The notes under the pieces: generated by a model
What the model was told of the DNA's origin: nothing
What the model saw: the letters and a program-made list of their open reading frames with translations, nothing else
Database searches by the model: none
Translations under genes and position numbers: made by a program
IMG/VR virus record: IMGVR_UViG_3300025276_000026
Span: 1-64,000 of that record
Source: a virus
Length of the DNA: 64,000 bases
Strand: one strand, 5' to 3'
Shown: positions 1 to 64,000 of the stretch, piece by piece
How the letters are laid out: every line of letters starts with the position of its first letter
Numbering within the stretch: position 1 is the first letter of the stretch

Positions 1-7
1 TGATAGA

Positions 8-454
8 GTGATGAGTGAGTTGGACTATCCATCCCATAGAGTAGAACACGGTGTTATCTCTGAGAAGTCTCAATGGTTATTTGATAATTGGTCTGAGGTG
101 TGTGAGTTGACTCGTATAGATGGTGTCGAGTACTATAAGAATGACCCTTCGTATGTTGATGAGTCTATACGTGGTTCTATGGGTAATAGTCGTTTGTATC
201 CTCCCCATACGGATTGTGGTAGTCGTAAGCTTCTTACTATACTCGTACCCTTATGCGAGGTTGGGTGTCCTACTATGTTTAATGGTGTCTCTCGGTCTCG
301 TGTTTGGTGTCACGAATGGGCGTTGAATGATGCGTATATGTTTAGACCTTCTAATAGGTCATATCACTCTTATCAGAATACTATGGATTGCAATCGATGG
401 ATTGGGAATATTAATATATGTGGTGTGGTACCCGAGGGTGGGGTTTGTAACTAA
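8..454 (+). CDS. 2OG-Fe(II) oxygenase-like protein (only plus-strand gene in the window; start may lie further upstream)
   Basis: HTD iron motif (PPHTDCGSRKLLTILVPL), distal H (SYHSY) and R (NRWIGNINI) in double-stranded beta-helix spacing. Confidence 0.6.
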   Translation: MMSELDYPSHRVEHGVISEKSQWLFDNWSEVCELTRIDGVEYYKNDPSYVDESIRGSMGNSRLYPPHTDCGSRKLLTILVPLCEVGCPTMFNGVSRSRVWCHEWALNDAYMFRPSNRSYHSYQNTMDCNRWIGNINICGVVPEGGVCN

Positions 455-503
455 ACAGTTTTATGGACGTTAAAGTGTCGAGACCCGACACTTTGTTGCA
501 CGT

Positions 504-1241
504 CTAGTCTATCTCTTGTCTTACTTCGATGTGTAGGAATGCGTCTAGTCCCTTGGTCTCGTTGTATATACTAGGTGGGTCGAGTCTTGTGTTGGTAACG
601 TGTCCGTCTATATGGATATCGAATGCTTGGGACATTCTTGGTTCCGTTCTCGTGTTGGAGTCTACGGAATGCACGATGAGTGGTGAGAATAGATGCAAGT
701 CACCTCTTATGTTCTCTACCCATCCCTTACCTTGGTACCATGTACCGTATTCTCTATGTTTGTTCTCACTTAGGAAAACATTACCGCTAATCATGTGATT
801 CCTAGCGATGTCTTCGAAGGGTAGGTGTGCATCGATAGTCTTATACTCATGTTTACCTATGAGAGGTCTCTGCATCTTAGTACCATCTTCGTATTCAAGA
901 CTTGCATGTCGATGGGGTTTGATACCCTCACCAGTAGTCCATAGATTACACCATGACTTAATGAATATATCGTTTACGTCTCTCGTGTCTACTTGTTGTA
1001 CTAACCTTTCTATTAACGAGATGTTGAGTTCCTCTTCTATGAGAGGTATCCAGTTAAATGAAGCGTGTAATGCAGTCAATCCTACGTAACCATTATCATT
1101 AGACAAAGCAAAATCCCCATACTCTCGTATAAGGGATTCTGATTTGTTGGTGATGAGTTCACAGATAGAGTCACACTCTGAGTCTGTATAGAACTTAGGA
1201 ATAACTACGTGGTAGTCTTCACTCTGTCTTATAGAACCCAA
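504..1241 (-). CDS. putative 2OG-Fe(II) oxygenase (phage TIGR02466-like)
   Basis: SWCNLW...PHRH, ISGNVFL, GDLHLFSPLIVHSV...RMSQAFDI pattern. Confidence 0.7.
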   Translation of the reverse strand: MGSIRQSEDYHVVIPKFYTDSECDSICELITNKSESLIREYGDFALSNDNGYVGLTALHASFNWIPLIEEELNISLIERLVQQVDTRDVNDIFIKSWCNLWTTGEGIKPHRHASLEYEDGTKMQRPLIGKHEYKTIDAHLPFEDIARNHMISGNVFLSENKHREYGTWYQGKGWVENIRGDLHLFSPLIVHSVDSNTRTEPRMSQAFDIHIDGHVTNTRLDPPSIYNETKGLDAFLHIEVRQEID

Positions 1242-2098
1242 AGTTGTAGATACCTATCTGACACTGGATTGTCTGTGCCCTTTAGATGGACGAATGAACA
1301 TTGTTGAGTGATAGTCCTATACTCATGGTCATAAGAGATGAACTTTGCATCCATATCTCCACCTTGACCTCTCCAATCTTCGGGGTAAGACGGTCTTACG
1401 TTAGTCTCCCATTTCTGATTGATTTCTAGGTTTGCAAATTCATCGTTGATATGATATTGACCTATCATACCATGCATGGTATTAAGAATCATACCGTGGT
1501 TCTCTGCAATTTGGTCTTCGATGTATTGTTGTACGTTAGTTCCGTACTTTGCTTGGATTCCAGCTTTGTCTGCAACGAAGTTGTCTACGATATACTTACC
1601 GTTACCCTGTACGAATCCTATGAAATGTGGGAAATATTGTGTGTCACCGTCTTCCATCCAGTTACGTTCTTGATAGAAAAATGATGTGTCGTTTGCTTTG
1701 ATACTATCTGTCTCTTCTGTAGTGAACGTGAAGTTACACTCGTCTGTAGTACCCTTATGTGGTAGTCCTTCATAGACAACGGATGTACACATATTACGTG
1801 CAACTACCCTAGCGTCTACGATAGTACATTTAGACTCTTCTCTGAGTCCTTTCATGTCACCGTCCCATAGTAAGACCTTATACCATTCATCATGAATGAT
1901 GTCTGCATCTTTCATTAATGGAATGACACGGATACCTTCATCCAGTCCTGTTGCATCATCTGTATAACAAGATAACCTTGCAACTGACATACCGTCATTG
2001 TCTAACGTTCTTTGTCTATCCAACGATAGTTTTAATCGGTTCACGTCCTCTGACGTAATGCCTAGACCTTCGGTCTTTACTGTAATCACTTCAAACAT
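1229..2098 (-). CDS. glycosyltransferase-like (GT-A fold) protein, possibly degenerate
   Basis: N-terminus VITVK...VNRLK...CYTDDATGLDEGIRVIPL...WYKVLLW resembles phage GT-A proteins; expected DxD reads DAR. Confidence 0.45.
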   Translation of the reverse strand: MFEVITVKTEGLGITSEDVNRLKLSLDRQRTLDNDGMSVARLSCYTDDATGLDEGIRVIPLMKDADIIHDEWYKVLLWDGDMKGLREESKCTIVDARVVARNMCTSVVYEGLPHKGTTDECNFTFTTEETDSIKANDTSFFYQERNWMEDGDTQYFPHFIGFVQGNGKYIVDNFVADKAGIQAKYGTNVQQYIEDQIAENHGMILNTMHGMIGQYHINDEFANLEINQKWETNVRPSYPEDWRGQGGDMDAKFISYDHEYRTITQQCSFVHLKGTDNPVSDRYLQLWVL

Positions 2099-2155
2099 TT
2101 AAAACTCCTAATAATATAATAATAATGTTGTGTTGTTGTATTTATTTAGGTATAC

Positions 2156-2198
2156 AAAAAAACCCTTCATATGTATCTATTATAATGCAAATGAAGGG
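2156..2198 (-). terminator. intrinsic terminator-like hairpin whose loop contains a -10 box
   Basis: CCCTTCAT-N20-ATGAAGGG followed by a T7 run on the minus strand. Confidence 0.55.
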
Positions 2199-2207
2199 AA
2201 TATCCAA
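2179..2207 (-). promoter_or_regulatory. sigma70-type promoter
   Basis: TTGGAT-N17-TATAAT upstream of ORF 1229..2098. Confidence 0.5.
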
Positions 2208-2219
2208 GAGGCTTTCTGC

Positions 2220-2339
2220 TTATTGTTCCATTAATTCTAGAACTTTATGCATCCGACCACTCTTCATCATAATATGAAATTGTGTCCACTTGTCTTCACT
2301 GTAATCAGCAAGGACGGACACTAATGATTTAATACTCAT
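2220..2339 (-). CDS. 39-aa peptide MSIKSLVSVLADYSEDKWTQFHIMMKSGRMHKVLELMEQ (below ORF-track cutoff)
   Basis: open frame read by hand; strong SD AAGGAG 7 nt upstream of ATG. Confidence 0.7.
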   Translation of the reverse strand: MSIKSLVSVLADYSEDKWTQFHIMMKSGRMHKVLELMEQ

Positions 2340-2354
2340 TTGTATTCTCCTTTA

Positions 2355-2440
2355 TTGTCGTGACTGAATGAAACTAGTGTTTTTTCGTGTACCGACCTCG
2401 GCACATTACTCCATCTGTTTGTAACACTTTTGTCACATAG
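2355..2440 (-). ncRNA. candidate structured cis-regulatory leader RNA
   Basis: nested pairings GUGAC/GUCAC, AGUGUU/AACACU, hairpin UGUGCCG-AGGU-CGGUACA flanked by AGUA/GAA. Confidence 0.35.
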
Positions 2441-2461
2441 ATATATATGCCGTGAGACATT

Positions 2462-3064
2462 TTACCAGTTGTACGTTAGTCCAACTGAGGCTGAATCTGC
2501 AACCTGTGATTCGAATACGTCTTGTCCTAACTTTGCTTTCACATAGAAGTTGGATGTTCCAAGGCGTTTCCCTATCGTAACCATACCAAAGGTATCGTTC
2601 TTTGTGTATAACCCGCCGATGATAGTCACATCTAAGTTAGGTATGAACCATAACTTGTATCTGATTTCACCATAGTTATCATTATCTTCTACATTCTGAA
2701 AGTATGCAAGAGATAAGTTGTTGTATGATAGTATTGCATACAACTCTTCGAATGATTCGACGTTACCGTCATAGGTATATCTCATATACCCAAGGTCTAG
2801 TACAGTGACATCTGATACTTGTAGTTTGTAACCACCGTAATAGTCTGTCTCACTTGTTGCATCATCAAACTCTACGTCTGAATTCCATGCACCAATATAC
2901 CATCCATCATGAGTCACTTCTGCACCCACTGAGAATGCTGGTTGATTACCTTGAGACATTCCTCTCCATACGTAATCACTTGTGTACCCAATGGTACCGC
3001 CTATTTCAACTGCACTTGCAGTGAATGTGAATGCCATTAGACATCCTAATAATATATTTTTCAT
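2462..3064 (-). CDS. TorF family putative outer-membrane porin (TIGR02001/Gcw_chp-like)
   Basis: signal peptide, SDYVWRGMSQ, GWYIGAW, ETDYYGGY, LDLGYMRYTY motifs, C-terminal aromatic residue (YNW). Confidence 0.85.
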   Translation of the reverse strand: MKNILLGCLMAFTFTASAVEIGGTIGYTSDYVWRGMSQGNQPAFSVGAEVTHDGWYIGAWNSDVEFDDATSETDYYGGYKLQVSDVTVLDLGYMRYTYDGNVESFEELYAILSYNNLSLAYFQNVEDNDNYGEIRYKLWFIPNLDVTIIGGLYTKNDTFGMVTIGKRLGTSNFYVKAKLGQDVFESQVADSASVGLTYNW

Positions 3065-3088
3065 ATACTTCTCCTTTTAATTAATTAA

Positions 3089-3164
3089 TGGTGGAGCTGA
3101 TAGGGTTCGAACCTACGACATCCACGTTGCAAACGTGGCGCTCTCCCAACTGAGCTACAGCCCC
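3089..3164 (-). tRNA. tRNA-Ala (UGC)
   Basis: GGGGCTGTAGCTCAGTTGGGAGAGC...TTTGCAA...GGTTCGAACC...CAGCTCCACCA cloverleaf with encoded CCA. Confidence 0.97.
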
Positions 3165-3174
3165 ATTAATGTGT

Positions 3175-3354
3175 CTACTTAGTAGACGTTTTCTTAACAG
3201 TAGGTTTCTTCTTACCCCTACTCTTGTAGACTCTTTCTTTCGATTCGTCTATATCGGGTGTTGATTTGTCGTCTGCAATATACTGACCTTTGTCATTTCT
3301 TGCTCTGATATCCTCGTAACCCAAGAATGTTGTGATTTTATTCCAAAATCCCAT
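3175..3354 (-). CDS. small basic hypothetical phage protein
   Basis: start MGFWNK after SD AGGAG; RARNDKGQYIADD motif; Lys-rich tail. Confidence 0.65.
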   Translation of the reverse strand: MGFWNKITTFLGYEDIRARNDKGQYIADDKSTPDIDESKERVYKSRGKKKPTVKKTSTK

Positions 3355-3364
3355 AGTTCTCTCC

Positions 3365-4033
3365 TTATTTATAATGAATATTACCAGCCACCGATATCCT
3401 TTCACCTTTAGGGTCATGGAATGGGTAGACGGAATGATTTAACCACGATGGGAAGATTAGTATATCTCCTTTCTCGGGGTAGTGGTTCAGAGAAGTCCAG
3501 TTCATAAACTGAGTCTCTCCGTAATGCAGTTCTATATGTCCTGCGAGTTTCTTGATTGCTTGATTGTCCATCGGCACATCACTTTGTGCTGAATTGTTAT
3601 CAAACTTATTGTTTACTGCATCCTGTTCGGATATGGTGTTCTTGGTATAGAACACAAATGAGAACATACCATCGTGTGCATGGATAGGATTGTACTCGAA
3701 TTCTTTTTGTAGATTGACCCATAGTCCCTCTATTTTCATGTCTTGGTGTTGGATATTCATTCCTGTACTCTGAGCCCATGCAGTCGTGTGTACTAGGATG
3801 TGTTCTTTCAGCTCTGGTGATACTAGGTCTTCGATAGTTAACTGGTCATTGACTCGACCAGCAAGTTGTCCACCTACGTCATATTTGACATCACCACGTC
3901 TTTGTTCTATACAGGTGTTTGCTTCTTTGATGAACTCTTTGTCAAGTTTACCAATCCATACAGGTGGGCCGAAAGGTGAGAGTGTTTCTCCCTCTGGCAA
4001 TTGTGGATACTTACTATCGTAATGTGTTATCAT
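3365..4033 (-). CDS. putative 2OG-Fe(II) oxygenase (TIGR02466-like)
   Basis: LWVNLQ...NPIHAH...SFVFY; GDILIFPSWLNHSVYPF...ERISVAGN. Confidence 0.85.
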   Translation of the reverse strand: MITHYDSKYPQLPEGETLSPFGPPVWIGKLDKEFIKEANTCIEQRRGDVKYDVGGQLAGRVNDQLTIEDLVSPELKEHILVHTTAWAQSTGMNIQHQDMKIEGLWVNLQKEFEYNPIHAHDGMFSFVFYTKNTISEQDAVNNKFDNNSAQSDVPMDNQAIKKLAGHIELHYGETQFMNWTSLNHYPEKGDILIFPSWLNHSVYPFHDPKGERISVAGNIHYK

Positions 4034-4206
4034 AAAAAGTATTTGGGAAGTTTAGAAACTTCTAACCAAGTTGCAATCCATAGAAATGTATAGATAGGAA
4101 GTACATATTCCAATGGAATGAATACTTCCAATGGAATGAATACTGTCCCTATAACGAGAACTCCTTGAACTAGTACAAGTGTTTTTAATGATACAGTAAG
4201 TTTCAT
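4030..4206 (-). CDS. 58-aa hydrophobic membrane peptide
   Basis: MKLTVSLKTLVLVQGVLVIGTVFIPLEVFIPLEYVLPIYTFLWIATWLEVSKLPKYFL; ATGA overlaps at both ends. Confidence 0.65.
   Translation of the reverse strand: MKLTVSLKTLVLVQGVLVIGTVFIPLEVFIPLEYVLPIYTFLWIATWLEVSKLPKYFL
4108..4143. repeat. perfect 18-bp tandem duplication
   Basis: ttccaatggaatgaatac x2, in frame (VFIPLE VFIPLE). Confidence 0.95.
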
Positions 4207-4436
4207 TCTGCTACGATTGGTACTAAGTGTGCTGTTTTGATACCCATCTTCTCTCTTCGTGCGAACTCATTAAGGATTTTCTGCCGTAATTTACCCTTAC
4301 CTTTAGTAGCCTTTATTTTGTTGTACTCCTCTATCAATTCCTTAATAGGTGTACTCTTCATATAATGGTGTACTGTGGTTTTCTTGTTGGTACCTCTGGC
4401 GACGGTAACACTTGTGGGTTTAAATTTTGTTGGCAT
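4203..4436 (-). CDS. hypothetical basic protein
   Basis: ORF packed between neighbours. Confidence 0.7.
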   Translation of the reverse strand: MPTKFKPTSVTVARGTNKKTTVHHYMKSTPIKELIEEYNKIKATKGKGKLRQKILNEFARREKMGIKTAHLVPIVAE

Positions 4437-4441
4437 TTCTT

Positions 4442-4609
4442 TTATCCTTTTCTTTCCTTGGTTCGGGGTTTATTTATAACATGCCAGTCGTGACTACAAT
4501 ATGCGTCACAAAAAACATGCACTGGTTGTTGGGTTGTTGGTGTATGATATTTAATTCTTTGTACATCTAACTCTTTCTTACATTCACTACATCTAAGCTT
4601 GTTGCTCAT
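4442..4609 (-). CDS. small zinc-finger protein (TRASH/MYM-like)
   Basis: CSEC...FCDAYC motif; start MSNKLRC. Confidence 0.6.
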   Translation of the reverse strand: MSNKLRCSECKKELDVQRIKYHTPTTQQPVHVFCDAYCSHDWHVINKPRTKERKG

Positions 4610-5237
4610 GGGCGTCTTCCTTATCGTCATCTACCCTTGTGAACCATATTGCAAAGACGTATCTGTCTCCTTCAAATATGGGCTCTACACTATGCCATCT
4701 TTCAGTTGAATTGTTGAAAAATACCATAGTACCTCGTCTCGGGAATATTGTATGTCCTTCAACATTCAATGTCCCACCTACATATTCCTCATTCAACATG
4801 AATATGCATGTTCCTGTATCATTCGCATCTGCACTGTCCTTGTGCCACTGGAACATAGAATCTTTTGGATACTTCATTATAGTAGCATAGGTTATCTCTG
4901 CAAAGTCTCGTGACTTAGGAAGATATGGTTCTATTAACTCCAATACCTGTTCAAATTGCATAGTACCTTGTTCTAGTACTGCTACATCATGATTGGTACT
5001 TGGATGTGTATATCTCCATGACCTATCTAGGTCATCCTTATCCTCGGGACAAATCTCACCATTTTGTAATTGGTCGACCCTTGATACTGGTAATGATTCT
5101 AGTACGTTTATTATAACATCACATGAGTCTCTCGTCAAGACGCTATCTGCAATTGTTAGTATATTTGCACTAGACCCTTCTTCTTCGTTATGGTCTTTTT
5201 CTACTTGTCCTTTTACTACCAGTTTACGTCTTGGCAT
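4593..5237 (-). CDS. 2OG-Fe(II) oxygenase (prolyl-4-hydroxylase-like)
   Basis: FQWHKD, MLNEEYVGG, WHSVEPI, RYVFAIW; probable start MPRRK. Confidence 0.88.
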   Translation of the reverse strand: MPRRKLVVKGQVEKDHNEEEGSSANILTIADSVLTRDSCDVIINVLESLPVSRVDQLQNGEICPEDKDDLDRSWRYTHPSTNHDVAVLEQGTMQFEQVLELIEPYLPKSRDFAEITYATIMKYPKDSMFQWHKDSADANDTGTCIFMLNEEYVGGTLNVEGHTIFPRRGTMVFFNNSTERWHSVEPIFEGDRYVFAIWFTRVDDDKEDAHEQQA

Positions 5238-5967
5238 TGTCTTTCTCTCTTTCTTGCTCTTGGTGTTGAGCATATCTGTTATCATTAGGATGGAAGAATC
5301 TCACGTATGAGTATCTCCAGTCATCACCACTGTATTTGTCATAGTCATCTATCCATGCACCATGTAACTTATTACCTGTAAAGATAACACATGTGTTAAA
5401 TTCAGCTGGTATTATATAGTCCACTTCGAAGTCTTTCTCAACTTCATATAGAACACCCATGTGTTCCATGTTTGTAATCCACTCACCTTTGTATACTGCA
5501 GTTCCACCACTCTCATGCTTGTCCATATAGACTAACATGTTCAGTGTGGATTGGTCATCGGGTGTAATGAATGCACTATCGATGTGTGGATAGTGTTGCA
5601 TCTTTGGGTCAAACTCTGTGATAGTTTGGAAACAGTTGAACTCATGTATCTGTTGATAGTCATAGTCACCTTTCCACCAATACTTTCTGCAAAGGTCTAG
5701 TATTCTGTCCATTTCATTGACGCCGACCCTAGTAGGATGTCCTATCTTGTCTGTAATACGACAATCATTATATACGGTACCGTTAGGTGAGTCTCTCTCT
5801 GTAGAGTATTTCCACATAGGATACTGTCTACTTGAGATATGTTCATATACATCTTCGGGATTCTCAAAGAAATTCTTAATGGTGATAACACCGTTCTCGA
5901 ATGTGTGTTCTAATTTGGGATTCACTGCATACAGTTCATCTAGTGCATATGTCTTCTTCATTACCAA
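5224..5967 (-). CDS. 2OG-Fe(II) oxygenase (DUF6445-like)
   Basis: IKNFFENP, YPHID, LVYM...GGTAVY, FNTCVIF...LHGA...WR. Confidence 0.8.
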   Translation of the reverse strand: MVMKKTYALDELYAVNPKLEHTFENGVITIKNFFENPEDVYEHISSRQYPMWKYSTERDSPNGTVYNDCRITDKIGHPTRVGVNEMDRILDLCRKYWWKGDYDYQQIHEFNCFQTITEFDPKMQHYPHIDSAFITPDDQSTLNMLVYMDKHESGGTAVYKGEWITNMEHMGVLYEVEKDFEVDYIIPAEFNTCVIFTGNKLHGAWIDDYDKYSGDDWRYSYVRFFHPNDNRYAQHQEQEREKDNAKT

Positions 5968-6143
5968 GTCCTTAAAATGTTAATCATAATCAATATCGTA
6001 CAAGCAATATTCACCCCTACTATGAGGGTTCTGATTACGGCTATTTTGTTTTCGTTCTGAGGATTATATCCATCCTCTTCGTCAAATGCTCCTAGAGCAT
6101 GTTTCCATATGTTCCAGCAGTCATATAGTATTTTCCATAACAT
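5961..6143 (-). CDS. small membrane protein
   Basis: WKHALGAFDE...IRTLIVGVNIAC with C-terminal hydrophobic helix; coupled to neighbours. Confidence 0.7.
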   Translation of the reverse strand: MLWKILYDCWNIWKHALGAFDEEDGYNPQNENKIAVIRTLIVGVNIACTILIMINILRTW

Positions 6144-6889
6144 TAGAAGATGTCTCCGTAATGGAATCTATCTCCGTGTTCAGTGTCATTTAGTGGAGTG
6201 TTATGTTTTAGGTTGAATGATATCGAGTATCTTGTCTCGGGGTCATCCTTCTCGTCTGCTTGTGGAACCGAGTGCATCATATACGACGGCCACATTAGGA
6301 AATCACCAGCGGTTGGTTCGAAATGCATATCGGATTGAAATCCTGTGCAACCAGTAAATGCCATGTTTGGTTTGTCATCTTGAAACAACAAATCCTCATT
6401 ACCATTGTGTGCGTATTGGGCTGCCATGTTAGGATTCCAAAACTTGATTGGTCTCTTCGATGAGTTGACATAGTAAGTGCCACTTATATATGAGTCAACA
6501 TGATTGTGTATGTCATGCATGTTATCACTACCGTATCTGTTGACCCATGCAAATAAATGTATGTCGTGTCTTGATAGGTGACTCACGTCTTTGTGAAACT
6601 GAGTACGTATGAATTCTATGTAAGTATCCTTCATCGTATTAGAGAAGTCTGACCACCATGATAGTTTATGAGTTTGCTGTCTCACGTCTTCATCGAAGTA
6701 GGACGTGTAGTCACTCAATCTATCTTTGTTCTCTTTCAATGAAACCGTATCAACAAGACTATCAATATCTTTCATGATAGTCAACGCGTTAAGTGGCATT
6801 TGACCCCTTAGAAAAGGAGTCGAAAACAGACCCATAACTCTATGTTGAGCTGGTGAGTACTGTGACTGGATTTGTCTATTTGGTCTCAT
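6143..6889 (-). CDS. putative 2OG-Fe(II) oxygenase (TIGR02466-like)
   Basis: AWVN...HDIHNH...ISGTYYV; GDFLMWPSYMMHSV...RYSISFN. Confidence 0.87.
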   Translation of the reverse strand: MRPNRQIQSQYSPAQHRVMGLFSTPFLRGQMPLNALTIMKDIDSLVDTVSLKENKDRLSDYTSYFDEDVRQQTHKLSWWSDFSNTMKDTYIEFIRTQFHKDVSHLSRHDIHLFAWVNRYGSDNMHDIHNHVDSYISGTYYVNSSKRPIKFWNPNMAAQYAHNGNEDLLFQDDKPNMAFTGCTGFQSDMHFEPTAGDFLMWPSYMMHSVPQADEKDDPETRYSISFNLKHNTPLNDTEHGDRFHYGDIF

Positions 6890-7382
6890 CGACTGCTTCT
6901 TCGGCAGGTTTTTTGATAGTTACGTCTCTGTAGTATACAACTACTTCACCTAACTGTTTAATGTATCTCTTTAACTCTTGCATGTTACCACTCATGACTT
7001 CATAGTCACCTATGGTGGTTGCAACGAATACTATCTCACCCCCATTCCTCTCTTTCATCTCATCTTGGAACATGTCAAAGTGGGTGTAACCAACTGGCCA
7101 ATCGGGGTTGTCTCTGTCTTCTAATGCACAGTTCTTAGGTCTCTTACCTTCTGTTCCGTCTGCTTCAATAGGTTTCCTACATAGGTTATCTGCAACAGCT
7201 TCTGATACTACGAACCAATTAGGAGCAGTTAAGTCCAATGGTCTTGGTAGTACAGGTTGAATGATTTCTATCTCAATTGGTGCTGAGATTACTTCTAACG
7301 GTTTAGTACCGAATCCTTGAAATAGACTACAACTACTCGTCGTTAGTGCTAGCGTCAAGATTGCTAATGTTCTTAGTGTCAT
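6876..7382 (-). CDS. outer-membrane lipoprotein, probable o-spanin
   Basis: lipobox-like TSSC after hydrophobic stretch, Pro-rich segment, C-terminal ELKRYIKQL helix; overlaps the i-spanin candidate. Confidence 0.7.
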   Translation of the reverse strand: MTLRTLAILTLALTTSSCSLFQGFGTKPLEVISAPIEIEIIQPVLPRPLDLTAPNWFVVSEAVADNLCRKPIEADGTEGKRPKNCALEDRDNPDWPVGYTHFDMFQDEMKERNGGEIVFVATTIGDYEVMSGNMQELKRYIKQLGEVVVYYRDVTIKKPAEEAVDETK

Positions 7383-7716
7383 CTTCTATACCCTCAAATA
7401 CTCTGACTGTTGCTCTGTTGACTTTGCCTGACATTAAGCCAGGTTTTGCAACTGCAAGTGCAGATAGATTATGTCTTTGAAATATCTGTAGATACTCCGT
7501 TTTTTCTGCTTCGATTGAAGCATTCCTACGACTCATATTAGAAAGAGCTTTTCCTTGTTTCTCAAAGGATTCCTTCATGACTGCTATAGTTCGTTGTTGT
7601 TCTTCTACCGCTGCAGTCAATTTAGCATTGTTTGCTATCAAGACTTGGTTCTGTGAATACTGAGTGTATCCAAAGAAACAGGCTGCAACGAGAAGACCGA
7701 TTAATAAATTTTGCAT
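7333..7716 (-). CDS. probable i-spanin
   Basis: N-terminal TM, coiled coil, AKPGLM motif; paired with the lipoprotein as for T4 pseT.3/pseT.2. Confidence 0.7.
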   Translation of the reverse strand: MQNLLIGLLVAACFFGYTQYSQNQVLIANNAKLTAAVEEQQRTIAVMKESFEKQGKALSNMSRRNASIEAEKTEYLQIFQRHNLSALAVAKPGLMSGKVNRATVRVFEGIEDDTKNISNLDASTNDE

Positions 7717-7718
7717 TA

Positions 7719-7988
7719 TTACTTCTCCACTATTTTGAACTCTAATCCCTTCGCAGATTGTATGTCAACTAGTTTCCCAGTGTCATGGTCTCTGAAATGA
7801 AGACGAGTTATTTTATTCACCAAGATACTTCTTGATATGTAATTCGATTTGTACATGTTACCACTCTCGGCTTGTCTGTACAGTGTAATCTCATATTCCT
7901 TTTTGAAGAGGTGTTTAAACCACTCCCATATTCTCCAAGCATATTTCTTGAAGAACTGTTTGATTGCATTAAGCATATTTTTAAGCAT
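7719..7988 (-). CDS. hypothetical protein
   Basis: ORF in operon context. Confidence 0.6.
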   Translation of the reverse strand: MLKNMLNAIKQFFKKYAWRIWEWFKHLFKKEYEITLYRQAESGNMYKSNYISRSILVNKITRLHFRDHDTGKLVDIQSAKGLEFKIVEK

Positions 7989-8631
7989 AGTCCATCCACC
8001 CAGTTATTATATATTTGACACCCGATAGAGGTGGGTTTCCTCTATGCATGTGGGTAAAACCAGCAGGCCATATAACTATGTCACCTCGTTTTGGTTTCAC
8101 TCTTAATGATTGGTATAAGAATTCTAGTTCACCACCGTCATCAACATCGTTAAGGAAGATTGCCCATGCAAGTAATGATTTGTTAGAGGATGGGCAATTG
8201 GTATGTTCACAATGCCAGACATGATAACCTTGTTGTGGTAATGTCTTTTGGATTTTGAAACCACTGACCATCAATCCTCTGTAGTTGTCCTGTACTGGAT
8301 ATCTCTGAAAGAACTGGTCTATGACCCCATCTTCCCCTTCAAGGATGTTTAGGAGTCGTGGTATCTGTCCACCGAAGTATGATGCTGGTACTTGAGTGAC
8401 GCTGATTGCGTCATCTGATTTCTTTGACACATTATCAGTGTCGTATGATTTACGTGGTAGTGTAAGACCTCTGTCTTCACACTTTTGGTACAGGTTCAAT
8501 GCATATTCGATGAACTCATCATCTACAAAACCTTTGTGTAATAGAACATGTTCACCTAAGTCGATGATTTCTCTATTGTCTTCGTCTCTTTCTCTTTCCA
8601 TAATATATGTACCAACACGCATAAGATACAA
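7981..8631 (-). CDS. 2OG-Fe(II) oxygenase (marine myophage type); true start probably about 8601
   Basis: GYHVWHCE, FLNDVDDGGELEF, WPAGFTHMHRGNPP, KYIITGW. Confidence 0.9.
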   Translation of the reverse strand: MYLMRVGTYIMERERDEDNREIIDLGEHVLLHKGFVDDEFIEYALNLYQKCEDRGLTLPRKSYDTDNVSKKSDDAISVTQVPASYFGGQIPRLLNILEGEDGVIDQFFQRYPVQDNYRGLMVSGFKIQKTLPQQGYHVWHCEHTNCPSSNKSLLAWAIFLNDVDDGGELEFLYQSLRVKPKRGDIVIWPAGFTHMHRGNPPLSGVKYIITGWMDYA

Positions 8632-8667
8632 TTATCTTATACGTATATTTAGTGTTTTTAAACTGAG

Positions 8668-8744
8668 TGGTACAACCGACAGGACTTGAACCTGTAACCT
8701 ACTGCTTAGAAGGCAGTTGCTCTATCCAGTTGAGCTACGATTGT
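8668..8744 (-). tRNA. tRNA-Arg (UCU)
   Basis: ACAATCGTAGCTCAACTGGATAGAGCAACTGCCTTCTAAGCAGT...GGTTCAAGTCC...GTTGTACCA. Confidence 0.96.
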
Positions 8745-8748
8745 ATTT

Positions 8749-9261
8749 CTACTCACCGTTTCTTAAAACTTTTAATTGTGCAATCGTGTCCGCTGCACTA
8801 GTGTGTAATATTCCTATTCCACCATGTTCAACCCATGCATCAAGGTTCTTCTGTCTGTCATCAATAAGGACACTTCCCTCTAATGCAAACATTCCTTTCT
8901 GACTACCAGTCATAGTACAAGTAACAACAACGGTAGGACTTACATATTCCTTAATCCATTCTTGTTTGTCCCACACTACTAGTTCTCTGTTCACAACACC
9001 AGCTGCAGTGAGTATTTCCCACGGTAGGTTAGTGTGTCTTACGTAACCAACTAAGTCCCACATGTCGGGCATAGGTGGTAAACTTCTGAATAGTCTCTTG
9101 TTTGTTAGTTCTTCCTTCCTGTTGTCATAGTCGTTATGACCTTGGTCGGTATTAGGGAATGGTGTCCCTGTAAGTGTCTCAACACCAGTGTTGAAATCTG
9201 CAAGGACTCCATCCATATCGATGAAGATTCTCTTAACTTTGTTTATTTCTTTATTTTCCAT
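8749..9261 (-). CDS. HAD-family 5'(3')-deoxyribonucleotidase-like protein
   Basis: IFIDMDGVLADF, ILTA, LIDDR motifs. Confidence 0.88.
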   Translation of the reverse strand: MENKEINKVKRIFIDMDGVLADFNTGVETLTGTPFPNTDQGHNDYDNRKEELTNKRLFRSLPPMPDMWDLVGYVRHTNLPWEILTAAGVVNRELVVWDKQEWIKEYVSPTVVVTCTMTGSQKGMFALEGSVLIDDRQKNLDAWVEHGGIGILHTSAADTIAQLKVLRNGE

Positions 9262-9267
9262 ACGTAT

Positions 9268-9297
9268 AGTATACCACTAATTAGGCCATGCTGTCAA
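9268..9297 (-). promoter_or_regulatory. early sigma70-type promoter (apparently leaderless)
   Basis: TTGACA-N18-TATACT, 6 nt before ATG. Confidence 0.75.
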
Positions 9298-9308
9298 GGC
9301 CTATTTGA

Positions 9309-9476
9309 CTAGAATCGTGCAACATAAGCTTCATCTGTTTCCATCATAGAACGGTTCAATGCAACCTGTAAGTTAATCTTCTCAGCATACATATGAGCTT
9401 CCATTTTAGAGTGGAATATCTTAGCACATAGTGGACGATTGGTGTGTAAACATAGTAGTCGGTAATAGAATTTCAT
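9309..9476 (-). CDS. 55-aa hypothetical protein
   Basis: hand-read frame MKFYYRLLCLHTNRPLCAKIF...YVARF with GGAG SD. Confidence 0.55.
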   Translation of the reverse strand: MKFYYRLLCLHTNRPLCAKIFHSKMEAHMYAEKINLQVALNRSMMETDEAYVARF

Positions 9477-9478
9477 GA

Positions 9479-9724
9479 TTATTGGTTCTCTTTGTAGATT
9501 CGATTAGTCTTACGGAAAGTGCTCATATTGACAGCCCATTGAACCATCAACTTACGTTCGTTGTAACTCATGTCTTCCCAATCAGCTTCCTTTGCAGAAA
9601 GATACTCAGTCGCATCTCGTTCTTCTTGGGTAGACCACTGTCCATCAGCTTCGGGGTAAAGAACGATGGTTGAGTCTTCCATGACTTCTTTGTCTGTCCA
9701 GTTCTCGGGTAGTTGGTTTGACAT
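9479..9724 (-). CDS. hypothetical early protein
   Basis: ORF directly downstream of an early promoter, with SD. Confidence 0.65.
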   Translation of the reverse strand: MSNQLPENWTDKEVMEDSTIVLYPEADGQWSTQEERDATEYLSAKEADWEDMSYNERKLMVQWAVNMSTFRKTNRIYKENQ

Positions 9725-9757
9725 TTCTTAGTTCCTTTCTTCTCTCAGTGAAGTAGT

Positions 9758-9787
9758 ATTATCTCATTAAGCGGGTGGCATTGTCAA
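9758..9787 (-). promoter_or_regulatory. early promoter
   Basis: GCCTTGACAATGC motif; TTGACA-N18-GATAAT. Confidence 0.7.
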
Positions 9788-10104
9788 GGCTTATCGCTGA
9801 TATTATTCATGCGATACGCCAAAGTTTCTGCTTCAATCTCATCCATGATACCATCGGTGATTGCTTGTCTGACATGTACCATTTCATGTGCCAAGGTTAT
9901 GTACCTTTCTTCATTGAACTTAATGAACATCTCCATGTACACGTTAACTCGTGCTTTTTTGGGGTAATCTAGGAATCCCTGTCTTCTATCGGGATGGGGT
10001 AGTCTGAATATATTCAATGTAACCTTAGAGTGTTCAATACCTAATTGTATTGCAAACTCGACAGCTTTATCTCTCATGAGAGCATTGTTACATAATATAT
10101 TCAT
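9784..10104 (-). CDS. zincin-type metallopeptidase-like protein
   Basis: TLAHEMVHVRQ (HExxH) plus EIEA. Confidence 0.7.
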   Translation of the reverse strand: MNILCNNALMRDKAVEFAIQLGIEHSKVTLNIFRLPHPDRRQGFLDYPKKARVNVYMEMFIKFNEERYITLAHEMVHVRQAITDGIMDEIEAETLAYRMNNISDKP

Positions 10105-10108
10105 CTAG

Positions 10109-10261
10109 TTAATCGTCGTGGTCTTCTACTTCCTCTAATAGGTCTTCGTCCATTTCAGCACCACAAAATGGGCAATGGTCGATACCGTATTGATGTGAGT
10201 CCATGTCATGCTTGACTTCACATTCTGATTTACAATCCGTGCAGTGTAATCTAATCTTCAA
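10109..10261 (-). CDS. 50-aa zinc-ribbon protein (TTG start)
   Basis: CTDC...HCPFCG, acidic tail, SD GGAGA. Confidence 0.75.
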   Translation of the reverse strand: MKIRLHCTDCKSECEVKHDMDSHQYGIDHCPFCGAEMDEDLLEEVEDHDD

Positions 10262-10520
10262 GTTTTTCTCCTATTATTTCAGTAAAGAAATTTTCATTTG
10301 ATTTAGGTTTCCCATCAATCACTCCATATGGTAGTTCTCTTAATGCTTCACTCTTCTGAAAATCTGAACCACATGTGTATATTCGTACTTCATGTGTATC
10401 TTTATTCAATGTTTTTGCAACATGGGTTAATCTCATGTCCATAGCATGTTGACTATGAGGCATGTTGAGATATACGTGTACACTTGAATACTTGTGGAAT
10501 TTATCAAATGTTTTAGTCAT
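10251..10520 (-). CDS. hypothetical protein, possibly a glutaredoxin-fold paralogue without CxxC
   Basis: GSDF...LPYGVIDGK aligns to the adjacent Grx GSDF...FPQIRIDGE. Confidence 0.5.
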   Translation of the reverse strand: MTKTFDKFHKYSSVHVYLNMPHSQHAMDMRLTHVAKTLNKDTHEVRIYTCGSDFQKSEALRELPYGVIDGKPKSNENFFTEIIGEKLED

Positions 10521-10764
10521 GGTTACTCTCTTGACCCCAAAATTCCATCTTGTGCCATTCCACTAGGTTGTCGTATCCACCTATTGCTTCTCCGTCAATC
10601 CTAATTTGTGGGAATGTCCTTGCAGTTGGGAACTGTTCAAATAGTTCCTCTCTTGTAAAGTCTGACCCTAACTGTGAATAGGTGTAGGTGTATCCTTCCT
10701 TCTCACAAAACCATTTAGCTTTGTCGCAGTATGGACATTGTGGTTTACCGTATATTTCTATCAT
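10513..10764 (-). CDS. nrdC: glutaredoxin
   Basis: CPYC active site, RTFPQI, IGGY. Confidence 0.93.
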   Translation of the reverse strand: MIEIYGKPQCPYCDKAKWFCEKEGYTYTYSQLGSDFTREELFEQFPTARTFPQIRIDGEAIGGYDNLVEWHKMEFWGQESNHD

Positions 10765-11372
10765 AATCCTTTTCTTTCATTCTCTTTCAATTTGTTGAAT
10801 TCGATACACTTGTTACATGTACCACATCTTACATCACCACCCTCACTACATGAATTGACATATTGTCTTAACGGTATAGGTATACTACACCATTGTTCCC
10901 ATTTTGTCATTCCACCAAGTGGTGGTTCTAATCTCATTCCGTGTTCAGTATTCATCAACCTTGCATAGAACTCAAATACTATATTGAATTCCCAAGCCCT
11001 TGATAACCATGGGAAATCTGATTTGTTTAAATCACCATAGTTAGTCATACCACTGTTCACCCCCCAAAAGTATTCCTTTATGTGTGGGAACTGTGTCATG
11101 GAACTCATCAATGCAAGGAACCAATGTCTAGAAGAGTGGAAGTATTCTTCCGACACTTCTTCATGGTCGTATTTAGGATGTTTGTGAACTATAAGTTCTA
11201 CACCCAGTTCTGCACATATATCAGTGACGTTGTCGTGTAATACATTTGCAGTAGTGATAGGGTTATCCCACACTGAGTGTAATGCAATGGGTTTATAACC
11301 ATTGTTTACTGTCCAATTTAGTAATGCAGTTGACTCAACTCCACCACTGAACATAACAACACATTGTTTCAC
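10761..11372 (-). CDS. QueC-like PP-loop ATPase
   Basis: FSGGVEST PP-loop variant; C-terminal SC...CGTCNKC zinc site. Confidence 0.7.
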   Translation of the reverse strand: MKQCVVMFSGGVESTALLNWTVNNGYKPIALHSVWDNPITTANVLHDNVTDICAELGVELIVHKHPKYDHEEVSEEYFHSSRHWFLALMSSMTQFPHIKEYFWGVNSGMTNYGDLNKSDFPWLSRAWEFNIVFEFYARLMNTEHGMRLEPPLGGMTKWEQWCSIPIPLRQYVNSCSEGGDVRCGTCNKCIEFNKLKENERKGL

Positions 11373-12469
11373 TATAATTCAAACCCTGCGAATGTATTAT
11401 CATCTACGTCTTGTTTGATACCACCAATTAGATAGGATTCTATCTCCGTCTCTTGTGGTGCATTCTGTAACCCTCTACTGTTAAACCAATGTTTAGTCCA
11501 TGGTAATGGGTTGTTTGTTGACGATATATCGTACAGTGGTTGCATACCTAATGCACGAAGTCTTTTGTTTGCTGTGTACTCTACGTACTGACCAAGTAAT
11601 GGAGTAGATAGTCCAATCATTGAACCGTCTTTGAATAGGAACTCAGCCCATTCTTTCTCTTGTTTTACTGCATCTCTGTACATGTCATATACTTCATCCT
11701 CACACTCTTTCATGATTTTAGTCATCATCTCATCACCTTCCTGTTTCTGATAAGCTTTGATGATGTGCTGTGTGATTGCTAGATGTTGTGCTTCGTCTCT
11801 TGCAATAAGAGAGATAATCTTTGCACTTCCTTCCATCTGTTTTAACTCACCAAAGGCAAATGAACATGCAAAGGATACAAAGAAACGTACTCCTTCTAAG
11901 ATGTTAACTGATACCAGTGCAAGGAACAATGCTTTCTTAAGCTCGTATTCATCCACTTTAAGACCTAATAATCTACGTCTTCCTAGGTCAATGAACTTGT
12001 CGTACTTCTCTGTTACCTGTTCTGCTCTAGCGACGATTGCTGGTTCGTCTAGGATAGTGTCAAATATTACACTTGGGTCACTATACACATTCTTTATAAT
12101 GTGAGTGTAACTTCGTGAATGTATTGTCTCCATGAAATCCCATGTAATGATACATGATTCTAATTCGGGGATACTTACAAATGGTAGAAATGCAATCGAA
12201 GGAGCTCTTCCTTGAACTGAATCAAGTAATGTCTGATACCTCAAGTTCGAGGTAAAGATGTGCTTCTGTGCATCTGTTAGGTTTTGGTAATCACCTCTAT
12301 CTTTCTGTAAGGAAATCTCTTCGGGTCTCCAAAAGAATGATAGTTGTGTCTGCGTTAGTTTATCAAATACAGGGTATTTGAAAGTGTCGAATCTTTGGGT
12401 GTTCAACTGTTCACCAAAGAACATAGCTTCTTTTGTAAAGTCTACGTTGTTTTTGTTAAATACTGTCAT
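11372..12469 (-). CDS. nrdB: ribonucleotide reductase class Ia beta subunit
   Basis: FFWRPEE, LLDSVQGR, ETIHSRSY, EGVRFFVSF, RDEAQH, APQETE. Confidence 0.98.
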   Translation of the reverse strand: MTVFNKNNVDFTKEAMFFGEQLNTQRFDTFKYPVFDKLTQTQLSFFWRPEEISLQKDRGDYQNLTDAQKHIFTSNLRYQTLLDSVQGRAPSIAFLPFVSIPELESCIITWDFMETIHSRSYTHIIKNVYSDPSVIFDTILDEPAIVARAEQVTEKYDKFIDLGRRRLLGLKVDEYELKKALFLALVSVNILEGVRFFVSFACSFAFGELKQMEGSAKIISLIARDEAQHLAITQHIIKAYQKQEGDEMMTKIMKECEDEVYDMYRDAVKQEKEWAEFLFKDGSMIGLSTPLLGQYVEYTANKRLRALGMQPLYDISSTNNPLPWTKHWFNSRGLQNAPQETEIESYLIGGIKQDVDDNTFAGFEL

Positions 12470-13422
12470 CTTTTTCTTTTCTCTTTCTCAATTGCTAATT
12501 CAAATCCATCATAGTTATTTGCAAACTCACTCTTCGTAACTCTGTTGTGATATACGTCTGCAAACTTCATAAATTGGTCTTTAGTTCGTTTACACTCTTC
12601 ATCATTCTCATCTGCATATCTATGTGGTCTACCATCAAATGATAATGCAAGATGGTCTGTCTCTGGCTTCTCGCTGGGGTGTGGATGCATCTCATTGATA
12701 TCCAGTAGTCTACTGTCTTCATTAAAGAAGTGTAGAAAGATATGGTATGAGTAATCACCCACTAGATAATCTCTCCAGTGAATTACGTTTGGCCCTTGAT
12801 ATAATAGTACATCGCCAGGCTCTAAAGATATAGGGATACCTCTTCTGTTTCTATGTGGTAGTCCTTGTGATATTGCAAATGCTTCATCCATGTCACCCAT
12901 GTCCACATAGTTACCATCGTTCTGTACCCATATCTTCCAAGGTGCATTGTCATCTGTCTTATAATCTAGACATATGGTTGCACTTATCTCACATGATGGT
13001 CTATCAGTATGAGCTCTTAGGTATGCACCTCTATCATATTTCCTTGTATAGGAATATGTTTCCCTTAGACCCATGTCAATGACACCGTCTAATTTATCCT
13101 TTAGCCATCTATGTAGGGAAACTGCCATTGGAGTACAGTAGTTTGCTTTGGACTTTCCTAGTGAATCTTTAGGTGAGTTTTGAGTAATCTCATGTTCTGT
13201 CTTGAATATGGCTTCATCCCATTTTTTGTTACCTTCAATGGTTTTCCATGCATCTAATGACATGTTGATAATGTCTTTGGGTATAAAGTTTTTTAGTACT
13301 ACGTACCTGTCCTTCATCAATGACCATGTCTCGGGATTGGTCACACCAGCAATACTAGTGCCTGGTCTTTCATCGTCGGGGTATGTATATTTTACTGTCT
13401 TTGCATCATATGGCACAGGCAT
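12466..13422 (-). CDS. 2OG-Fe(II) oxygenase located between nrdA and nrdB
   Basis: YSYTRKY...AHTDRPSCEISAT, PGDVLLYQG...HWR; probable start MPVPY after GAGGA. Confidence 0.85.
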   Translation of the reverse strand: MPVPYDAKTVKYTYPDDERPGTSIAGVTNPETWSLMKDRYVVLKNFIPKDIINMSLDAWKTIEGNKKWDEAIFKTEHEITQNSPKDSLGKSKANYCTPMAVSLHRWLKDKLDGVIDMGLRETYSYTRKYDRGAYLRAHTDRPSCEISATICLDYKTDDNAPWKIWVQNDGNYVDMGDMDEAFAISQGLPHRNRRGIPISLEPGDVLLYQGPNVIHWRDYLVGDYSYHIFLHFFNEDSRLLDINEMHPHPSEKPETDHLALSFDGRPHRYADENDEECKRTKDQFMKFADVYHNRVTKSEFANNYDGFELAIEKEKRKR

Positions 13423-15727
13423 CGCAATCTTCCTCATCGTCACTGTTTGTTGGTGAATGCATCATTGGTGGTATGTAATCGTTAGACGCTGAATTAGGGT
13501 CTGTGATTACATCCTCTACCTTACCATCCATTGTGTTTTGGTAGTATGATGTCTTCCAACCGTACTTGTATGTGTTCAACATGTCCTGTGCCATTACTGA
13601 TACTGGTACTTCACCCTTGTCATAATTCTCGGGGTTGTAACTCCAGTTACCACTAATTGCTTGGTCAAAGAACTTCTGCATCACTGCAAGTACTTTAATA
13701 TATCCATCATTACTAGGCATATCCCATAGTAATGTGTAGTTGTTTTTCAGTATAGAATACTGTGGAACTACCTGTTTAAGTGTTCCTTTTTTACTCTTCT
13801 TGACACTTAGGTAGTCTCTTGGTGGTTCTACACCATTCGTTGCATTAGAGACGACGCTAGAGGACTCTGAAGGCATCTGTGCAGTCAATGTGGAGTGTCT
13901 TAAACCATGTACTTTGATTCTAGTCCTTAGTACATCCCAATCACATTGTAACACGTTAGGTATGATTGTGTCAACCTCTTTCTTGTACGTATCAATAGGT
14001 AATATACCCTTTGAATACTTAGTCTTGTGGAACCAATCACATGGCCCTTTCTCGGATGCAATTTGATTAGATGCTTTAAGTAGTTCGTACTGGAATCTTT
14101 CTGATAAATCATGCACCAATTGATGTGCTTGTGGGTCATCATACTTGACCTTGTTCTTTGCAAGGAAATGTGCAAGACCAATGTAACCTATTCCTAGGGA
14201 ACGTCTTGCTTTTGTTGATACTTCAGCTGCTACGACTGGGTACTTTTGATAGTCTATTAGTTCTTCCAACCCTCTAACTGCAAGGTCACATAGATTACTA
14301 AGTTCATCTAAGTTCTTAATAATACCTACGTTAACTGCAGAAAGGATACACAACGCAATCTCACCTTCCCCATCGATATGACTGATAGGGTCGGTGGGTA
14401 GTGTTATCTCTTGACATAAGTTACTCATGTTAACCTTGTCGATAAAACTACTGTGCGTATTGCAATGGTCGATATTCATAATGTAAATACGGCCAGTCTC
14501 TGCTCTTTCTTTTAATAAACTTGTAAATAATTGTCTTGCACCAATCTTCTGTTTAGGAACACTGGTTGCACGTTCGTACTTCTCATAGAGTTCATCAAAC
14601 TCGGGTGTTCCAAATGCTTCATATAATCCAGGCACACTATGTGGACTGAACAATGTGATGTCTTCATTCTTTAAGAATCTCTTATAGAATAGTTCTGATA
14701 ACTGTATAGAGTAGTCTAGTTTTCTTACTCTGTTGTCTTCTGTACCTTTGTTGTTTTTGAGAACAAGGATGTCTTCGATTTCTTGATGCCAGATTGGAAA
14801 ATGTACCGTGGCACTTCCGCCCCGTACTCCGTTTTGGGTGCAGCTTCGAACTGTGGCTTCAAACTTTTTAAGAAATGGTATGACTCCAGTATGTTGGACT
14901 TCACCCCCTCTAATTTTACTACCAATTCCCCTAATTCGTCCAGCGTTGATTCCAATTCCAGCTCTCTGAGCAACGTACTTACCGATTGCCATGTCACTTG
15001 AGAAGATGGAGTCGAGGGTGTCTGCGGAATCGACGAGAACGCAACTTGCAAACTGTCGAAGTGGTGTTCTGACGCCTGCCATAATGGGTGTGGGTATGTT
15101 GATTTTAAATTGTGATATTGCATCGTAGTATCCTCTAACATAACTTAATCTATTCTCTCCGTAATCTTTAAATAATGTCATTGCAATCAACATGTACATG
15201 AACTGTGGTGTCTCAAATAATGTGTTGGATGACCTGTCTTGAACCAAATACTTGTCTACTATCTGTTGTAGACCTGCGTATGTGAAGTCTAAATCTCTTG
15301 TGTGTCTGATAAACTTGTTACACTGTTCTATATCATCTTCTGTGTAATGTGTAAGGATGTCTTTATCATACACACCATTTTTGATGTTTCTTTGTATGAT
15401 GTCTCCAAGGGGTGGATATATTTCACTGTCTTTCCATCTAGTGTTAAATACTTGTTTCTGTACACCGTATAGTAATAATCTTGCAGCCACGAACTGATAG
15501 TTTGGGGACTCTAGTGATATCAAATCACTTGCAGACTTAACTAGAATCTTTTGAATGTCACCTGTGGTGATACCATCATAGAACTGCAGTCCACTGTTCA
15601 TTTCTACAGAAGATTCACTCACACCTGTAAGACCTCTACATGCTCTTTCTACCATTCTATGAATCTTATCTAAATCAATGTGTCTCTTTGACCCATCTGA
15701 CTTAATTACTGTAACCTGTGCATTCAT
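13406..15727 (-). CDS. nrdA: ribonucleotide reductase class Ia alpha subunit
   Basis: ATP cone, PTPIMAG, SCVL, SNLCQEI, KTSYY, C-terminal CDAC. Confidence 0.98.
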   Translation of the reverse strand: MNAQVTVIKSDGSKRHIDLDKIHRMVERACRGLTGVSESSVEMNSGLQFYDGITTGDIQKILVKSASDLISLESPNYQFVAARLLLYGVQKQVFNTRWKDSEIYPPLGDIIQRNIKNGVYDKDILTHYTEDDIEQCNKFIRHTRDLDFTYAGLQQIVDKYLVQDRSSNTLFETPQFMYMLIAMTLFKDYGENRLSYVRGYYDAISQFKINIPTPIMAGVRTPLRQFASCVLVDSADTLDSIFSSDMAIGKYVAQRAGIGINAGRIRGIGSKIRGGEVQHTGVIPFLKKFEATVRSCTQNGVRGGSATVHFPIWHQEIEDILVLKNNKGTEDNRVRKLDYSIQLSELFYKRFLKNEDITLFSPHSVPGLYEAFGTPEFDELYEKYERATSVPKQKIGARQLFTSLLKERAETGRIYIMNIDHCNTHSSFIDKVNMSNLCQEITLPTDPISHIDGEGEIALCILSAVNVGIIKNLDELSNLCDLAVRGLEELIDYQKYPVVAAEVSTKARRSLGIGYIGLAHFLAKNKVKYDDPQAHQLVHDLSERFQYELLKASNQIASEKGPCDWFHKTKYSKGILPIDTYKKEVDTIIPNVLQCDWDVLRTRIKVHGLRHSTLTAQMPSESSSVVSNATNGVEPPRDYLSVKKSKKGTLKQVVPQYSILKNNYTLLWDMPSNDGYIKVLAVMQKFFDQAISGNWSYNPENYDKGEVPVSVMAQDMLNTYKYGWKTSYYQNTMDGKVEDVITDPNSASNDYIPPMMHSPTNSDDEEDCDACAI

Positions 15728-16761
15728 ATCTTCTTGTACTCCATTAATTTTAGTTTTGCTGAAAGACCTTCAAACGTACAAGCATTAATGATACCTATTA
15801 TTTCACTCTGAGTCATTCCCTTCATTATCATATCATTGATATCCTTACAATCTGCAACGGACTTATCGTCCCATATACAAACAGAATATCCCAACTCAAT
15901 AACCTCTTCTAGTTTCTTGAGTATCTCTCCATTACGAGGCTCGTTATCATAAATGATAACTGCATTAGGTTTTATACCATCGTCTATCTTCTTAAAATCA
16001 CTACCCCCGACTGCGATGCTGTTAGGTAGGAATAAACTATCTATAGGCCCTTCAGTCACATAGATGGTTTTTGTTTTGTCCACATTTTGTATGTTATAGA
16101 TGAGTGGGTCGTCATCTAGGAACCTCATAGTTAGGTATCTAAGAGGTGAGTCATTGATTGCTCTACCACTGATACCAACTAGTTCCCCATCCTCTCTAAA
16201 GAACGGTAAAACGATTCTAGGGTCGTTACCAAGAACTCTGTCCTTATACTTAGGTGATAAGAGACTTAGTGTCTGAGCCGATTCTACGAACCATAAATCA
16301 TCGATTTTATTGTCGGGAACCTTACGTGCTTGTAAGTATTCTCGTGCAACTATCTTCTCCTTGGCGGGGAACATTATTGCAGACAAATCGACTTTAATCA
16401 TATTTAGTAATTCTGTTTTTGGAGTGAATTTGAACTCATTGGAACTGGGCATCTTATGATTAGATGCATGTTTCTTAGGTTTTCTTCCACTCTCGGTTAA
16501 CCATTCTTTTATATACTCTTTATGTAGTACAGGAAAATGGTCTTTCAAAAAGTTGACACTGGATGTGGATTTACCACAATTATGACACTTGAATATGAAG
16601 CTCTGCTCTATTGCAAAGTGATATCCTCGGGCCTTATGTTTGTTTTTTGAAGAATCACCGCAGTATAAACATCTGTGATTCAACGTTGTATCGCCTTTCC
16701 ATTTTGCAAGTTCTAGAGAACTTACACACATTGAAAGATATTTTCTTTCTAACCATAGCAT
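15724..16761 (-). CDS. gp61: DNA primase (T4 gp61-like)
   Basis: zinc finger CLYCGDS...CHNC, TEGPIDSLF, DNEPRN, KDIND; start MLWLERK. Confidence 0.95.
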   Translation of the reverse strand: MLWLERKYLSMCVSSLELAKWKGDTTLNHRCLYCGDSSKNKHKARGYHFAIEQSFIFKCHNCGKSTSSVNFLKDHFPVLHKEYIKEWLTESGRKPKKHASNHKMPSSNEFKFTPKTELLNMIKVDLSAIMFPAKEKIVAREYLQARKVPDNKIDDLWFVESAQTLSLLSPKYKDRVLGNDPRIVLPFFREDGELVGISGRAINDSPLRYLTMRFLDDDPLIYNIQNVDKTKTIYVTEGPIDSLFLPNSIAVGGSDFKKIDDGIKPNAVIIYDNEPRNGEILKKLEEVIELGYSVCIWDDKSVADCKDINDMIMKGMTQSEIIGIINACTFEGLSAKLKLMEYKKI

Positions 16762-16767
16762 ACATCC

Positions 16768-16796
16768 ATTATACATGGATATATGCTATTTTACAA
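16768..16796 (-). promoter_or_regulatory. sigma70-type promoter for primase (apparently leaderless)
   Basis: TTGTAA-N17-TATAAT, 6 nt before ATG. Confidence 0.7.
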
Positions 16797-16813
16797 GGTG
16801 GTTTTTACTCTAT

Positions 16814-16999
16814 TTAAGCGTCGATTAGGGTTTGAACTCGTGCAAGTTCAGTGTCCCAAGCAGCTTTAGACGTATCGTAAGATGATTGTGCTAAAGTTCT
16901 ACCGTCTGTTCCTTCTGCAGGAGCTCCAGTCATAGTAGGTTCTGTTGCAACTAGTTCTGCTTTGAATTCAGCAAGAGTCATGTTTTCTGATATGGCCAT
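16814..16999 (-). CDS. hypothetical protein
   Basis: SD AAGGAG; coupled to upstream ORF. Confidence 0.7.
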   Translation of the reverse strand: MAISENMTLAEFKAELVATEPTMTGAPAEGTDGRTLAQSSYDTSKAAWDTELARVQTLIDA

Positions 17000-17481
17000 T
17001 ATACTTCTCCTTCGGTTTTAGGTGTCATTGTTTCTTCGTGATGTTCGTCAGCAAGTTCATGATGCATATCTTCGATATGTTCGTCATGTTCCATGTTCAT
17101 GTGTTCTGTCCAAGTGTTTGACCAGTCATTTTCTTCTGTTCTCATCCACTCATCTGCAACTACATCATAGTTTGCATCTGTATCGATGTTAGTAGCCAAG
17201 TTATACTCGTCTTCGTCATCGCTGTTTGGCATCATCCAACACTGGTAGATACAATCCCAATAAGCTTCTTCACCAAACCCTTCTGGGCATTCGTGTGTAG
17301 GTGTTTCGGGATGAATGTAATCACCTTCAGTACACGGTGTGTATACTATAGAGTAATCTTCAAATTTTTCTTCTTCGTGTGGTATGTTACCAAGTGAGTG
17401 TTCGATATCTAATAACATTCCTTTGATGTCATACAACGTCTGTGTAATTTTTAGACGTGGGTCTAAGTGTTTATCTTCCAT
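16999..17481 (-). CDS. acidic, His/Cys-rich hypothetical protein
   Basis: ORF with SD; HMNMEHDEHIEDMHHELADEHHEE tail. Confidence 0.7.
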   Translation of the reverse strand: MEDKHLDPRLKITQTLYDIKGMLLDIEHSLGNIPHEEEKFEDYSIVYTPCTEGDYIHPETPTHECPEGFGEEAYWDCIYQCWMMPNSDDEDEYNLATNIDTDANYDVVADEWMRTEENDWSNTWTEHMNMEHDEHIEDMHHELADEHHEETMTPKTEGEV

Positions 17482-17519
17482 TTTATTTCTCCAAGAAATG
17501 TTTTTTGTTATAAGTTTAT

Positions 17520-18695
17520 TTAGGACTTTTGCAAGTTCTTCAGCTTGCTTTTTGGTACTTGAAGCACAATTCTTTGTGTTTCTCGTAACTTTTTAGTATT
17601 GCCTTTACCTTGTATCAGTCCTAAAGATGTTACCAGTAATAATATTGCCAGCGGGTCAAATACGAATATAAGCATGTAAATTACCCATCTTACAGCGTTG
17701 TCAAGGTACTTGACAGCATTCTCCTGTCCGTATATTACCTCTGCAATGTACTTAATTGGGCCCACTTCACGTTCTAGTGTAAGTATAATCTGTTTACTTT
17801 CAAACATTTCGTCCTTATACCCATCTATTATATCATATGATTGGTCTATCAACAAGTTGAATTCATCTGTTTTTACAATCAGTTCGTCTACATCTCCAGT
17901 AGATGACTGTTGTAATCTCTTAATCTCTACGTTAGCACCGTCAATAGTTTCCTGTGCTTGTGACCTGTAGTTGTCTATGTTACCCTGTTGTTCCCCAATG
18001 TCGTCTCTTATCTGTTCTCTCTGACCGTTCTGTTGAGTGAACAAGGTGTTTGCCTGTGCAACGTAATCTATGACCTCTAACTCGTCCTGTGAGAACACAC
18101 CACCCTCTTGTGTAGTGATTGTCTCGACACCCTTGACTCTTAGTTCATTTACTGCAGTATCTAAGGTCGTTAGTTGACCTCTAAGAGATGTTATTTGTCC
18201 CTTTGCATAGTCAATGTCACCCTGTACTCGCTCCCATGAGCCGTCTCTAATCTCTTCCTGTTGGGTGATAGACGCACTTACATCTATCTTAGACCCACTA
18301 AGATTCTCAATCCTATCTTGATAGGTTATTATCTTATTCTCTTCTCTTGCTATCTGTGACTCGATACGTTGTACTACTGATTGTGCTTGTGCAGTGTCAC
18401 CTGTTGTTTCTGAATGTGCTTTGGATAGGTAACCGAATATACCAAGGGATGTAATGAACATGAGAACAACCACTGAAAATACTAGGTAGTACTTCATGTA
18501 GTTTAGTTTGTCCCATGCAAGGTGTAGATAGGCTGCAGTTACAACCTTACCGAACTCTAAAGCACCTGCCATGATTACGATACCCATGAAAGCACCAGCA
18601 AATATAGTTGCAAGTCCTAACACTGAGAAATATGCAGCGATTGATGCAATTCCTAGGGACGTAATTACCGCGAGGTAATTCAAAAATCTATCCAT
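17520..18695 (-). CDS. membrane protein with long coiled coil
   Basis: three N-terminal TM segments (FSVLGLA...LEFGK...TSLGIFGYLSKAH), coiled coil, EVGPIKY, FVFDPLA TM. Confidence 0.8.
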   Translation of the reverse strand: MDRFLNYLAVITSLGIASIAAYFSVLGLATIFAGAFMGIVIMAGALEFGKVVTAAYLHLAWDKLNYMKYYLVFSVVVLMFITSLGIFGYLSKAHSETTGDTAQAQSVVQRIESQIAREENKIITYQDRIENLSGSKIDVSASITQQEEIRDGSWERVQGDIDYAKGQITSLRGQLTTLDTAVNELRVKGVETITTQEGGVFSQDELEVIDYVAQANTLFTQQNGQREQIRDDIGEQQGNIDNYRSQAQETIDGANVEIKRLQQSSTGDVDELIVKTDEFNLLIDQSYDIIDGYKDEMFESKQIILTLEREVGPIKYIAEVIYGQENAVKYLDNAVRWVIYMLIFVFDPLAILLLVTSLGLIQGKGNTKKLRETQRIVLQVPKSKLKNLQKS

Positions 18696-18698
18696 AAT

Positions 18699-18890
18699 TT
18701 ACCTTTTTATGTTTCTACGCAAGAGTTGAAATAGTGCATGGGGTTCATACTTCTTATTTCTCTTCTTGTAACCAATGCTTGATGCATCGGTTGAAACAGC
18801 TGCTCCAGTTGCGTTAACTGGTGCATCTTCACTTAGGTTGTCTTCAACCATTTTCTTATTCATGTCAAATAGTGTACTAATATACGTCAT
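18699..18890 (-). CDS. small hypothetical (probable virion) protein
   Basis: LSEDAPVNATG motif. Confidence 0.6.
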   Translation of the reverse strand: MTYISTLFDMNKKMVEDNLSEDAPVNATGAAVSTDASSIGYKKRNKKYEPHALFQLLRRNIKR

Positions 18891-19470
18891 TTTCGGTTAC
18901 CAATACCCTGTCTTCGTTGAGTCCGTTCATATAACCGATATACACATCAATCCCGAAGACTTTCGAATGATGTTCGGCTATTACGATTTCTGTTTTGTGA
19001 GCGTATTCTTTATCTAAGACTTCAAGTCTTCTACGTAAGTTGTATGTACCTACCTCTAGTTTACCGACTGACATGGATTCTTCTAGAACCTCTCCATCTA
19101 TCTTACCTAATTCCTTTAGATGACGATAGAACTTTTCACATAGTTCTTCCATTTGGTTTTCGTCCATCTCATTTGATTCTTTTAACATGAGTAATGCAAC
19201 AGCGTATGATGCAAATTGGGATTTACCGAATGGTACCTTGTTTATTATTTTCTTTAGATTGAATACAAGTCTGTGTAACGGTGTTAGGGAAGATTTCTCT
19301 GCAGAAGTTTCGGGGTTGTTGGGGATAGACACACCTACTTCATTGTCTATCATTTTGATTCGTGTCCCTTTGTTATCAATGAACCCGAATTTGTATGCCT
19401 GCATTTTTTCCCAAGGTGTAGTTAACATCTTGAGGATTCTAAAAGTTATTAGCGTATCTACGATTCTCAT
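18877..19470 (-). CDS. T4-like phage hypothetical protein
   Basis: FRILKMLTTPW...AYKFGFIDNKG...HRLVFNLK; late-type CTAAATA upstream. Confidence 0.75.
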   Translation of the reverse strand: MRIVDTLITFRILKMLTTPWEKMQAYKFGFIDNKGTRIKMIDNEVGVSIPNNPETSAEKSSLTPLHRLVFNLKKIINKVPFGKSQFASYAVALLMLKESNEMDENQMEELCEKFYRHLKELGKIDGEVLEESMSVGKLEVGTYNLRRRLEVLDKEYAHKTEIVIAEHHSKVFGIDVYIGYMNGLNEDRVLVTENDVY

Positions 19471-19495
19471 ATATCTATTTAGGTGATTTTAAAGG

Positions 19496-19571
19496 TGGAG
19501 CTCCCAGTCTGATTCGAACAGACCACCTAATGCTTACAAAGCATTTGCTCTACCGAATGAGCTATGGGAGC
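19496..19571 (-). tRNA. tRNA-Thr (UGU)
   Basis: GCTCCCATAGCTCATTCGGTAGAGCAAATGCTTTGTAAGCATT...GTTCGAATC...GGGAGCTCCA. Confidence 0.95.
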
Positions 19572-19943
19572 TTAGAGGTCTCTTAACCTTTGTACAATTT
19601 CATCATCTAGGGGTAAGTCTGACTTAAAGTCCTGTGTGATGTACTCTAGGTATAATAAGAGGGTTTTAATTGAAGACCAATACCTATCTTCCTTAATTTT
19701 AAACTCCAACATCCTCATACATGCATCGTATCCAAAGACATTGAATAGACAAATAAGGTGATTGAGTAGTAGACGTTCCCTTAGTTCACCACTTTCATGG
19801 TATCTAAATAGAAGTCTCTTGAGGTATCTAAACCTGCGTAAGTCCTCTTGGAAGTCTTCCATGTCCTCACACTGAGGGTCATCGTAATGCTTCAGTGCAA
19901 ATGCTGAAAAGTTTTTGGCTGTTAGTTTATCAAAAAGACTCAT
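19572..19943 (-). CDS. T4-like phage conserved-type hypothetical protein
   Basis: FALKHYDDPQC...EDLRRFRYLKRL...LNHLICLFNVFG. Confidence 0.8.
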   Translation of the reverse strand: MSLFDKLTAKNFSAFALKHYDDPQCEDMEDFQEDLRRFRYLKRLLFRYHESGELRERLLLNHLICLFNVFGYDACMRMLEFKIKEDRYWSSIKTLLLYLEYITQDFKSDLPLDDEIVQRLRDL

Positions 19944-19999
19944 AATGTAATATAAAGTTAGTTGGTCTACCTTTATTTAGTAGACGCAACTAAAAGGTT

Positions 20000-20398
20000 T
20001 TAGACCAAAGAACCGTATACTTTGTAACTGTTGTTCTGTAGTCGTTCGTATTTCACTTTTAGTGAAACTGTTTTTTCTTCTTTTTCAAACTCATCATGTG
20101 GAGTATCAACGGTCTTACCGAAAGATTCCCCATAGAGAGAGAAAGATAGGTCAAACTCACCACTTTCATTGAATTCCATGTCATATTCATTACATGTTAA
20201 ACCCAATTGACCGAGTTTTGCCTTCATTTGTTCAACAGCAGCGTTAGGATTCATGTATTCTGAAGAAGCAGTATGTCCTAGAATTGCATTTATCTTAGAC
20301 TTAACAACAGCATCATCTATATTGTGAGGAACGTTCTCTGAAGAAAGTCCTGCTGGGGATGTACTGTGTTCTACCATAAATTCGTTGAATTTTTTCAT
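20000..20398 (-). CDS. probable virion/internal protein
   Basis: N-terminus MKKFNEFMVE resembles the T4 capsid-targeting sequence. Confidence 0.65.
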   Translation of the reverse strand: MKKFNEFMVEHSTSPAGLSSENVPHNIDDAVVKSKINAILGHTASSEYMNPNAAVEQMKAKLGQLGLTCNEYDMEFNESGEFDLSFSLYGESFGKTVDTPHDEFEKEEKTVSLKVKYERLQNNSYKVYGSLV

Positions 20399-20402
20399 AA
20401 TT

Positions 20403-20684
20403 TTATCCTGTTATTGCAACACCAACACCAAGTACTTCTGCGTGAGCAGCGAATACTTCATGGGTGGAGTCTTTCTGAATGATTTCAGATTGACCACCAC
20501 CTAGTGTGAATGTTCCTATTAAAGTTGGTGACGCATCACCAGTTTCTATTGAGACTAGTCTTGCTGTTGTGCCTGAGTTTACAACTCTCACTGCAGTTGA
20601 AACTGTGAAGTTACTACCGTTAGTCGATGAAACTCCACAAGCTGCTTCTGAACCTAATACTCTAATTTTCATCTGATTATGCAA
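20403..20684 (-). CDS. small beta-rich probable virion protein
   Basis: ORF composition and late-gene context. Confidence 0.6.
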   Translation of the reverse strand: MHNQMKIRVLGSEAACGVSSTNGSNFTVSTAVRVVNSGTTARLVSIETGDASPTLIGTFTLGGGQSEIIQKDSTHEVFAAHAEVLGVGVAITG

Positions 20685-21249
20685 CCGCTGTTACGTTACC
20701 AGCTGCAGAACCGATTCCTGCTACTGAAGTGATAACCGATACTGTTGCAATACCTTTATCTTTAATCGTTCCACCTGCTAATGCTAATGGGTTTGCACCA
20801 ATTACTAGTACATCATTGGCTGCGATTGCAGCGTTGGCTGCACCGTATACAATTGAGAATGTAAGTTCGTTAGTTCCAGTTCCACTTGCATATGTAAGTG
20901 AATGTGGGCCTCTACCTGTTCCAGCACCTTGGTTTCCGTTAGTTACTGATAAAGTAGGTGTACCTGTTACGTCAACTGCTTCGTTGAATATAACTTTTGC
21001 AGATAATGTTCCACCTGCTGATACGTCCCATGCTGTAGATACCCAATCGATATCCGTAATGTTCGCTGCCCCAAGAGCAGTAGTAAGTGCTGAACTTGAC
21101 CATGCAACTAATGTTTCAGTCAATGTTCTACTTCCTACGATTTTCTTAAGTTCCCAGCCGTGTGGTTTTGCTGATGTGTTGGTTTTTTCAGCATCTGATA
21201 ACCAGTTAGGTTTAGATTCTGTACCACTTGTATGTCCCCAAAGTGCCAT
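20677..21249 (-). CDS. virion structural protein with Ig-like domain
   Basis: MALWG start; FNEAVDVTGTPTL...YASGTGTNELTF motif. Confidence 0.7.
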   Translation of the reverse strand: MALWGHTSGTESKPNWLSDAEKTNTSAKPHGWELKKIVGSRTLTETLVAWSSSALTTALGAANITDIDWVSTAWDVSAGGTLSAKVIFNEAVDVTGTPTLSVTNGNQGAGTGRGPHSLTYASGTGTNELTFSIVYGAANAAIAANDVLVIGANPLALAGGTIKDKGIATVSVITSVAGIGSAAGNVTAVA

Positions 21250-21270
21250 GATTTTCTCCGTTTTTTTCCG

Positions 21271-21816
21271 TTATTTAGCAACCTTCAACACTGCGTCGAA
21301 GGTCTTTTTAAAAGATTTTATATCTTTTTGTAATAGTCGTGAGTATTTATCTCTTAAGGCGGGCTTAACAGACATTAATGCCTTATAAACTTTTTCTGCA
21401 TCCGTATGCTTCACCTTCAACTTTTTCATATCATCTGTTCTTACTTCTGTATCTCGTTTAGTGTCCATCATTTTGGATAACTGAACTAATACATTTGCAT
21501 CGGGTCTTAATTGCATACCCTTTGCTTTCGAGTTAAAAGCATCGATTGCTCTATCGATAACCTCGTCCTCTTGTGCTTCTGAATACTTTCCACCAGCCAT
21601 TGTACTGATTTTCTCTATCGCTGCACGCAATTCTTTCTCTGATTTTGCTTTTGATACTGCACGTGCAATTTTCTTATTGCCACCGTCACTCATCATTGCA
21701 AAGTCTGAAGACTTCTCCATTATGGCACTAGTCTTCTTTGCAGCGTCTTTGATATATCCTAACTTCTTAAGTTTTTCCTTAAAAAGTGAATATCTTGCAT
21801 CGCCCTTTACGCTCAT
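21271..21816 (-). CDS. Lys-rich hypothetical (probable head-internal) protein
   Basis: ORF in late block. Confidence 0.65.
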   Translation of the reverse strand: MSVKGDARYSLFKEKLKKLGYIKDAAKKTSAIMEKSSDFAMMSDGGNKKIARAVSKAKSEKELRAAIEKISTMAGGKYSEAQEDEVIDRAIDAFNSKAKGMQLRPDANVLVQLSKMMDTKRDTEVRTDDMKKLKVKHTDAEKVYKALMSVKPALRDKYSRLLQKDIKSFKKTFDAVLKVAK

Positions 21817-22600
21817 TATTTACTCAAATCTGATTGTTTCATTGATGAAGGGTCACCATATGATGATTTTCCTCTTGCCACTCCATCAAAGTCATTGAGT
21901 TTCTTCTTAGTTCCATGCATAGCAACTATTGTATAACCTCTGTGCATACCTTTGTTACGTGTATCCATGGTAAGCTTTAGACCCATCAATTTTGCAGATT
22001 GTTCGAATTTCTTTTCTTCGGGTGTTGTCATACCTTTAACTCTGTAAAACATTATAGCTTCGTCAATAGACTCTTCAGAGATAGTCTCTTCTTTCATACC
22101 CATGATACGTTGTGCAAGACCTACAAGTTTTTTAACATCGGACTTTTCCATGTTTGCTTTGTTCTTGTCATTTACCTTTTCGTATGCTTGAGTGATAACA
22201 CTTGCAGTGAACATGTCTACCATGATTCCACCGATTTTCTTTGCACCCTTAGTCTTAACGATTTCTTGAAAAGCAGGTATTAAGTTCTTACCTTCTTCAA
22301 GAGATTCTCCCTGCTCTGCTATGTATGATTCGTTTGCATATCGTAATGCTTGTTTGACATCTTTGTTGTCTCTTACTGCTTTACCGAAGAACTTTTGTAT
22401 CTCTTTCCCTGCTATATCCATAGCACCACCCATGTCAAGTGCAACTTCAATTGCTTTCTTAACTTGTGGGTCTGTAATCTTGTTTCTTCTAAAGTACGTT
22501 GCAACTTCTCTACCAGTCAGCTTCTGCTTACCGTAAGGCCCTAAAGGATTTACCTTTCCGTCCTTATCTAATATTTTCTTTGCTTCGTGAAAAAGATTCA
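21816..22600 (-). CDS. probable head-internal protein
   Basis: start MNLFHEA; several xxE candidate cleavage sites (IAE, LEE, ISEE, IDE). Confidence 0.65.
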
Positions 22601-22605
22601 TTGGA

Positions 22606-23487
22606 TTATGCTCCGTATGGTGCAAGTATGGCTGACATAGCATCGTCATCATGTTTCTTCATGATGTAATAGATTTCGTCTCTTACGAATGTATCCATTC
22701 TACCCCAAACTTTATCCCACTGGTCGAGACCTTTCTTACTAATGACTGCTGGTTCCCCATCATCACTCTCTACTTCAATGCCTTTTTTAAGTTGTGCTAT
22801 GATTGCGCCAACTTCTTTGTCATTGATAGTCTCTTCTTTCTCTAATTTCTGTAGGTCTTTATAGACTTTTGAATTGATTTTTAACTTAGACTTAACAACT
22901 TTCTCTGAGATATCTTCTTCACCCATGTTAAGTTTAGGTTTTCTATACTTACCCACTGGTGATTTTGCTTTATCTCTTGAACCCTCTTCTATCTGTCCTT
23001 CAAATACAGACATAAGAATTCTTTCAAATCCTTTGTCTTCTTTGATACCTAATTTTTTGATTTCGGCTGCAATCTTCTTATTGATGTCACCGACTTCTTT
23101 TGTTGCAGCGGGGCCTTGTGCAACTAGTCTTGCTTTTTGCATAAGAAGGTCTGAGTATTTTCCATACTTTCCAGCTTTCTCATTGAATGTCTCGGATTCT
23201 GCAACTCCGTCTAGGGGTGTAGGTAAGATTTCTTCTATCTTATATGCTTTCTTCTTTGATGCATACAGTCCTTCACTCTTTTCGTCTTTACCTTTCCAGT
23301 TTGCATCGATATAATCGTAGAACTCTTTCTCTTTGTCACCCTTAAGTTCTGCTGGAGATGTAACTCCAAACTTCTTAAGTGCAGCGTTAAAGAAATCCTT
23401 ATAGTCTTTACCTTCAGTAACGATTTTACCAGCAGCTGCTAGTAAGTCGTCTGATAGACCGTGTCCTAATCCTTTGAAATTGTTCAT
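22606..23487 (-). CDS. probable head-internal protein
   Basis: YKDFFNAALKKFGVTSPAEL...KEFYDYIDANW module; E/K-rich. Confidence 0.65.
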   Translation of the reverse strand: MNNFKGLGHGLSDDLLAAAGKIVTEGKDYKDFFNAALKKFGVTSPAELKGDKEKEFYDYIDANWKGKDEKSEGLYASKKKAYKIEEILPTPLDGVAESETFNEKAGKYGKYSDLLMQKARLVAQGPAATKEVGDINKKIAAEIKKLGIKEDKGFERILMSVFEGQIEEGSRDKAKSPVGKYRKPKLNMGEEDISEKVVKSKLKINSKVYKDLQKLEKEETINDKEVGAIIAQLKKGIEVESDDGEPAVISKKGLDQWDKVWGRMDTFVRDEIYYIMKKHDDDAMSAILAPYGA

Positions 23488-23933
23488 TGTTTGAGTTCCC
23501 CTTTTTCGAAATAGTCGAACATCTTCTCTTTGCCTTGTTCATCAAGACGTAAAGACTTTGCAAGTCTACCTAACATGTTTTTTTCTGTAAGTTTTTCAGC
23601 TGTTTTAGCTAACGATAATTTTTCTTCTTCTACTATGACTGGTACTTCGGGTAGTTTATCTTCTGTATCCCCGATTATCTCTTCAGTACCTTCTGCAAGA
23701 GCTATGATTTTAGCTTCAACTAGTTTTAATTCGTCTTGTAATTTAGTTTTTTCTTCATGAAGTTTCTGCAATGCTCCGACACTTACATCTTCTTCTAAGT
23801 GTGCAATTAAGAGTTCTATCTCTTCATTTACAATGTCTTCAGCCGTTTTTTCTACCGAACCCTCTTTGCGTGGTTCAACGTAGTTACGAACTTCGTCTAG
23901 TTTTTCCTTCCAGTTTTCTGATTTATAACTCAT
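23484..23933 (-). CDS. acidic coiled-coil hypothetical protein
   Basis: ORF; late-type ATAAATA upstream. Confidence 0.65.
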   Translation of the reverse strand: MSYKSENWKEKLDEVRNYVEPRKEGSVEKTAEDIVNEEIELLIAHLEEDVSVGALQKLHEEKTKLQDELKLVEAKIIALAEGTEEIIGDTEDKLPEVPVIVEEEKLSLAKTAEKLTEKNMLGRLAKSLRLDEQGKEKMFDYFEKGELKQ

Positions 23934-23941
23934 AGTCTTAT

Positions 23942-24169
23942 TTATGTTATTTGTATCCTAACGACGAGATTCCCCTCACCTTTTACTAACCTGTGATAGG
24001 TCATTCCTTGGATAAAATGGTCTTCTCCTCTGTTCATTTGTATTGGTAACTGGTCATCTATTTGCAGTTCCCAATGTTCACCTTCTAGAACATGTACCAT
24101 TCGAGACTCCGTGTCTCTATGCCATACAAGTTCTGCTTCATTTACGGTATCAGTGAAAGTACGTATCAT
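23942..24169 (-). CDS. cupin-like small protein (frame open up to an ATT at 24223)
   Basis: ELVWHRD...WELQIDDQLP...YHRLVKG cupin pattern. Confidence 0.7.
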   Translation of the reverse strand: MIRTFTDTVNEAELVWHRDTESRMVHVLEGEHWELQIDDQLPIQMNRGEDHFIQGMTYHRLVKGEGNLVVRIQIT

Positions 24170-24218
24170 GTACTTTGTTCCTGTTCCGTGTTGTTCTAAA
24201 ATTTGTTCAGTATACGGT

Positions 24219-24503
24219 TTAATCGTCTAACCCTTTAACATAAGTGTTATCATCTTTATAAGGGTTACCACCCTCATACCAACTACCTTCTTTCTTTTCC
24301 GTTGTTTCTATGTCTGTTAATCTAATCTGGCCTGATACCCAGTTCTCTGCACAATTCTCTGCATATGATTCTGAATGATTATGCACCTTTCTTGTTGCTA
24401 ACCAGTCATCTACTTCATGTAAATCAACTTCCCAACCTTTTGGGGTCTTAAATACCTCGGCCAACCTGTTGTTGTCGCGATAAGTGTGATACAATTCTCT
24501 CAT
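24219..24503 (-). CDS. hypothetical protein
   Basis: HSESYAENCAENWV motif; SD AGGA. Confidence 0.65.
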   Translation of the reverse strand: MRELYHTYRDNNRLAEVFKTPKGWEVDLHEVDDWLATRKVHNHSESYAENCAENWVSGQIRLTDIETTEKKEGSWYEGGNPYKDDNTYVKGLDD

Positions 24504-24532
24504 AATATTTATTTCCTACACCTATATTTAGA

Positions 24533-25066
24533 CTACCAAAAAAAGTCTCCACCACCCGACAAACCTAATTGTTTTGCATAGTATGGTAGTCTGCAAGCCC
24601 AATAACCTGCTGTAGTCTTATCATTCTTCGTGTCGCATTGGTGTCTTGCAACAAAACTTTTACGGGCCTTATCGTTCTTTAACTTAACTTTCAGTCCTGT
24701 AGTATCACCCCAAGATATCTTCTTTACCTTGTCTCCGTCCTTAACGTAAACGTAATACTTCTTTGAACCACCCACTTTGGGTTTGTTCAACTCGGGTTCC
24801 TTCTCGTCTTCTTCTAGAATCATTGGACAATCCAATGGTACGAGTTCTCCTTCATGCACATCAAAATTACCGAGTTCTGTTTCGATGATGTTTCTATCAA
24901 CTTCTGTAAGTCGATATTTGTTCTCTGCAACAAGTCTTCTTGCTTCATTGATAGTTTCAAAATACATCAATGACCCCAATCTAAATGGGTTATCAGTGAG
25001 GTTAGTTCCTTCTATCTGAAGCGTCTCTAGAGTTTCGTCTATTGCAACTTCCTTAAGTGTCTTCAT
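24533..25066 (-). CDS. phage protein with KSFxARHxC...YWAC motif
   Basis: KKYYVYV...KARKSFVARHQCD...AGYWAC. Confidence 0.7.
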   Translation of the reverse strand: MKTLKEVAIDETLETLQIEGTNLTDNPFRLGSLMYFETINEARRLVAENKYRLTEVDRNIIETELGNFDVHEGELVPLDCPMILEEDEKEPELNKPKVGGSKKYYVYVKDGDKVKKISWGDTTGLKVKLKNDKARKSFVARHQCDTKNDKTTAGYWACRLPYYAKQLGLSGGGDFFW

Positions 25067-25079
25067 AATTTAAGTTATT

Positions 25080-25403
25080 CTACTCTTCGGATTCTGACAT
25101 ATGGTATCCACTACCATCACAATGAGTACACTCTTTATCGTCTACTTCACCAGAGCCTTTACATTCAGGGCATACAACTTTGTCTGCTTCTGCAACGTCT
25201 AATGACTCCTTCTGATATGGATATCCTTTTAGGGGGTTAGGAAACTTAGTAGAGAAATGTTTCTTTTGCACTTCTTCGTTTACTGTTTTGATAGCCATCA
25301 AGTATTTCTCAACTGCTTGGCCTGGAGTATCCTCTTGATATGAAACTACTGCTTCATCTGTACCAATTTCTAGTACTCCGTTGTCTGTTTTATTACCTGT
25401 CAT
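25080..25403 (-). CDS. hypothetical protein with DnaJ-type zinc-finger repeats
   Basis: CPECKGSG...CTHCDGSG; YQEDTPGQ. Confidence 0.7.
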   Translation of the reverse strand: MTGNKTDNGVLEIGTDEAVVSYQEDTPGQAVEKYLMAIKTVNEEVQKKHFSTKFPNPLKGYPYQKESLDVAEADKVVCPECKGSGEVDDKECTHCDGSGYHMSESEE

Positions 25404-26785
25404 CTTATACCCCTTAAATTTCTTAATGCTTCTGTATTGAATTCTTTGATTGGTTTTCCATAACCACCACCGTGGTCTTCTGCAGTTTTAAGTTTTGCAA
25501 GTTGGTCAACCAAAGGTCTTAAATCGTGATTCTTATCGTTAGTGTTGTTTTTTGCAAAGACACCTACTTTGAATGCACTTGAACCTTTTCTTGGGTCACT
25601 GTATAAAGGAGCTCCGTTTGCATCTTTGATGTTTAACTTATGTGTCTTACTGTATGCAGATACGATTTTCTTTGCTTGATTCCAGTCTTTCTCGGTTTGT
25701 TTATCATCACCTCTGAACTGAATTTCAAAATCTGTTATTCTTTCAGAACCTTTAATCTTATCAGGCCTGAACTTCTCGCCTAAAGACTCATTTGCCTTTC
25801 TGTCTGCATCTCTCTTTTTATCTATTGCATCGTTTGCTGATTCTTTCTCTTTTTGACCAGCCATCTTGTCGTTGTCACGGTCATGTCTTTTCTGTAGTGC
25901 TTCGACTTCTTGTTCTTGTTTGTCCTTAAGTCTCTCAATCTCTTCTGCTTGTTTTGCTTTTAGATTTGCAGAATCTACGGCTGCATCTTCCTGTATCTCT
26001 ACCTCTTCACCAAATTTAAGGAATAGTTTACCCTTTTCTTGTGATTGAGATGTAACTTTATGTTTAACCATTGCACCAATGCTGTTTAGCATACTTTCTG
26101 CAGATTCGGGATTCTTTGCATAGGTCTTCTCTATCTTATCTGAGACTTTCTTAAGAATGACATCTGTGATATGTTGAATACCCGATACTAGTTTACCTTC
26201 TGAGGTGTCTTCTATTACAGTATTCTTTGGGTATGATTTCTTGATATATCTAAGAATCTCTTGTACTCTTCTACCATCAATTACTGCAAAGACTCTAAAC
26301 TTACCTTGGTGTTTCTTTAGTATGACTTGAGCACCCATACCAGTAGTTTCTAGTTTATCACCCTTTGCTATAACGGATTTACCGACCATGTCTTTACCAT
26401 CATAGAATGCATCAATGACCTTCTTATCTTTAGGAGATAATGCTTCTGTTAGGGTTGATTCACTCATTACTAGAGCACTCAACTGTTGTGCAATGACTTG
26501 CATCTGTGCAGCTGGAATGCTTTGGAGTGCTTTCACTTGGTCTTTAGTAAGACCTTTGATTTTCTTGAAGACATTTGACACTTTACTTTCATTGTGTACT
26601 AGGTCATTAAAGGTAACAGACTCTTTCGGTACACAATTAGGGACATCCTTTCCACCCTTCTTCTTCATACCGATTTGCTTATAGTTCTTCCAACATGGGT
26701 CATCTTCCGTCATCGGAGTTTTGCATGTATCACAACTACATTTAGGTGCTTTCTTTTCTTGTAATATCTTATCTAATATATCCAT
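25400..26785 (-). CDS. probable head-internal polyprotein
   Basis: PCWKNYKQIGMKKKGGKDVPNCVPKE module; repeated xxE junctions. Confidence 0.65.
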   Translation of the reverse strand: MDILDKILQEKKAPKCSCDTCKTPMTEDDPCWKNYKQIGMKKKGGKDVPNCVPKESVTFNDLVHNESKVSNVFKKIKGLTKDQVKALQSIPAAQMQVIAQQLSALVMSESTLTEALSPKDKKVIDAFYDGKDMVGKSVIAKGDKLETTGMGAQVILKKHQGKFRVFAVIDGRRVQEILRYIKKSYPKNTVIEDTSEGKLVSGIQHITDVILKKVSDKIEKTYAKNPESAESMLNSIGAMVKHKVTSQSQEKGKLFLKFGEEVEIQEDAAVDSANLKAKQAEEIERLKDKQEQEVEALQKRHDRDNDKMAGQKEKESANDAIDKKRDADRKANESLGEKFRPDKIKGSERITDFEIQFRGDDKQTEKDWNQAKKIVSAYSKTHKLNIKDANGAPLYSDPRKGSSAFKVGVFAKNNTNDKNHDLRPLVDQLAKLKTAEDHGGGYGKPIKEFNTEALRNLRGIR

Positions 26786-26793
26786 AGTGTTAT

Positions 26794-28080
26794 TTATCGT
26801 TTTTTAGCATCTAATTCTGCTTGTTTCCAAGCTAATGCTTTCTTGTTAGAAGGTAATGACCCACTCCATCCCAATAGTTTGGAATAGAGACCACTTGCTT
26901 TCTTTTTGATAGCAGATAAGTCGTCGTCGTTTGTTACGTGTATGAAGTTCTGACCAAAGATTGACTTCATTTCTTTTGCATTCTTTTGCGCTGCAGTCCA
27001 GTCTGATTTAACTATCTCAGCAGGTACGACACGAGGTCTACCTAAATTTCTTTTCTGTGCATTTTCTAGTGATGCATCCACGTATACCATTTTGTAATCA
27101 TAACCCATTTGGTCTAATAATTTCTTATAATTCTTAATCTTCTGTGCCTTTGCACTAGTAGTATCAAAGATAAGACCTAGTCTTCCTCTGAGATATGCAT
27201 CTAGGTTCTTACCAGTAATCTTCTTAGCTTTTGCTCTGAGAGGGTCTCTGTCCTTTGCATCTACCTTTGAAAGGTCAAGACTTAGTCCTGCCTTCTTTAA
27301 TCCGTGTTCAAACGCTGCATCGGTATTGACCATCTTAAGTCCTAATGACTTTAGTGACAATGCATCAACTACTGTTGACTTACCACTGCCTGGGCCACCC
27401 ATAAGGAATACTGCCTTAAAGATACCTTGGTCGTAAACACCTTCGGTTATAAGGTCTTCAATCATGTAGTCGGGTAGGTGTGACTCAACGATTCCCATTC
27501 CTTTACGAATATCTTTGTATAGACCTTCTACATCCTTTTTATTTGTTGATGGAACACCTTGTGCAAATGCTTTAAAGTCACCGATTTCTGCAAGAGCTCT
27601 TAACTTGGATGCACTCATACCACTTAGGTCATCTGCATCGGGGTCTCTCTCCCCTGCTGATACAATTTGAATGTCCTCAAACTTGTAGTAACCGTGTCTT
27701 GCTTTGACACCATTGTATTTGTTCAGTAACATTTCGAATTCTTTGATTCTGTCTGAACCAACTACCATCTTAACTCGTGAGAATCCCTGTCTATGGAGTT
27801 CATTTGCAATATCAAATACAGTTCTTGCCTGTACGTCTGCAACTATCCTACCAAAGAACTTCTTAAGGTATCTTACTTTGACTTTATGGTCTAGAGGGTT
27901 TTTCTGTTTGTCGTTTGAATGGGATGAGAAAAGCATTGGTTGATAACCACCGCTAGATTCTTTTTTAAGCTTTGTAACTAACTTTGCATGACCAGTGGTT
28001 GGTGGATTGAATCTACCAAATGTGAATACAACACCTTTGTCTTTTGCTTCAGTTAAGAATTTTCCGAATGTTTTACTCAT
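26794..28080 (-). CDS. cytidyltransferase-like nucleotidyltransferase fused to a P-loop (zeta-toxin/AAA_33-like) kinase
   Basis: FTFGRFNPPTTGH, VVGSDR, SAGERDPD, MSASK; then AVFLMGGPGSGKS, IFDTT. Confidence 0.85.
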   Translation of the reverse strand: MSKTFGKFLTEAKDKGVVFTFGRFNPPTTGHAKLVTKLKKESSGGYQPMLFSSHSNDKQKNPLDHKVKVRYLKKFFGRIVADVQARTVFDIANELHRQGFSRVKMVVGSDRIKEFEMLLNKYNGVKARHGYYKFEDIQIVSAGERDPDADDLSGMSASKLRALAEIGDFKAFAQGVPSTNKKDVEGLYKDIRKGMGIVESHLPDYMIEDLITEGVYDQGIFKAVFLMGGPGSGKSTVVDALSLKSLGLKMVNTDAAFEHGLKKAGLSLDLSKVDAKDRDPLRAKAKKITGKNLDAYLRGRLGLIFDTTSAKAQKIKNYKKLLDQMGYDYKMVYVDASLENAQKRNLGRPRVVPAEIVKSDWTAAQKNAKEMKSIFGQNFIHVTNDDDLSAIKKKASGLYSKLLGWSGSLPSNKKALAWKQAELDAKKR

Positions 28081-29282
28081 TATTTGTCCCAGTTCTTAAT
28101 TGCAGTAAAGTTATTGAATGCAAACTCCATACGGTCTACTAGTTTCACAGCTTTACCTGTTCTATCGATTGCAACGTAACCTTCGGGGTTGACTGCTTCA
28201 AATCCCTTATCAGTTTTCTTAAACGTTCCAATACTCTTTACTCTATTTAGGGCAACGATAATTATCTGTTTTGCAACTACCAAATGACCCATGAAACTAG
28301 TGAGGTTTGTTACGAACTTCTTAAGTCCTCTTATCTCTCTTGATAAGTCATCACCGATTTCTTTCTTAATTTGTTTATGTTTTTCTGTCTTAACACCACC
28401 GACAACCTTATCTGCCCATATCTTCTCAAAGTGATTCAAGTATCCAACATAGGATGGGTTGAACTTACCTTGTCTGATTAATGAGTTACAGTACGTCTTG
28501 TAAGATGCACCAGCACCTTTCTTTGTGATAGTCATCTGTATGTCTTGGAACTTCTGTAGGTCTTTCTTAGTGATACCGTGGAATGCTTTACCTGTTACAG
28601 TCAACTCTTTGGTCAAGTTAGCAGTCTCCATTGCAGTCATTGAACTGTTACCAGTGACATCTTTGTATGTTGCATCGTCTAACCACACATCGGTACTAGA
28701 ACCTAACTTAGATATGTTTGCACCGAATGATGCACCCAATCCTTCTATAGTGGCACCTTCGTATGTAGTATGGAATACAATTCCCATCTTAGAGTTTGCA
28801 ATTACTTTACCGAGCTGAGAATCTACGTCAACTGCATATAAAATTGTGTTGGGTTGGAATGTAATGTATGACTTACCATCTATCTTTTGTGTCTTGGTGT
28901 CGTTAGTGTACATCAAGTCACCTTGCATGACTGTGTTCCAAGATAGTTTAGATAAGCATTTGAATGAGGTTAAGAATTTCTCTTTGAGGTTACCACTGAG
29001 GTCGGGACTGTTGTTTATCTCGTCTTCTGAGGTATAAAATAACGGTGTCTTGTTGAATAGGGATTTCTTTGCAACAAAGAACTGACCTGTTTCGGGATGT
29101 TTTCCACAAAATATAGCAGGAGCTCCATCCCATTTTACAGTCATGTTAACTGAAGATGAAGAATGCCCCTTCATCATATCTCTAAGACCTTGTAAGAAGT
29201 TAATTGCACCTCTGCCACCATCAATACCTTGATTGATGATTTCGTCTTCTAGATGTTCTAAATGTAGATTTTTTGCACTCAT
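28080..29282 (-). CDS. T4-like phage conserved protein (DUF6267-like)
   Basis: KNLHLEHLED, TVKWDGAPA, QGDLMY, FQPNTI, EGYVA, KLVDRMEF. Confidence 0.8.
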   Translation of the reverse strand: MSAKNLHLEHLEDEIINQGIDGGRGAINFLQGLRDMMKGHSSSSVNMTVKWDGAPAIFCGKHPETGQFFVAKKSLFNKTPLFYTSEDEINNSPDLSGNLKEKFLTSFKCLSKLSWNTVMQGDLMYTNDTKTQKIDGKSYITFQPNTILYAVDVDSQLGKVIANSKMGIVFHTTYEGATIEGLGASFGANISKLGSSTDVWLDDATYKDVTGNSSMTAMETANLTKELTVTGKAFHGITKKDLQKFQDIQMTITKKGAGASYKTYCNSLIRQGKFNPSYVGYLNHFEKIWADKVVGGVKTEKHKQIKKEIGDDLSREIRGLKKFVTNLTSFMGHLVVAKQIIIVALNRVKSIGTFKKTDKGFEAVNPEGYVAIDRTGKAVKLVDRMEFAFNNFTAIKNWDK

Positions 29283-29289
29283 AGTAGAT

Positions 29290-29326
29290 ATTATACCACA
29301 GTTTGTGGTTCCTGTCTACTATTTAT
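29290..29326 (-). promoter_or_regulatory. tandem late (ATAAATA) and sigma70 promoters
   Basis: ATAAATA then TAGACA-N17-TATAAT, 7 nt before ATG. Confidence 0.6.
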
Positions 29327-29339
29327 GGTTCTTTTTTAG

Positions 29340-29726
29340 CTACGGTGCTATGGTAGTTTCACCAGCATCGATTCTTGCTTGGATAGCAGCGATGTCGGTT
29401 ACGTATGAATCTATTGATGCAGTAATGACTGCTGAGATTTCAGAATTCATTGCAATTGCATTTGCTGGAGAACTGTTTTCAGTCGAAGCTCTTTCTGCAA
29501 CCATATCAACAAACATTTGGTCTAAATCATCTGCATTAACACCTTGTGTGTCATGCCAAGTTAGGAATGCATCTCTTCCAGCTCCTGTCCATTCTGCTGG
29601 AGTTGATGATGATTTTGTTGCACCAGTGAAATAAGTCTTATTGACTCCATTATGCCAATCTTTTTGATTAACTAGTGATTGATGATGTGCAGTTTGTTCT
29701 GCTAATAGGTCTGTAAGTTCTGACAT
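29340..29726 (-). CDS. hypothetical protein
   Basis: SD GGAG; late-type promoter upstream. Confidence 0.7.
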   Translation of the reverse strand: MSELTDLLAEQTAHHQSLVNQKDWHNGVNKTYFTGATKSSSTPAEWTGAGRDAFLTWHDTQGVNADDLDQMFVDMVAERASTENSSPANAIAMNSEISAVITASIDSYVTDIAAIQARIDAGETTIAP

Positions 29727-29756
29727 GTATAACTCCGTGTGTGTTTACAGGATTAT

Positions 29757-29933
29757 TTATGTTTTAGACAGCGGTGTCGAGTGCAATTTGTCCTCAATTT
29801 TATCAATTTTTTTCGATATTTTCTTAGATGCTGAGGTGTCGTGGTCTTTTTTTGCTTCTCTGAGTTTCTTCTTCAAAGCAATCTTCTCTTCTATTGCAGA
29901 GATAACGTCTGTGGATTTCAAATTAGTAGTCAT
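29757..29933 (-). CDS. 58-aa Lys-rich protein
   Basis: hand-read frame MTTNLKSTDVISAIEEKIALKKKLREAKK...; TATAAATA at 29945-29952 region upstream. Confidence 0.65.
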   Translation of the reverse strand: MTTNLKSTDVISAIEEKIALKKKLREAKKDHDTSASKKISKKIDKIEDKLHSTPLSKT

Positions 29934-29946
29934 AATATAACTGTAT

Positions 29947-31464
29947 TTATAGCACTTCAGAACACCTGTTATAAGCTTCTGTTCCTGTAGTGCGTTCTAT
30001 TTGTGTTCTTGTATCCCAATCGTATTGTGTGCATTCTTCAGTAAGGGAACCATTTGTCATCTGTTGTCTAAACAACCACGAATTGATAGAGGAATTACCA
30101 CCTTCATATAGGTTGAAGTCATCTGCATATAAAAGATACGTGTTGCTTTGTGACCCACTCATAGACATATCAATTGTAGTGATATCATTATATAACTGTA
30201 CTATATCTGAGGTGTTCCTAGTACTCATTAGAGTAACAATGTTATCTGTGTAGTATGGGTTATCACTGGCTCGGATTCTTAATTCAAAACCACTAGTTGT
30301 GGCATTCTTACCACTCATAATGACTGAACGATAACTATCCCTAACTGCAAGTTCTATGGAATGGTCACCTATAAATCTTACGAAAGTTTTCTCATAGTTA
30401 TATCCACCAACTTGTTTTTGTTGTTCTACGGATATGTGTACTCTGTAACCACTTACAATAGTTTCACTCTCTTTATTCTCTTCATAGTTCTCTGATATGA
30501 TTACTGAAGCGTTTGCTTCTAGATTTGCCATAGTAATTGCAATGGGTAGACCATTTTGGTCTAATATCTGACCTAGAGAGTTACCCTTAACATCGTTAAA
30601 GTTATGTCTACGGTTGTATCTAAACCACTCGTCTTGTTGTGTACTGATACTTTGATTTTGTATGTCGAAGGTAACAGAAGTGAATTCTTGGTTTTGTAGT
30701 ATTTTACCAATGATTGTTTCTGTTAAGATTCCTCTGAATCCCATGTTGTATTGTTGTTTGAGAACATTCTCGACTTTGTGTAGTGTGGTAAGGAAATCTA
30801 CAACTTTTTCACCTATGGCTTGTTGTGTGGTATCACCCGACGCTATGAAATCGTCATAGAAATAGTATCTACTGATATTGAAATTGGTTTCTAGGTTGTA
30901 TAAGAAATTGTTGACATCCTGTTTAATGTTATCTGCAACACTGTTTGCACTAGAACCACAACCATCTGCAACTGTTATGCCACTAGGTAATAGTTCATTG
31001 ATTGATGTGACCAACATAGTAGTGAATGGGGTAACATTTGCTTTACCTGTACCCATTTCATGTGGGAAGTACAACATAGTGTATGCATCGTTCACATATC
31101 CCCTTGTTGAATCCCATGCACCTACTGGTACCTCTGCAACTCTTGGACGGTTTAACCCACAATTGGTAGTGAAGTTTGTTACTGCACTAAATTCTGTTGC
31201 AAGGAATTCATACTCATTGTTATCAGTATTGTAGGTTCCCGAAGGTTCACCTTCATCCTGTACTAGGTTGAAGTTAAAGTCGACAAAGACATTTGCACCT
31301 TCGACGTATCCATCAATGACTTTGGTGCCATATATCGGGGACGAGGAAACTGGGGTGGTAGTGGGAAACTGAAGTTCTGCAAGGGTAGGTGTAACTGCTG
31401 TACCACCACCGCCACATGATGATAATATCACCACTCCAGCAAGTAAAGTTAATTTATTTTTCAT
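29947..31464 (-). CDS. large bacterial-type surface lipoprotein
   Basis: lipobox LSSC-GGGG; VIDGYVEGANVFVDFNFN..DEGEP; NVTPFTT. Confidence 0.8.
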   Translation of the reverse strand: MKNKLTLLAGVVILSSCGGGGTAVTPTLAELQFPTTTPVSSSPIYGTKVIDGYVEGANVFVDFNFNLVQDEGEPSGTYNTDNNEYEFLATEFSAVTNFTTNCGLNRPRVAEVPVGAWDSTRGYVNDAYTMLYFPHEMGTGKANVTPFTTMLVTSINELLPSGITVADGCGSSANSVADNIKQDVNNFLYNLETNFNISRYYFYDDFIASGDTTQQAIGEKVVDFLTTLHKVENVLKQQYNMGFRGILTETIIGKILQNQEFTSVTFDIQNQSISTQQDEWFRYNRRHNFNDVKGNSLGQILDQNGLPIAITMANLEANASVIISENYEENKESETIVSGYRVHISVEQQKQVGGYNYEKTFVRFIGDHSIELAVRDSYRSVIMSGKNATTSGFELRIRASDNPYYTDNIVTLMSTRNTSDIVQLYNDITTIDMSMSGSQSNTYLLYADDFNLYEGGNSSINSWLFRQQMTNGSLTEECTQYDWDTRTQIERTTGTEAYNRCSEVL

Positions 31465-31493
31465 TGTAAAGACCTCTCATAATCTATAGTACT

Positions 31494-31523
31494 ATTATAC
31501 ACTATAAGTAGTGGTCATGTCTA
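31494..31523 (-). promoter_or_regulatory. early promoter for the lipoprotein
   Basis: TAGACA-N18-TATAAT; SD GAGG downstream. Confidence 0.6.
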
Positions 31524-31529
31524 GAGGCT

Positions 31530-31721
31530 TTAGTCTTTAGTCTTAAACTCTTCTCTTAGTTCGGGGAATTCCGATAAGAATCGCATCATTATATGAAGGT
31601 TATTATCGTCCTGTGCTAGTTTTGTAAGCATCTCTCTGAGAGCCATATAGTTGTCCATAGAGACATCTCTTCGTATCTCTGCAACCATCTCTTCTACTAA
31701 TATATTAGGTTTGTAAGTCAT
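31530..31721 (-). CDS. hypothetical protein
   Basis: ORF overlapping upstream gene. Confidence 0.6.
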   Translation of the reverse strand: MTYKPNILVEEMVAEIRRDVSMDNYMALREMLTKLAQDDNNLHIMMRFLSEFPELREEFKTKD

Positions 31722-32340
31722 TTTGTGGACTTACTTTTACGTTGCCTGAGATTGTTATCCTAGGACTGTCGCTTTTGTTTGGGGACACTGCATGTAAAAC
31801 TGTTGATGGAAAGATGTATAAAGTACCTTTACCTTTTAGGTCGGGAACATAATCCATATGTGCTTCATATGTGTCAAAGTATTCCTTTAAACAGTTGTCA
31901 CTATTGGTTGCATTTCTATTCTTGAATACAATATGTGAATCACCTGCTTGATGAATATAACACCAAGAGAAATCTGAATTTCGTGTTCCTTGGTGGTCAT
32001 GTGCATCTTGGAATCCATTCTTCTCATAGACATTAACCCATGGTACTTCGAATTGACTGGACATTAACATCTTAGGCCCTAATGCATCTAAGAATTGACT
32101 GAACTCGTCATAGACTTTGTCCATAGGAACTCTGTAATCAATTTTATAGTTTGCATCTACACCGTTAGATGTCTTACAATTACTAAATGTAAATTCTTCC
32201 GTACATAGAACTTCAGTATCAATGAATTCATCAAACCAATCATCAATTTCACTTGCTGAGATTTGGATGGCTGTAATGGGCTGACCCCATAATAGAATAT
32301 CAGACCTTGAAGTCTGCAAAATCTCGTTTTTGTCCGTCAT
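31705..32340 (-). CDS. putative 2OG-Fe(II) oxygenase (TIGR02466-like)
   Basis: PWVNVY...QDAHDH...SWCY; IFPSTVLHAV...RITISGN; start MTDKN. Confidence 0.85.
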   Translation of the reverse strand: MTDKNEILQTSRSDILLWGQPITAIQISASEIDDWFDEFIDTEVLCTEEFTFSNCKTSNGVDANYKIDYRVPMDKVYDEFSQFLDALGPKMLMSSQFEVPWVNVYEKNGFQDAHDHQGTRNSDFSWCYIHQAGDSHIVFKNRNATNSDNCLKEYFDTYEAHMDYVPDLKGKGTLYIFPSTVLHAVSPNKSDSPRITISGNVKVSPQNDLQT

Positions 32341-33700
32341 TTCTTCCCCTATCAAACACTGGTGTGTCGTCACTAATATTCGTTGAATCGTGTAACTCTT
32401 CTTGTGCTTCTTGTTCACAATCGTATAACTTCATACGACTTCTATCTACTCCAATGACAAACCTTTTAAATATGGTTGGGTCATTGTATCTGTTCTTTAA
32501 CTGTTTAACGACCATTTGGTCTAGTTCTTCCAACTCTTCGGATGTAATCAGTGCAAACATAAAGTCGGCTGTTGCTGGTAATCCGAATGACTCTGAGGTA
32601 TCTGTTAGTTCCACATCTGTAGAACCATAACCACTACGAGTCGTTTGTGTTGCACTCATGATTGGTACATTAAACTCTACTGCAAGTCCTCTGAGTTCTT
32701 CTGCAATACTCTTAACCAGTGTATAACTGTTTGCACCAGCTCCTGGCTTTACTCTTGCACTTGAACATATATTTAGGTAATCGATATAAATCATATCGGG
32801 TTTGAAATCTTTCTTAATACTCAACTCTTGTAGTAGATGTCTAAAGTGACCAACGTGAGCTGATGCAGTAGGATATTCCTTTATAATCAACTTACCTTTG
32901 GTCTTCTCTTTAATCTTATCAATCTTCTTATCAAACATTTTCTTAGATAAGTCGGGTAAATCTTGCATAGGGATATTCAATGTGTTTGCATCGATTCTTT
33001 CTGCAATCCTTTCCTCTGACATTTCCATGGTAATGTATAAGACATTCTTGTTCATCATTAAGTTAGCAGATGCCATGTGACACATGAAAAGGGACTTACC
33101 CACACCTGTTCCTGCCAAGCAGATATTCAAGGTTTTATTGGGTAAGCCTCCCTTAGTAACTTTGTTGAAGTATTCCAAATCAAATGGTAACTTCTCTTCT
33201 TCTGTGTGATAGAATTCCCATCTATCATCGGAATTTTCTATGAAATCATGACCAATATTGGTATCGAATGATACAGATAATGCATCCTTTAAAAGGTCGG
33301 GTATTTCTCCAGTCGAGCGTTGGGACTTCTTATCGATGACTTCGATACTGTCCATCACTGCAATATAGATTGCTCTATCTTTGCACCATGATTCAGTTTC
33401 GTTTACCAACCAATCGGTTGGTGTCGCTTCGGTAAGTTTTCCTATACTATCTACAATAGTTTTGCTTTGAGATAACAGTCCATCATTCAATGACGTGTTG
33501 TTATCTAGATTTATGAGAAGTGCTTCCACTGTAGGTGGTTTAGTGTACTTATCGAAATAAGATATTATCTCGTTAAATACAGTCTTCTCGTCCGACTCGG
33601 AGAAATACTCTTCCTTAAGGAACGGTATTACCTTCCTTGTAAAGGGTTCATTCTGAACTAAGTTCTTCAGTATTGTCTGTTCTAATCTCACTTGTTCCAT
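32300..33700 (-). CDS. gp41: replicative DNA helicase (T4 gp41-like)
   Basis: [44 protein letters not shown]. Confidence 0.97.
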
Positions 33701-34703
33701 ACTTAAAATATTCCTGTGCTTTCTCTTCAAGTAACGCCATTACATCGGGTGTAAAGTGTTTCTCGGGATTGTTATTAATTGTCTTTCCGAATTCGGTTTT
33801 ACCTGTAGGTAGTTTAACACGAGTTCCTTCTTTTGTAAAGACGCCAAATGCAAGTGCCATGTCTAAAAGACCATAGTACCTGTCCAATCCTTTCTCATAA
33901 GAAAGTCTTACATCCACCACTCTATTCTCAACTGTCATCCTTGACTTTGCATTCTTGCAATGGATGATGTTTCCGATTACCTCTGTACCCTCTTTCTCTT
34001 TCTTCTTAGAAAGATAGATGATTGATGATGCAGCGTACTTGAGTCCACTACCACCACCCATCTCTTTTTGAGGGAACATTGACCCAATCACATCATATGT
34101 GTGATTAGTGACAATCATGGGGACACCAACTCTACCTAATTTCAATGTCAAGACTCTGAATGCACCTTTGGTGATTTGAGCTCTTGTCATATCTTTGGTT
34201 TCCTTACCTTCTGCAGTGTCTTCGATTTCTTTAGTAGTTGATAACATACCAAGTGAATCTAAACAAAACATCATTTTAGGACGTTTGGTTTTGGGGGTAT
34301 CATTATACTTATCCAGTATACTGATTGCTTGATTTCTGAATTCCTGTACTGTAACAACTGGAACAATAACAACTCTTGACGAGTCTATTCCTCTTGATTC
34401 AATCATATCTCTCGATATTGCAGATTCAGATTCAAAGTAAATCACTGCTGAATCGGGATGGTCTTCGAGGAATTGTTTTACCATGCCGAGGGCAAAGTAA
34501 GTTTTTCCTGTTGCAGATTCTCCAGCGATTGCTGTGATTTTGTTTGCTGGTAGACCACCGTATAGTGACCCACTTAATAGTGCATTAAAAATATGACTTC
34601 CAGTATCAATAAAGGAATCCACATCTCCAGCTGCGACACCGTCGGAAACTATACTTGCGTATTCGTTGCCCGATGCTTTTACTAAATCTTTTAAAAATGA
34701 CAT
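33648..34703 (-). CDS. uvsX: RecA-like recombinase
   Basis: [31 protein letters not shown]. Confidence 0.96.
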
Positions 34704-34728
34704 AACACTTCTCCTAATGTATACATCT

Positions 34729-34758
34729 ATTATACACAAAGGGTGGTGAAATTGTAAG
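34729..34758 (-). promoter_or_regulatory. sigma70-type promoter upstream of uvsX
   Basis: CTTACA-N18-TATAAT; SD AGGAG. Confidence 0.55.
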
Positions 34759-34764
34759 AGGGTT

Positions 34765-34944
34765 TTAGAGTTTTTTTTCTATTTCTTTTAGAGACTTACC
34801 AACTTGAGACATTTTTTGGTCGAACTTGGTATGTTCTTTCATCATTGCTGTAAGCTTAGTCATAGATATTTCTAGATGAAAGATACAACCAAAGATAATC
34901 ATAATCATTCCTATATAGAAACAATCCATGATAGTAATCAACAT
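34765..34944 (-). CDS. 59-aa single-TM protein
   Basis: hand-read frame [25 protein letters not shown]...KKL. Confidence 0.6.
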
Positions 34945-35435
34945 TAGGAAACCTCGTCTATTTGCTCTTGTGTAACGGTACCGTTACTGAGTAATAGAGC
35001 TCTATGTTCCATGTGTCTTTCTTGAGTAGTGTCTTTGTTTTCACCAGTGTATAATACTGCGTGATGGTCAAAAATCATTCGTTGATTGACTGAAACTCTT
35101 TCGTCTGTTTGAACGATTGGATTTCCTTCTTCGTCAAGTGGAGTAACAAATAGTTCTCCAAGTATTCTTCCGAACTTTCCTTTGTCATGACTAACGAGTG
35201 TGACATCACCTTGTGCAAGTAATTTTGTAAGATGATACTTAGATGCTTTACCAAAAACCTTCTCCACTAAGTCTCTTGTACGTGACTCGGGGGTATCGAT
35301 TCCCATAAGACGCACTCTTTGTTTTTTTAGTACAGTTGAAAACCCTAAATCTATATCAACGTCAATTGTGTCGCCGTCAACGATTTTGGTTACTGTTACG
35401 TGAAATTCTGCTTGTTTAAATAATTTTTTACCCAT
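34944..35435 (-). CDS. thermonuclease (SNase-like)
   Basis: KIVDGDTID, RVRLMGIDTPE, GKFGRILG. Confidence 0.92.
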   Translation of the reverse strand: MGKKLFKQAEFHVTVTKIVDGDTIDVDIDLGFSTVLKKQRVRLMGIDTPESRTRDLVEKVFGKASKYHLTKLLAQGDVTLVSHDKGKFGRILGELFVTPLDEEGNPIVQTDERVSVNQRMIFDHHAVLYTGENKDTTQERHMEHRALLLSNGTVTQEQIDEVS

Positions 35436-35443
35436 GATTCTAT

Positions 35444-35914
35444 TTAGGAGTTCGCTAACTTAGGGGGGTTATTATGACCAATCATTGAATGGTCTAAGAT
35501 GGGATGTTTGTAGTCTTCTGCTTGTTTGGACTCATAGTCTACCATCGCCTGTTTAATAGCATCTTCTGCTAGTACTGAACAATGTAATTTGATTGGTGGT
35601 AGTTGCAGTGCATCTGCAATGTCTTTGTCTTTGATGAGTTTTGCTTCATCGATAGTCTTACCCATCATCAAGTCCACGAACAACGAAGAAGATGCAATTG
35701 CACTCCCACATCCGTAAGTCTTGAATTTTACGTCGACAATCTTTTCGTTGTCATCGAGTAAGAGTTGAAGTTGCATTACATCACCACACGCAGGAGCTCC
35801 TGCAAGTCCTGTTGCAACCTTGGGATTGTTTCTATCCAGTGAACCAACAGCGTGTTTTTGTGGGTTAGCGAGTACGGCTTCGAACCGTTGTACTACTTCT
35901 TTTGAGTATGCCAT
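35444..35914 (-). CDS. iscU: Fe-S cluster scaffold IscU
   Basis: GAPACGDVM, FKTYGCGSAIASSS, LPPIKLHCSVLAEDAI. Confidence 0.96.
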   Translation of the reverse strand: MAYSKEVVQRFEAVLANPQKHAVGSLDRNNPKVATGLAGAPACGDVMQLQLLLDDNEKIVDVKFKTYGCGSAIASSSLFVDLMMGKTIDEAKLIKDKDIADALQLPPIKLHCSVLAEDAIKQAMVDYESKQAEDYKHPILDHSMIGHNNPPKLANS

Positions 35915-35922
35915 ATAGTTAT

Positions 35923-38415
35923 TTATCCAAAAAACGCATCAAGCGACGCAACTGGTTCAACATTCCAGCCAATCTTCTCAATAACCACCTTCAATGGTTC
36001 TATGAATGACTTGTCAAATTGCATGTCGTAGTTGATATATTTGTGTAATTCCAACTCTCTCGGAAGTACATTCAAGAACGATATGACGTTCTCGTTAATT
36101 GGGTTAGGTGTTGTGAGGTATGTGAAGTGTAACTTCTCTCCACTCTTAATCAACTCGTAACGTTTGTGTATGTTCTTCTTCTTGAGATGATGGTTGTAAA
36201 GTAAAGCACCGCGTACGTGTATGGGTGTACCCTTTCCGTAAATCATCGATGGGTCTGCATACTGTTGTAGATTGTTGCAACCTCTTGGTGATGACATGTC
36301 TTCGGGTGGTAACCTTCTGAAGTCCATACGAGCATTCTCTACGAAATCCCATAGTTCTTGTTCGTCACCTTGCATCACAATCTTGAATGCATCCGTAAGT
36401 CTACCTCTAACCCATTGTGGTGTACTAGACTTTGCAGTCTCAATACCCATCATCTTGAGTTTAGGTACGGCTAGTCGGACTCCTTCGTTGTCGATGACGT
36501 TGAGGATATATCTTTTCTTTGCTGTCCATATTCCTCTGTCGGCGATGACCTCTCGTCCCATCTCCATTTTTTGTTCGTATGCGTTGGTGTATTCTGCAAG
36601 GTCTTCGAAACCTTTTTCAAGAACGCTCTCCATGTGTGACTTGGCGATGGAGTCGATGAAGTTAGTGATTTTGGTTTTATCTGTTTCATTGGGCATGACC
36701 TGTTGTATCAATTTGTCTAGTGTAATATAAACAGAATCAGTATCCATTGCAACAACATAATCTTCGTCTGTCTTTAGAGTTGTGTTTAACCAATCATTGA
36801 TTGTCTTCTCTGCATGTTTGATAATCAACTGACCCGACAATGTGATTGCCTCGGCAAGTTGTGGGTCAAAGAATGCAAAGTATTGATTGGCCAATGCACC
36901 ATAAGCTGAGTTAAGTGCAATCTTTCTAACCTGTTGGTTATTGTAAGAACGTTTGATTAATGTATTGAGTTCGTTCTTACGTGTCTTGTCTTTACAAGTT
37001 TGCAGTTCCTTCTGATACTCAATCATCTTACCCTTCCACATCTTACGTTCGTCATAGAACTTCTGCATAAGTTCGGGAAGGAAACCTTGTTTGTCGTTAG
37101 AGAACCTAGCACCGTTTGGTGTGATACCGAATGCACCGTCAACTACTGTTTCTTTGTTGAATAGTTTCTCTACGGATGTATCTGTTAGTCCTCTCTGCAT
37201 CTTCTCGGGTGAGATGTTGTACTGCATAATGATGTGAGGATACAGTGAGTTTAAATCGAATGAGACAACCCATTCATGTTTACCCACGATAGGTTCTTTA
37301 ACATATGCACCTTGAATCCTGTCACCTTTTATCTGACCAAGTCTCTGAGGTGGTGTAGCAATGTTCTGTTCTTTAAGGAAGTTGTAGATGATTGTTTCCC
37401 AATACTTAACCATACCAAATGTATCATTGTAGTTACATTTTGCATTGTAAGACATTGCAAGAATCAATTCCATCAATCCTAGTTTGTCTTCTAAGTCTTC
37501 TACCAAGGTAACATCCTTTACATTATATGCAAGGAACTTAGAATAGTTGTTTCTGTATAGATGGTGAAGAGAACCTTCCTCTTCATAGCTTATCTTGGTC
37601 TTACCTAACTCTACCTTTGCAATATGGTCTAGTCTGTAAGACTCTTGGTTTACGAATGTATGTTTTTTGTATAGTTCTAGGTAATCAATTACATTGATTC
37701 CGTACAGATTAAAAACCTGTTGCTGAGAACCCCAATTGGTTTTGAATTCTCTGACATCGCACATGTTCCATGGTGAGAACTTTTTGTGTGATTCTGTACC
37801 AAAGACTCTGTCCACACGATTACACAAATAAGTAATGTCAAAAGTATTAACATTCCAACCTGTGATGATATCGAACTTCTCTTTTCTCCAGTACTTGATA
37901 AACTGTTCAAGTAAGTCTTTTTCATCCTGTGCTTCATGATAAGTCACATTCGCTGGTTTTTCATCCCATGGGCCGATACCAAAAGTATGTGCCATGAATC
38001 TGAAGGGTTTGATTGTTATTGCATTGACCTTTTCCAAAGCTTGCATAGGTTCGGGGAACCCATCTTCACATTCACACTCAATGTCGAGTGTTGCAATCTT
38101 GATTACTTTGGGGTCGTATTTGATGTCACCTTGAAACTTGTCGGCAATGTAGGTGTAGATATATCTATCATAACCATGAATGTCCATTCCAGCAGTTCCT
38201 GCGAACTTCTCTCGGAACTTCCTTGCACCACCCATTGAATTTAGGTTCACTGGTTCTAGGTTTCTACCATCCAATGACTTGAATGCAGAGTCCTTTTTAG
38301 TCGGGACGTAATGAGTTGGACGGTAATCCACAGACATTTGCACCTGTTTCTTACCTTGGTAACCCTTTACGAGTATCTTGTCGCGTGTACGACATACGTT
38401 TGTATAAAAATCCAT
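35923..38415 (-). CDS. gp43: family B DNA polymerase (T4 gp43-like)
   Basis: exonuclease DIEC, SFDLNSLYP, KIALNSAYG, DTDS, KKRY. Confidence 0.98.
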   Translation of the reverse strand: MDFYTNVCRTRDKILVKGYQGKKQVQMSVDYRPTHYVPTKKDSAFKSLDGRNLEPVNLNSMGGARKFREKFAGTAGMDIHGYDRYIYTYIADKFQGDIKYDPKVIKIATLDIECECEDGFPEPMQALEKVNAITIKPFRFMAHTFGIGPWDEKPANVTYHEAQDEKDLLEQFIKYWRKEKFDIITGWNVNTFDITYLCNRVDRVFGTESHKKFSPWNMCDVREFKTNWGSQQQVFNLYGINVIDYLELYKKHTFVNQESYRLDHIAKVELGKTKISYEEEGSLHHLYRNNYSKFLAYNVKDVTLVEDLEDKLGLMELILAMSYNAKCNYNDTFGMVKYWETIIYNFLKEQNIATPPQRLGQIKGDRIQGAYVKEPIVGKHEWVVSFDLNSLYPHIIMQYNISPEKMQRGLTDTSVEKLFNKETVVDGAFGITPNGARFSNDKQGFLPELMQKFYDERKMWKGKMIEYQKELQTCKDKTRKNELNTLIKRSYNNQQVRKIALNSAYGALANQYFAFFDPQLAEAITLSGQLIIKHAEKTINDWLNTTLKTDEDYVVAMDTDSVYITLDKLIQQVMPNETDKTKITNFIDSIAKSHMESVLEKGFEDLAEYTNAYEQKMEMGREVIADRGIWTAKKRYILNVIDNEGVRLAVPKLKMMGIETAKSSTPQWVRGRLTDAFKIVMQGDEQELWDFVENARMDFRRLPPEDMSSPRGCNNLQQYADPSMIYGKGTPIHVRGALLYNHHLKKKNIHKRYELIKSGEKLHFTYLTTPNPINENVISFLNVLPRELELHKYINYDMQFDKSFIEPLKVVIEKIGWNVEPVASLDAFFG

Positions 38416-38421
38416 ACTGTT

Positions 38422-38450
38422 ATTATAACAGAAAAAGGATTATTCTACAA
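38422..38450 (-). promoter_or_regulatory. sigma70 promoter for DNA polymerase (apparently leaderless)
   Basis: TTGTAG-N17-TATAAT, 6 nt before ATG, no SD. Confidence 0.7.
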
Positions 38451-38661
38451 GTGTATTTCTAGAGGGATTCAGTAATTCTTTTACTGCTTTGAGTTTGTCC
38501 TGTGCATCGGCTAAGTTAGCGACCAATTCATCAACAGCACCAACGACATCGGGATGTTCTCCGATACCGACTGGGTTTTGCTGATAGACTGAGATGTTTG
38601 CAGTATGAACTGCAATATCACCTTGGTACTTCTTTTCTAATGCTCTTAATATATCTGCCAT
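38440..38661 (-). CDS. small phage protein
   Basis: NPVGIGEHPD motif. Confidence 0.75.
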   Translation of the reverse strand: MADILRALEKKYQGDIAVHTANISVYQQNPVGIGEHPDVVGAVDELVANLADAQDKLKAVKELLNPSRNTLVE

Positions 38662-38662
38662 T

Positions 38663-38929
38663 CTACTTATTGCCTGTTAGAACCTTGAAATTTTGTGCAA
38701 GATTTGGTCTTGGTTCAAATGCAGCTACTACTCTGACTTTTTTAATGTTAAAGGTATAATCCTTTGCATAAGGTATCCATGGTGCAAGACCTACTTCCAT
38801 ATTGGTTCCCTTTAATTCTACGATACATGCGTGTGCTTCTTTTACTGTATAACTAGTTACGTTTTCGGAAACTAAACCTATTACAACATCGCCATTTTCT
38901 AGACGTAAACACTTTATAATTTCAGACAC
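38663..38929 (-). CDS. small T4-like phage protein (possible Sm-like fold)
   Basis: IKCLRLENGDVVIG...LAPWIPY. Confidence 0.7.
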   Translation of the reverse strand: MSEIIKCLRLENGDVVIGLVSENVTSYTVKEAHACIVELKGTNMEVGLAPWIPYAKDYTFNIKKVRVVAAFEPRPNLAQNFKVLTGNK

Positions 38930-39377
38930 TTCTTACTTGCTCCTGTAATTCGAGAGAACGTCTCCCAACTTGTTTAAACCATCGAGAGTCTTCCATCTCA
39001 ACAGCCATTCCTTCCCAATTCTCCGATACAACTGCTTTCCACATGTTGTTAAATTTACCAAAACGACTTCCACCTAAGTTGAATGTCATGTTAACCAATA
39101 CGTGTTGTATTGCTTCGGGTAGACTATAGAAGTCCTTCCCACCTTTTGATTCAAATACATGGATAGTTTCATCTACATGCTTGTCAAAATCAGATTCGTA
39201 ATACGCATCTACTGTTGATTGACTAACTGGAGTTCCAGCTGGTTTACCTTGTTCTGCATCACCATCTTTAATAAGATGACCAACACCTAGTGTTAGATAA
39301 CCTAATGAGTCTGCATAGACTTCAAGGACTTCACCTTCATGTCTTTTAATTTGTTCTTTTAATATTTCTTTATTCAT
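38922..39377 (-). CDS. T4-lysozyme-like endolysin (glycoside hydrolase)
   Basis: RHEG...YADSLGYLTLGVGHL, NMTFNLG, DSRWFKQVGRR. Confidence 0.9.
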   Translation of the reverse strand: MNKEILKEQIKRHEGEVLEVYADSLGYLTLGVGHLIKDGDAEQGKPAGTPVSQSTVDAYYESDFDKHVDETIHVFESKGGKDFYSLPEAIQHVLVNMTFNLGGSRFGKFNNMWKAVVSENWEGMAVEMEDSRWFKQVGRRSLELQEQVRSV

Positions 39378-39678
39378 CCTGTTCCTGTTCCCTTTTCAAT
39401 TGTTCATCCACGAGTTCCATCAAAATGTCACCCATGAGGTCGTTTAATTCACTATTATTTAGGAGTTCCTCAAGTCCAATATCTGTCTTTTGTTGACCGT
39501 GAGGGAACCTTCTTATAGTTCTTTGGAAATTAATGTTGGGTTTTCCATCTTCGAATTGTAACTTACCATATTGGTATACAAGTCCGTCCCATTCTCCACC
39601 TGTCATCTCGATAGCAGCGTCGTTTTCACTTGGATTCTCGACTACCATGTAGACTTTGTTATCGAATAATTTTGGCAT
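39370..39678 (-). CDS. hypothetical protein
   Basis: GEWDGLVYQYGKL...MGDILMEL pattern. Confidence 0.7.
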   Translation of the reverse strand: MPKLFDNKVYMVVENPSENDAAIEMTGGEWDGLVYQYGKLQFEDGKPNINFQRTIRRFPHGQQKTDIGLEELLNNSELNDLMGDILMELVDEQLKREQEQDE

Positions 39679-40195
39679 GTATTTCCTCTTCGATTCTCAT
39701 AGAATCATGTATAGAATTGTTATCATGTATATTTAGTTGTCCTAAAAGATTCATGTTTGTTAGTATGTTATTTATCTGTGTTCGTCTTCCCTTCAGCCAT
39801 ACTTCTGATTGTGTGTCTCCACGTTCTGCGTGACGATTGTGTTCTTCGGTTATGTCTACTGTTAGAACGTAAACTAATGCTTCGTGATTTTGCATTAACC
39901 ATTCTATGTCTACTCCTCTAAAGTATCTATCACCTTCTATTAGAACATGTTTGTAGGCAATGTTTGCCCACTCAATGAATTCTCTAAATTGTGGTATAGA
40001 ACCGTGAGAGAGCTTATCAGTTCCACCGAATGTCTCTCCCTCGGGATATTGACCGACTACTAATATGTCACCATGTTCTTGGCACTTAAATAGTTTCATC
40101 GGTTCAATTAGGTTGGGTTCATCTAACCTAGAGATAAGTCTTCTCATGAGAGTTGACTTTCCCGAACATGGAACTCCACCAACCATGATAATCAT
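39659..40195 (-). CDS. P-loop nucleotide kinase of the type associated with DNA base modification
   Basis: GGVPCSGKST, FGGTDKLS, IEGDR, ERG. Confidence 0.75.
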   Translation of the reverse strand: MIIMVGGVPCSGKSTLMRRLISRLDEPNLIEPMKLFKCQEHGDILVVGQYPEGETFGGTDKLSHGSIPQFREFIEWANIAYKHVLIEGDRYFRGVDIEWLMQNHEALVYVLTVDITEEHNRHAERGDTQSEVWLKGRRTQINNILTNMNLLGQLNIHDNNSIHDSMRIEEEIHAKIIR

Positions 40196-41190
40196 ACTGA
40201 ACTACCGTCCAAGTTGACTACCACATCTTCCAGTGGAAGACCATCATTAAGAGGGTCTGCTGTAGTAATCTGACCTATGAATCCTCTGAATTCAAAGATG
40301 TGATGATACTTTCTATTAAGATGCTGGGTTACCCACAACATAGTTCTGTCAAAAGAATCCATCCAGTTACTTCTTTGGTCTGCAATTTTTGAAGGGTCTA
40401 CATTTAAAATGTAACCATAGATTTGAACTGGTACTAAGTACGTATCATACAAATCTATCATCTGTTTTATTTTAGTTCCAAAGTCCCCATTTGGTCTTGC
40501 AAAACCTATCTGCTGTAAGTCAAGAACATACCCTTTCGATGGGAATTGATTCTCAGCAAGAATCCTGTTTGCAACTCCAGCGTCTACATCTATCACATTT
40601 TCAAATACAGAAAGACTTGACCTAAATCTATTAAAGATTGCAGTCCTTTGTGCTGGTGACTTTGTTGGGGTCATATCTTTTAATCTATCCTTCAAATAAG
40701 AAGTGTTATCTCTTGTACAAGAACCTTGGGCTACAAGTATCTTTAAAGCTTTAACATAGTCTTTGTCATCATTATCCTGTGCTGGTAAATGACATTCATT
40801 GGATTGAATCATAAACATGATTTCATTAGCTGGTGTATCAAAAGTTACAACATCTACTATGACCATAGTTTGCTCAAGTTCTGTAAATGCTTCTAGTCTA
40901 TTGAAACCTGCTTTCAGATAGTACTTTTCATCTGCACCAAGTTCGACTACCAATGGTGGTTCTGAATAGACCCAACCTAGGTTTTGAAATGAATCTACTA
41001 ACTTAAGAACGTTTGCTCTTAAATGGTTGTAGACTCTAATGTTTAAAGATGGGCCTTTCTTTACAGAATGTATGATATCTTCAAGTGGGATTAGTTTCCT
41101 AGTGGTGAAGTTTACACCTTTAGGATACTTTGGTTTACACTCTTTGAGTGACCTATTCACGTCGAATAGGATTTGATTATTGTTTGACAT
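40192..41190 (-). CDS. ParB/Srx-like domain protein
   Basis: NIR...LVDSF...GW...PPLVV...LKAGFNRLEA. Confidence 0.6.
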   Translation of the reverse strand: MSNNNQILFDVNRSLKECKPKYPKGVNFTTRKLIPLEDIIHSVKKGPSLNIRVYNHLRANVLKLVDSFQNLGWVYSEPPLVVELGADEKYYLKAGFNRLEAFTELEQTMVIVDVVTFDTPANEIMFMIQSNECHLPAQDNDDKDYVKALKILVAQGSCTRDNTSYLKDRLKDMTPTKSPAQRTAIFNRFRSSLSVFENVIDVDAGVANRILAENQFPSKGYVLDLQQIGFARPNGDFGTKIKQMIDLYDTYLVPVQIYGYILNVDPSKIADQRSNWMDSFDRTMLWVTQHLNRKYHHIFEFRGFIGQITTADPLNDGLPLEDVVVNLDGSSV

Positions 41191-41279
41191 AGTTGTTCTC
41201 CATAGTCGTTAGTTTGGAACGACACCCATAAAAAAGGGTCTCTTTTTTATTTCAAGTGTAACTCCACTATTATTTAGGT

Positions 41280-42281
41280 CTAAAAGAAACTGTCCAGTGA
41301 ACCTTTGTCTTCATACTTTCCAGCATGAGGGCCGATAGGGTTCTCTGTCTTTCCAGCTCTTCCTTTAGTTGCAACATGTTCATCACAATATGCAACACAT
41401 GATAACCTTACTCCTTCACCAGTGATAGGGGTAACACCGTGCAATTCATTTGAATCTGCAATCAGTACGTCTCCATCATCTGCTTCAATAGCAATACCAT
41501 ATCTAGGGAAACATAAGTATGCACCCCCAAATTCTCCAATACGGAAGACACACATAGTTGTCATTCCGAACTCTAAATCTTTACCATCCAAATGTGCAGA
41601 CATCTTTACAGTGCCACCAGTTGAATACTTGTTTGCAGATAACGCTGTCATCGGTGAACCACCAATGTGATACTTCTCATCTATACACTCATCTGCAAAA
41701 GTTTTTTGTAAGTTGTATACTTCGGGAACTGCACTCTTCAATGCTTCTTCATTGACGTTTGCAATCTGTGATAAGGTTTCAAACTTTTCTGCGTTAGATT
41801 TCTTTTGCATCCAACCACTTGCCTTAATCATTCCTGTGAATCTGCCACGTTTATACCCGATTAGAACTGAATGAATCTCGTTTGCTTCTGCAATACGATT
41901 GAACTCACCATTCTTCTTTAGTGGGTAATAACTGTTAGGTGTTCTTAGGACATAGTCCTTACCTTCGATTAATCCTTTTGCCTTCATATCTTCGTGGTCG
42001 ATAGGCCCGGCTGCATTTGCTCTCATTGTAGATGTATCATCGATAGAGAACAAAGTATCTTTAACTGTTTGGTAAGTCTTACCTTTGTATGCATTCTTTA
42101 CAATACATGCAAGTAAGGTTTCACCCATAAGAGTACCATGTGGTTTATAGATTTTGATAACATCACCATCATATTCGATAGATGATATAACAGTATCATA
42201 GGAATCTTCGGTAAGATATTTACCGTTCCACTCTTTGAAGGTTTCTTTAAACCCTAAGTCTTTTGTTGCAGTGAATTCCAT
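41280..42281 (-). CDS. TET/JBP-family 5-methylpyrimidine dioxygenase
   Basis: SAHLDGKD (HxD), GGAYLCFPRYGIAI...GDVLIAD..ELHGVTPI, RLSCVAY; overlaps the MTase. Confidence 0.85.
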   Translation of the reverse strand: MEFTATKDLGFKETFKEWNGKYLTEDSYDTVISSIEYDGDVIKIYKPHGTLMGETLLACIVKNAYKGKTYQTVKDTLFSIDDTSTMRANAAGPIDHEDMKAKGLIEGKDYVLRTPNSYYPLKKNGEFNRIAEANEIHSVLIGYKRGRFTGMIKASGWMQKKSNAEKFETLSQIANVNEEALKSAVPEVYNLQKTFADECIDEKYHIGGSPMTALSANKYSTGGTVKMSAHLDGKDLEFGMTTMCVFRIGEFGGAYLCFPRYGIAIEADDGDVLIADSNELHGVTPITGEGVRLSCVAYCDEHVATKGRAGKTENPIGPHAGKYEDKGSLDSFF

Positions 42282-43531
42282 GGTTCTATTATTTGTCCTT
42301 TTATGCTTTGAACGAGGTAGTATAAACAAAGTGGTGCAACCATCAATCCGATTCTTGCTCCCTTGTCGTCATAATCACCTGTCATTTTATAATCATTAGG
42401 TAAAGTCATTATCCTTACCATTTCTTGAGGTGTATAAATTCTTTTACCACCATGGTGGAAATGATTACCACCCATAAACTTTGGTTGACACCCTGCTTCA
42501 GTCAATGAATGAGCTGGAAGATGTTTAGGAACGATTCTTGACATGTAGTAAGAATGTTTCTCATCTTCGGGTTTGATATGTCCAAGTCTAATGTTCTCTT
42601 GGAACCATGGTTTTACGATATGGTCTCCGATAGATGTATATGCTTGGTTCTCTCTTTCTTTAAGTACAGGGGTGAGTCCAAGACATGGAGTACACTCTGC
42701 AAATTCTTCCTTTGGGTGTACATCAAATCCATTTACCCAATGTCCTTTGGAAGATTCATCCATTGCAGTTTCTAAATAAGCTGCATCAATAATGTTCTGT
42801 TCGTCTGTTTCTAAATCGTGAATTGCATCTTCAATGGATGCAAATTCTTTTACTGGGTCGGGGAAAACTGAAGACATGCACATCCAAGGCATTCCAATTC
42901 CTTCTAGTACATCATCACGTACACCAACCATGAATACTCTTTCTCTCTTCTGAGGTACACCATGCTGATGTCCCTTCATAACTTTCCAAGTCACTGAGTA
43001 TCCTAGTGCTTCGAAGTCGTTTACCATCCTGTTTAGATGGTCTCTTGCATAGTCCATTGAAAGACCCTTCACGTTCTCACATATTATAACTTTAGGCATT
43101 AACCCTTCGGCAATCCTAATCATTTCCCATGTAAGGTCTTCAATGTTCTGTTGCTTCATACCATAAGCCATCTTCTCTTTGTTCCAACCTTCTTTCTTGG
43201 AACCTGCCATAGAAAATGGTGGACAAGGTGGTGACCCATCCATGATATCTAATTCGTATTTCTTAAGTCCACTAAGCTCCATGATACCTTCTGCAGTGAC
43301 TTCTTTGATGTCTCTACATTCGTGTACTGTGTTAGGGAAGTTTTCTAGGTAGGTGTCAACATGTAACTGTTGGAACTCGTTCATGTAACGAACGTCACCA
43401 CCTGCTAGTTTGTAACCACATGAAGAACCCCCACCACCAGCAAAGAAAGTAATGTAATTAAACTGTTTACTTTCACTGTTACGGTGAAGGTCTTCTAGGT
43501 TGTATTGAAAATATTTATTATCACTCATCAT
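42254..43531 (-). CDS. C5-cytosine DNA methyltransferase
   Basis: FAGGGG (motif I), GSPPCPPFS (IV), ENVKG (VI), PQKRERVF (VIII), RIMTLP (IX). Confidence 0.95.
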   Translation of the reverse strand: MMSDNKYFQYNLEDLHRNSESKQFNYITFFAGGGGSSCGYKLAGGDVRYMNEFQQLHVDTYLENFPNTVHECRDIKEVTAEGIMELSGLKKYELDIMDGSPPCPPFSMAGSKKEGWNKEKMAYGMKQQNIEDLTWEMIRIAEGLMPKVIICENVKGLSMDYARDHLNRMVNDFEALGYSVTWKVMKGHQHGVPQKRERVFMVGVRDDVLEGIGMPWMCMSSVFPDPVKEFASIEDAIHDLETDEQNIIDAAYLETAMDESSKGHWVNGFDVHPKEEFAECTPCLGLTPVLKERENQAYTSIGDHIVKPWFQENIRLGHIKPEDEKHSYYMSRIVPKHLPAHSLTEAGCQPKFMGGNHFHHGGKRIYTPQEMVRIMTLPNDYKMTGDYDDKGARIGLMVAPLCLYYLVQSIKGQIIEPWNSLQQKT

Positions 43532-43538
43532 AGACTCC

Positions 43539-43568
43539 ATTATACTATATTTAGCACAACTCTGTCAA
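43539..43568 (-). promoter_or_regulatory. early promoter with an embedded late-type box for the MTase-TET operon
   Basis: TTGACA-N18-TATAAT; CTAAATA inside the spacer. Confidence 0.7.
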
Positions 43569-43576
43569 GGCGATTT

Positions 43577-44101
43577 CTAAAGATTTTTCAATATATTTTC
43601 AGGGCTTGAAACTTCATAAGGGTCGGACTCTGCATTATCAGTGTATCCTTCTTCAATGAATGCTTTTTCAATTACACCATCGTTAACAACGACTGCATAT
43701 CTCCAAGACCTATATCCGAAACCAAGATTTGATTTAGAACATTCTGCACCAATCAAATGTGTGAACTCACCATTACCATCGGGTAGTGGGTAAACATTCT
43801 TGATACCTAATGATTCAAACCATGTGTTCATAACGAATGTATCGTTAACTGAAACACAATAAATCTCATCGATTCCTTTTGCTCTGAACTCTTCGAATTT
43901 CTCTTCAAAGCCAGGCAGTTGTTGTGTAGAACATGTTGGTGTGAATGCGCCAGGCAATCCAAATATGATTACTCTTTTACCAGCAAACTGTTCTTTAGTG
44001 TCTAGTGATACAAACTCACCGTCAATTCTCTGAGGTATAATTACTTCGGGAACTGTTGTAGTCCCTTCGATAATTTCTAATCCCATTGTTACTTCTGTCA
44101 T
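43577..44101 (-). CDS. peroxiredoxin (Prx5-type)
   Basis: PGAFTPTCS, CVSVND, PDGNGEF, RSWRY. Confidence 0.95.
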   Translation of the reverse strand: MTEVTMGLEIIEGTTTVPEVIIPQRIDGEFVSLDTKEQFAGKRVIIFGLPGAFTPTCSTQQLPGFEEKFEEFRAKGIDEIYCVSVNDTFVMNTWFESLGIKNVYPLPDGNGEFTHLIGAECSKSNLGFGYRSWRYAVVVNDGVIEKAFIEEGYTDNAESDPYEVSSPENILKNL

Positions 44102-44132
44102 AATCTATACTCCATAATAAATAGATACACCC

Positions 44133-44161
44133 ATTGTAACATCAATGAGTATATCTTTCAA
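44133..44161 (-). promoter_or_regulatory. sigma70-type promoter
   Basis: TTGAAA-N17-TACAAT. Confidence 0.55.
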
Positions 44162-44170
44162 GGGGGTTTC

Positions 44171-44608
44171 TTAAGAAATTTTGATTTCTTGAGGTTTATC
44201 TTCTTCGGGTATAATCCTTTCTAAAGACACACTCAAAATACCATTCTTCATGTCTGCACCTTTAACGACAATGTCGTCTGCAAGTGTGAATGTTCTTTTG
44301 AATGAACGAGATGCAAGTCCTCTATGGACATACTCAAGTTCTTCTCCACCCTTTTGTTTACCTTCGATAAGAAGTACATTTTTCTCTTTTGAGATTGTGA
44401 TATCTTTCTTATCAAATCCAGCCAGTGCAAGTTCGATACTGAAGTTCTCTGCATCGTGTTTTACAATATTGTAAGGTGGATAGTTTGTATTAGTCGGTGA
44501 CTGATTGGCACGTTCTAATAGTTGAAGAGTTCTGTCGAACCCGATTGCGAATGGGAATTCTTTCCCGAAATTGAAGATGTCGAAATCTCCGAGCTGTTTA
44601 CTTGTCAT
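44171..44608 (-). CDS. small heat shock protein (Hsp20/IbpA-like)
   Basis: IGFDR, NYPPYNI, ELALAGF, HRGLASRSFKRTF, NGIL, IPEE. Confidence 0.96.
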   Translation of the reverse strand: MTSKQLGDFDIFNFGKEFPFAIGFDRTLQLLERANQSPTNTNYPPYNIVKHDAENFSIELALAGFDKKDITISKEKNVLLIEGKQKGGEELEYVHRGLASRSFKRTFTLADDIVVKGADMKNGILSVSLERIIPEEDKPQEIKIS

Positions 44609-44664
44609 AGTGTTTCTCCTTTATTAAGCAAGTTATGTTATGTAACCCCTAATGGGCATTACAA
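44609..44664 (-). ncRNA. ROSE-like RNA thermometer in hsp20 leader
   Basis: CUUGCUU-AAUA-AAGGAG pairs the UUGCU motif with the SD (bulged G); upstream hairpin UGUAAUGCCC-AUUA-GGGGUUACA. Confidence 0.6.
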
Positions 44665-44667
44665 TAG

Positions 44668-44707
44668 TATTTATAGCATATATGGGGACGAATTTAAAAA
44701 CTTCAAG
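44668..44707 (-). promoter_or_regulatory. sigma32 (RpoH) promoter followed by a T4 late promoter
   Basis: CTTGAA-N14-CCCCATAT (44680-44707), then TATAAATA (44668-44675). Confidence 0.8.
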
Positions 44708-46580
44708 TCTTTTTAAGTAATCTAGTTTTACCATCGAATAATGGTGCATAGATTTTGACTGGTATCTCCTTACCTTTAACCTTGATTTCGTCGATGAACT
44801 TCCAGTCAATATCGATTTGGTCTTTGGTAAACTCTGAGAATAGAATTGGAGTATCGTATTGTCTAGTCTGAACTTCAAGTCTGGCTGCAAGGTTGACTGC
44901 ATCACCGACCACTGAGTAATCGAACCTAAGTTCTGACCCCATATTACCTACGATACATGGGCCTGTGTTGACCCCTGTGCCGATTACAACTGGTGGTAGG
45001 TCTAATCCTTCCTCTACAATATCCTTATTCATCTGTTCAGTAAGTATCTCTATTTCCATTGCAGTTCTGATAGCCATCTCTGCATGGTTCGGACAATCCA
45101 AAGGAGCATTCCAAAATGCCATTAGACAATCGCCCATATATTTGTCGACGGTTCCACCGTTCTTGATTACTATCTTAGTCATACCATCGAGGAATCTATT
45201 GATGAGTAGGACTAATCCCTCGGGGTCATCGTTTTTCATGTAAGCTTCACTGATTGGAGTGAATCCTACGATGTCTGCGAAGAGGAATGAAAGTTCCTTT
45301 CTGTCTCCACCTAATCGTAATTTAGAGGGGTCTTTTTGTAGCTCTTCAATCATGTCGGGAGATAAATACTTTTGGAACTGCTTCTTGATTTGTTGCTTTT
45401 CTTGGAAAGTCACATAGTATTTGTTAAACGAAGCATGACCGAAAACTACTAAGGAGGCCAACGATGAAAAGAAGGTATCGAAAAGAACGAGCTCTGAAGT
45501 CCAAATATAATAACTCCCGCCAATCTGGCATACTACAAGTAATAGAAACCCTGTCCCCGAAAGAACTGTGGGAAGCTTGTAAACCATCGCAAGTATCATT
45601 AGCAAAACTATCAGAAGAAGAGCAGTCTCTAGTGATTCAAGATAGTAGGATTGTTGTATTTGAACTCCTGTCAAAACGGTTTGAAGCAGGTTCGCTTGCA
45701 CTTCGTGGGGATACATTACACCCCTTGGGGTTGAAACTGGATTATTCAAACCCTCTGCGGTTAGACCCCATACAAGTATTTTATTCTCAACATTAGAATC
45801 GGGTAAGTCTACAGCAGAAATCCTTTGGAAAGTGTTCCAATAGGATATCATTACGTCACTGGTTGGAGTGGTGGTTATCGGTTTGTCTCTTCCCATCCGA
45901 ACCCACTCCACTCCAGTCTCGGGTGTGATTCTAGTTTGATAACTTGGTTGTTCTCTAAGGGCTCTTAAAGCTTCTAACATTAGTGAGGGGTACACTTCAC
46001 CGTTTGCCGTAACCAATAGTGGTACAGACCGCGTGGTACCGTCAAAATTGGGTGTTCCAGTGACCGCTGGGGTAGCCGTCACAACTCCAACTCCATAGGT
46101 GTTACTCATCAAAATTTCAATCGGACTAACAATCCCATCGAAGTTCCATAGAAAATCTTTAGGTTCCCCACCCCCAAACGTTGAGTTACCAACAAATGGT
46201 GCAGAACCTTTTTGAGTTTGTGAGGTTGGAGCAGCTCCGAGTATTGTGAGACGGTTTACTAATCCTTCTGCGAATACCGCGTCTTGTGTTGGGTCTCTAT
46301 CGGGTTTTGAAAATAGCATACCAAAAATATGAGTGTTGCTATAATGGGTATTAAGAAGCAAGTCACGATAAATCCCACGACGAATAGGATACTGTCCGTA
46401 AGTTTCAAGAGATTTTTCGTCAATGTCGACGAGAATGATGTTATCGACATAGAATTCTTCCTGTTGTTGGTGTAAGTAATCGAACCATGACCATGATATG
46501 TTCTCTATAAAATATGGGTTCCATATCTTAAGTGCAAAGAGAGCTAGTATAGTTACTAATACTGTTTTCCAAGTATACAT
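44703..46580 (-). CDS. CHASE2-domain class III adenylate cyclase
   Basis: ILVDIDEKSL..YGQYP (CHASE2), TPRGVMYPHEVQAN, three TMs, FADIVGFT, VDKYMGD, RFDYSVVGDAVNLAARLE, VKGK. Confidence 0.95.
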   Translation of the reverse strand: MYTWKTVLVTILALFALKIWNPYFIENISWSWFDYLHQQQEEFYVDNIILVDIDEKSLETYGQYPIRRGIYRDLLLNTHYSNTHIFGMLFSKPDRDPTQDAVFAEGLVNRLTILGAAPTSQTQKGSAPFVGNSTFGGGEPKDFLWNFDGIVSPIEILMSNTYGVGVVTATPAVTGTPNFDGTTRSVPLLVTANGEVYPSLMLEALRALREQPSYQTRITPETGVEWVRMGRDKPITTTPTSDVMISYWNTFQRISAVDLPDSNVENKILVWGLTAEGLNNPVSTPRGVMYPHEVQANLLQTVLTGVQIQQSYYLESLETALLLIVLLMILAMVYKLPTVLSGTGFLLLVVCQIGGSYYIWTSELVLFDTFFSSLASLVVFGHASFNKYYVTFQEKQQIKKQFQKYLSPDMIEELQKDPSKLRLGGDRKELSFLFADIVGFTPISEAYMKNDDPEGLVLLINRFLDGMTKIVIKNGGTVDKYMGDCLMAFWNAPLDCPNHAEMAIRTAMEIEILTEQMNKDIVEEGLDLPPVVIGTGVNTGPCIVGNMGSELRFDYSVVGDAVNLAARLEVQTRQYDTPILFSEFTKDQIDIDWKFIDEIKVKGKEIPVKIYAPLFDGKTRLLKKT

Positions 46581-47384
46581 CTAGTTTTGTGTGACTGATA
46601 TATTACAACCACCTGCTGTTTGACAACTTTGAGTTAGTGTATAGTTTTGTACGCTATTACTTTGTTGAGTTAGATTTATGTTAGTTGAGTATGTTCCTGT
46701 TAGGGTTATGTTTGCGTTATGAGCTCCTGAACCACTTTGGGATATAGTACCTGTATTACCATCAACATATGATTTTAATGAAAGAGTTTTCTTTCCATCT
46801 GTTTCTTGGACTACATAAAATGAATTATCGTCTGCATACAAGTATACTGTAGCATCATGTTCTGAATAGGCATTATTGTTACCATTTCTTTGATACCCTG
46901 CTAATGCATTATTACTACCGTGGATATCTAGAGTAAGTGTCACTCCACCACCTTCATCACCGTCACTAGTAAATGTAGTATCGGATGACCCACTTAAAGT
47001 AACACCTTGACCCCATCGAACAGAATTACTGTCACCCAAGATATGAAAATCTATATTTGATTCTTTACATGAAGAACCCCTAGTGCAATTTTGTTCAAAG
47101 TGAAGTGAATTGGAATCACCATTTAAGTCTCCACCCGAACCTTGTTGAGTACCCCAAGTAGGAACAAAGGAAATAAAATTCTTGTTTCCTGTTTGTTTGA
47201 TTAGTATTTGATTTGATGCACCACCTAGTGAAAAGATAGTGTCGTTGTTGAACCCAATTTGAGTTACATTGAAGACAAGATTGTCATTGGACTGACTCCC
47301 TGTCGTTTCCACATCAACCTTGTTGTTATCGTTTGCGACAACAAACAAGGGTAACATAATTAATAATGATAAAAACTTTTTCAT
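46581..47384 (-). CDS. curlin-like secreted beta-solenoid protein
   Basis: signal peptide; repeats VTQIGFNN, IKQTGNKN, ISQSGSGAHN; Asn/Gln/Gly-rich. Confidence 0.7.
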   Translation of the reverse strand: MKKFLSLLIMLPLFVVANDNNKVDVETTGSQSNDNLVFNVTQIGFNNDTIFSLGGASNQILIKQTGNKNFISFVPTWGTQQGSGGDLNGDSNSLHFEQNCTRGSSCKESNIDFHILGDSNSVRWGQGVTLSGSSDTTFTSDGDEGGGVTLTLDIHGSNNALAGYQRNGNNNAYSEHDATVYLYADDNSFYVVQETDGKKTLSLKSYVDGNTGTISQSGSGAHNANITLTGTYSTNINLTQQSNSVQNYTLTQSCQTAGGCNISVTQN

Positions 47385-47391
47385 AATCCTT

Positions 47392-47538
47392 TTAGATTAA
47401 CCATTGAAACAATAAGCATAAAATAACTCCTTCAGAAAATGATAACCAATACATATGGTAATCATCTAGTCGCATAGCTTTTTGAAATCCAAAGATTTGG
47501 TTCTCATGCCATACACGGAATTTTTCTGATATGTTCAT
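47392..47538 (-). CDS. 48-aa membrane peptide inside the curli operon
   Basis: hand-read MNISEKFRVWHENQIFGFQKAMRLDDYHMYWLSFSEGVILCLLFQWLI; SD AGGAG. Confidence 0.7.
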   Translation of the reverse strand: MNISEKFRVWHENQIFGFQKAMRLDDYHMYWLSFSEGVILCLLFQWLI

Positions 47539-47546
47539 ATATTCTC

Positions 47547-48686
47547 CTAGTTTGTTTGTGTGATGGTAATATTTAGAGACGAACCATCACCCACCTGTAT
47601 TGATGACTCTTTTTCGTCTGTTATGGTTCTAATGGATGCTTGTGCAAACATCGGTAACTTAATAGATATAATTCCATTAACTTCCCTGTAGAACCATATT
47701 TGACCAAGACCCTTGTCTACAATAGTAGAATATTGTGTGTCTTTGTCAAAGCCTGGCAGAGTTCCGTCAATACGAACCACTCCGAAGGCATTAGATTGTT
47801 GTCTGTCGAGACCAACCTTACGGTCAATGTCTAAAACTACATCTAATAAATCTTGTAAGAAATCGACATCAAGTAAATCTCTGTCGAGCTCTGTGTATTC
47901 TAACTCATCATCTTCAAAGTACTGTTCTTCCAAGTCATTAAACTCTAGGAAGTCCACGTCAAGAACGTTACTTGTATCGTTCTCTTTACTACTCTGTTCT
48001 TCTGCAACCTGTTTGTTCACCTCTTCGGGTGGACTGACAATGAATAAGTTGTCAATCAAGTTGGGTGTAATTCCATTAACCACTATTGGTTTAGTTGGTG
48101 AATCATCGTATGTAGAAACCATTGTTGCTTGATACGCTTCATCCAATAATACCTGTCCGCCTGCATTACTAACTAGGATACTTCCCGAAGGAGCTCCCCA
48201 TTTATCGGGTAGCAGTATCACAAGTGACCTTCCGATTTCATCAATAGATGTTGTGAAGTCGGTGCCGTTAACTGTTATCTGTGCAGTCGGTGTAGTTATA
48301 TTTATGTTAGCTTTCTTAATCTTTCCACCAAAACCCGAAGCAAATCGAGCGGTGCCTTGTGCCATACGAATGGCCATCTTGGACTTTGAAGGGTCGGGGT
48401 CATAGTAAACCTCGTCTATCCATACCTTTGAATGTTCTGTTAAATCCAGTTGTTCCGTACCTTGGAATTGGATTTTCATTCTGCCGTTCTGAGTCTGTGC
48501 TGTATCATACATCAGCACATCGGATTCATCTGTTGCAGATATCACGGAAGTTTCTCCGTCTCTCTGAAGACCAGCTGAACCCTTGTATTCGATAATCTGA
48601 CCTATCGGTTCACCATATGATAGTGAACTGATAAGTAAGAGATTAACTATCGTTGTCGTCTTTCTGAATAATGTCGATGTTAGCAT
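47547..48686 (-). CDS. FecR-domain periplasmic protein
   Basis: signal-like N-terminus; DTAQTQNGR..I.F, LTEHSKVWID, GTARFASG, TPTAQITVNGTDF. Confidence 0.88.
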   Translation of the reverse strand: MLTSTLFRKTTTIVNLLLISSLSYGEPIGQIIEYKGSAGLQRDGETSVISATDESDVLMYDTAQTQNGRMKIQFQGTEQLDLTEHSKVWIDEVYYDPDPSKSKMAIRMAQGTARFASGFGGKIKKANINITTPTAQITVNGTDFTTSIDEIGRSLVILLPDKWGAPSGSILVSNAGGQVLLDEAYQATMVSTYDDSPTKPIVVNGITPNLIDNLFIVSPPEEVNKQVAEEQSSKENDTSNVLDVDFLEFNDLEEQYFEDDELEYTELDRDLLDVDFLQDLLDVVLDIDRKVGLDRQQSNAFGVVRIDGTLPGFDKDTQYSTIVDKGLGQIWFYREVNGIISIKLPMFAQASIRTITDEKESSIQVGDGSSLNITITQTN

Positions 48687-49374
48687 TAGAGGTCACAAAT
48701 GATACGTCAATGATACCACTACAAGATTGACCACTCGGACAACTTGTATCTGAACCACTCTTCTGAATGATATCAATATCATTGCCTGAACCAGTTAAGA
48801 TTGCAGTGATTTTATTATCAGTCGCGTCAGCTTGAATGGTATTAATGTCGTTTGATGAACCACTTACAGTCCAGTTCCAAACAGCATTATCCGAATCAAC
48901 TTTGGTTGTGAATACGTTACTTGAACCACCTACTACTAAGTCCCAGTTTAAGTATTCTGCTGATGCAGTGTAACCGACATCTATATCAAACGTGTTAGAT
49001 GAACCTGTTACAGCACCTGCCATGTTTAAGTTGTCTGCACTACCTTGATAACCTATGTTCCAATCCATTGAGTTCGAACCACCAGTAAATGTTAAATTTA
49101 CTGTTGAACTATCTGCAATGAAAGGGCCGTATAGTTTGTTGACATCACCAAATTGTACTAGTGTGAAACTGTTGTTTGCACCAGTAAGAATCATGTCAGC
49201 AGATGTTCCCGAGAAATTATCTAAACCGACTTTGTTTCCGTAACCTTTCTGAGTGAAGTTCAACGTTAGGGCTGTACCACTTTGTTGTAACCATATTTCG
49301 TTATCGTCTGCTCCTGCAAATGCAGTAGTCGATAATCCTAATGTTAACATAATCAATAATAATTTATTCTTCAT
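48643..49374 (-). CDS. curlin-like secreted protein (CsgA/CsgB-like)
   Basis: signal peptide; DNEIWLQQSG, FTQKGYGN, VQFGDVN, repeated G.SN motifs. Confidence 0.72.
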   Translation of the reverse strand: MKNKLLLIMLTLGLSTTAFAGADDNEIWLQQSGTALTLNFTQKGYGNKVGLDNFSGTSADMILTGANNSFTLVQFGDVNKLYGPFIADSSTVNLTFTGGSNSMDWNIGYQGSADNLNMAGAVTGSSNTFDIDVGYTASAEYLNWDLVVGGSSNVFTTKVDSDNAVWNWTVSGSSNDINTIQADATDNKITAILTGSGNDIDIIQKSGSDTSCPSGQSCSGIIDVSFVTSNANIDIIQKDDNDS

Positions 49375-50272
49375 GTTTTTCTCCTATTGAATGTAACTCG
49401 TTTCTTCCATGTGTTCCATGGGGGTGACGATGTTCATCTTTAATTACCCAAAAACTTCTATCGTGTCCTTGGTATATTAGTTCTAGAACGGCAAGTTCAA
49501 TTGCTGAACGTGTTGCTTTCGTAACACCTTCATTTTCTGCTCTGCCATCTTCCATTTCAATTAACTTCGTATCCATATCAACGAAGCGGAATACATCATA
49601 ACCACCACCTGTACTTAGAATCGTTTTCTGAGTCTGTACATTCAGTAAAATCTCACCAGTTAAAGTTGATATTCCTCTCAACGATACGGTGATAACATCC
49701 CTACGATATGAAATAGAACTGCCAATACCTAAGTATCTTGCGCCTCTTCCACCGCTTTCGATGTTCGAATCATAACCAATAATCCCACCTTCCAGTAGGA
49801 TTCCTGCGAAGAGCAAGGGTTGAATTCCTGTTGGGGAACCCTCATTACCTTCCTGTTCTGCAAAACTTTCTCTAGTAGAACGAATGATTTGACGCTCTCT
49901 TACTAGTGCATCTAAACTTGTTCTCTCTACTACTCTAAACCATTTACCCTTCCCTGCTGTCTTAAGTGCATCAATCAAAAATGATTCAGCTCCTTGTGTG
50001 ACTGCAGTGGAGAAAGATGCAATTCCATCTTTACTCTTACGTTGTCCTGTCTTATCCATGAAAGCGTAGACTGCAACGACTGGCATTACATCTGCTGGTG
50101 GTAACAGTAACAACTCTTTATAAGTAGGTATATTTACTACTTCTGCCTTCTCAATGCACTCACCCACCTTACTCATTACAAGAGAGGTGCAACTGTCGGT
50201 CATAGACGGAATACTTGCACACCCAGTGGTGAACAAGACCGTTATCAGTCCTATAATTGCCCATTGCTTCAT
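49364..50272 (-). CDS. csgG: curli secretion channel lipoprotein CsgG
   Basis: lipobox TTGC; VAVYAFMDKTGQRK, FSTAVTQG, WFRVVER, LVRERQIIR, EGGIIGYDSN, GGRGARYLGIG. Confidence 0.95.
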   Translation of the reverse strand: MKQWAIIGLITVLFTTGCASIPSMTDSCTSLVMSKVGECIEKAEVVNIPTYKELLLLPPADVMPVVAVYAFMDKTGQRKSKDGIASFSTAVTQGAESFLIDALKTAGKGKWFRVVERTSLDALVRERQIIRSTRESFAEQEGNEGSPTGIQPLLFAGILLEGGIIGYDSNIESGGRGARYLGIGSSISYRRDVITVSLRGISTLTGEILLNVQTQKTILSTGGGYDVFRFVDMDTKLIEMEDGRAENEGVTKATRSAIELAVLELIYQGHDRSFWVIKDEHRHPHGTHGRNELHSIGEKHEE

Positions 50273-50767
50273 TTAGAAACTTCCTGTACCAACTGGTATA
50301 TCTAAAATCGTTGTTGTCCCATCCTCGGTCACTATCGTTAATCGAATGAAGTCTACTCCATCCTCTCCAGTCATCCTTTCATATGTGACTGTATTACCTT
50401 CCATTACGAAAGTACCGTAGGCAGCTGCTGTTCCGTTAGAGAACATGTTCTCTACTAACTGTTTTGCTAACTGAGCATAAATTCTGCTCTCTACGTTTCT
50501 TAAAAATTTTGCAAGTGTTGTGTTCTGTGCTTCTCTGTCTGCCTTTGCAATGGCATCTTCTAAATCTTGTTTTATCTTATCACGTCTAGACTTCTCTTGA
50601 TTTTCTATAGTCAAATAGTGAGCAGATATCCCTATCCCATTAAAGGATGGACTCTTAAACTTGTGTACTATCTCGTCTGCATTGGCATAGTTGATACCAA
50701 GACCACATGCTGTTACCAACATTATTAGTCTTACAACGTGCAATTTACTTTCTATTTTTCTCAACAT
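50273..50767 (-). CDS. csgF: curli assembly component CsgF (true start probably near 50722-50743)
   Basis: signal peptide then EIVHKFKSPSFNG; FLRNVESRIYAQLAKQL; C-terminal GTTTILDIP; adjacent to csgG. Confidence 0.88.
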   Translation of the reverse strand: MLRKIESKLHVVRLIMLVTACGLGINYANADEIVHKFKSPSFNGIGISAHYLTIENQEKSRRDKIKQDLEDAIAKADREAQNTTLAKFLRNVESRIYAQLAKQLVENMFSNGTAAAYGTFVMEGNTVTYERMTGEDGVDFIRLTIVTEDGTTTILDIPVGTGSF

Positions 50768-51020
50768 TCTGTGACTCCTGCTTCTTGCTGTTCTCTTTCA
50801 TTTCGAGAACCACATTTACTTTCTGCTGTAAACGGATTAAATCTTGGTCTAACATTCTGACTTGGTCAATAACTTTAATCAATGCAAAATGCTGTTTCTC
50901 TATCTCGGGTTCTAGTTTTTCACCTACGAACCACCAAATAAAATATATGAAATATCCTAGACCCACCATCATTACAATTGGGAATCCGTAATCAGATATT
51001 ACTTGAACGAGACCTTCCAT
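50745..51020 (-). CDS. small membrane protein (TM + coiled coil)
   Basis: YGFPIVMMVGLGYFIYFIW TM; LIKVIDQVRMLDQDLIRL. Confidence 0.75.
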   Translation of the reverse strand: MEGLVQVISDYGFPIVMMVGLGYFIYFIWWFVGEKLEPEIEKQHFALIKVIDQVRMLDQDLIRLQQKVNVVLEMKENSKKQESQNVEKNRK

Positions 51021-51317
51021 TTAGTCTCTCCTTACATCTAGTTTACCGTCTTCTATAAAGTTCTCTGCTCTTGCAACCCTGTCTATATCGGGTCTAAGTT
51101 CTAACGCTGCAGAGACTAGTAAATCTATCTTAATCATTTCATTGGACATTGTTCTTGCACGATTCTCTAGGGATGTACAGAACATTGTAAGGGTTTTGAT
51201 ATCATCAACAACACCTTCAAGTATTTGTTTTATGACAAGGAATATGAAAAAGCCCATTACTAAACTTCCAGCAATCGGAGCTCCCACTTCACCTATCAAT
51301 ACAAATATATCATTCAT
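51021..51317 (-). CDS. small membrane protein (TM + coiled coil), similar to its neighbour
   Basis: VGAPIAGSLVMGFFIFLVI TM; LENRARTMSNEMIKID. Confidence 0.75.
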   Translation of the reverse strand: MNDIFVLIGEVGAPIAGSLVMGFFIFLVIKQILEGVVDDIKTLTMFCTSLENRARTMSNEMIKIDLLVSAALELRPDIDRVARAENFIEDGKLDVRRD

Positions 51318-51322
51318 GCATT

Positions 51323-51330
51323 TATTTATG
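51323..51330 (-). promoter_or_regulatory. T4-type late promoter heading the curli/cyclase operon
   Basis: CATAAATA a few nt before the ATG at 51317, downstream of a terminator. Confidence 0.55.
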
Positions 51331-51363
51331 TTTTTTCTTTATTAGTAAGCACTTACATGGGCT

Positions 51364-51392
51364 AAAAAAAAGAGACGTTTCCATCTCTTTTT
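51364..51392 (-). terminator. rho-independent terminator
   Basis: AGAGATG-GAAA-CGTCTCT hairpin followed by a T-run. Confidence 0.85.
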
Positions 51393-51407
51393 CAAACTCG
51401 TATAGAG

Positions 51408-51656
51408 TTACTTCAATTGTTCACGGATTTCACTAATCACAGCAGCCTTGGAGCCAGACTTCTTAACCTTAAGGTTCTTCTTGTCTGCAAGTTCTACTAG
51501 TTGATTCTTAGTCAATTTCTTAAGGTCTGCAACGGTAGTTGGTTTCTCTTGAGTTGACTTGGTCGCTGGTTTCGAAACGGCTTGTTTCTTGTCACCTTTG
51601 ACAGCGAAAAACAAGAATGCAACAGCGAGTATTGCTACTATAACTATTCCGTCCAT
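51408..51656 (-). CDS. TM-anchored protein with Rho-N/HeH-like helical domain
   Basis: N-terminal TM; LKKLTKNQLVELA...KAAVISEI. Confidence 0.7.
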   Translation of the reverse strand: MDGIVIVAILAVAFLFFAVKGDKKQAVSKPATKSTQEKPTTVADLKKLTKNQLVELADKKNLKVKKSGSKAAVISEIREQLK

Positions 51657-51670
51657 AATGTTCTCCTAAT

Positions 51671-51865
51671 TTATTTATCCAACAATGGATTTTTATCTTT
51701 TGCTTTACCAATGGCAAGTGCAAAGACTTCTATGTATTTATAGCACTTCGCCCAGACGGCATCGTCCTTCGGTGTGTCGGTCATCATTACAATGACTGAA
51801 CATATAGATATGATTGCTGGTATCGCTGACATGAATGCCCAGATACTACTGATTAAATCCCACAT
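51671..51865 (-). CDS. small membrane protein (holin-like candidate)
   Basis: TM then TDTPKDD...ALAIGKAK. Confidence 0.6.
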   Translation of the reverse strand: MWDLISSIWAFMSAIPAIISICSVIVMMTDTPKDDAVWAKCYKYIEVFALAIGKAKDKNPLLDK

Positions 51866-51900
51866 AAGTTTCTCCTATTAAAGTTAACAGAAGTATTTAT

Positions 51901-52311
51901 CTATTTAGTACCACCAATGGAGTACTTTGTTGTAAGTTTCCAGTTAGTTTTTTCTTTGTAAGGTATAATTTTGATTTGTGAAAGGGGTGCAGTTGGTTCT
52001 TCTATCATAGAAGGTGTAACTACTGTGACAAGTTTCCACTGTGCTAGCAGCTGACAGATAGTGTTTCTTCTACCTATATCAGACTCATCTATGTTAGTGG
52101 GTTTACCGTCGAGTTTGAATAACTCTTTGAAGTGAGTGATGTAATACTTACCACGTTTGTGTAGTATGTGACAAGATTGAAATAACTCTTGGTCTCTTCT
52201 AGATGCAACACCTATGCGTGAAAGTGTCTCCCTAATCTTTAGGAAGTCGTCTTTTTCGGGGAAGGTTACCTCAACGAGGTCTTTTACTATTTTTTCTTGT
52301 CCATCATCCAT
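51901..52311 (-). CDS. regA: translational repressor RegA
   Basis: DDFLKIRETLSRIGVAS, QSCHILHKRGKYYITHFKELF, W.L..KYSIG. Confidence 0.97.
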   Translation of the reverse strand: MDDGQEKIVKDLVEVTFPEKDDFLKIRETLSRIGVASRRDQELFQSCHILHKRGKYYITHFKELFKLDGKPTNIDESDIGRRNTICQLLAQWKLVTVVTPSMIEEPTAPLSQIKIIPYKEKTNWKLTTKYSIGGTK

Positions 52312-52702
52312 TGTTATTACCACCAATATTCATTCTGTTCTTCAACTCACGTATTTCTTTATCAGACAATAGAGTAAACAATTCTTTTGCTTCTCTTGTT
52401 GACATCTGATAATAGTCTTTTACGACAGTGAGTTTTTTACTAACGTATGGTTTAGCCCATTTTGAAAATCTCTGTCGTTTTCGTAAAGTATTTAGGAAAA
52501 ATACGTATTGAAGACGATTGTCTAGACCGTGGCGACAGTTCATTTCGTTAGTAAAGAAAACAGAATCTTGGTGGTAAGACAAAGATTTGTTTATAAGGAA
52601 TGGTTGATATGCTTTCTCTTCGATATCATCAACCATGATATCTTTTTTGTCGGAAGAGACCGACTTAACAAAGTCAAAAGGATTTCGTTTGTTAGGGTTC
52701 AT
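52304..52702 (-). CDS. gp62: clamp loader small subunit (gp62-like)
   Basis: YQPFLINKSLS, NEMN, LRKRQRFSKW. Confidence 0.93.
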   Translation of the reverse strand: MNPNKRNPFDFVKSVSSDKKDIMVDDIEEKAYQPFLINKSLSYHQDSVFFTNEMNCRHGLDNRLQYVFFLNTLRKRQRFSKWAKPYVSKKLTVVKDYYQMSTREAKELFTLLSDKEIRELKNRMNIGGNNNG

Positions 52703-52968
52703 TACTTACCTGTTACAGCAGAAAATGAATTGAGTAGGTCATCACCATAAAGAGGTTCACCAAAGAAAACAATTTCACCTGTCTCTCTAATCTCTCTCTT
52801 GACGACACCGTTGTTGTATTCAATATCCAATACTGAACCATCGTTTCCCCTAGTGTCGTACCAGCAGGAGTTTAAGGAATGTGCGTGAAGGGATTTGACC
52901 TTGTTAGACCACTCCTCTGCGAGAAGTAATCGTCTTTGTTTGTCTACTACTGAATCGTATTCACTCAT
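52702..52968 (-). CDS. hypothetical protein
   Basis: ORF coupled to gp62. Confidence 0.7.
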   Translation of the reverse strand: MSEYDSVVDKQRRLLLAEEWSNKVKSLHAHSLNSCWYDTRGNDGSVLDIEYNNGVVKREIRETGEIVFFGEPLYGDDLLNSFSAVTGK

Positions 52969-53042
52969 TTTTTAATCCCCCATCCTAGGCACCAACAAGT
53001 GGTGACTGTAATTGCAAGTAGTAACATCACTACATCAATCAT
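52965..53042 (-). CDS. 25-aa hydrophobic micropeptide
   Basis: MIDVVMLLLAITVTTCWCLGWGIKK with ATGA overlaps at both ends. Confidence 0.55.
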   Translation of the reverse strand: MIDVVMLLLAITVTTCWCLGWGIKK

Positions 53043-53977
53043 TTGAATTTGCATTCTCCCATGACTTCTGTTAGACATGCAACAAAGTTAATCTCTGAGT
53101 CCATTGCAAAAGCTGCTTTGTATTGATAGTCTGCAATTATTAAAACTGCAGCTGGTATTGATTGTGGTTCGAGTTTAGTTTCAAGTGCATTGAAAACTTT
53201 TCGGAATAATGTATTGAAGTCATTGTCGGAATTAGTTCCAACCCACTTCCTCATTGCCGACCAGTTCTTTGACTTAATCATATCGACCAGTGGTGTTAAC
53301 TTCTCTTCCGATAAGGTTGAGATGAGTCCACTATCAATTACACCACTTACACCGTAACGTTGAATCTCATTGAGACATCTACGGAAATCGGGGAAGAACT
53401 TCATGATTAATTCTGCAAGGACTTTAGGGTCTGCCTCAATCTTTTCTATCTCACAAATGTTCTTACATCTTGACAACATCTGTTGTGCAAGTTGAGGTCT
53501 TTGTGTTGGTGTTATTGAAAAATCTATAACTGTAGTTCTAGAATGTAATGGTGGAATAATTCTATTCTTGTAATTACATGTAAAGATAAATCTACAATTG
53601 GACGAGAACTCTTCTATGAAGTTTCTCAAAGCTGGTTGAACTGAGTCTGCAGATATGTAATCTGCTTCGTCTAAGATAACGACCTTTGCACCACCCGATA
53701 ATGAAACCGAAGATGCAAAGTTCTTAATCTTTGTTCTGAGTGTGTCAATCAAACGTCCTTCATCGGAACCGTTGATTACTATAAAGTCTGCATCGAGTTC
53801 ATTACACAATGCTTTTGCAACCGTTGTTTTACCAACACCTGCTGACCCACACAATAATAGGTTAGGTATCTCTCCCTGCTTTACAAATTCCTTAAAGGTT
53901 TCTTTAAGTTCTTTTGGTAGTATGGTGTCCTCAATTGTTTGAGGACGATACTTTTCTACATAGAGAAATTCATTCAT
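53039..53977 (-). CDS. gp44: clamp loader large subunit (gp44-like)
   Basis: VEKYRP, GSAGVGKTT, ILDEAD, FPDFRR; start MNEFLY. Confidence 0.97.
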   Translation of the reverse strand: MNEFLYVEKYRPQTIEDTILPKELKETFKEFVKQGEIPNLLLCGSAGVGKTTVAKALCNELDADFIVINGSDEGRLIDTLRTKIKNFASSVSLSGGAKVVILDEADYISADSVQPALRNFIEEFSSNCRFIFTCNYKNRIIPPLHSRTTVIDFSITPTQRPQLAQQMLSRCKNICEIEKIEADPKVLAELIMKFFPDFRRCLNEIQRYGVSGVIDSGLISTLSEEKLTPLVDMIKSKNWSAMRKWVGTNSDNDFNTLFRKVFNALETKLEPQSIPAAVLIIADYQYKAAFAMDSEINFVACLTEVMGECKFK

Positions 53978-54064
53978 AGGAGCAAACCCCCCACCGAGTT
54001 TGCAGTGCAGACAACCCATTGATGAGTGAAGTCTACTCCCGCGTATATTGCAGAGACTGGCACA
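53978..54064 (-). ncRNA. candidate structured RNA in the gp45-gp44 intergenic leader
   Basis: GC-rich island with several helices and a competing 10-bp alternative helix next to the AUG. Confidence 0.5.
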
Positions 54065-54088
54065 ATATTCACACTATTAATATATAGG

Positions 54089-54760
54089 TTAGGCATTGTA
54101 TTTGCTGTCTGGCTCCAGTGCAATAAAGTACTCAAGTTCTACATCTACATTATTGAAATGAGATATACCTTTTGATGATACTTGAACATCATAGTTACCG
54201 TCTAGAATTTTAAGATTCTCCATCTTGAAATTCATTTCATAAGATGTACCATCACTCTCTGCTTCTACGATTCTTGAGAACGTATTAGAAGAAGGACTCT
54301 TCTTATCTGTAACAACTAATGTTACGACTGTACCATCTGACTTAAGAACTAAATCATTAACACCTAGAACTGCAGCTGCTTTCTTCAAGTCACCTAACAA
54401 TGTGGATGTTACTTTGAATTCAATCTCTGCCTCTGGCATAGTTATCATCTTGTCGGGTGCAGTCACCATACCTTCCGCTGCATAGAAATATGCGAGAGAG
54501 GAATTGTTATCTGCCACAGACAATGACGAAGCATTGAATTGGAAGTCGGGGTCATCCATTAAGGATGTTGCACCTAAGAATTCTGGCAAGTTGTATATAC
54601 TGAAGTCTTGAGGGAATTCCTCAGACACAGTTGCAACTGCAAGAATGTTTTTCATATTGGAAATAGTTTCCAGTTTGTTGCCTGTTTTGACTCGAATGCC
54701 CGAGTTTATAGTCGAGAAGTTCTTTAGAACATCTTTTGTATCATTACTAATTTTCATCAC
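54089..54760 (-). CDS. gp45: sliding clamp (gp45-like)
   Basis: LKNFSTINSGI, IYNLPEFL, FKMENLKIL.GNY.V, YFIALE. Confidence 0.96.
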   Translation of the reverse strand: MMKISNDTKDVLKNFSTINSGIRVKTGNKLETISNMKNILAVATVSEEFPQDFSIYNLPEFLGATSLMDDPDFQFNASSLSVADNNSSLAYFYAAEGMVTAPDKMITMPEAEIEFKVTSTLLGDLKKAAAVLGVNDLVLKSDGTVVTLVVTDKKSPSSNTFSRIVEAESDGTSYEMNFKMENLKILDGNYDVQVSSKGISHFNNVDVELEYFIALEPDSKYNA

Positions 54761-55083
54761 TAGTTAGTCTCCTTTTTGTAGCCCGATTCCTCGAGCAATA
54801 ATTTATCGTGGTTGTTAAGGGCAAGGAATCCATAATGGATTACCTTCAATAGGTCGGCACGATTCTTCCCACCCTTTTTCCCATATCTCTGGGCATATTT
54901 CATAATATTCCCAACACAGAATCCTTCACCGTGACCTGCGTCCATGATAAACTCTGTTGCTTGATATTTGTTAAGACTATAATGTTGGTCGTAAGTCGAG
55001 TCAACATATGAAGTGAACTCCTTTAAGAGTTCTCCTTCATTGTATTTGTAGTCTACAGTCTTAATAGTTTTATTCCAATACAT
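54760..55083 (-). CDS. DUF3310-like phage protein
   Basis: YKYNE...QHY...GFCVGNIMKYAQRYGKK...DLLKVIHY. Confidence 0.8.
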   Translation of the reverse strand: MYWNKTIKTVDYKYNEGELLKEFTSYVDSTYDQHYSLNKYQATEFIMDAGHGEGFCVGNIMKYAQRYGKKGGKNRADLLKVIHYGFLALNNHDKLLLEESGYKKETN

Positions 55084-55089
55084 GATACT

Positions 55090-55118
55090 AGTATACTCCT
55101 AGTAGTCCGATTGGTCAA
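55090..55118 (-). promoter_or_regulatory. sigma70 promoter (apparently leaderless)
   Basis: TTGACC-N17-TATACT, 6 nt before ATG. Confidence 0.65.
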
Positions 55119-56337
55119 TAGTGTTTTCTGAACTTTCTGCATTCAAGTCGATGCCTGCATCAATCTTGGAGTAGAGGTCAAGAATACTGTTTCTAGTTTC
55201 TTCGTCGAACCTAGAGATACACATTGTAATTGACTTGAGTTTGTCATTGAACATTCTGAATGCATTGACAATGTGAACAAGTCTTCTAGTCGTAACAACA
55301 TCGTCGATACCACCTTCGTAATATGTTTTTCTAATGATGTCAGCCCAGTCAACAAGTTTCTCACAGAACTCTGTGTCAACTTCACCAGTAAGACCCATCT
55401 CTTTTGTAAGGATTGTCTTCTCAATTTTCACTGGTGGATATTCTTGTTGCATCGTAATTGCAAACCTTTCCAACATCGCTTCGTTCATGATTTGAGTTCC
55501 AATGAACTTTCCATCGTCTGAACCTTGACCTTTAGTGTTTGCAGTTGCAAGAACTGTAAACCCAGCAGTAGGTGAAACCCACTCACCAGTCTTCTTAATA
55601 AGGTAACCTTTACCTTCTAGAACTGATTGTAGACACATCAACTTGTTAGAACCTAAGTCCACTTCGTCAAGAAGTAACACGGCACCTTTTCTCATTGCTT
55701 TGATAACTGGGCCTTCTCTAAAGATGACGTTACCATTCTGCAAAGTGTGACCACCCATTAGGTCGTCCTCATCGGTCTCGATAGTAATGTTAACTCTGTA
55801 AAGTTCTCTCTTCAATTGAGCACAAGTTTGTTCTATCATTAACGTTTTACCATTACCACTCAGACCAGTAACGAATACTGGAAAGAACAATTTGGATTTG
55901 ATAATGTTCTTGACATCTTTGAAATGTCCGAAAGGAACATAGTTAGACATAATCTCGGGGATGATTTTAACACCATCGTCGAGTAGATTGACTGACTCTG
56001 TTTGAGCTGCAACTGGCATATTACTTGGGGAAGCAATTGATGTAATTGGAGCAGCCTTTGTAGAAACTGCAACTGGAACATCATCTGAATACCCACCGTT
56101 ATAACCAGTGATAACTGCTTGAAGGTTGTACAACAAAGGCCCAGTCTCTTGGGTTTCTTTGAAGTCATACTTCGAGGATTTTATCCATGAAGGGAAATAT
56201 CCATCAAAGGCATCTTTGATTTCTTTCCTTCCAAAGGAAGTTTGGTTAGGGAATTTCGTAACGAGTTCTCCCAAAAACTCAGCCCTGTCGGGTGTGTAAG
56301 AAAATTTCTTACCGTTAACATCAATTGAATTTGTCAT
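55099..56337 (-). CDS. CobS-like / MoxR-type AAA+ ATPase
   Basis: TGLSGNGKT, ETDEDDL, LLLDEVD, TANTKGQG, LERF, TTRRL; start MTNSI after AAGGAG. Confidence 0.92.
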   Translation of the reverse strand: MTNSIDVNGKKFSYTPDRAEFLGELVTKFPNQTSFGRKEIKDAFDGYFPSWIKSSKYDFKETQETGPLLYNLQAVITGYNGGYSDDVPVAVSTKAAPITSIASPSNMPVAAQTESVNLLDDGVKIIPEIMSNYVPFGHFKDVKNIIKSKLFFPVFVTGLSGNGKTLMIEQTCAQLKRELYRVNITIETDEDDLMGGHTLQNGNVIFREGPVIKAMRKGAVLLLDEVDLGSNKLMCLQSVLEGKGYLIKKTGEWVSPTAGFTVLATANTKGQGSDDGKFIGTQIMNEAMLERFAITMQQEYPPVKIEKTILTKEMGLTGEVDTEFCEKLVDWADIIRKTYYEGGIDDVVTTRRLVHIVNAFRMFNDKLKSITMCISRFDEETRNSILDLYSKIDAGIDLNAESSENTIDQSDY

Positions 56338-56377
56338 ATAGTCTCCTTGTCTTTCAATTTGTTTTCTCATCATGTAT

Positions 56378-56407
56378 ATAATAACAAAAAGCTGGGGGCA
56401 TTGTCAA
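56378..56407 (-). promoter_or_regulatory. early promoter
   Basis: GCCTTGACAATGC; TTGACA-N18-TATTAT. Confidence 0.75.
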
Positions 56408-56409
56408 GG

Positions 56410-56682
56410 CTACTTTAGCGACTCGAATCTAGTTCCCATTTTCTCTAAGCATTTCACAACGCCCTTCTTGTTTCTTTCGGTCAAATAGTTCTCACCTTTG
56501 TTGACCCATATTCTGAATGCAAAGCATTCCTTTTCTTCAGACTTACATTCTTGTATCTTTGGACAATCATGGAATGTACATGGGGCAGGCCCAACATCCA
56601 TAACTGCATCTGCAAATTTGGAATAGTCTGATTGGTGGTTTATGTAATACGCCTCGTCTACTCTAAGTGGGTCTCTATTCAT
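56410..56682 (-). CDS. Cys-rich hypothetical protein
   Basis: PC...C....EC....ECFAF..WV. Confidence 0.7.
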   Translation of the reverse strand: MNRDPLRVDEAYYINHQSDYSKFADAVMDVGPAPCTFHDCPKIQECKSEEKECFAFRIWVNKGENYLTERNKKGVVKCLEKMGTRFESLK

Positions 56683-59051
56683 TATGATATCTCCTTGATA
56701 AATTCATTTGTTAAAAATCTTGATGTAGTTTTTGCTCTCTGATTTCTTTTGAAAGCTGCCATGACTTTTGACTTCTTGGCATCGAACAATTCGTCGGACA
56801 GTTCGTCTGAACCTTCAGCCGATAACGATGAGGTTGCAGTCAAGAATAATTTTCCGTATCCGTGAGCCTCAACAACCAATCCGTTTTTTCTAATCTCCAT
56901 CCAAAGAGCTCTGTCGTTATGGTAAACTGTATCTTTATGTTCTGTGTATTGCATGATGTCCATCATGTCTGCTTTCTTGTCTAGGCAGAAGTAACCAGTG
57001 ACAGTAACGTTACAAGTTTTTGACAACCAAGACAAAAGGTTCTGAGTCTTTTTGAAGTCATTGCTGTATCTTGCACTGTATCTGTTACTTCTCTGAATTT
57101 CTTGATAAGGAAATACTTTGTTATCGTAAGGGTCAATGATTTCTGTCATCTCATTCATATCCCAAGAATCTATTCCTTGTGCTTTTGCCCAGTCGTATTT
57201 CTCATCTCTATCCCCATCATTAAGAAGTGGAGAAGAGTGTGAGTAACCATCTGTGATAACTGTTAAGATTGACTTCTCGATACTGTATGCAGTGTTGAAC
57301 TCAGGCAGTAACTTTCTCATTGCAACTAAACAATGGTTCAGAGGAGTGCCACCTAATCTGTAATTGACAGGTCTGCAACCAGTGTTGAAGTGAACGTAGT
57401 ACTCATTCTCGTCAAGTAGTAACTCAGAGTCATTGTAAAACTCATTATGTTTTGCAATAGTCTTCTCAGAACTTCTCCATCCAAACTTTCCTAGGAAGTG
57501 ATTGTTCCAAAGAGCTGCAACGTTCTTCATCATCTTTGTATATTTTTTGTTGTTCATTTCGTTAGAGAATATTTCTACAAGGTTTCCTGCGTCGGTACCG
57601 TAAGTGTATTCTTCTTCCGCTGCATATGCATCTGAGAACAAGTAGATTCTGTGAGGGATGTTAGTCGCTCTACAGAATTCTGAAAGGATAATTGTTTGTT
57701 CTAATAAGTCAGCACAACTGTTACCAATTGAACCACTCCAATCAAGTAAAACATTCACACCATGATTTTGTCCATCTGGCAAGTAAGTAACTCTTTTGAA
57801 AACGTCATCGACGATTTGATACTTTGCAAGTTTGTTCATGTCTAACTTTCCAGTTTTACCACTGAAAGCTTTAACACTTCTCATTGCAGTCTGTCTCATT
57901 TCAAATTCTTTTGCCATGTGCATAACAAGTTTCTTGTTCTTGTCTCTAAGTTTCTTAGAAGTGAACTCTGCTCTGTAATCTGATTTCGACTTGTTTTCTT
58001 TGACCCAAAAAGTATCCCAGTCAGCAAGAACTTTATCATGACCGATAACTAAATCAACATTTGATTTCTTTTTGAAAACTTCTCTTAAGTTTATTTGAGT
58101 TCTCCATGTTGGAGTGTCTTCTTGAAACATCTCTTCATTGTTATGTGCATTATGTTCAGTGATTGATTCCCTTGCTCCTTGAGCATCGTCGAAGTCTTCG
58201 GCAGTACCTTGACTACCCTCTTTACCACCAGTAGATTTTCTACCTTCTTCTTCTGACTCGTCATCGTCTTCATCGGTGTCATCTGAATCATCACCACCGT
58301 CACCGTACTCGGGTGCTTCTGGCAGGTTGTCTTCACTATCGTCTTCGTCTTCTTCTTCTGAGTCTGAAGTATCATCGTTCCACTCTTCAGAACCAGTTGA
58401 CTCGTCACCTTCTTCTTGGTCTTCGTCGTCGTCTCCCTCGGAAGGAATGTAAGTCTGAGGAACTAATGCTTCGTCGTCTTCAGTTCTTGTCTCGTTTTCT
58501 TTAGACCACTCATAGATAGCAGTTGCACAAACCACAACGTCTTCCCAAGTCTGACAAGCTTCTGCCATGTCTAGGAATACTTGTTCTTCTTTTGTTAGGT
58601 TGATTGTAATTCTTGAACCACACTTAGTAATAAGATTAATCTTATCAATTATTGAAAGTTCCTGTAAGTCTCTTTTTGCAATTCCGAAGAAGTCCTTTTC
58701 CATCAACTCATTGTATGCAGTGTAGAAAGATTTTCTTAGTCCTTGAAATTTTAGTTTGATTGCTTTCTCAATTCTGACATCCTCAACAACGTTAAGGTAA
58801 CCTTTAAGAGTTTTGTTTTTAGTCAATGCATTATGAAGACCCTCGTAAGGTGTGTTCAATGCATGACCAACTTCGTGACCCATGAACAAGTCATAAAGTT
58901 CATTACTAATTCCTTCTTTGAAAGTAGGACAAGCAAGTATCCTATTCTTGACATCGAAGTATGCAGTAGGTATTGGTTTGTGAACAATAGTAATGTTCTC
59001 AGTCGCCATTAACTTTGCAAGTTGGTCTTTTTGGTTTCTAGTATTTGTCAT
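56682..59051 (-). CDS. CobT-like protein: N-terminal HExxH metallopeptidase-like domain, acidic linker, VWA domain
   Basis: HEVGHAL, NVVEDVRIE, Asp/Glu-rich tract, LLDWSGS (MIDAS), GGTPL, ITDG. Confidence 0.88.
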   Translation of the reverse strand: MTNTRNQKDQLAKLMATENITIVHKPIPTAYFDVKNRILACPTFKEGISNELYDLFMGHEVGHALNTPYEGLHNALTKNKTLKGYLNVVEDVRIEKAIKLKFQGLRKSFYTAYNELMEKDFFGIAKRDLQELSIIDKINLITKCGSRITINLTKEEQVFLDMAEACQTWEDVVVCATAIYEWSKENETRTEDDEALVPQTYIPSEGDDDEDQEEGDESTGSEEWNDDTSDSEEEDEDDSEDNLPEAPEYGDGGDDSDDTDEDDDESEEEGRKSTGGKEGSQGTAEDFDDAQGARESITEHNAHNNEEMFQEDTPTWRTQINLREVFKKKSNVDLVIGHDKVLADWDTFWVKENKSKSDYRAEFTSKKLRDKNKKLVMHMAKEFEMRQTAMRSVKAFSGKTGKLDMNKLAKYQIVDDVFKRVTYLPDGQNHGVNVLLDWSGSIGNSCADLLEQTIILSEFCRATNIPHRIYLFSDAYAAEEEYTYGTDAGNLVEIFSNEMNNKKYTKMMKNVAALWNNHFLGKFGWRSSEKTIAKHNEFYNDSELLLDENEYYVHFNTGCRPVNYRLGGTPLNHCLVAMRKLLPEFNTAYSIEKSILTVITDGYSHSSPLLNDGDRDEKYDWAKAQGIDSWDMNEMTEIIDPYDNKVFPYQEIQRSNRYSARYSNDFKKTQNLLSWLSKTCNVTVTGYFCLDKKADMMDIMQYTEHKDTVYHNDRALWMEIRKNGLVVEAHGYGKLFLTATSSLSAEGSDELSDELFDAKKSKVMAAFKRNQRAKTTSRFLTNEFIKEIS

Positions 59052-59079
59052 AATTAATTTGTTTCCCGATTCAGACTAT

Positions 59080-59109
59080 AGTATATCAAAATAGCTGATG
59101 CATTGTCAA
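59080..59109 (-). promoter_or_regulatory. early promoter
   Basis: GCCTTGACAATGC; TTGACA-N18-TATACT. Confidence 0.78.
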
Positions 59110-59112
59110 GGC

Positions 59113-59295
59113 TTAGATTGTAATAAATTTTCGTCTTGATTTTGAGAATTGTTTCATTGGAGACTTGAAGATGATTTCTTCAGTGGTTCCTTGTTTGATA
59201 TAACCAACTAACTGTAAAGCTTTGTTTACTATGTAAGTGTGGTTCTTGCATGGGTATTCACCCCAATCTGTAATCTCTTTTAAATAAGTATTCAT
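59113..59295 (-). CDS. small hypothetical protein
   Basis: LKEITDW...NHTY...FSKSRRKF. Confidence 0.75.
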   Translation of the reverse strand: MNTYLKEITDWGEYPCKNHTYIVNKALQLVGYIKQGTTEEIIFKSPMKQFSKSRRKFITI

Positions 59296-59459
59296 TATAC
59301 AGTATCCAAATGTGTTCTAAGTTGATTGAAATATACCTTTCCAATATTTGGATAATTCATAACCTGTCTATAGTGTTGAACAATATTTTCCTTAGTAAGT
59401 TTGACACCAAGGTCACTTTCAATCCAAGACAATACTATTAAGAATTTTTGATGTTTCAT
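59295..59459 (-). CDS. 54-aa hypothetical protein
   Basis: hand-read frame MKHQKFLIVLSWIESDLG...; TAATG coupling at both ends. Confidence 0.6.
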   Translation of the reverse strand: MKHQKFLIVLSWIESDLGVKLTKENIVQHYRQVMNYPNIGKVYFNQLRTHLDTV

Positions 59460-59755
59460 TATGCAGCGACCTTTAAGTAGGTAGTGTATGATTCGTAGTG
59501 ACCACTTGTTCCGATTGCAGAGTTGTCACATCCTCTTCCGTCTGTCCACATTTCTAACTCGATGTTATCATATGAAGTTGAAGGGATTAACACTTTAGGA
59601 TATTTTTGTTTAAGGTTCCAATCATACTCGTGGTTGATTGATGTAATCTTGACGACTAGATGGTCGTCATGAATTTCTTTGAGGTAACCATTGTAGTAGT
59701 CACCGTTCTGTTTCCACTGTACTTGTTCGTACTCTTCTAACCACTCATCCCACAT
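59459..59755 (-). CDS. hypothetical early protein (start MWDEW)
   Basis: SD AGGAG; TAATG coupling. Confidence 0.65.
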   Translation of the reverse strand: MWDEWLEEYEQVQWKQNGDYYNGYLKEIHDDHLVVKITSINHEYDWNLKQKYPKVLIPSTSYDNIELEMWTDGRGCDNSAIGTSGHYESYTTYLKVAA

Positions 59756-59880
59756 TATGACTGACTCCTTAAAAGTGCAGTTGCATATTCCGTCATGGAA
59801 ACACCCTCGGCACCAGTGTACTTTGATAACTTGCTGATGTTTACAGCAGTAAGTTTCATACAGATTTCTTGAATAGTCAT
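59755..59880 (-). CDS. 41-aa early peptide (start MTIQE)
   Basis: SD GAGG downstream of an early promoter. Confidence 0.6.
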   Translation of the reverse strand: MTIQEICMKLTAVNISKLSKYTGAEGVSMTEYATALLRSQS

Positions 59881-59913
59881 ATTTGTTCCTCTTTGATTTT
59901 TCATTATATACAT

Positions 59914-59943
59914 AGTATAACAAAAAGCCAGAGGCATCGTCAA
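59914..59943 (-). promoter_or_regulatory. early promoter
   Basis: GCCTTGACGATGC; TTGACG-N18-TATACT. Confidence 0.72.
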
Positions 59944-59950
59944 GGCATGA

Positions 59951-60619
59951 TTAGCGAAGGATGTGGGAGTTTCTTTCTCGGATTTGGTGTTGGTTTTCGT
60001 CTAGGTTTAGACGTTCGTCGACTAGGATTCTGTCCTCGATATCTGTGAACCACATTGAAATGGTGTGTCTCGAGCCCCTTCTCACAGTTTGTACGCCATG
60101 TTCAAGGTATAGACCTTGGAATAGAAGACCCCCAGCGGTCTCTATGGGATGCTCATGGCCTATTGGGAAGGTGTCACTGGGTGGAAAATAAGTTGTTCCA
60201 CCACGGAAATTGTCGTTTAAATAAAGGATGCACGTCCATTCTCTAGAGTTTCCTTTCTCGGGAACTGCATTTTCATTAATCTCTGAATTAGAATAGGTAT
60301 CGTAGTGTGGTTTTTGTACTCCACCAATTTCCCATTCGTTAAGTGCAATCATTTCGGGATAGAAATGTTGTCCTGTTTCTTTGTATATTTCGGATGTACA
60401 TTGCTGAGCTGCACGTCTAATACAATCACGAACCCATGGGGTTTTTATGTGAACGTAATCAATAGCACGGTAATCTGTACCGTCACCAATTGTTCTTAGA
60501 TGTTTATGCTTTAGATGATACGTTATCAGACTCTTGCAGTCTTGTGGACTCAACATGTTCTGAAGACTTATCGGCTGATACACTTTGGATGTATTTGGCA
60601 AGTGCTTGTCGTTTCTCAT
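59951..60619 (-). CDS. 2OG-Fe(II) oxygenase (P4H-like); true start possibly 60556
   Basis: QKPHYD, ILYLNDNFRGG, EHGV..VRRGSRHTISMW. Confidence 0.88.
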   Translation of the reverse strand: MRNDKHLPNTSKVYQPISLQNMLSPQDCKSLITYHLKHKHLRTIGDGTDYRAIDYVHIKTPWVRDCIRRAAQQCTSEIYKETGQHFYPEMIALNEWEIGGVQKPHYDTYSNSEINENAVPEKGNSREWTCILYLNDNFRGGTTYFPPSDTFPIGHEHPIETAGGLLFQGLYLEHGVQTVRRGSRHTISMWFTDIEDRILVDERLNLDENQHQIRERNSHILR

Positions 60620-61118
60620 ACTCTATTCTCTTAGCTTTTTCTTTAGGTCGTGATTTCAATGCACGGTCTAGTTTCAATTTTGAAGCACGTTGTAAAAAGA
60701 TGATACCATTAAGATGGTCAACTTCATGTTGAACACATCTTGATGCGAGTCCATCTAGACTTATAACTATTTCTTCACCTTGTGCAGTCTGATATTTTAG
60801 TTCTATCATCTTTGCACGTTTAATCATAAGGTACATATCGGGGAACGATAAGCAACCTTCTTTCATCAAATCTGTTTCTTGGGATATCTTTGTTATCTCG
60901 GGATTAAAGAAACATACATTTCCTTGGTCTTGAGATTTCATTACAAAGACTCTTGCATCCAGTCCTACTTGGTTTGCACTCAAACCTATTCCACCGAATC
61001 TACCCATTGCATCTGACAATGCTTTTTCTATTTCTTCTGCATCCGTTCTTTTTTCAAAGTCGAAAGTTTGTGGTGGGGTTCTTAAAACCTTTGAGGCTTC
61101 TTCTATCAATTGATACAT
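60504..61118 (-). CDS. def: peptide deformylase
   Basis: GIGLSANQVG, EGCLSFP, QHEVDHLNG. Confidence 0.96.
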   Translation of the reverse strand: MYQLIEEASKVLRTPPQTFDFEKRTDAEEIEKALSDAMGRFGGIGLSANQVGLDARVFVMKSQDQGNVCFFNPEITKISQETDLMKEGCLSFPDMYLMIKRAKMIELKYQTAQGEEIVISLDGLASRCVQHEVDHLNGIIFLQRASKLKLDRALKSRPKEKAKRIEYEKRQALAKYIQSVSADKSSEHVESTRLQESDNVSSKA

Positions 61119-61120
61119 AT

Positions 61121-62464
61121 TTATTTCTTAAGTAGACCGTTATATTTAACGGCAAGGTTATAATATTGCCCGAGTTTCTTAAGTCCAGCATGTCCTGCCT
61201 TGTTAGTCCTCACTGACATCTGCATGGTATACGTTGTATCTTTCGATGCAAGATGTATAAACCAATTTTGTTTTGATGATTTAGAAGCTTCTGCTTTAAT
61301 GAACTTAACTACTGGTAAAAATACTCCGAGTTCATCATCATCTGTAACCTGCTCATACGTGGAACCAATTCCTTTAATAACTTTGGTTGGAACGCCTGGG
61401 GCTTCACGTAAAATTTCTTTCTTTATATAGTCAAATGATTTGCCACCTTGTTTCCCATTCTTATTGAATAGGTCTATCAGTGATTGACGGACTATCTCTA
61501 GTACTTGATTGTAGTACTCTTCATATTGTTTGTTGTTATTTTTATCTAAGTCCTTTAGAACTTGTTGTGTAGTCTTTCTATCTTTACTATCATACGTTGC
61601 AGAAGAAGGCATACCTTCAATCTTTGAGTATACTTTCTTATGTAAGTCTAGTGATAGTTTCTTAACATCTTTACCACTTGAAAATGCTTGGAATACTGGA
61701 TTCACATATGTGTTAAGTTTTGGTTCTGAAGTTTTCTTACCACCTGCTTTAAGAGAGGTTCCTAAGAGAGCTCCATCTGTAAATTGTAAAAAGATATCGC
61801 CTGGATGTTTGGGTGGGACTCCAGCTGGTTTTGCACGGTACCCCCAAAAGACACTCTTGATTGATTTTTCTTTCATCTCATCATAGATATACTTTGTAAT
61901 ACCTATTGCATTCTCAACCTTCTCTGTAAACTTGGATGACTCTTCTGCTTGTGCAATGAAATCTTTTGCTGATTGTTTGTCTGAAGCACCAACACATTTT
62001 AACTTGTCAACGTCCTGTGTAAGTATCCACTCATAGAATGATGGTACCGACTTAGGTTTGTAACGTTTTTCCCATGCAATGCAAGGGAAGAGTTCTGTGA
62101 TACTTGAATTCAGTGTTGTCTCATTCATGCCACCACTCTTGGGTTTAAACATGATGATTGCACGGTCTCCATTCAATGATGGGATAAAGATAGGGTCAAA
62201 ACTTGATAGAGAACTTCCTTTAACTTCTGCAGTAATATCTGCATTCCTTAATTTCTTTTCCATCTCATCTCTATCAGCATCTCTGTCCTGTGTCTTAACA
62301 ACAAAAACTGTAGTCTTAGTATTAGATTTCTTATGCTTCTCAATCGTCAACCCATCTATTACTTCCGAAGGTAGGTCATTGACTTCTAATGCTTCGTCGA
62401 GTGAAGGAATATCTAGTCTGATATCCTCAAGTTTGGGGTCGAGTAATTCGTTGAATGATTTCAT
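61121..62464 (-). CDS. probable virion-packaged protein with PD-(D/E)xK nuclease-like motif
   Basis: MKSFNE N-terminus, late-type ATAAATA upstream; TELFPC, HPGDIFL...GTSLK. Confidence 0.55.
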   Translation of the reverse strand: MKSFNELLDPKLEDIRLDIPSLDEALEVNDLPSEVIDGLTIEKHKKSNTKTTVFVVKTQDRDADRDEMEKKLRNADITAEVKGSSLSSFDPIFIPSLNGDRAIIMFKPKSGGMNETTLNSSITELFPCIAWEKRYKPKSVPSFYEWILTQDVDKLKCVGASDKQSAKDFIAQAEESSKFTEKVENAIGITKYIYDEMKEKSIKSVFWGYRAKPAGVPPKHPGDIFLQFTDGALLGTSLKAGGKKTSEPKLNTYVNPVFQAFSSGKDVKKLSLDLHKKVYSKIEGMPSSATYDSKDRKTTQQVLKDLDKNNNKQYEEYYNQVLEIVRQSLIDLFNKNGKQGGKSFDYIKKEILREAPGVPTKVIKGIGSTYEQVTDDDELGVFLPVVKFIKAEASKSSKQNWFIHLASKDTTYTMQMSVRTNKAGHAGLKKLGQYYNLAVKYNGLLKK

Positions 62465-62477
62465 AATACTATTTATC

Positions 62478-64000
62478 CTATTCTGCTAGTCTAGAGAAGT
62501 TTTTGTACTTCTCAAATCTTAACACATTACTGAACTTATCATATAATGTATCTCCTTTATGACTAATGATAAATGCATTTACTCCATCTGTCAAGGTGTT
62601 TAACAGCTTTAAAAATTCATCTGTACCTGTAACGTCTAGAGATGAGTCAAATACTTCATCTAAAATAAGTAGATTAGTGTTCACACTGTTCTTCATTCTT
62701 GCAACACTTCTCCATGTGAATAGTAGTGCAAGGTCGATTCTCATCTTCTCACCTTGAGAAAAGTTTTCGTATTTGAATACGTCACGGAATCTTGATTTAA
62801 TTGTTTCATCGAATGATTCGTCCAATTCAAACCCAACATAGAACTCAAGTTGTGCTAGATACTTATTAATAAGCTTGTTCATGATAGGAACGTACTGTTT
62901 AATAATCTTCTCTTTAACACCTTGGTCTCTGAGAAGCATGGTTGCAATCTCATAGTAATGTGTTTTGTCTATTAAGGATTTGTTTTTGGTGTGTAGGATA
63001 TCTAATTGGTCTTCACCTTCAGTAATTCTTTCATGTACGTCTGAACCACCAGTGGTCTCTACCTTTAAGGTTTCTATCTCTTCACTAATCTTTTGAATGT
63101 ACTTTTGATTAGATAGAATTTCAGTTTGATGTAACCCTACTTGTCTTTGTATTTGGTCGATGCCGTGTTGGATGTCACAGATTTCAATGATACGGTTTGA
63201 ACAATTCCATAATCCTTCTTCAATCTGTTTGAGCGCAGAAGCAATCTCCGTTGCCTTCGTACTCTTTGATTTGAGATGTTCTTTCTTATGTTCCTCATCT
63301 AACCCCTGTTTGCATGTTGGACATTCGTCGTTCTCTTCATAAAACTCAACTTCTTTCAATGCTTTATTACGTGCATTCGTGAGTTGCTTTTCCACATCTT
63401 GTAAGTCTTTCAACTTCTTATTGATGGAATCTCTATCAGAAATTGTCAACTGAATAGTATTAATTTCTGTGGTATTACTATCTATGACTTCTAAAAGCTC
63501 ACCGATATTTTTATTGGTATCAATAATGGTTTCTTGGAACTGGGTAATCTTTTGCATTCTATTCTCAGTCATCACTTTAACTTGTTCGTTTAAGCCACTG
63601 AGTCTTTCTTCTAGAATTTCAACTTGATGTTGGGTATCCTTCAAGTCAATTTGATGAGCAGCTTTCTTCTTACGAAGTAGTTGCATCATGGTTGTAAAGA
63701 TGTTTATATCAAGTAAGTCTTCTACCAGTTTCCTTCTATCCTTTGCTCTCAATTGCATAAAGGGTGTGAAGTTGGCAGAACCTAGGATTGCAACCTGTGT
63801 AAATGAGCGATAAGACATCTTTAGAATGTTACGTTCTAGATGGTCTTGGTAGTCTCTTACTGTTGCATCTTGGTTTACAAATACGTCATCGACATACAGT
63901 TCAAAGATGTTTGGTTTGATACCACGGATTATTTTGTATTCTCTTTTACCAATATAAAAGAACACCTCAACGACCATAGCTTTCTCGTTGATACTATTAA
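62478..64000 (-). CDS. gp46: recombination endonuclease subunit (T4 gp46 / SbcC-like), 5' end outside window
   Basis: SFTQVAILG, CPTC zinc hook, FSQGEKMRIDLAL, LILDEVFDSSLD, ISHK. Confidence 0.96.
   Translation of the reverse strand, partial: NSINEKAMVVEVFFYIGKREYKIIRGIKPNIFELYVDDVFVNQDATVRDYQDHLERNILKMSYRSFTQVAILGSANFTPFMQLRAKDRRKLVEDLLDINIFTTMMQLLRKKKAAHQIDLKDTQHQVEILEERLSGLNEQVKVMTENRMQKITQFQETIIDTNKNIGELLEVIDSNTTEINTIQLTISDRDSINKKLKDLQDVEKQLTNARNKALKEVEFYEENDECPTCKQGLDEEHKKEHLKSKSTKATEIASALKQIEEGLWNCSNRIIEICDIQHGIDQIQRQVGLHQTEILSNQKYIQKISEEIETLKVETTGGSDVHERITEGEDQLDILHTKNKSLIDKTHYYEIATMLLRDQGVKEKIIKQYVPIMNKLINKYLAQLEFYVGFELDESFDETIKSRFRDVFKYENFSQGEKMRIDLALLFTWRSVARMKNSVNTNLLILDEVFDSSLDVTGTDEFLKLLNTLTDGVNAFIISHKGDTLYDKFSNVLRFEKYKNFSRLAE

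Follow-up and report, generated by a model that had tools for sequence, protein, structure and literature searches.

Purge of probable nuclease target words away from GC[C/G/T] in a marine T4-like phage carrying a cytosine methyltransferase/TET pair

Introduction

Phages classically avoid restriction by removing target words through synonymous codon choice, and overlapping Dam or Dcm methylation can block cleavage at restriction sites. In T4, glucosyl-hydroxymethylcytosine guards the DNA; all cytosines are exchanged before replication, and sites need not be avoided. The closest described enzymes to those studied here come from marine metaviromes. Clade I C5-methyltransferases (MTases) were measured as GpC[C/T/G]-specific, not GpCA, and their genes lie with those of clade A TET dioxygenases in neighborhoods of HSP, redoxin and P-loop kinase or GT genes; the TETs of these neighborhoods oxidize 5-methylcytosine (5mC) in vivo (Burke et al. 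2021, PMC8256090). These enzymes were characterized by expression in E. coli, without a reported effect on a phage genome. In a subsequent preprint, this group doubted that restriction can be countered by a mark confined to GpC, and was unsure whether phage DNA is the target of the enzymes (10.1101/2023.12.21.572611).

Other viruses modify the same dinucleotide. A chlorella virus encodes the GpC methyltransferase M.CviPI (as cited in PMC8256090), and Synechococcus phage S-B43 makes carboxymethyl-C at GC via CmoA/CmoX/CmoY (PMC12783734). Phage dioxygenases associated with ParB and P-loop kinases were characterized as acting on thymine, not 5mC; a C5-methyltransferase is present in 6% of the mined 5mYOX pathways, and the thymine-dioxygenase cluster has no immediately neighboring one (PMC13229309). 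The nearest cultured relative of our phage, the Methylophilales phage Melnitz (MZ577097.1), infects a genome-streamlined OM43 strain; its description lists the TET as a hypothetical protein and does not mention site avoidance (PMC9004378).

Herein, we analyzed a window of 64,000 nucleotides within the 97,368-bp contig of a marine T4-like phage. In this genome, avoidance and blocking by modification appear to act together genome-wide, with avoidance conditional on the phage's own modification motif, so the genome would reveal nuclease targets and methylase specificity alike. No description of such a GC-shielded purge was found in the literature searched.

Results and Discussion

The window carries a modification gene cluster at 39659-44608, all on the minus strand. 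The C5-cytosine DNA methyltransferase (42254..43540, 428 aa; Pfam PF00145, E 7.5e-47) has the motif IV GSPPCPPFS and an ENV motif. Its gene overlaps by 76 nt that of a TET/JBP-type 2OG-Fe(II) dioxygenase of the 5mYOX type (41280..42329, 349 aa; PF12851, E 1e-13, above cut-off) with HxD at residues 246-248. These are followed by a ParB-like protein (40192..41190, 332 aa), which has no match in Pfam or PHROG and was recognized by Foldseek as ParB/Noc/sulfiredoxin (E 9e-6, prob 1.0) from an AF2 model of pLDDT 70; in relatives with 91-95% MTase identity, its own identity drops to 24-26%. A P-loop nucleotide kinase (39659..40195, 178 aa; PF18751 Ploopntkinase3, E 1.8e-7, 31.3 bits, cut-off 27) belongs to the type that, in thymine-hypermodifying phages, phosphorylates 5-hydroxymethylpyrimidines within DNA (PMC8256090). 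An AhpC-type redoxin (43577..44101; PF08534, E 3.6e-28) and an Hsp20 (44171..44608; PF00011, E 1.8e-18) complete the cluster, which matches exactly the overlapping pair among Hsp20, redoxin and P-loop kinase of the clade I/A neighborhoods (PMC8256090), likewise from marine metaviromes. Based on this neighborhood and the footprint described below, the MTase probably belongs to clade I.

The MTase also resembles S-B43 CmoX, a homologous C5 transferase (33-39% identity) with an SPPC motif and a GC target. However, CmoX uses Cx-SAM through Arg350, a position occupied by Leu here in an alignment with CmoX and the Melnitz MTase, and S-B43 has no TET. M.CviPI is likewise a viral orphan C5-MTase with a GpC target, but it methylates every GpC without a TET or kinase partner. 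The clade C1 ParB-dependent thymine dioxygenases (PMC13229309) share a 5mYOX gene adjoining ParB-like and P-loop kinase genes; they differ in having no adjoining C5-MTase, whereas the C5-MTase and dioxygenase genes overlap here and the footprint follows cytosine context only.

The footprint covers the whole window (1..64000, no strand) and extends over the rest of the contig, up to 97,368. Ten words (GATC, GGWCC, CCGG, CCWGG, CCAGA, CCTGA, GGAGG, CCCGT, GCAGCA and CCTGCA) are purged wherever no GC[C/G/T] overlaps or adjoins them. Expected counts were taken from shuffles preserving protein sequence, codon pools and all dinucleotide counts, and a word copy was called shielded, or GC-adjacent, when a GC lay within 2 nt. 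This genome is generally poor in GC and CG dinucleotides (rho* 0.71 and 0.64). Across the contig, eight words pooled gave 3 copies against 570 expected away from a GC and 75 against 74 expected beside one, corresponding to observed/expected ratios of 0.005 and about 1.0, respectively. An unbiased scan over every 4- and 5-mer separated the words into two classes: without a GC within 2 nt, eight words stood at observed/expected of 0.02 or less, and the next-lowest at 0.40. GGAGG, CCCGT, GCAGC, CTGATG and CCTGCA follow the same GC rule. Asymmetric words are depleted in both orientations, so the effect acts on DNA, not mRNA. The purge is thus confirmed and very strong.

GATC and GGWCC have no copies in the 97-kb contig; the window alone would be expected to hold about 101 unflanked GATC, 5 with a nearby GC, and 34 GGWCC. 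Survivors of CCGG, CCWGG, CCAGA, CCTGA, GGAGG and CCCGT almost exclusively have a GC within 2 nt. For CCWGA, the contig has 1 GC-less copy against 180-210 expected and 41 GC-flanked copies against about 27-43. CCWGG has 0 unflanked copies against 38-45 and 25 flanked against 10-16, and unflanked CCGG is missing against 27-42 expected. Codon choice follows: Pro-Glu/Asp is written CCC GA 99 times, CCA GA 13, CCT GA 4 and CCG GA 0, yet CCC makes up 17% of Pro codons. ATC follows a G-ending codon in 0 of 352 cases, and GAT precedes a C-starting codon in 0 of 191.

These counts agree with a by-eye first-pass annotation of the window on the missing GATC, the codon choices, every coordinate that it quoted, and the single CCGG (42007..42010, no strand; ggcCCGGct), which has a touching GC 5' and an overlapping GGC 3'. 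It had listed 11 CCWGG, all as GCCWGG on at least one strand. This context holds, but there are 12 copies (expected 5 flanked and 22 unflanked), the one at 7439 having been missed. Without strand assignment, they read GCCAGG at 7439..7443; GCCAGGC at 12815..12819, 43911..43915 and 43950..43954; GCCTGG at 13361..13365, 25321..25325, 27389..27393, 61395..61399 and 61800..61804; CCAGGC at 14628..14632; CCTGGC at 32742..32746; and GCCTGGC at 47752..47756. The statement that every CCWGA/TCWGG seen touches or overlaps a GC stands, in that a GC lies within 2 nt, for 31 of 32 copies (expected 19 with and 128 without). The exception, agctCCTGA at 46726..46730 on the plus strand, is the only such copy in the contig and has its GC one base beyond the 2-nt limit.

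The base after the cytosine matters. GCC, GCG and GCT protect, and GCA (TGCA) gives no protection. For CCTGC+N with no other GC, observed/expected counts were 3/36, 15/12, 14/11 and 44/27 for A, C, G and T, respectively; for GCAGC+N they were 2/54, 19/8, 35/7 and 41/27. The rule was thus seen independently on two words, and GTGCAC has 0 copies against 9-16 expected in three genomes. This is the specificity measured for the clade I enzymes C5-MT43 and C5-MT88 (PMC8256090). The prediction of the methylase target from the footprint is borne out by these GpC-specific homologues, with GpC refined to GC[C/G/T].

We consider it about 85% probable that a phage mark at GC[C/G/T] shields nuclease targets and that selection removes the unmarked copies. 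Because target words are kept almost solely at the GC steps that the MTase and TET should modify, the genome indicates that a sparse mark protects against cutting. We infer the chemistry of the mark from the genes and the footprint. After replication, the MTase would methylate the cytosine of GC[C/G/T] on either strand, leaving GCA unmodified and TGCA bare. The adjacent TET, with the ParB-like protein as a possible activator, would oxidize the methyl to hydroxymethyl. Phosphorylation by the P-loop kinase may then turn the hydroxymethyl into a handle for a larger adduct. The packaged genome would then bear a sparse major-groove mark. Sequence-specific nucleases, with some ten or more specificities among them and presumably the restriction enzymes that the phage encounters in host populations, could not cut a target containing a marked cytosine; for some, a marked cytosine directly beside the target would suffice. 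Unmarked copies would be eliminated via synonymous codons, and marked copies would drift at neutral frequency or arise as replacements. As in T4, the protective mark would be a C5-hydroxymethyl-derived cytosine. In contrast to T4, GC[C/G/T] cytosines alone would be marked, after replication, so other targets must be purged.

The later steps are uncertain because ParB- and kinase-linked phage dioxygenases are characterized as thymine dioxygenases (PMC13229309). Plain 5mC at GC[C/G/T] could be the whole shield, with the TET, ParB-like protein and kinase acting on thymine (5hmU) or otherwise and no bulky cytosine adduct. The rarity of C5-MTases in the mined pathways also favors this account.

A methyl group alone inside a recognition word commonly blocks restriction enzymes, and at most shielded sites the marked cytosine lies inside the word. 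The first-pass annotation had read protection from outside the site as a sign of a bulky adduct. A merely touching GC gives no rescue for CCWGG or GATC, as expected from plain 5mC, but it does rescue CCAGA, CCTGA, CCCGT and CCGG, although a GC on one side alone fails for CCGG in this phage's clade. CCAGA with a GC just outside (offsets -2, +5) reaches 7 copies against 3.5 expected here and 11 against 7.3 in the related contig G001. This rescue and the kinase gene fit a bulky adduct rather than prove one. Thymine context gave no rescue among the 570 expected unshielded sites (3 survivors). Together with the overlapping genes and the 5mC oxidation by clade A TETs, these results make plain 5mC an unlikely account of the whole shield, though the best surviving alternative.

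The same footprint is present in relatives with the MTase/TET pair. Unshielded and shielded observed/expected counts were 2/816 and 140/111 in G001 (146 kb), 0/242 and 50/48 in G002 (70 kb), and 10/574 and 151/126 in Melnitz, respectively. Melnitz shares the module order (UvsX 70%, MTase 52%, TET 51% identity) but its layout, with DNA polymerase upstream, is that of clade II. The Melnitz footprint reads GC[C/T] (CCTGCG 0/12.5), in agreement with the specificity measured for clade IIa. The rule is common to these genomes, and the word sets differ in part. In G002, CCAGA is purged, but CCTGA and GATC are not; in Melnitz, CCTGA is purged, CCAGA is kept and GATC is only partly purged. A word that escapes purging in a genome stands there mostly in unshielded copies. 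G002 has 34 gap-free unshielded CCTGA sites, every one of which is lost at the corresponding alignment position of our contig, in some cases as GCCAGA. CCWGR, taken by the first-pass annotation as one target, is at least three, CCAGA, CCTGA (really CCTGV) and CCWGG, since these are purged independently in different relatives.

The rule is absent from five cyanophages without PF00145 or PF12851, in which GC-flanked CCGG is purged too. Expected counts were 42 in S-RIM8, 56 in S-WAM1, 10 in P-RSM1, 24 in S-SSM4 and 39 in S-H25, and none was observed (0/171). In S-B43, which modifies GC, 8 CCGG are kept, all 8 GC-adjacent, and unshielded copies are 0/85; this shielding is weaker (8/33) than in our phage. 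HTVC008M, with no PF00145 or Tet_JBP match, is not a clean control. Its strictly purged words lose GC-adjacent copies too (13/75), yet its CCGG is biased toward GC flanks (unflanked 9/30, flanked 42/21), so a GC-linked effect is possible without the pair. Shuffles, relatives and controls together support the original proposal that targets escape the purge only where a modified GpC cytosine covers them.

That the nucleases belong to hosts is an assumption. They could instead be the phage's own or common to its lineage, degrading host DNA as in T4, with the shield serving as a sparse self/non-self code. The core purged words (CCGG, CCWGG, GGWCC, GGAGG and CCCGT) are common to our contig, G001, G002 and Melnitz, across MTase identities as low as 52%, and CCGG is purged in all Kyanoviridae cyanophages tested. 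The streamlined OM43 host of Melnitz is unlikely to hold ten or more restriction systems. A core common to phages probably on different, genome-streamlined hosts is unlike the expectation for strain-specific host restriction. However, GATC, CCAGA, CCTGA, CGACG, GCAGC and AACGTT vary between close relatives, which fits changing host repertoires, and avoidance built up over many host strains could give the same pattern. The partly annotated 138 ORFs of the contig yielded no set of about ten nucleases with sequence specificity. We regard phage-owned nucleases as doubtful, slightly more so than plain 5mC, and host restriction enzymes as the presumed cutters.

A pattern without any modification, from nucleases that intrinsically spare GC-flanked sites or from codon usage or mutation bias as a side effect, could draw on the flank preferences of restriction enzymes and the general GC and CG depletion, but it is highly improbable given one GC rule shared by at least eight unrelated words, where the GC lies at varying positions on either side, the GCA failure repeated on two words, shuffles that do not reproduce the pattern, and the C5-MTase-less relatives that purge GC-flanked CCGG fully.

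Results

Exact counts in the window revealed a strong dependence of short target words on a neighboring GC. GATC and GGWCC were absent, and CCGG occurred once, at 42007, written CCGGC. CCWGG was present in 12 copies, each in the form GCCWGG or CCWGGC. Of 32 CCWGA/TCWGG copies, 31 lay no more than 2 nt from a GC; at 46726, the exception, the GC is one base beyond this limit. The first-pass annotation had reported GATC as absent and CCGG as seen only next to a GC, and exact counting confirmed both. Its statement that every CCWGG is GCCWGG on one strand or the other also held, with 12 copies rather than 11 (7439 had been overlooked), and its observation that the CCWGA/TCWGG copies it found touch or overlap a GC held with the one exception of 46726. 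Codon choice followed the pattern it described: 99 of the 116 proline codons before Glu or Asp were CCC, no ATC came after a codon with a final G, and no GAT stood before one with an initial C.

The window covers the opening 64 kb of an IMG/VR viral contig of 97,368 bp (CheckV completeness 54%, G+C 38%, 138 ORFs on the minus strand, coverage 96%). Expected counts were obtained from two null models, in which either synonymous codons were permuted within called genes or third bases were permuted with all dinucleotide counts kept. In the contig, GATC was found 0 times against 168–264 expected, GGWCC 0 times against 55, and CCWGA 42 times against 207–254. CCWGA without a nearby GC occurred once against 180–210 expected. 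The GC-adjacent classes of the same word were at expectation, with 30 copies having G at –1 (20–31 expected), 7 having a GC directly 5′ (4–5 expected) and 4 having a GC directly 3′ (4–6 expected). Unflanked CCWGG and CCGG were both absent (38–45 and 27–42 expected, respectively), and flanked CCWGG reached 25 against 10–16. The shuffle comparison proposed with the first-pass annotation thus came out as that annotation predicted. Depletion against a model that preserves the protein and either codon or dinucleotide usage, as found here, is the hallmark by which restriction-site avoidance is recognized.

An unbiased scan of all 4-, 5- and 6-mers was performed for depletion in the class without GC within 2 nt. 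The 5-mers split into two groups. Words containing GATC or CCGG, together with CCAGA, CCTGA, CCAGG, GGACC, GGAGG and CCCGT, had observed/expected ratios of at most 0.02, and the next word stood at 0.40. GC-adjacent copies of these words (observed/expected) were 28/20 for CCAGA, 25/11.5 for CCWGG, 13/9 for CCTGA, 3/6.6 for GGAGG and 3/8 for CCCGT; the GC-adjacent class is at expectation wherever GC can adjoin the word. CTGATG obeyed the same rule, being GCTGATG in 15 of 16 copies, as did CCTGCA. Pooled over eight words in the contig, unshielded copies (no GC within 2 nt) numbered 3/570 and shielded copies 75/74. Asymmetric words were depleted in both orientations. This also held for GGAGG (3 GGAGG and 1 CCTCC on the coding strand), whose survivors obey the GC rule, so avoidance of internal Shine-Dalgarno sequences was rejected as its cause. 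The only unshielded survivors among the words examined were CCTCC at 200–204, CTGATG at 72817–72822, ACGGG at 77543–77547 and the CCTGA at 46726.

The base after the cytosine proved decisive. Words whose only GC lies inside TGCA were purged (CCTGCA 3/36, GTGCAC 0/9). We varied the base N following words that end in GC and carry GCA on the bottom strand. CCTGC followed by A, C, G and T gave 3/36, 15/12, 14/11 and 44/27, respectively, and GCAGC gave 2/54, 19/8, 35/7 and 41/27. These counts establish that GCC, GCG and GCT are the protecting contexts and that GCA gives no protection. The earlier proposal of GpC as the mark context thus stands for GC[C/G/T] and falls for GCA, and modification of all GpC was rejected on the same grounds. 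The GC[C/G/T] rule also accounts for the odd GC composition of the contig. The GC dinucleotide was depleted (rho* 0.71), with zero-order observed/expected ratios of 0.45 for GCC, 0.25 for GCG and 0.61 for GCT. TGCA made up one third of all GC at 1.4 times the shuffle expectation, compared with 0.73–0.84 of expectation in control phages. CpG was depleted as well (rho* 0.64 in the contig), at 0.55–0.67 across relatives and controls alike; CpG depletion is thus not tied to the modification genes, in contrast to that of GC.

A separate pattern was observed for GCAGC. GCAGCA was nearly absent (2 against 54–59 expected), the sole TGCTGC copies lying at contig positions 73070 and 73340. GCAGCG and GCAGCC were 2–5 times above expectation, and GCSGC was absent (11–13 expected). 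Since the bottom-strand GCT within GCAGC is not protective, it is the top-strand 3′ cytosine alone that blocks the presumed nuclease of GCAGC.

The candidate writer of the mark lies in a six-gene block on the minus strand at 39659–44608. It comprises Hsp20 (44171–44608), an AhpC-type redoxin (43577–44101), a C5-methyltransferase (MTase, 42254–43540), a TET/JBP dioxygenase (41280–42329), a 332-residue ORF with a ParB/Noc/sulfiredoxin-like fold (40192–41190) and a Ploopntkinase3 protein (39659–40195). The MTase matched PF00145 (E 7.5e-47, model positions 1–323 of 324) and contains ENV and GSPPCPPFS, the latter at residues 102–110 with the SPPC motif and its catalytic Pro-Cys. The dioxygenase matched PF12851 (51.3 bits, cut-off 34.9), with its HxD iron site as HLD at residues 246–248, and its gene overlaps that of the MTase by 76 nt. 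Sequence searches of Pfam, PHROG and PDB found no match for the 332-residue ORF, which was identified by fold search alone (AF2 pLDDT 70; Foldseek E 9e-6). Neither aGPT-Pplase3 nor HMUD2 had a match in the contig, which is 54% complete and in which the search controls were likewise unmatched.

The ParB-like gene was hypervariable, with 24–54% identity where the MTase had 77–95%; homologues were located at L015:12336–13472, L024:8587–9573 and L032:7207–8223 of related loci. In relatives with MTases 91–95% identical, the ParB-like protein was 24–26% identical. Identity so far below that of the MTase indicates that this gene evolves much faster than its neighbors.

MTases 77–99% identical to that of the window were found at 36 IMG/VR loci. 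Only one of these loci, L005, had CCWGG copies that lacked a flanking GC (three), and the purge of GATC, CCWGA, GGAGG, CCCGT and CTGATG differed between lineages. In whole-contig analyses, three genomes with MTase and TET showed the footprint. Unshielded and shielded words numbered 2/816 and 140/111 in G001 (146 kb contig), 0/242 and 50/48 in G002 (70 kb contig), and 10/574 and 151/126 in Melnitz, a cultured OM43 (Methylophilales) phage that is the nearest cultured relative (MZ577097.1, 141.5 kb). All 68 copies of CCWGG in Melnitz were GC-flanked, and CCGG occurred there 15 times. G002 purged CCAGA but neither CCTGA nor GATC, whereas Melnitz purged CCTGA but not CCAGA. CCWGR, which the first-pass annotation had treated as one target, was therefore rejected as a single specificity. 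At the unshielded CCTGA sites of G002 that aligned without gaps, 34 of 34 were destroyed in the contig, some by change to GCCAGA.

Five phages with no PF00145 or PF12851 match served as controls. GC-flanked CCGG was absent from S-RIM8, S-WAM1, P-RSM1, S-SSM4 and S-H25, against 42, 56, 10, 24 and 39 expected, respectively. These controls thus purge CCGG regardless of its flank, while the MTase/TET phages keep 26 flanked copies against 46 expected. HTVC008M (L053–L060) was usable only in part and was rejected as a clean negative control. It has no PF00145 or Tet_JBP match, and the words strictly purged in this phage were depleted also when GC-adjacent (13/75), but 42 of its 51 CCGG copies were GC-flanked (unflanked 9/30, flanked 42/21) although it has no known writer. 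The contrast between relatives with and without MTase-TET, which had been suggested as a check, accordingly held in G001, G002, Melnitz and the five controls and was blurred by the CCGG bias of HTVC008M. In this phage CCGA and CATCG showed a similar partial GC bias and TCGA and CACTG were purged; it may carry an unrecognized GC-directed modification.

CCGG avoidance extended further. CCGG was completely or almost completely purged in each of the Kyanoviridae cyanophages tested (S-RIM8, L044–L052; S-WAM1, P-RSM1, S-SSM4 and S-H25, L089–L126; S-B43, L074–L084; unflanked copies 0 against 63–97 expected), and CCGG was purged too in the contig, G001, G002 and Melnitz. A CCGG-specific pressure is common to Kyanoviridae-type viruses and different hosts.

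The geometry of shielding differed between words. For CCAGA, a GC at offset –1, –2 or +5 was protective and one at –3 or +6 was not. Judging from these offsets, the marked base may lie one base pair beyond either end of the word. CCTGA was rescued at –1 and –2, and CCWGG by an overlapping GC only. CCGG in the window clade required a GC on both sides (single-sided copies 0/7 in the contig and 1/8.7 in G001). A touching GC never rescued GATC (0/7.6 and 0/10.2). No GC can overlap GGWCC, and all 39 GGNCC words in the contig were GGSCC, which contains GCC.

Discussion

Taken together, we put a probability of about 0.85 on the reading that the MTase marks GC[C/G/T], that the mark blocks nucleases at or near marked targets, and that unmarked targets have been removed. 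The MTase would act after replication, with further elaboration of the methyl group probably due to the TET, ParB-like protein and kinase. DNA in the virion would then resist nucleases at every target that includes a marked cytosine and, in the case of some nucleases, also at targets beside one; unmarked targets would have been eliminated by synonymous change. Shielded copies were often above expectation (CCWGG 25/11.6 in the contig, 51/15 in G001 and 68/27 in Melnitz; GCAGCG 35/7), which suggests that unavoidable sites were rewritten into shielded form. The chemistry of the mark is read from genes and footprint, and oxidation of 5mC by the ParB-linked dioxygenase is putative. Rescue one base pair outside CCAGA and the presence of the kinase gene suggest a mark larger than methyl. 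The bulky adduct proposed in the first-pass annotation from outside-site protection is consistent with this rescue, but plain 5mC could be sufficient for protection inside a word.

The core purged words are common to phages of streamlined hosts, which leaves room for nucleases that belong to the phage lineage rather than to the hosts. The purged words could then be targets of nucleases of, or co-evolving with, the phage lineage, and the sparse GC[C/G/T] mark would serve as a self label, its bulk supplied through the TET, ParB-like protein and kinase. Unmarked host DNA would be destroyed while the phage genome held marked copies only, as a sequence-sparse analogue of the hmC self/non-self system of T4, and the rapidly evolving ParB-like protein would adjust the place or timing of marking. 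We consider this version improbable.

Enzymes of this kind are known, and GpC specificity has been published for them. In Burke et al. 2021 (PMC8256090), 32 C5-MT/TET pairs from metaviromes were expressed and GpC was found to be the MTase target; methylation by clade I (MT43, MT88) covers GpC[C/T/G] and excludes GpCA, and that by clade IIa is confined to GpC[C/T]. Clade I/A clusters contain HSP, redoxin and a P-loop kinase or glycosyltransferase, and in those of clade II/B a DNA polymerase gene lies upstream (PMC8256090). The window shares with clade I/A a C5-MT with the Pro-Cys motif, an adjacent HxD TET and a matching neighborhood (39659–44608). Its footprint, read from the genome rather than from the enzyme, equals the clade I specificity, as expected if MTase specificity is predictable from sequence. 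Neighborhood and footprint, rather than a tree, point to membership of the window MTase in clade I/A. Melnitz has the clade II layout and a footprint without GCG protection (CCTGCG 0/12.5, against 19/16 for CCTGCC and 48/39 for CCTGCT).

Two other systems resemble the block in part. The SPPC motif is shared with CmoX of the Synechococcus phage S-B43, in which a homologous enzyme yields carboxymethyl-C at GC (PMC12783734). The carboxymethyl-binding Arg350 of CmoX is replaced by Leu at the aligned position in the window MTase and in Melnitz (RIGLMV vs RVGRMV), so the window MTase should transfer methyl, and a carboxymethyltransferase was rejected. S-B43 (L074–L084) kept eight CCGG copies, all GC-adjacent (unshielded 0/85, shielded 8/33). 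A ParB-like gene also lies beside the dioxygenase in clade C1 of the ParB-dependent T-dioxygenases, where ParB and kinase are tied to thymine oxidation in clusters without an immediately neighboring C5-MT (PNAS 2026, PMC13229309); in the window, by contrast, the C5-MT gene overlaps that of the dioxygenase.

GC-dependent, conditional site avoidance was not found in the literature searched, the Melnitz paper included. The discoverers of the C5-MT/TET pairs left two questions, whether the mark is on phage DNA and whether so sparse a mark protects against restriction. Their 2023 preprint (10.1101/2023.12.21.572611) gave the target DNA as unknown and said of broad protection from a mark confined to GpC that it "seems unlikely". 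The footprint answers both questions from sequence alone. The mark must presumably be on the phage genome in nature, since selection separates marked from unmarked copies of the same word more than 100-fold, and a sparse mark is effective because it is paired with complete purge of unmarked targets. Such a footprint predicts MTase specificity to the base after the cytosine without experiment, lists the nuclease specificities met by an uncultured phage, and maps for each nuclease the distance over which a modified base blocks. With Melnitz in culture, the prediction is directly testable. This genome adds the contrast of GC[C/G/T] with GC[C/T] in Melnitz, which parallels the two MTase clades defined by experiment, a cluster in which a ParB-like protein and kinase stand in place of a glycosyltransferase, and a natural experiment among close relatives.

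UvsX was 70% identical to that of Melnitz and about 65% identical to those of HTVC008M and cyanomyoviruses, identities that place the source, by this marker, among marine T4-like phages of Kyanoviridae type. DNA runs of at least nine marine studies contained the modification module nearly word for word. For 39659–43540, 68–86% of sampled words were present in six marine metatranscriptome runs from five studies, which hints at transcription of the module in the sea, with DNA carry-over as a possible source of these words. Elsewhere in the window, a CHASE2 adenylate/guanylate cyclase was confirmed within 44703–51330 on the minus strand, and Melnitz carries an annotated curli-type csgF/csgG/curlin/FecR/CHASE2-cyclase gene set at 50731–56876 (L040).

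Follow-up and report, generated by a model that had tools for sequence, protein, structure and literature searches.

A cytosine methylase, TET dioxygenase and P-loop kinase module with an optional ParB-like cassette in an uncultured marine T4-like phage

Genes and promoter-like region of the locus

The DNA analysed here (the window, 64,000 nt of IMG/VR virus record IMGVR_UViG_3300025276_000026) belongs to a 97-kb contig, ~54% of the genome, of an uncultured marine T4-like myophage whose kin are Methylophilales phage Melnitz and the pelagimyophages. A preliminary description, made from the letters alone, had named four genes at the locus, a C5-cytosine methylase, a TET/JBP-type (5mYOX) dioxygenase, a ParB-like ORF and a small P-loop kinase, and all four were recovered as intact ORFs on the minus strand, lying where it had placed them. 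The gene order is HSP20-redoxin-methylase-TET-ParB-like-kinase, and the features are as follows.

39370-39678, minus strand: 102-aa protein, phrog_3998 (E 7e-6)
39659-40195, minus strand: P-loop kinase (Ploopntkinase3), 178 aa, candidate 5hmC DNA kinase (PF18751, 31.3 bits)
40192-41190, minus strand: ParB/Srx-fold protein, 332 aa (AlphaFold pLDDT 90.9; Foldseek and VIA-align matches)
41191-41279, minus strand: 89-nt spacer travelling with the ParB-like cassette (CTAAATA box at 41271-41277 and an imperfect hairpin)
41280-42281, minus strand: TET/JBP-type 5-methylpyrimidine dioxygenase (5mYOX), 333 aa, ATG start (PF12851, E 1e-13)
42254-43540, minus strand: C5-cytosine DNA methyltransferase (PF00145, E 7.5e-47)
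43539-43568, minus strand: promoter-like region 5′ of the methylase (TTGACA-N18-TATAAT, 12/12, with CTAAATA within the spacer)
43577-44101, minus strand: peroxiredoxin, upstream context (PF08534, E 3.6e-28)
44171-44608, minus strand: Hsp20, upstream context (PF00011, E 1.8e-18)

The upstream peroxiredoxin and Hsp20 genes mark a published layout. In the gene clusters that Burke et al. (2021, PNAS, PMC8256090) described as clade I/A, HSP, redoxin, C5-MT and TET genes are followed by a P-loop kinase or a glycosyltransferase, and the present locus fits this clade, as placed by the text description of that paper rather than by a tree. Nearest are its P-loop-kinase contigs 49, 76 and 88, which share the HSP, the redoxin, the C5-MT overlapping TET and the kinase, whereas the ParB-like cassette between TET and kinase distinguishes the present locus, ParB being touched on in the paper in passing. 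Genes 5-9 of the cultured phage Melnitz (MZ577097) likewise encode, in the same order, a methylase, a TET (51% identical), a variable gene, a kinase (54% identical) and a small protein, but the Melnitz layout is polymerase-linked (clade II/B-like) and its middle gene encodes an unrelated 427-aa protein that is not ParB-like. The cluster is thus not a new pathway candidate, both its gene layout and the kinase hypothesis having been published in 2021 (PMC8256090). New here are the swappable slot after TET, the optional ParB-like gene, a CmoX-like methylase without the key arginine and a GpC-linked site footprint.

Early and late-type promoter boxes had been claimed for the region before the methylase, and both were located. 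TTGACA-N18-TATAAT (43568-43539), just 5′ of the methylase, is the sole 12/12 sigma-70 consensus in 6 kb, and the late-type CTAAATA box (43548-43554) sits inside its -35/-10 spacer. The CTAAATA-tag-TATAAT core is conserved in 24 related loci, 14 of which also carry the TTGACA -35 box; across the window, CTAAATA is weakly enriched (21 copies vs. 12.7 expected). At the other end of the locus, the 102-aa gene is found in the neighbourhood map behind kinase-type and glycosyltransferase-type cassettes alike, and is therefore a backbone gene not specific to the kinase route.

The methylase-TET pair and the GpC footprint

The methylase keeps motifs I (FFAGGGG), IV (SPPCPPFS, with the catalytic Cys), VI (ENVKG), VIII (QKRER) and X (RIGLMVAP), and its 3′ end is overlapped by the TET gene by 28 nt, as expected from the earlier view of an intact methylase overlapping TET. 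Close relatives have the first ATG in a different reading frame, so translation probably begins at ATG 43531, for a predicted length of 425 aa. From motif VIII to motif X it spans 199 aa, as compared with 179 aa in the polymerase-linked methylase of Melnitz, used by its layout as a clade II stand-in; this variable region, 20 aa longer than the Melnitz type, would correspond to the extra TRD insert that clade I/A has relative to clade II (PMC8256090). All motifs together with a longer TRD region, and a GpC-type footprint, are further likenesses to the clade I/A clusters (PMC8256090).

For the TET gene, the mechanical ORF starts at TTG 42329, whereas the ATG start lies at 42281. The protein scores over the curated PF12851 cut-off (E 1.5e-15 in a six-frame search), and the iron ligands H230-L-D232 and H281 and the 2OG-binding Arg R292 are present, which bears out the HxD...H...R signature originally read from it. 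In clade I/A, C5-MT43/88 methylate GpC[C/T/G] and TET43/88 yield 5hmC only (PMC8256090). By analogy with these tested members of the clade that the layout fits, the methylase would methylate cytosine at GpC, with GC[C/T/G] as its probable target, and the overlapping TET would oxidise 5mC to 5hmC and no further.

The restriction-site content was consistent with such a target. GATC sites are absent (0 vs. 364 expected) and CCGG sites are reduced to 3 vs. 75 expected, and GpC adjoins 25/25 CCWGG and 3/3 CCGG sites (chance ~1e-19), the survivors being those that overlap GCC. Palindromes containing GC[C/T/G] are spared relative to others (Mann-Whitney p 0.0016), and GTGCAC and GCATGC, in which GC occurs as GCA alone, are absent. 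The absence of GATC and the position of every CCWGG and CCGG beside a GpC point to a protective GpC modification; the footprint speaks for protection at GpC, not for its chemistry. The proposed order of 5mC then 5hmC thus holds, with the Pfam Tet_JBP threshold passed and a site avoidance that fits GpC-directed protection.

Among solved structures, SpCmoX of Synechococcus phage S-B43 (PDB 8yf3, E 7.6e-66; PMC12783734) is nearest to the methylase, M.HhaI being far weaker (6e-14), and the enzyme might accordingly be a carboxymethyltransferase of the CmoX type, with 5-carboxymethylcytosine at GpC as its product. The SPPC motif, GC specificity (predicted here) and an origin in T4-like marine phages are common to both, and ParBc proteins are frequent on CmoX contigs (PMC12783734). 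However, Arg350, which binds the Cx-SAM carboxylate in SpCmoX (PMC12783734), is replaced here by Leu399, a Leu shared by Melnitz and every one of the 66 relatives; a TIGR00740 search found no CmoA on the contig, there is no amide ligase as in the SpCmoX system, and the enzyme is paired with a TET, a partner that needs a methyl group. A carboxymethyltransferase is therefore extremely improbable, and the gene is read as a C5-methylase.

The ParB-like cassette and the slot after TET

A Pfam search of the 332-aa ORF returned no match. Its AlphaFold model matched PadC, ParB, Noc, KorB and sulfiredoxin in Foldseek (E 7e-6 to 3e-4, with PadC and ParB at 7e-6), VIA-align gave Z scores of 10.3 for pNOB8 ParB-N, 10.0 for PadC, 9.2 for KorB and 8.9 for Srx, and a profile built from the ParB-like family matched Noc and ParB weakly. 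An N-terminal ParB-like nucleotide-binding domain is followed by a helical middle and a C-terminal alpha/beta domain, the last with no clear match. In the GxxR phosphate-binding motif of the family, G95 never varies and R98 hardly does. In the 332-aa protein itself, GFNR replaces GERR and NIR replaces QPR, so that the catalytic Gln and Glu of the ParB CTPase are absent; QPR is kept in most other alleles, and GFNR occurs in most typed ones. VIA-align gave no convincing match to an HTH DNA-binding domain, weak helical matches reaching Z ~5. On the NIR and GFNR motifs and the lack of a convincing HTH, a chromosome-segregation-type ParB CTPase was rejected.

To place the cassette in context, 80 related loci were fetched, of which 69 were typed. 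In relatives without the ParB-like gene, TET and kinase abut or stand 3-5 nt apart. Presence of the gene changes at least seven times on the TET tree (by gain, loss or replacement), TET proteins are identical between a locus with it (L011) and one without it (L010), and ParB alleles merely 19-33% identical adjoin TETs and kinases >90% identical to each other. The repeated changes in presence and the identical TETs with and without ParB indicate that the gene is an accessory and not an obligate activator. Judged from these sequence comparisons, the ORF is an optional, often exchanged cassette on which the TET lineage appears not to depend obligately; the ParB-like identification in the preliminary description was upheld, while its place as a fixed pathway part was not.

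Such a freely exchanged gene in a methylase-linked TET lineage qualifies the view, drawn from thymine dioxygenases, in which ParB serves as cognate activator and clade C1 5mYOX requires the ParB that belongs to it (O'Toole et al., 2026, PNAS, PMC13229309). The 5mYOX176/ParB176 pair of that study resembles the present locus in that a ParB-fold protein without an obvious DNA-binding domain adjoins the 5mYOX, in its linkage to a P-loop kinase, and in that the canonical CTPase residues, degenerate here, are dispensable there. Since clade C1 T-dioxygenases are marked in the literature by ParB-like proteins together with P-loop kinases (PMC13229309), and both T and 5mC are substrates for some phage 5mYOXs, the TET could be a ParB-dependent thymine dioxygenase making 5hmU for the kinase to phosphorylate, with the methylase as an independent anti-restriction gene. 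But clade C1 enzymes have no adjacent C5-MT (PMC13229309), whereas the overlap of methylase and TET is conserved in almost every close relative with sequence that extends that far, and neither ADDT nor GATase is present here. Identical TETs also occur without ParB, the ParB alleles are exchanged independently of TET and of kinase, unlike cognate pairs, the layout matches a clade shown to oxidise 5mC (PMC8256090), and the restriction-site footprint tracks GpC, not T contexts. We consider thymine oxidation very unlikely and keep 5mC as the presumed TET substrate.

The slot after TET proved swappable among the 69 typed loci, being filled by the kinase alone, by the ParB-like gene and the kinase, or by glycosyltransferases instead. 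A kinase stands right after TET in 48 loci and TAGT, AGT, GT8-like or epimerase genes in 13; within the locus DNA examined, none of these 13 carries a kinase. That kinase and glycosyltransferases never occur together in the 13 argues that they may be alternative tailoring steps on one 5hmC handle. The rest of the genome had been proposed as a place to look for such genes, and on the 97-kb contig (~54% of the genome) no TAGT, AGT or amino-acid:DNA transferase gene and no transferase acting on a phosphorylated base was found.

The P-loop kinase and a candidate phosphorylated base

The first 4 nt of the kinase gene are shared with the end of the ParB-like gene. The protein exceeds the PF18751 cut-off of 27 bits and matches phrog_800 (E 1.5e-12), and the GGTDKLS and EGDR motifs on which it had been called a P-loop kinase rank among the most conserved columns of its family, whose relatives form at least 287 90% clusters. 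A literature search found no published experiments on any Ploopntkinase3 member. Membership in the 5-hmdU DNA kinase family PF18748 (HMUDK_HMUD1) was rejected on the absence of a match at E up to 0.01, the control M6 gp54 matching at 7.7e-18; in BLASTP against M6 gp54, the Walker A region alone aligns. Compared with the 5-hmdU DNA kinases M6 gp54 and ViI gp67/gp243 (Lee et al., 2021, NAR, PMC8989533), the present enzyme is likewise a small P-loop kinase in a phage base-hypermodification locus, shares the phrog_800 match (judged from the common mis-annotation 'terminase small subunit'), and would perform the same chemistry, placing phosphate onto a 5-hydroxymethylpyrimidine in DNA. It differs in its Pfam family, with the Walker A motif alone in common, in its presumed substrate, 5hmC rather than 5hmU, and in having no amino-acid:DNA transferase partner.

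The AlphaFold model (pLDDT 93.3) has a generic NMP kinase fold, its fold search returning generic NMP, guanylate and nicotinamide-riboside kinases alone, and its relatives are named 'adenylate kinase' or 'uridine kinase' in sources. Together with the lack of a downstream transferase on the contig, this would suit a module that ends at 5hmC (or 5mC). In that case the kinase would be a neighbour of TET by position alone, supplying precursors as a standard nucleotide or nucleoside kinase. Against this stand the close spacing of kinase start and TET stop in ParB-less loci, the alternation of the kinase with DNA glycosyltransferases in the position after TET, the definition of its Pfam family from phage DNA-modification contexts, and a second tandem kinase copy in some relatives, as with the ViI 5-hmdU DNA kinases. 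A precursor-supply role is thus unlikely, though it is the most serious of the alternatives weighed here.

The reading that we favour, with some reserve, is a post-replicative cytosine modification module leading from 5mC over 5hmC to a kinase-made phosphorylated base, with a facultative ParB-like accessory and an anti-restriction role. Phosphorylation of TET-made 5hmC by the kinase was proposed by Burke et al. (2021, PMC8256090), and a literature search found no test of it. On gene context, the Ploopntkinase3 kinase would put phosphate on the 5-hydroxymethyl group in DNA to give 5-phosphomethylcytosine, much as 5-hmdU DNA kinases act on 5hmU, and this base may already be final or may serve as an activated intermediate for some further transferase. 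The ParB/Srx-fold protein, carried as a separate cassette that includes a promoter-like box, would most likely help the modification enzymes to engage double-stranded DNA, and the modification would shield phage DNA against host restriction. The earlier suggestion of an unusual final base may hold, with 5-phosphomethylcytosine as a candidate.

A more specific proposal, which we hold tentatively and regard as rather doubtful, is that 5-phosphomethylcytosine at GpC is the terminal base in many such phages, with the ParB-like cassette supplying either a factor for loading or targeting, which would determine the sites or the density of modification, or the missing group-transfer enzyme, the latter because phosphotransferases occur among ParB/Srx-fold proteins. 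If so, 5-phosphomethylcytosine would be a natural DNA base with a negative charge, so far undescribed. An enzyme able to phosphorylate 5hmC in DNA would represent a novel activity, with a product that is either a natural base new to science or an activated intermediate. Post-replicative 5hmC pathways of marine phages supply epigenetic-sequencing enzymes and new DNA chemistries, and their glycosyltransferase branch is worked out, whereas the kinase branch, with hundreds of ocean-metagenome sequence clusters in the kinase family, is not. Melnitz on OM43, as a cultured relative, opens the end-product question to direct test. The same exact module was also found in at least 14 marine metagenome runs (10 studies) and in metatranscriptome libraries.

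Locus layout and the methylase–dioxygenase core

The contig (97,368 bases, IMG/VR; estimated completeness 54%), whose initial 64 kb make up the window, belongs to a T4-like marine myophage; among cultured phages, the Melnitz phages of Methylophilales (OM43), Kyanoviridae, are nearest to it. Nearly all genes are carried on the minus strand, and those of the locus are arranged in transcription order as follows.

44171-44608, minus strand: Hsp20, first in transcription order
43577-44101, minus strand: peroxiredoxin, after Hsp20
42254-43540, minus strand: C5-cytosine methyltransferase (PF00145)
41280-42281, minus strand: TET/JBP dioxygenase
Between the TET and 332-aa protein genes, minus strand: 89-nt spacer
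40192-41190, minus strand: 332-aa ParB-like protein, by predicted-structure match
39659-40195, minus strand: 178-aa P-loop kinase
3′ of the kinase, in transcription order: 102-aa protein, lysozyme, two small ORFs, DNA polymerase B

A CHASE2 adenylate cyclase (PF05226 and PF00211) is encoded directly upstream of hsp20, within window 44703-51317. The cluster of methylase, TET, ParB-like protein and kinase that the preliminary description had reported is real. Its interpretation as a base-hypermodification locus was sound in outline, but neither its layout nor the proposed role of the kinase is new: both were published in 2021, with the description of C5-MT/TET clusters from metaviromes (Burke et al., 2021; PMC8256090). 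HSP and redoxin genes accompany the clade I/A clusters of that study, together with a gene for a P-loop kinase or, alternatively, for a glycosyltransferase; the window has this layout, the likeness being judged from the text description of clade I/A. The same study found that C5-MT43 and 88 methylate GpC[C/T/G] and not GpCA, that TET43 and 88 convert 5mC to 5hmC only, and proposed for the kinase contigs that TET-made 5hmC is phosphorylated and then modified further.

The methylase was described as intact, and it indeed matched PF00145 with an E-value of 7.5e-47 and retained motifs I, IV (SPPC), VI, VIII and X. Likewise, the early and late-type promoter boxes noted there were recovered as a perfect TTGACA-N18-TATAAT immediately 5′ of the gene with CTAAATA inside its spacer. 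The annotated start (ATG at 43540; region 43528-43540) overlaps the -10 box; because this first ATG is out of frame in close relatives, translation probably begins instead at the ATG at 43531, behind GGAG. The distance between motifs VIII and X is 20 aa longer than in the polymerase-linked Melnitz type, and an extra TRD insert is reported for clade I methylases (PMC8256090). The best solved relative was SpCmoX (8yf3, E 7.6e-66) of cyanophage S-B43, a GC-specific enzyme that carboxymethylates cytosine at C5; the type is defined by Arg350, which binds the carboxylate of Cx-SAM (PMC12783734). At this position, however, the window methylase carries Leu399, as do all 66 relatives and Melnitz, and no CmoA was found on the window's contig. 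A CmoX-type carboxymethyltransferase was rejected on the substitution and on the lack of CmoA on the contig, and for both reasons the enzyme is assigned as a SAM methylase of the sister lineage.

The adjoining dioxygenase, previously called TET/JBP-type and overlapping the methylase, proved to be so: it scored above the Pfam Tet_JBP cut-off, contains the HxD, distal His and Arg residues and, counted from its ATG, overlaps the methylase by 28 nt. A phmmer search of the TET against PDB returned chance matches only.

Kinase and glycosyltransferases in the variable slot after TET

TET relatives were compared across 80 IMG/VR loci with 49-100% identity, of which 69 could be typed. In the gene map of the typed loci, the backbone is conserved and the slot immediately 3′ of TET varies. 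The kinase lay 3-5 nt past the TET stop, or abutting it, in 19 loci; a ParB-like gene followed by the kinase was found in 26; and other inserts, either a 189-aa protein or a Melnitz-like 425-aa protein, preceded the kinase in three. Epimerase, TAGT, AGT or GT8-like genes occupied 13 loci, with no kinase within their available DNA, and the nearest relatives of the window's TET include loci of this glycosyltransferase type. The kinase and the glycosyltransferases are thus alternative tailoring modules on a shared MT-TET core, and among the genomic arguments for a kinase that may act on 5hmC in DNA this alternation is the strongest.

The small P-loop kinase itself was correctly recognized: it scored above the cut-off of PF18751 (Ploopntkinase3), and few columns of the family are as highly conserved as the motifs cited in the preliminary description. 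Its predicted structure (pLDDT 93.3) shows the generic fold of NMP kinases, for which the fold search did not discriminate the substrate, and phmmer against PDB gave chance matches only. The base kinases tested so far are 5-hmdU DNA kinases (PMC8989533), and no published test of a kinase on 5hmC DNA was found in the literature. M6 gp54, one of the 5-hmdU DNA kinases, differs in belonging to another Pfam family (PF18748), with the Walker A motif alone common to it and the window kinase.

Several variants of the slot were also observed. A second, degenerate kinase copy lies downstream of the first in four loci (L060:5868-6398, and L061, L062 and L065), all with the kinase directly after TET; it is 39-42% identical to the first copy and lacks the conserved GETFGGTD and EGDR, while Walker A is retained. 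Inserts between TET and the kinase or backbone (189 aa in L067:3426-3995 and L069; 425 aa in L068:6996-8273; 393 aa in L044:7013-8194) had no Pfam match. In the Melnitz-like branch (L074:2900-4141, L075, L076 and L080), TET is followed by a DUF6267 protein (E 7e-105) and by a 384-508-aa protein. The Melnitz-type 425/427-aa slot protein, which had no Pfam match, was rejected as ParB-like (hhalign probability 2%). In RefSeq, base-modification kinases are labelled 'terminase small subunit' in NC_007809 (L085:16686-17249) and in Caulobacter phage Cr30 (NC_025422, 51794-52321), and phrog_800 carries the same name; this naming is a propagated mis-annotation.

The ParB-like gene as an optional cassette

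The 332-aa protein had no match in Pfam or PHROG. Its AlphaFold model, built on a 57-sequence alignment, reached a pLDDT of 90.9, and the label ParB-like is right because the N-terminal half resembles PadC, ParB, Noc, KorB, pNOB8 ParB-N and sulfiredoxin, that is, structures of the ParB/Srx fold. GFNR in the window allele preserves the GxxR motif, but its F takes the place of the Glu of GERR, and NIR replaces QPR, so that both catalytic residues of CTPase-type ParB proteins, Gln and Glu, are missing. For the C-terminal domain (residues 203-332), only weak matches were obtained (Z ≤5.5, poor rmsd). The family alignment contains no conserved stretch; nothing was found in IMG/VR for the distant members P0054 and P0024, and a tblastn search of cultured phages with the protein returned nothing.

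The ParB-like gene is an optional cassette. Its presence required nine changes on the TET tree, at least seven of them forced by well-supported branches, and L010 and L011, a locus without and a locus with the gene, encode identical TET proteins from DNA that is 99.8% identical as far as the stop codon. The alleles split into three deeply divided groups, with identities of just 19-33% between groups, and divergent alleles adjoin TETs and kinases that are >90% identical. The allele groups are scattered on the kinase tree too, and a test for co-variation of kinase and ParB alleles found none. The cassette carries its own spacer, in which a CTAAATA box usually follows the TET stop immediately. 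Full-length ParB-like genes were present in 26 of 48 kinase-type loci and in 0 of 13 glycosyltransferase-type loci; since the loci are mutually related, this confinement is taken as a lead. N-terminal gene fragments lie beside other slot genes in L034:6875-7285 and L042:7022-7411, in the latter beside a glycosyltransferase cassette, and look like scars of cassette replacement.

For the thymine dioxygenases of clade C1, O'Toole et al. (2026; PMC13229309) showed that ParB-like proteins act as cognate activators. Unlike in clade C1, the methylase overlaps TET in the window and the ParB-TET pairing is non-cognate, and for these reasons the ParB-like protein is read as a facultative helper and not as evidence for thymine oxidation. 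A thymine dioxygenase was rejected on the overlapping methylase together with the facultative ParB.

The arrangement recurs in the sea. Fourteen marine metagenome runs, drawn from 10 studies (2017-2025), contained 98-99% of the sampled words of the exact 5.3-kb stretch (window 38900-44200), the window's own ParB allele included. Six metatranscriptome libraries contained 73-87% of the words, and RNA-library contigs run from the kinase through the ParB-like gene into the 3′ end of TET, with DNA carry-over a possible source.

Further enzymes and the restriction-site footprint

The search for a further transferase, which the preliminary description had suggested, found no match to TAGT, AGT or the amino-acid:DNA transferase family PF18724 on the 97-kb contig, but almost half of the genome lies outside it (~54% covered). 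The PF18724 search recovered its positive control, M6 gp51, at E 1.4e-46. Scanning against Pfam revealed a weak GT8-like 524-aa protein 46 kb from the locus, encoded with two or three 2OG-Fe(II) oxygenases beside the neck and tail-sheath genes (contig 85286-89747; L084:3286-7747, in the remainder of the contig). Because of this neck and tail context, these proteins probably tailor virion proteins and not DNA.

Across the entire contig, made up of window 1-64000 with L083 and L084, GATC was absent (0 vs 364 expected) and CCGG occurred three times (vs 75 expected). The surviving sites, all 25 CCWGG and all three CCGG, are adjoined by GpC, as GCC on one strand; with a chance rate of ~17% for such abutment, the 25 of 25 CCWGG sites correspond to ~1e-19. 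Palindromes with an internal GC[C/T/G] (GGCC, GAGCTC, CAGCTG) were spared or enriched (Mann-Whitney p 0.0016), GTGCAC and GCATGC, in which GC is present only as GCA, were absent, and GACGTC was also absent. The missing words and the GpC-abutting survivors therefore imply host restriction at those words, sites being rescued only if a GC[C/T/G] modification overlaps them. Without revealing the chemistry, the footprint fits a modification that acts at GC[C/T/G] and protects the DNA; clade I enzymes have been published with this specificity.

Follow-up and report, generated by a model that had tools for sequence, protein, structure and literature searches.

A viral curli cassette in an uncultured marine T4-like phage includes a FecR-domain protein and a CHASE2 adenylate cyclase of a kind paired in bacteria

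A viral type VIII secretion (curli) cassette, with FecR, second curlin and cyclase genes, has previously been described in pelagiphage Podoviridae and Myoviridae, along with its phylogenies, its distribution in the ocean and evidence from metatranscripts (Wittmers et al., 2022, PMC9599517); earlier descriptions were partial (Zaragoza-Solas et al., 2020, PMC7029224; Buchholz et al., 2022, PMC9004378). Among podoviral versions, many are without the cyclase and second curlin (PMC9599517). The order shared with the locus considered here, in a 64,000 nt window of an IMG/VR record, is one or two small proteins, CsgF, CsgG, a CsgA/B-like protein, FecR, a second CsgA/B-like protein and an adenylate cyclase. 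The carrier is an uncultured marine T4-like phage, and its copy is intact and of the Myoviridae form, with the second curlin and the cyclase. It is a further copy of the published cassette and not a new one, although its proteins are just 33–50% identical to those of cultured phages (GenBank references HTVC008M, KC465899, and Melnitz, MZ577097). The DNA polymerase shares no more than 48% identity with any cultured-phage counterpart, with best matches in cyanomyophages, so lineage and host are uncertain. The published accounts leave the CHASE2 domain unnamed, interpret FecR as an iron regulator, and take the small proteins for histidine kinases.

The cassette consists of nine minus-strand ORFs at 44703–51317, which abut or overlap by 0–44 nt, in the order tm1, tm2, csgF, csgG, cur1, fecR, a 48-aa ORF, cur2, and the CHASE2/class III cyclase gene. 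The same order and content are found in every related contig with enough upstream DNA (~45 IMG/VR loci), and in Pelagibacter phage HTVC008M and Methylophilales phage Melnitz. The FecR and cyclase genes strictly co-occur with csgF/csgG across related loci, and the separation that the initial annotation had named as evidence against its reading is not seen there. The viral curli block is a set of real genes that always travel together. Five domains exceed their Pfam curated cut-offs (CsgF 25.8, CsgG 20.8, FecR 24, CHASE2 26.3 and Guanylate_cyc 21.9 bits), while Curlin_rpt (20.7 bits) is discussed below. The initial annotation, which read the block as a complete cAMP signalling circuit, holds for gene identities, their abutting arrangement and co-occurrence; its assignment of the cyclase substrate residue does not, and the cassette had already been published.

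Upstream, the clean terminator noted initially is borne out by fold prediction: a GAGAUG-GAAA-CGUCUC hairpin between an A-run and a U-run (51364–51392, minus strand; dG −14.9 kcal/mol, z −3.9 vs shuffles) is the predicted intrinsic terminator of the upstream gene, and most relatives have an equivalent hairpin and T-run ahead of the cassette. The proposed late-type box is also present, as a T4-type late-promoter-like cATAAATA (51323–51329, minus strand) 5 nt ahead of the first ATG. Of 22 distinct relatives, 17 have ATAAATA at exactly −12 from the tm1 ATG with variable flanks, each time preceded by a hairpin and T-run. There is no overall enrichment of the motif in the window (23 copies vs 19.6 expected), with 21 of the 23 on the coding strand. 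These sequence features suggest promoter activity, and the cassette is probably expressed late. The conserved placement of terminator and box upstream of the viral curli cassette is new here.

The first two genes encode paralogues (BLASTP E 2e-6, 19% identity), the putative membrane protein tm1 (98 aa; 51021–51317, minus strand; phrog_18771, E 1e-23) and tm2 (91 aa; 50745–51020, minus strand; phrog_18771, E 2e-25). Tm1, 50% identical to its HTVC008M and Melnitz counterparts, has a single N-terminal hydrophobic segment (residues 3–38) and a predicted coiled coil; in the atlas its neighbours are all hypothetical viral proteins, with holin-like families as weak leads. For tm2, a holin PHROG is matched weakly over 20 residues (E 0.0017). 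Neither matches Pfam, tm1 not even at E ≤ 10. The published name “histidine kinase” finds no support in either sequence, as HisKA and HATPase_c signals are absent even at E ≤ 10 from these proteins of 91–98 aa.

The csgF, csgG and curlin genes in part resemble alphaproteobacterial curli loci. The CsgF homologue (164 aa; 50273–50767, minus strand; PF10614, 49 bits, E 9e-13; phrog_35372, E 2e-38) has a signal-peptide-like N-terminus, and the CsgG homologue (302 aa; 49364–50272, minus strand; PF03783, 161.5 bits), the outer-membrane curli channel, has a lipobox-like TTGC. CsgG matches E. coli CsgG structures across residues 48–280 (E 1e-44), keeps the constriction-loop FSTAV, and is 44–49% identical to alphaproteobacterial and 42–43% to gammaproteobacterial CsgG. 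As in alphaproteobacterial curli loci, csgF is directly upstream of csgG, curlin-repeat genes are adjacent, and no csgE, csgD or csgC is apparent; csgE, initially reported missing from the window, was not found in the whole 97-kb record either. Unlike the phage, the seven alphaproteobacterial loci sampled have no FecR, CHASE2 cyclase or tm1/tm2 genes within 10 kb.

The two curlin-like subunits of the initial annotation fail the Pfam Curlin_rpt test but are curlin homologues by other comparisons. Cur1 (243 aa; 48643–49374, minus strand) has about eight repeats of ~22 aa with Q-x-G-x-G-N / TG-x-SN motifs and no Pfam match, Curlin_rpt included; E. coli CsgA (8enq, E 4.8e-4) is the sole PDB match below E 0.1 for its family profile, and AF2 models cur1 as an all-beta solenoid (pLDDT 74) whose top fold matches are parallel beta-helices (Z up to 16). 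Cur2 (267 aa; 46581–47384, minus strand) scores 14 bits on Curlin_rpt, below the cut-off, and its HMM matches bacterial Curlin_rpt proteins down to E 8e-11. It is the most variable member of the cassette (27–78% identity to relatives, a 100% fragment aside; relatives are 188–341 aa). The two are paralogous, since a cur1 search recovers the cur2 of two other loci (L052 and L066). Both carry a signal peptide and conserved repeats, and all relatives keep them. Their HMMs match csgFG-adjacent ORFs in six of the seven alphaproteobacterial loci, all nine of these ORFs being Curlin_rpt-positive. These matches, with that to CsgA, make the curlin identity firmer than before.

Between the curlin genes lies that for a secreted FecR-domain protein (379 aa; 47547–48686, minus strand; PF04773, 38.5 bits), consisting of a signal peptide, a FecR beta-sandwich (~28–200), an acidic linker, and a small C-terminal beta region ending in ITITQTN, a curlin-like strand motif. 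The N-domain of its AF2 model (pLDDT ~80–86) matches the C-terminal cell-surface signalling domain of PupR (6ovk; E 7.6e-4, rmsd 3.0, 153 columns), a periplasmic fold shared with the FecR/PupR anti-sigma regulators of TonB-dependent signalling. Unlike these, the phage protein lacks the N-terminal cytoplasmic anti-sigma domain and any membrane-spanning segment by sequence, model and hydrophobicity, and the cassette has no genes for a FecI sigma factor or a FecA/PupB transducer. It probably works like a periplasmic protein-binding module, outside the FecR/PupR regulatory family. Immediately downstream is the 48-aa ORF (47392–47538, minus strand), of uncertain status. It was initially called a membrane peptide; the ORF is there, and tblastn finds it in roughly half of relatives at 31–82% identity, always between fecR and cur2, but its C-terminal tail is weakly hydrophobic, under the threshold used. 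It matches no family in Pfam or PHROG.

The last gene encodes a CHASE2-3TM-class III adenylate cyclase (625 aa; 44703–46580, minus strand; PF05226, 102.7 bits; PF00211, Guanylate_cyc, 58.4 bits), with hydrophobic segments at ~7–25, 311–354 and 364–382, which matches solved bacterial class III adenylate cyclases at E 5e-31 to 1e-25. Across 22 relatives there is no change at D436, K480, D484, R552, S556, N563 or R567. The initial annotation was right that D436, D484, K480, N563 and R567 are kept, but took the Asp of “FDY” as the substrate-specifying residue, a position occupied by Ser556 in alignment with the Thr of the OaPAC “DYT”; presumably this is the class IIIb Thr position by CyaC numbering. 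The catalytic residues are intact, and ATP is the likely substrate. In the Melnitz cyclase the transition-state Asn is replaced by Ser and the substrate position holds an Asp; lineages may therefore not be alike in activity. No cNMP_binding domain that could serve as a cAMP reader was found in this record, HTVC008M, Melnitz, or three relatives of 124–135 kb, which weakens the circuit claim.

The closest bacterial cyclases (30–35% identity, mostly Alphaproteobacteria) have the same TM-CHASE2-3TM architecture. Of the 80 closest, 21 have FecR-domain genes in their vicinity, in several cases immediately upstream and in the same orientation, while csgF, csgG and curlin genes are found within 10 kb of none. 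Comparable pairings are known elsewhere: CHASE2 adenylate cyclases cluster with a FecR-domain protein in Campylobacterota (PMC9239204), the Burkholderia “BiofilmReg” combines a LysM-FecR protein with a CHASE2 kinase (PMC5192318), and in S. meliloti there are CHASE2 cyclases (CyaD1) as well as SMc02177, a Clr target with a FecR domain (PMC5498481). In phage and bacteria alike, a secreted FecR-fold protein is encoded beside a TM-CHASE2-3TM sensor whose output is cytoplasmic. The bacterial FecR partners are often short FecR-only or giant FecR-cadherin-RTX proteins, none associated with curli genes, whereas in the phage fecR and the cyclase gene are parted by a curlin gene and a small ORF. That FecR and CHASE2 form a recurrent bacterial sensor pair, unrecognised in the phage papers, is new here.

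The cassette thus unites two alphaproteobacterial-type modules, found apart in the sampled bacterial genomes, and the two small single-pass membrane paralogues precede them. The first, for curli export and fibres, comprises CsgF, the lipoprotein channel CsgG and two curlin subunits that are Sec-exported beta-solenoids; the second is an envelope sensor pair (the periplasmic FecR-fold protein and the CHASE2-4TM adenylate cyclase). The best explanation, held with moderate confidence, is that export set and cAMP sensor act together in one late unit. Counted against it are the position of the ATAAATA box, which would leave the mRNA nearly leaderless, the shortfall of both curlins on Curlin_rpt, the absence of CsgE, the residue changes in the Melnitz cyclase, and the lack of visible clumping in Melnitz-infected cells (Buchholz et al., PMC9004378).

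The modules might instead be merely co-located and co-inherited, with the FecR/CHASE2 cyclase sensing some envelope or environmental cue and its cAMP reprogramming host metabolism, and the curli acting independently in aggregation or exclusion. Their separation in bacteria (80 cyclases and seven csgFG loci, 10 kb each) and the podoviral versions noted above (PMC9599517) are in keeping with this. It is nevertheless considered unlikely, because fecR and the cyclase gene alternate with the curlin genes, neighbours from cur1 through to the cyclase either overlapping or lying no more than 8 nt apart, the order is held at 33–50% protein identity in HTVC008M and Melnitz, and the FecR protein itself ends in a curlin-like strand motif.

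An improbable alternative is that CsgG/CsgF form a gated lysis-timing pore, pinholin- or secretin-like, with the small proteins as holin-like partners and the curlin-like proteins fibre-less (Buchholz et al., 2022). The late-type look of the promoter, the weak holin leads for tm1 and tm2, the lack of Melnitz clumping (PMC9004378) and the absence of CsgE would fit. The signal peptides and conserved repeats of both curlins, and their retention in all relatives, argue for a genuine secreted substrate. Moreover, CsgG is an outer-membrane protein and so cannot alone depolarise the inner membrane, and the holin resemblances fall under any significance level.

Wittmers et al. (2022) considered FecR, the “histidine kinase” and the cyclase as regulators of cassette expression, a CsgD substitute possibly tied to iron. 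These genes are co-inherited with the secretion genes, and cAMP-CRP influences csgD in E. coli (cited in PMC9599517), but the FecR protein has neither anti-sigma domain nor TM segment, partner genes for FecI or FecA are absent from the cassette, and the small proteins have no kinase signals. As the regulators would share a predicted late transcript with their supposed targets, transcriptional feedback is unlikely within one lytic cycle, and this reading appears quite improbable. Ungated E. coli CsgG is leaky to small solutes. Together with the absence of a CsgE gate from the 97-kb record this speaks for an open channel through which an infected cell would take up nutrients or cofactors (Zaragoza-Solas et al., 2020; Wittmers et al., 2022), a highly improbable function here as it leaves two conserved curlins, CsgF, FecR and the cyclase unexplained.

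In the preferred reading, of a curli export set coupled to a cAMP sensor, the nine genes would be transcribed as a single unit from the late-type promoter, CsgG and CsgF would assemble an outer-membrane channel, and the curlins would be exported and then form polymers on the surface of the infected cell. Through the FecR-fold protein, the state of the envelope or fibre would be conveyed to the CHASE2 domain in the periplasm, and that domain would set cytoplasmic cAMP synthesis. Fibre formation, contact between FecR and CHASE2, the direction of signalling and any downstream cAMP effect are postulated steps, and what suggests that curlin might be sensed in this way is gene adjacency. Since pairing of FecR with CHASE2 is recurrent in bacteria, it is reasonable to view the phage FecR protein and CHASE2 cyclase as a candidate periplasm-to-cytoplasm sensor.

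The cassette lies on the minus strand at 44703-51317, where nine ORFs abut or overlap by 0-44 nt. The tight packing and the gene identities proposed in the initial annotation both held, with five Pfam domains scoring above their cut-offs. The order is two small membrane proteins (tm1 and tm2), csgF, csgG, a first curlin homologue (cur1), fecR, a 48-aa ORF, a second curlin homologue (cur2), and a cyclase. Apart from the curlin-like pair and the 48-aa ORF, each encoded protein matches a PHROG of unknown function, so relatives of these proteins are already present in sequenced phages. The proteins were compared by tblastn with 80 IMG/VR loci found via the cyclase, and with Pelagibacter phage HTVC008M and Methylophilales phage Melnitz. 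A matching block was found in about 45 IMG/VR loci and in both cultured phages, and wherever a locus extended far enough upstream the order was the same: tm1, tm2, csgF, csgG, cur1, fecR, cur2, cyclase. The block thus has the co-linear content of a pelagiphage T8SS: small protein(s), CsgF, CsgG, a CsgA/B-like protein, FecR, and optionally a second CsgA/B-like protein and a cyclase. A lack of co-occurrence between the FecR and cyclase genes and csgF/csgG had been named as grounds for abandoning the original proposal; the four are found together, in the same order, across related loci. Next after the cyclase in nearly all relatives is an hsp20 gene (44171-44608 here), usually followed by one for a peroxiredoxin (region 43577-44675).

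The terminator and ATAAATA box seen ahead of the first gene in the initial annotation were also recovered. The hairpin (about 51364-51392, minus strand) was overlooked by a terminator scanner because its T-run is absorbed into the stem, and was instead evaluated by folding (dG -14.9 kcal/mol, z -3.9). The cATAAATA box has its 3' edge 5 nt ahead of the first ATG. ATAAATA is found exactly at -12 from this ATG, after a GC hairpin and T-run, in 17 of 22 distinct relatives, despite differing flanks. A T4-type late promoter is expected to have a TATAAATA-like box a short, constant distance ahead of the transcription start; the comparisons lend support to a putative terminator followed by a putative promoter of this type, with predicted activity, ahead of the cassette. 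Across the window ATAAATA shows no overall enrichment (23 copies vs. 19.6 expected); 21 of the 23 are on the minus (coding) strand. An exact TATAAATA is located at 44668-44675, between the cyclase stop codon and hsp20.

CsgG scores 161.5 bits against PF03783 (cut-off 20.8) and matches E. coli CsgG at E 1e-44, retaining the FSTAV of the constriction loop; a lipobox-like TTGC can be read at its N-terminus, making it a putative lipoprotein. CsgF scores 49 bits against PF10614 (cut-off 25.8), with no direct sequence match to solved CsgF chains, and its gene is directly upstream of csgG, as in bacteria. No CsgE was found in the 97-kb record, in a search that gave a signal in a control genome. Among 50,697 GenBank phage records, CsgG homologues were found only in HTVC008M, the Melnitz strains, and a single Salmonella phage record, 1.5 kb long and unannotated. 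By sequence identity the phage CsgG is nearer to alphaproteobacterial (44-49%) than to gammaproteobacterial homologues (42-43%). The gp43-type DNA polymerase of the window (35923-38415) shares no more than 48% identity with its counterpart in any cultured phage, the best matches coming from Synechococcus myophages, not HTVC008M; there are also three minus-strand tRNA genes, for Ala-TGC (3089-3164), Arg-TCT (8668-8744), and Thr-TGT (19496-19571).

The two curlin-like proteins, which are paralogues, fall below the gathering score of the Pfam curlin repeat (Curlin_rpt, PF07012): cur1 has no match, and cur2 reaches 14 bits (E 0.05), short of the cut-off of 20.7. They do fit a wider description of curlins, by profile homology, repeats of ~22 aa, a Sec signal, a beta-solenoid, and adjacency to csgFG. 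In an alignment of 23 relatives, cur1 begins with a signal peptide; the mature N-terminus (DDNE) hardly varies and is followed by some eight repeats, each of ~22 residues, that carry Q-x-G-x-G-N or TG-x-SN motifs. The only PDB match to its profile below E 0.1 is E. coli CsgA (8enq, E 4.8e-4). HMMs built from phage cur1 and cur2 match ORFs adjoining csgF-csgG in six of seven alphaproteobacterial curli loci, and each of the nine matched ORFs clears the Curlin_rpt cut-off by a wide margin. The AF2 model of cur1 is an all-beta solenoid (pLDDT 74), for which Foldseek returned nothing at E<=0.001 and VIA-align only generic parallel beta-helices; the modelled fold supports “beta-solenoid” but not curlin specifically. 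Taken together, these results support cur1 and cur2 as curlin homologues, putatively amyloid-forming. The most variable gene of the cassette is cur2 (46581-47384), with 27-78% identity and lengths of 188-341 aa among relatives, while the FecR protein and cyclase flanking it are 45-94% identical. Diversifying selection on a surface-exposed subunit would fit this variability.

The cyclase (625 aa) is a CHASE2 protein, with 102.7 bits against PF05226 (cut-off 26.3) over residues 10-330 and 58.4 bits against Guanylate_cyc (PF00211). Hydrophobic segments at 7-25, 311-354, and 364-382 give a TM-CHASE2-3TM-cyclase arrangement, which predicts a periplasmic location for the sensor domain. Solved class III adenylate cyclases from bacteria are matched by the catalytic domain with E values of 5e-31 to 1e-25. 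D436, D484, K480, R552, N563, and R567 align with those of the solved enzymes and are invariant in 22 relatives, giving the class III set of two metal-binding Asp, substrate Lys, phosphate Arg, and transition-state Asn and Arg. The remaining Asp/Thr position of the set had been assigned to the Asp of an FDY motif; the aligned residue is instead Ser556, opposite the Thr of the OaPAC “DYT,” so that this position is class IIIb-like. In CyaC numbering it corresponds to the Thr that specifies the substrate in class IIIb enzymes. Lys with Ser/Thr is compatible with ATP as a putative substrate. In the Melnitz cyclase (8983-11034 of its record, L002), Asp is found at the Ser556 position, Ser replaces the transition-state Asn563, and there is a C-terminal extension of ~70 aa; its activity or product may be different. 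No cNMP-binding domain was found in this record, in three large relatives, or in HTVC008M and Melnitz, whose genomes are complete.

The FecR protein (379 aa) has a FecR domain at residues 62-152 (PF04773, 38.5 bits), and its N-terminal half has a confidently predicted fold matching the C-terminal cell-surface signalling domain of PupR (6ovk, E 7.6e-4) and also a Bacteroides anti-sigma factor. A FecR-type anti-sigma regulator was considered and rejected, because a signal peptide is found in place of the cytoplasmic anti-sigma domain and TM helix; the periplasmic FecR domain is the only part of such a regulator present. There are no FecI or FecA partner genes within the cassette. The C-terminal half consists of an acidic linker and a small beta region, both modelled at low confidence, and gave no usable atlas match. 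It ends in I-x-I-x-I-x-Q-x-N, an ending similar to those of the two curlins and conserved in the HTVC008M and Melnitz proteins. The corresponding strands (46581-49374) are ...I-Q-I-N-Q-K-D..NDS in cur1 and ...GGC-x-V-x-V-T-Q-x in cur2, with the motif again kept in both phages. This similarity is not demonstrable homology, since profile comparisons gave no significant match: hhalign of the FecR and cur1 families gave a probability of 1.6%, and a search of the FecR family with the curlin HMMs was empty at E<=10. It could nevertheless represent a shared docking or export strand.

One way of joining the two halves of the cassette would be for FecR to link fibre and sensor, its C-terminal strand docking on the curlin fibre or CsgF and its FecR domain acting on CHASE2 to give cAMP. 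The strand, phi-x-phi-x-phi-x-Q-x-N, looks like half a curlin repeat and is placed at the extreme C-terminus, as it is in the two curlins, and the cue would be fibre assembly, load, or contact of the cell surface with another cell or a superinfecting phage. Complex prediction with alignments for FecR 26-225 and the CHASE2 periplasmic region (22-318) scored 0.00, which counts neither way. This linkage is considered a long shot; if true, it would amount to a phage-built surface-contact sensor tuning the end of infection.

The remaining proteins, tm1 and tm2 (98 and 91 aa), are weak paralogues whose sole family is phrog_18771, of unknown function. Neither has a Pfam match even at E<=10, and thus neither HisKA/DHp nor HATPase_c; with no kinase domain, the “histidine kinase” label given to them previously (PMC9599517) is unsupported. 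Holin-like leads were weak. Both (50745-51317) are among the best-conserved cassette proteins, with 50% and 40-43% identity to those of HTVC008M/Melnitz.

Relatives of FecR numbered more than 7,000 in a single-protein search, swamped by close phage relatives and uninformative about bacteria. Bacterial comparisons were made from the cyclase and csgFG. Identity to the 80 closest bacterial cyclases, most of them from Alphaproteobacteria, is 30-35%. Within 10 kb of these there is no csgF, csgG, or curlin gene, and 21 have a FecR-domain gene nearby, in several cases directly upstream on the same strand. Giant proteins (977-2522 aa) adjoin CHASE2 cyclases in three alphaproteobacterial loci (L101:5335-9888, L092:2201-9769, and L138:18046-20979), their FecR domain at the N-terminus and cadherin-like, Big_9, and RTX repeats beyond it, which suggests a frequent association of FecR-CHASE2 pairs with secreted proteins of adhesin-like type. 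Conversely, neither FecR nor cyclase genes were found within 10 kb of the csgFG loci sampled, seven in number and all alphaproteobacterial. The curli half and the FecR/CHASE2 half are therefore separate in the bacteria sampled. FecR-domain genes have been found adjoining CHASE2 sensors in Burkholderiales (PMC5192318) and, with adenylate cyclase, in Campylobacterota (PMC9239204), and CHASE2 cyclases are present in S. meliloti, where one Clr target has a FecR domain (PMC5498481).

Earlier reports of phage csgF/csgG never mention the cyclase or FecR (Zaragoza-Solas et al., 2020, PMC7029224; Buchholz et al., 2022, PMC9004378). The whole block was described by Wittmers et al. (2022, PMC9599517), in Podoviridae and Myoviridae, as one or two “histidine kinases,” CsgF, CsgG, CsgA/B, FecR, a second CsgA/B, and an adenylate cyclase; the present cassette has the same gene content and order, including the second curlin and the cyclase. 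They noted that bacterial curli operons do not include FecR, HK, and AC, and reported phylogenies pointing to Alphaproteobacteria, the cassette at all 65 GOV2.0 stations, and metatranscript evidence. CHASE2 was not mentioned, and FecR was taken as an iron regulator. The block itself is thus already published, and the advance here is incremental.

The best-supported reading is of a cassette that combines curli-type export with envelope sensing. It would be expressed late and would install a channel and fibre of curli type on the infected cell, where a FecR/CHASE2 sensor of the envelope would produce cAMP. Of the complete curlin-FecR-CHASE2 circuit originally proposed, the identities, linkage, and catalytic residues stand, while the fibre, the FecR-CHASE2 contact, the direction of the signal, and its downstream effects are parts that we infer. 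It is unlikely that the curli and FecR/CHASE2 modules are independent of one another. That CsgG/CsgF is a pore for lysis timing is quite improbable. A role for FecR, the “histidine kinase,” and the cyclase as regulators of cassette expression is very doubtful. Use of CsgG/CsgF as an import channel is highly improbable.

What is gained here is a sharper hypothesis of a FecR-CHASE2 sensor pair and two annotation corrections, including that of the “histidine kinase” label. Reading the FecR-fold protein and the cyclase together as an envelope sensor of a kind standard in bacteria, in place of an iron regulator and a generic cyclase, gives a testable hypothesis where there was a loose label of “regulatory genes.” The cassette is abundant in the ocean, and hosts without curli would be predicted to gain a new surface structure from it.
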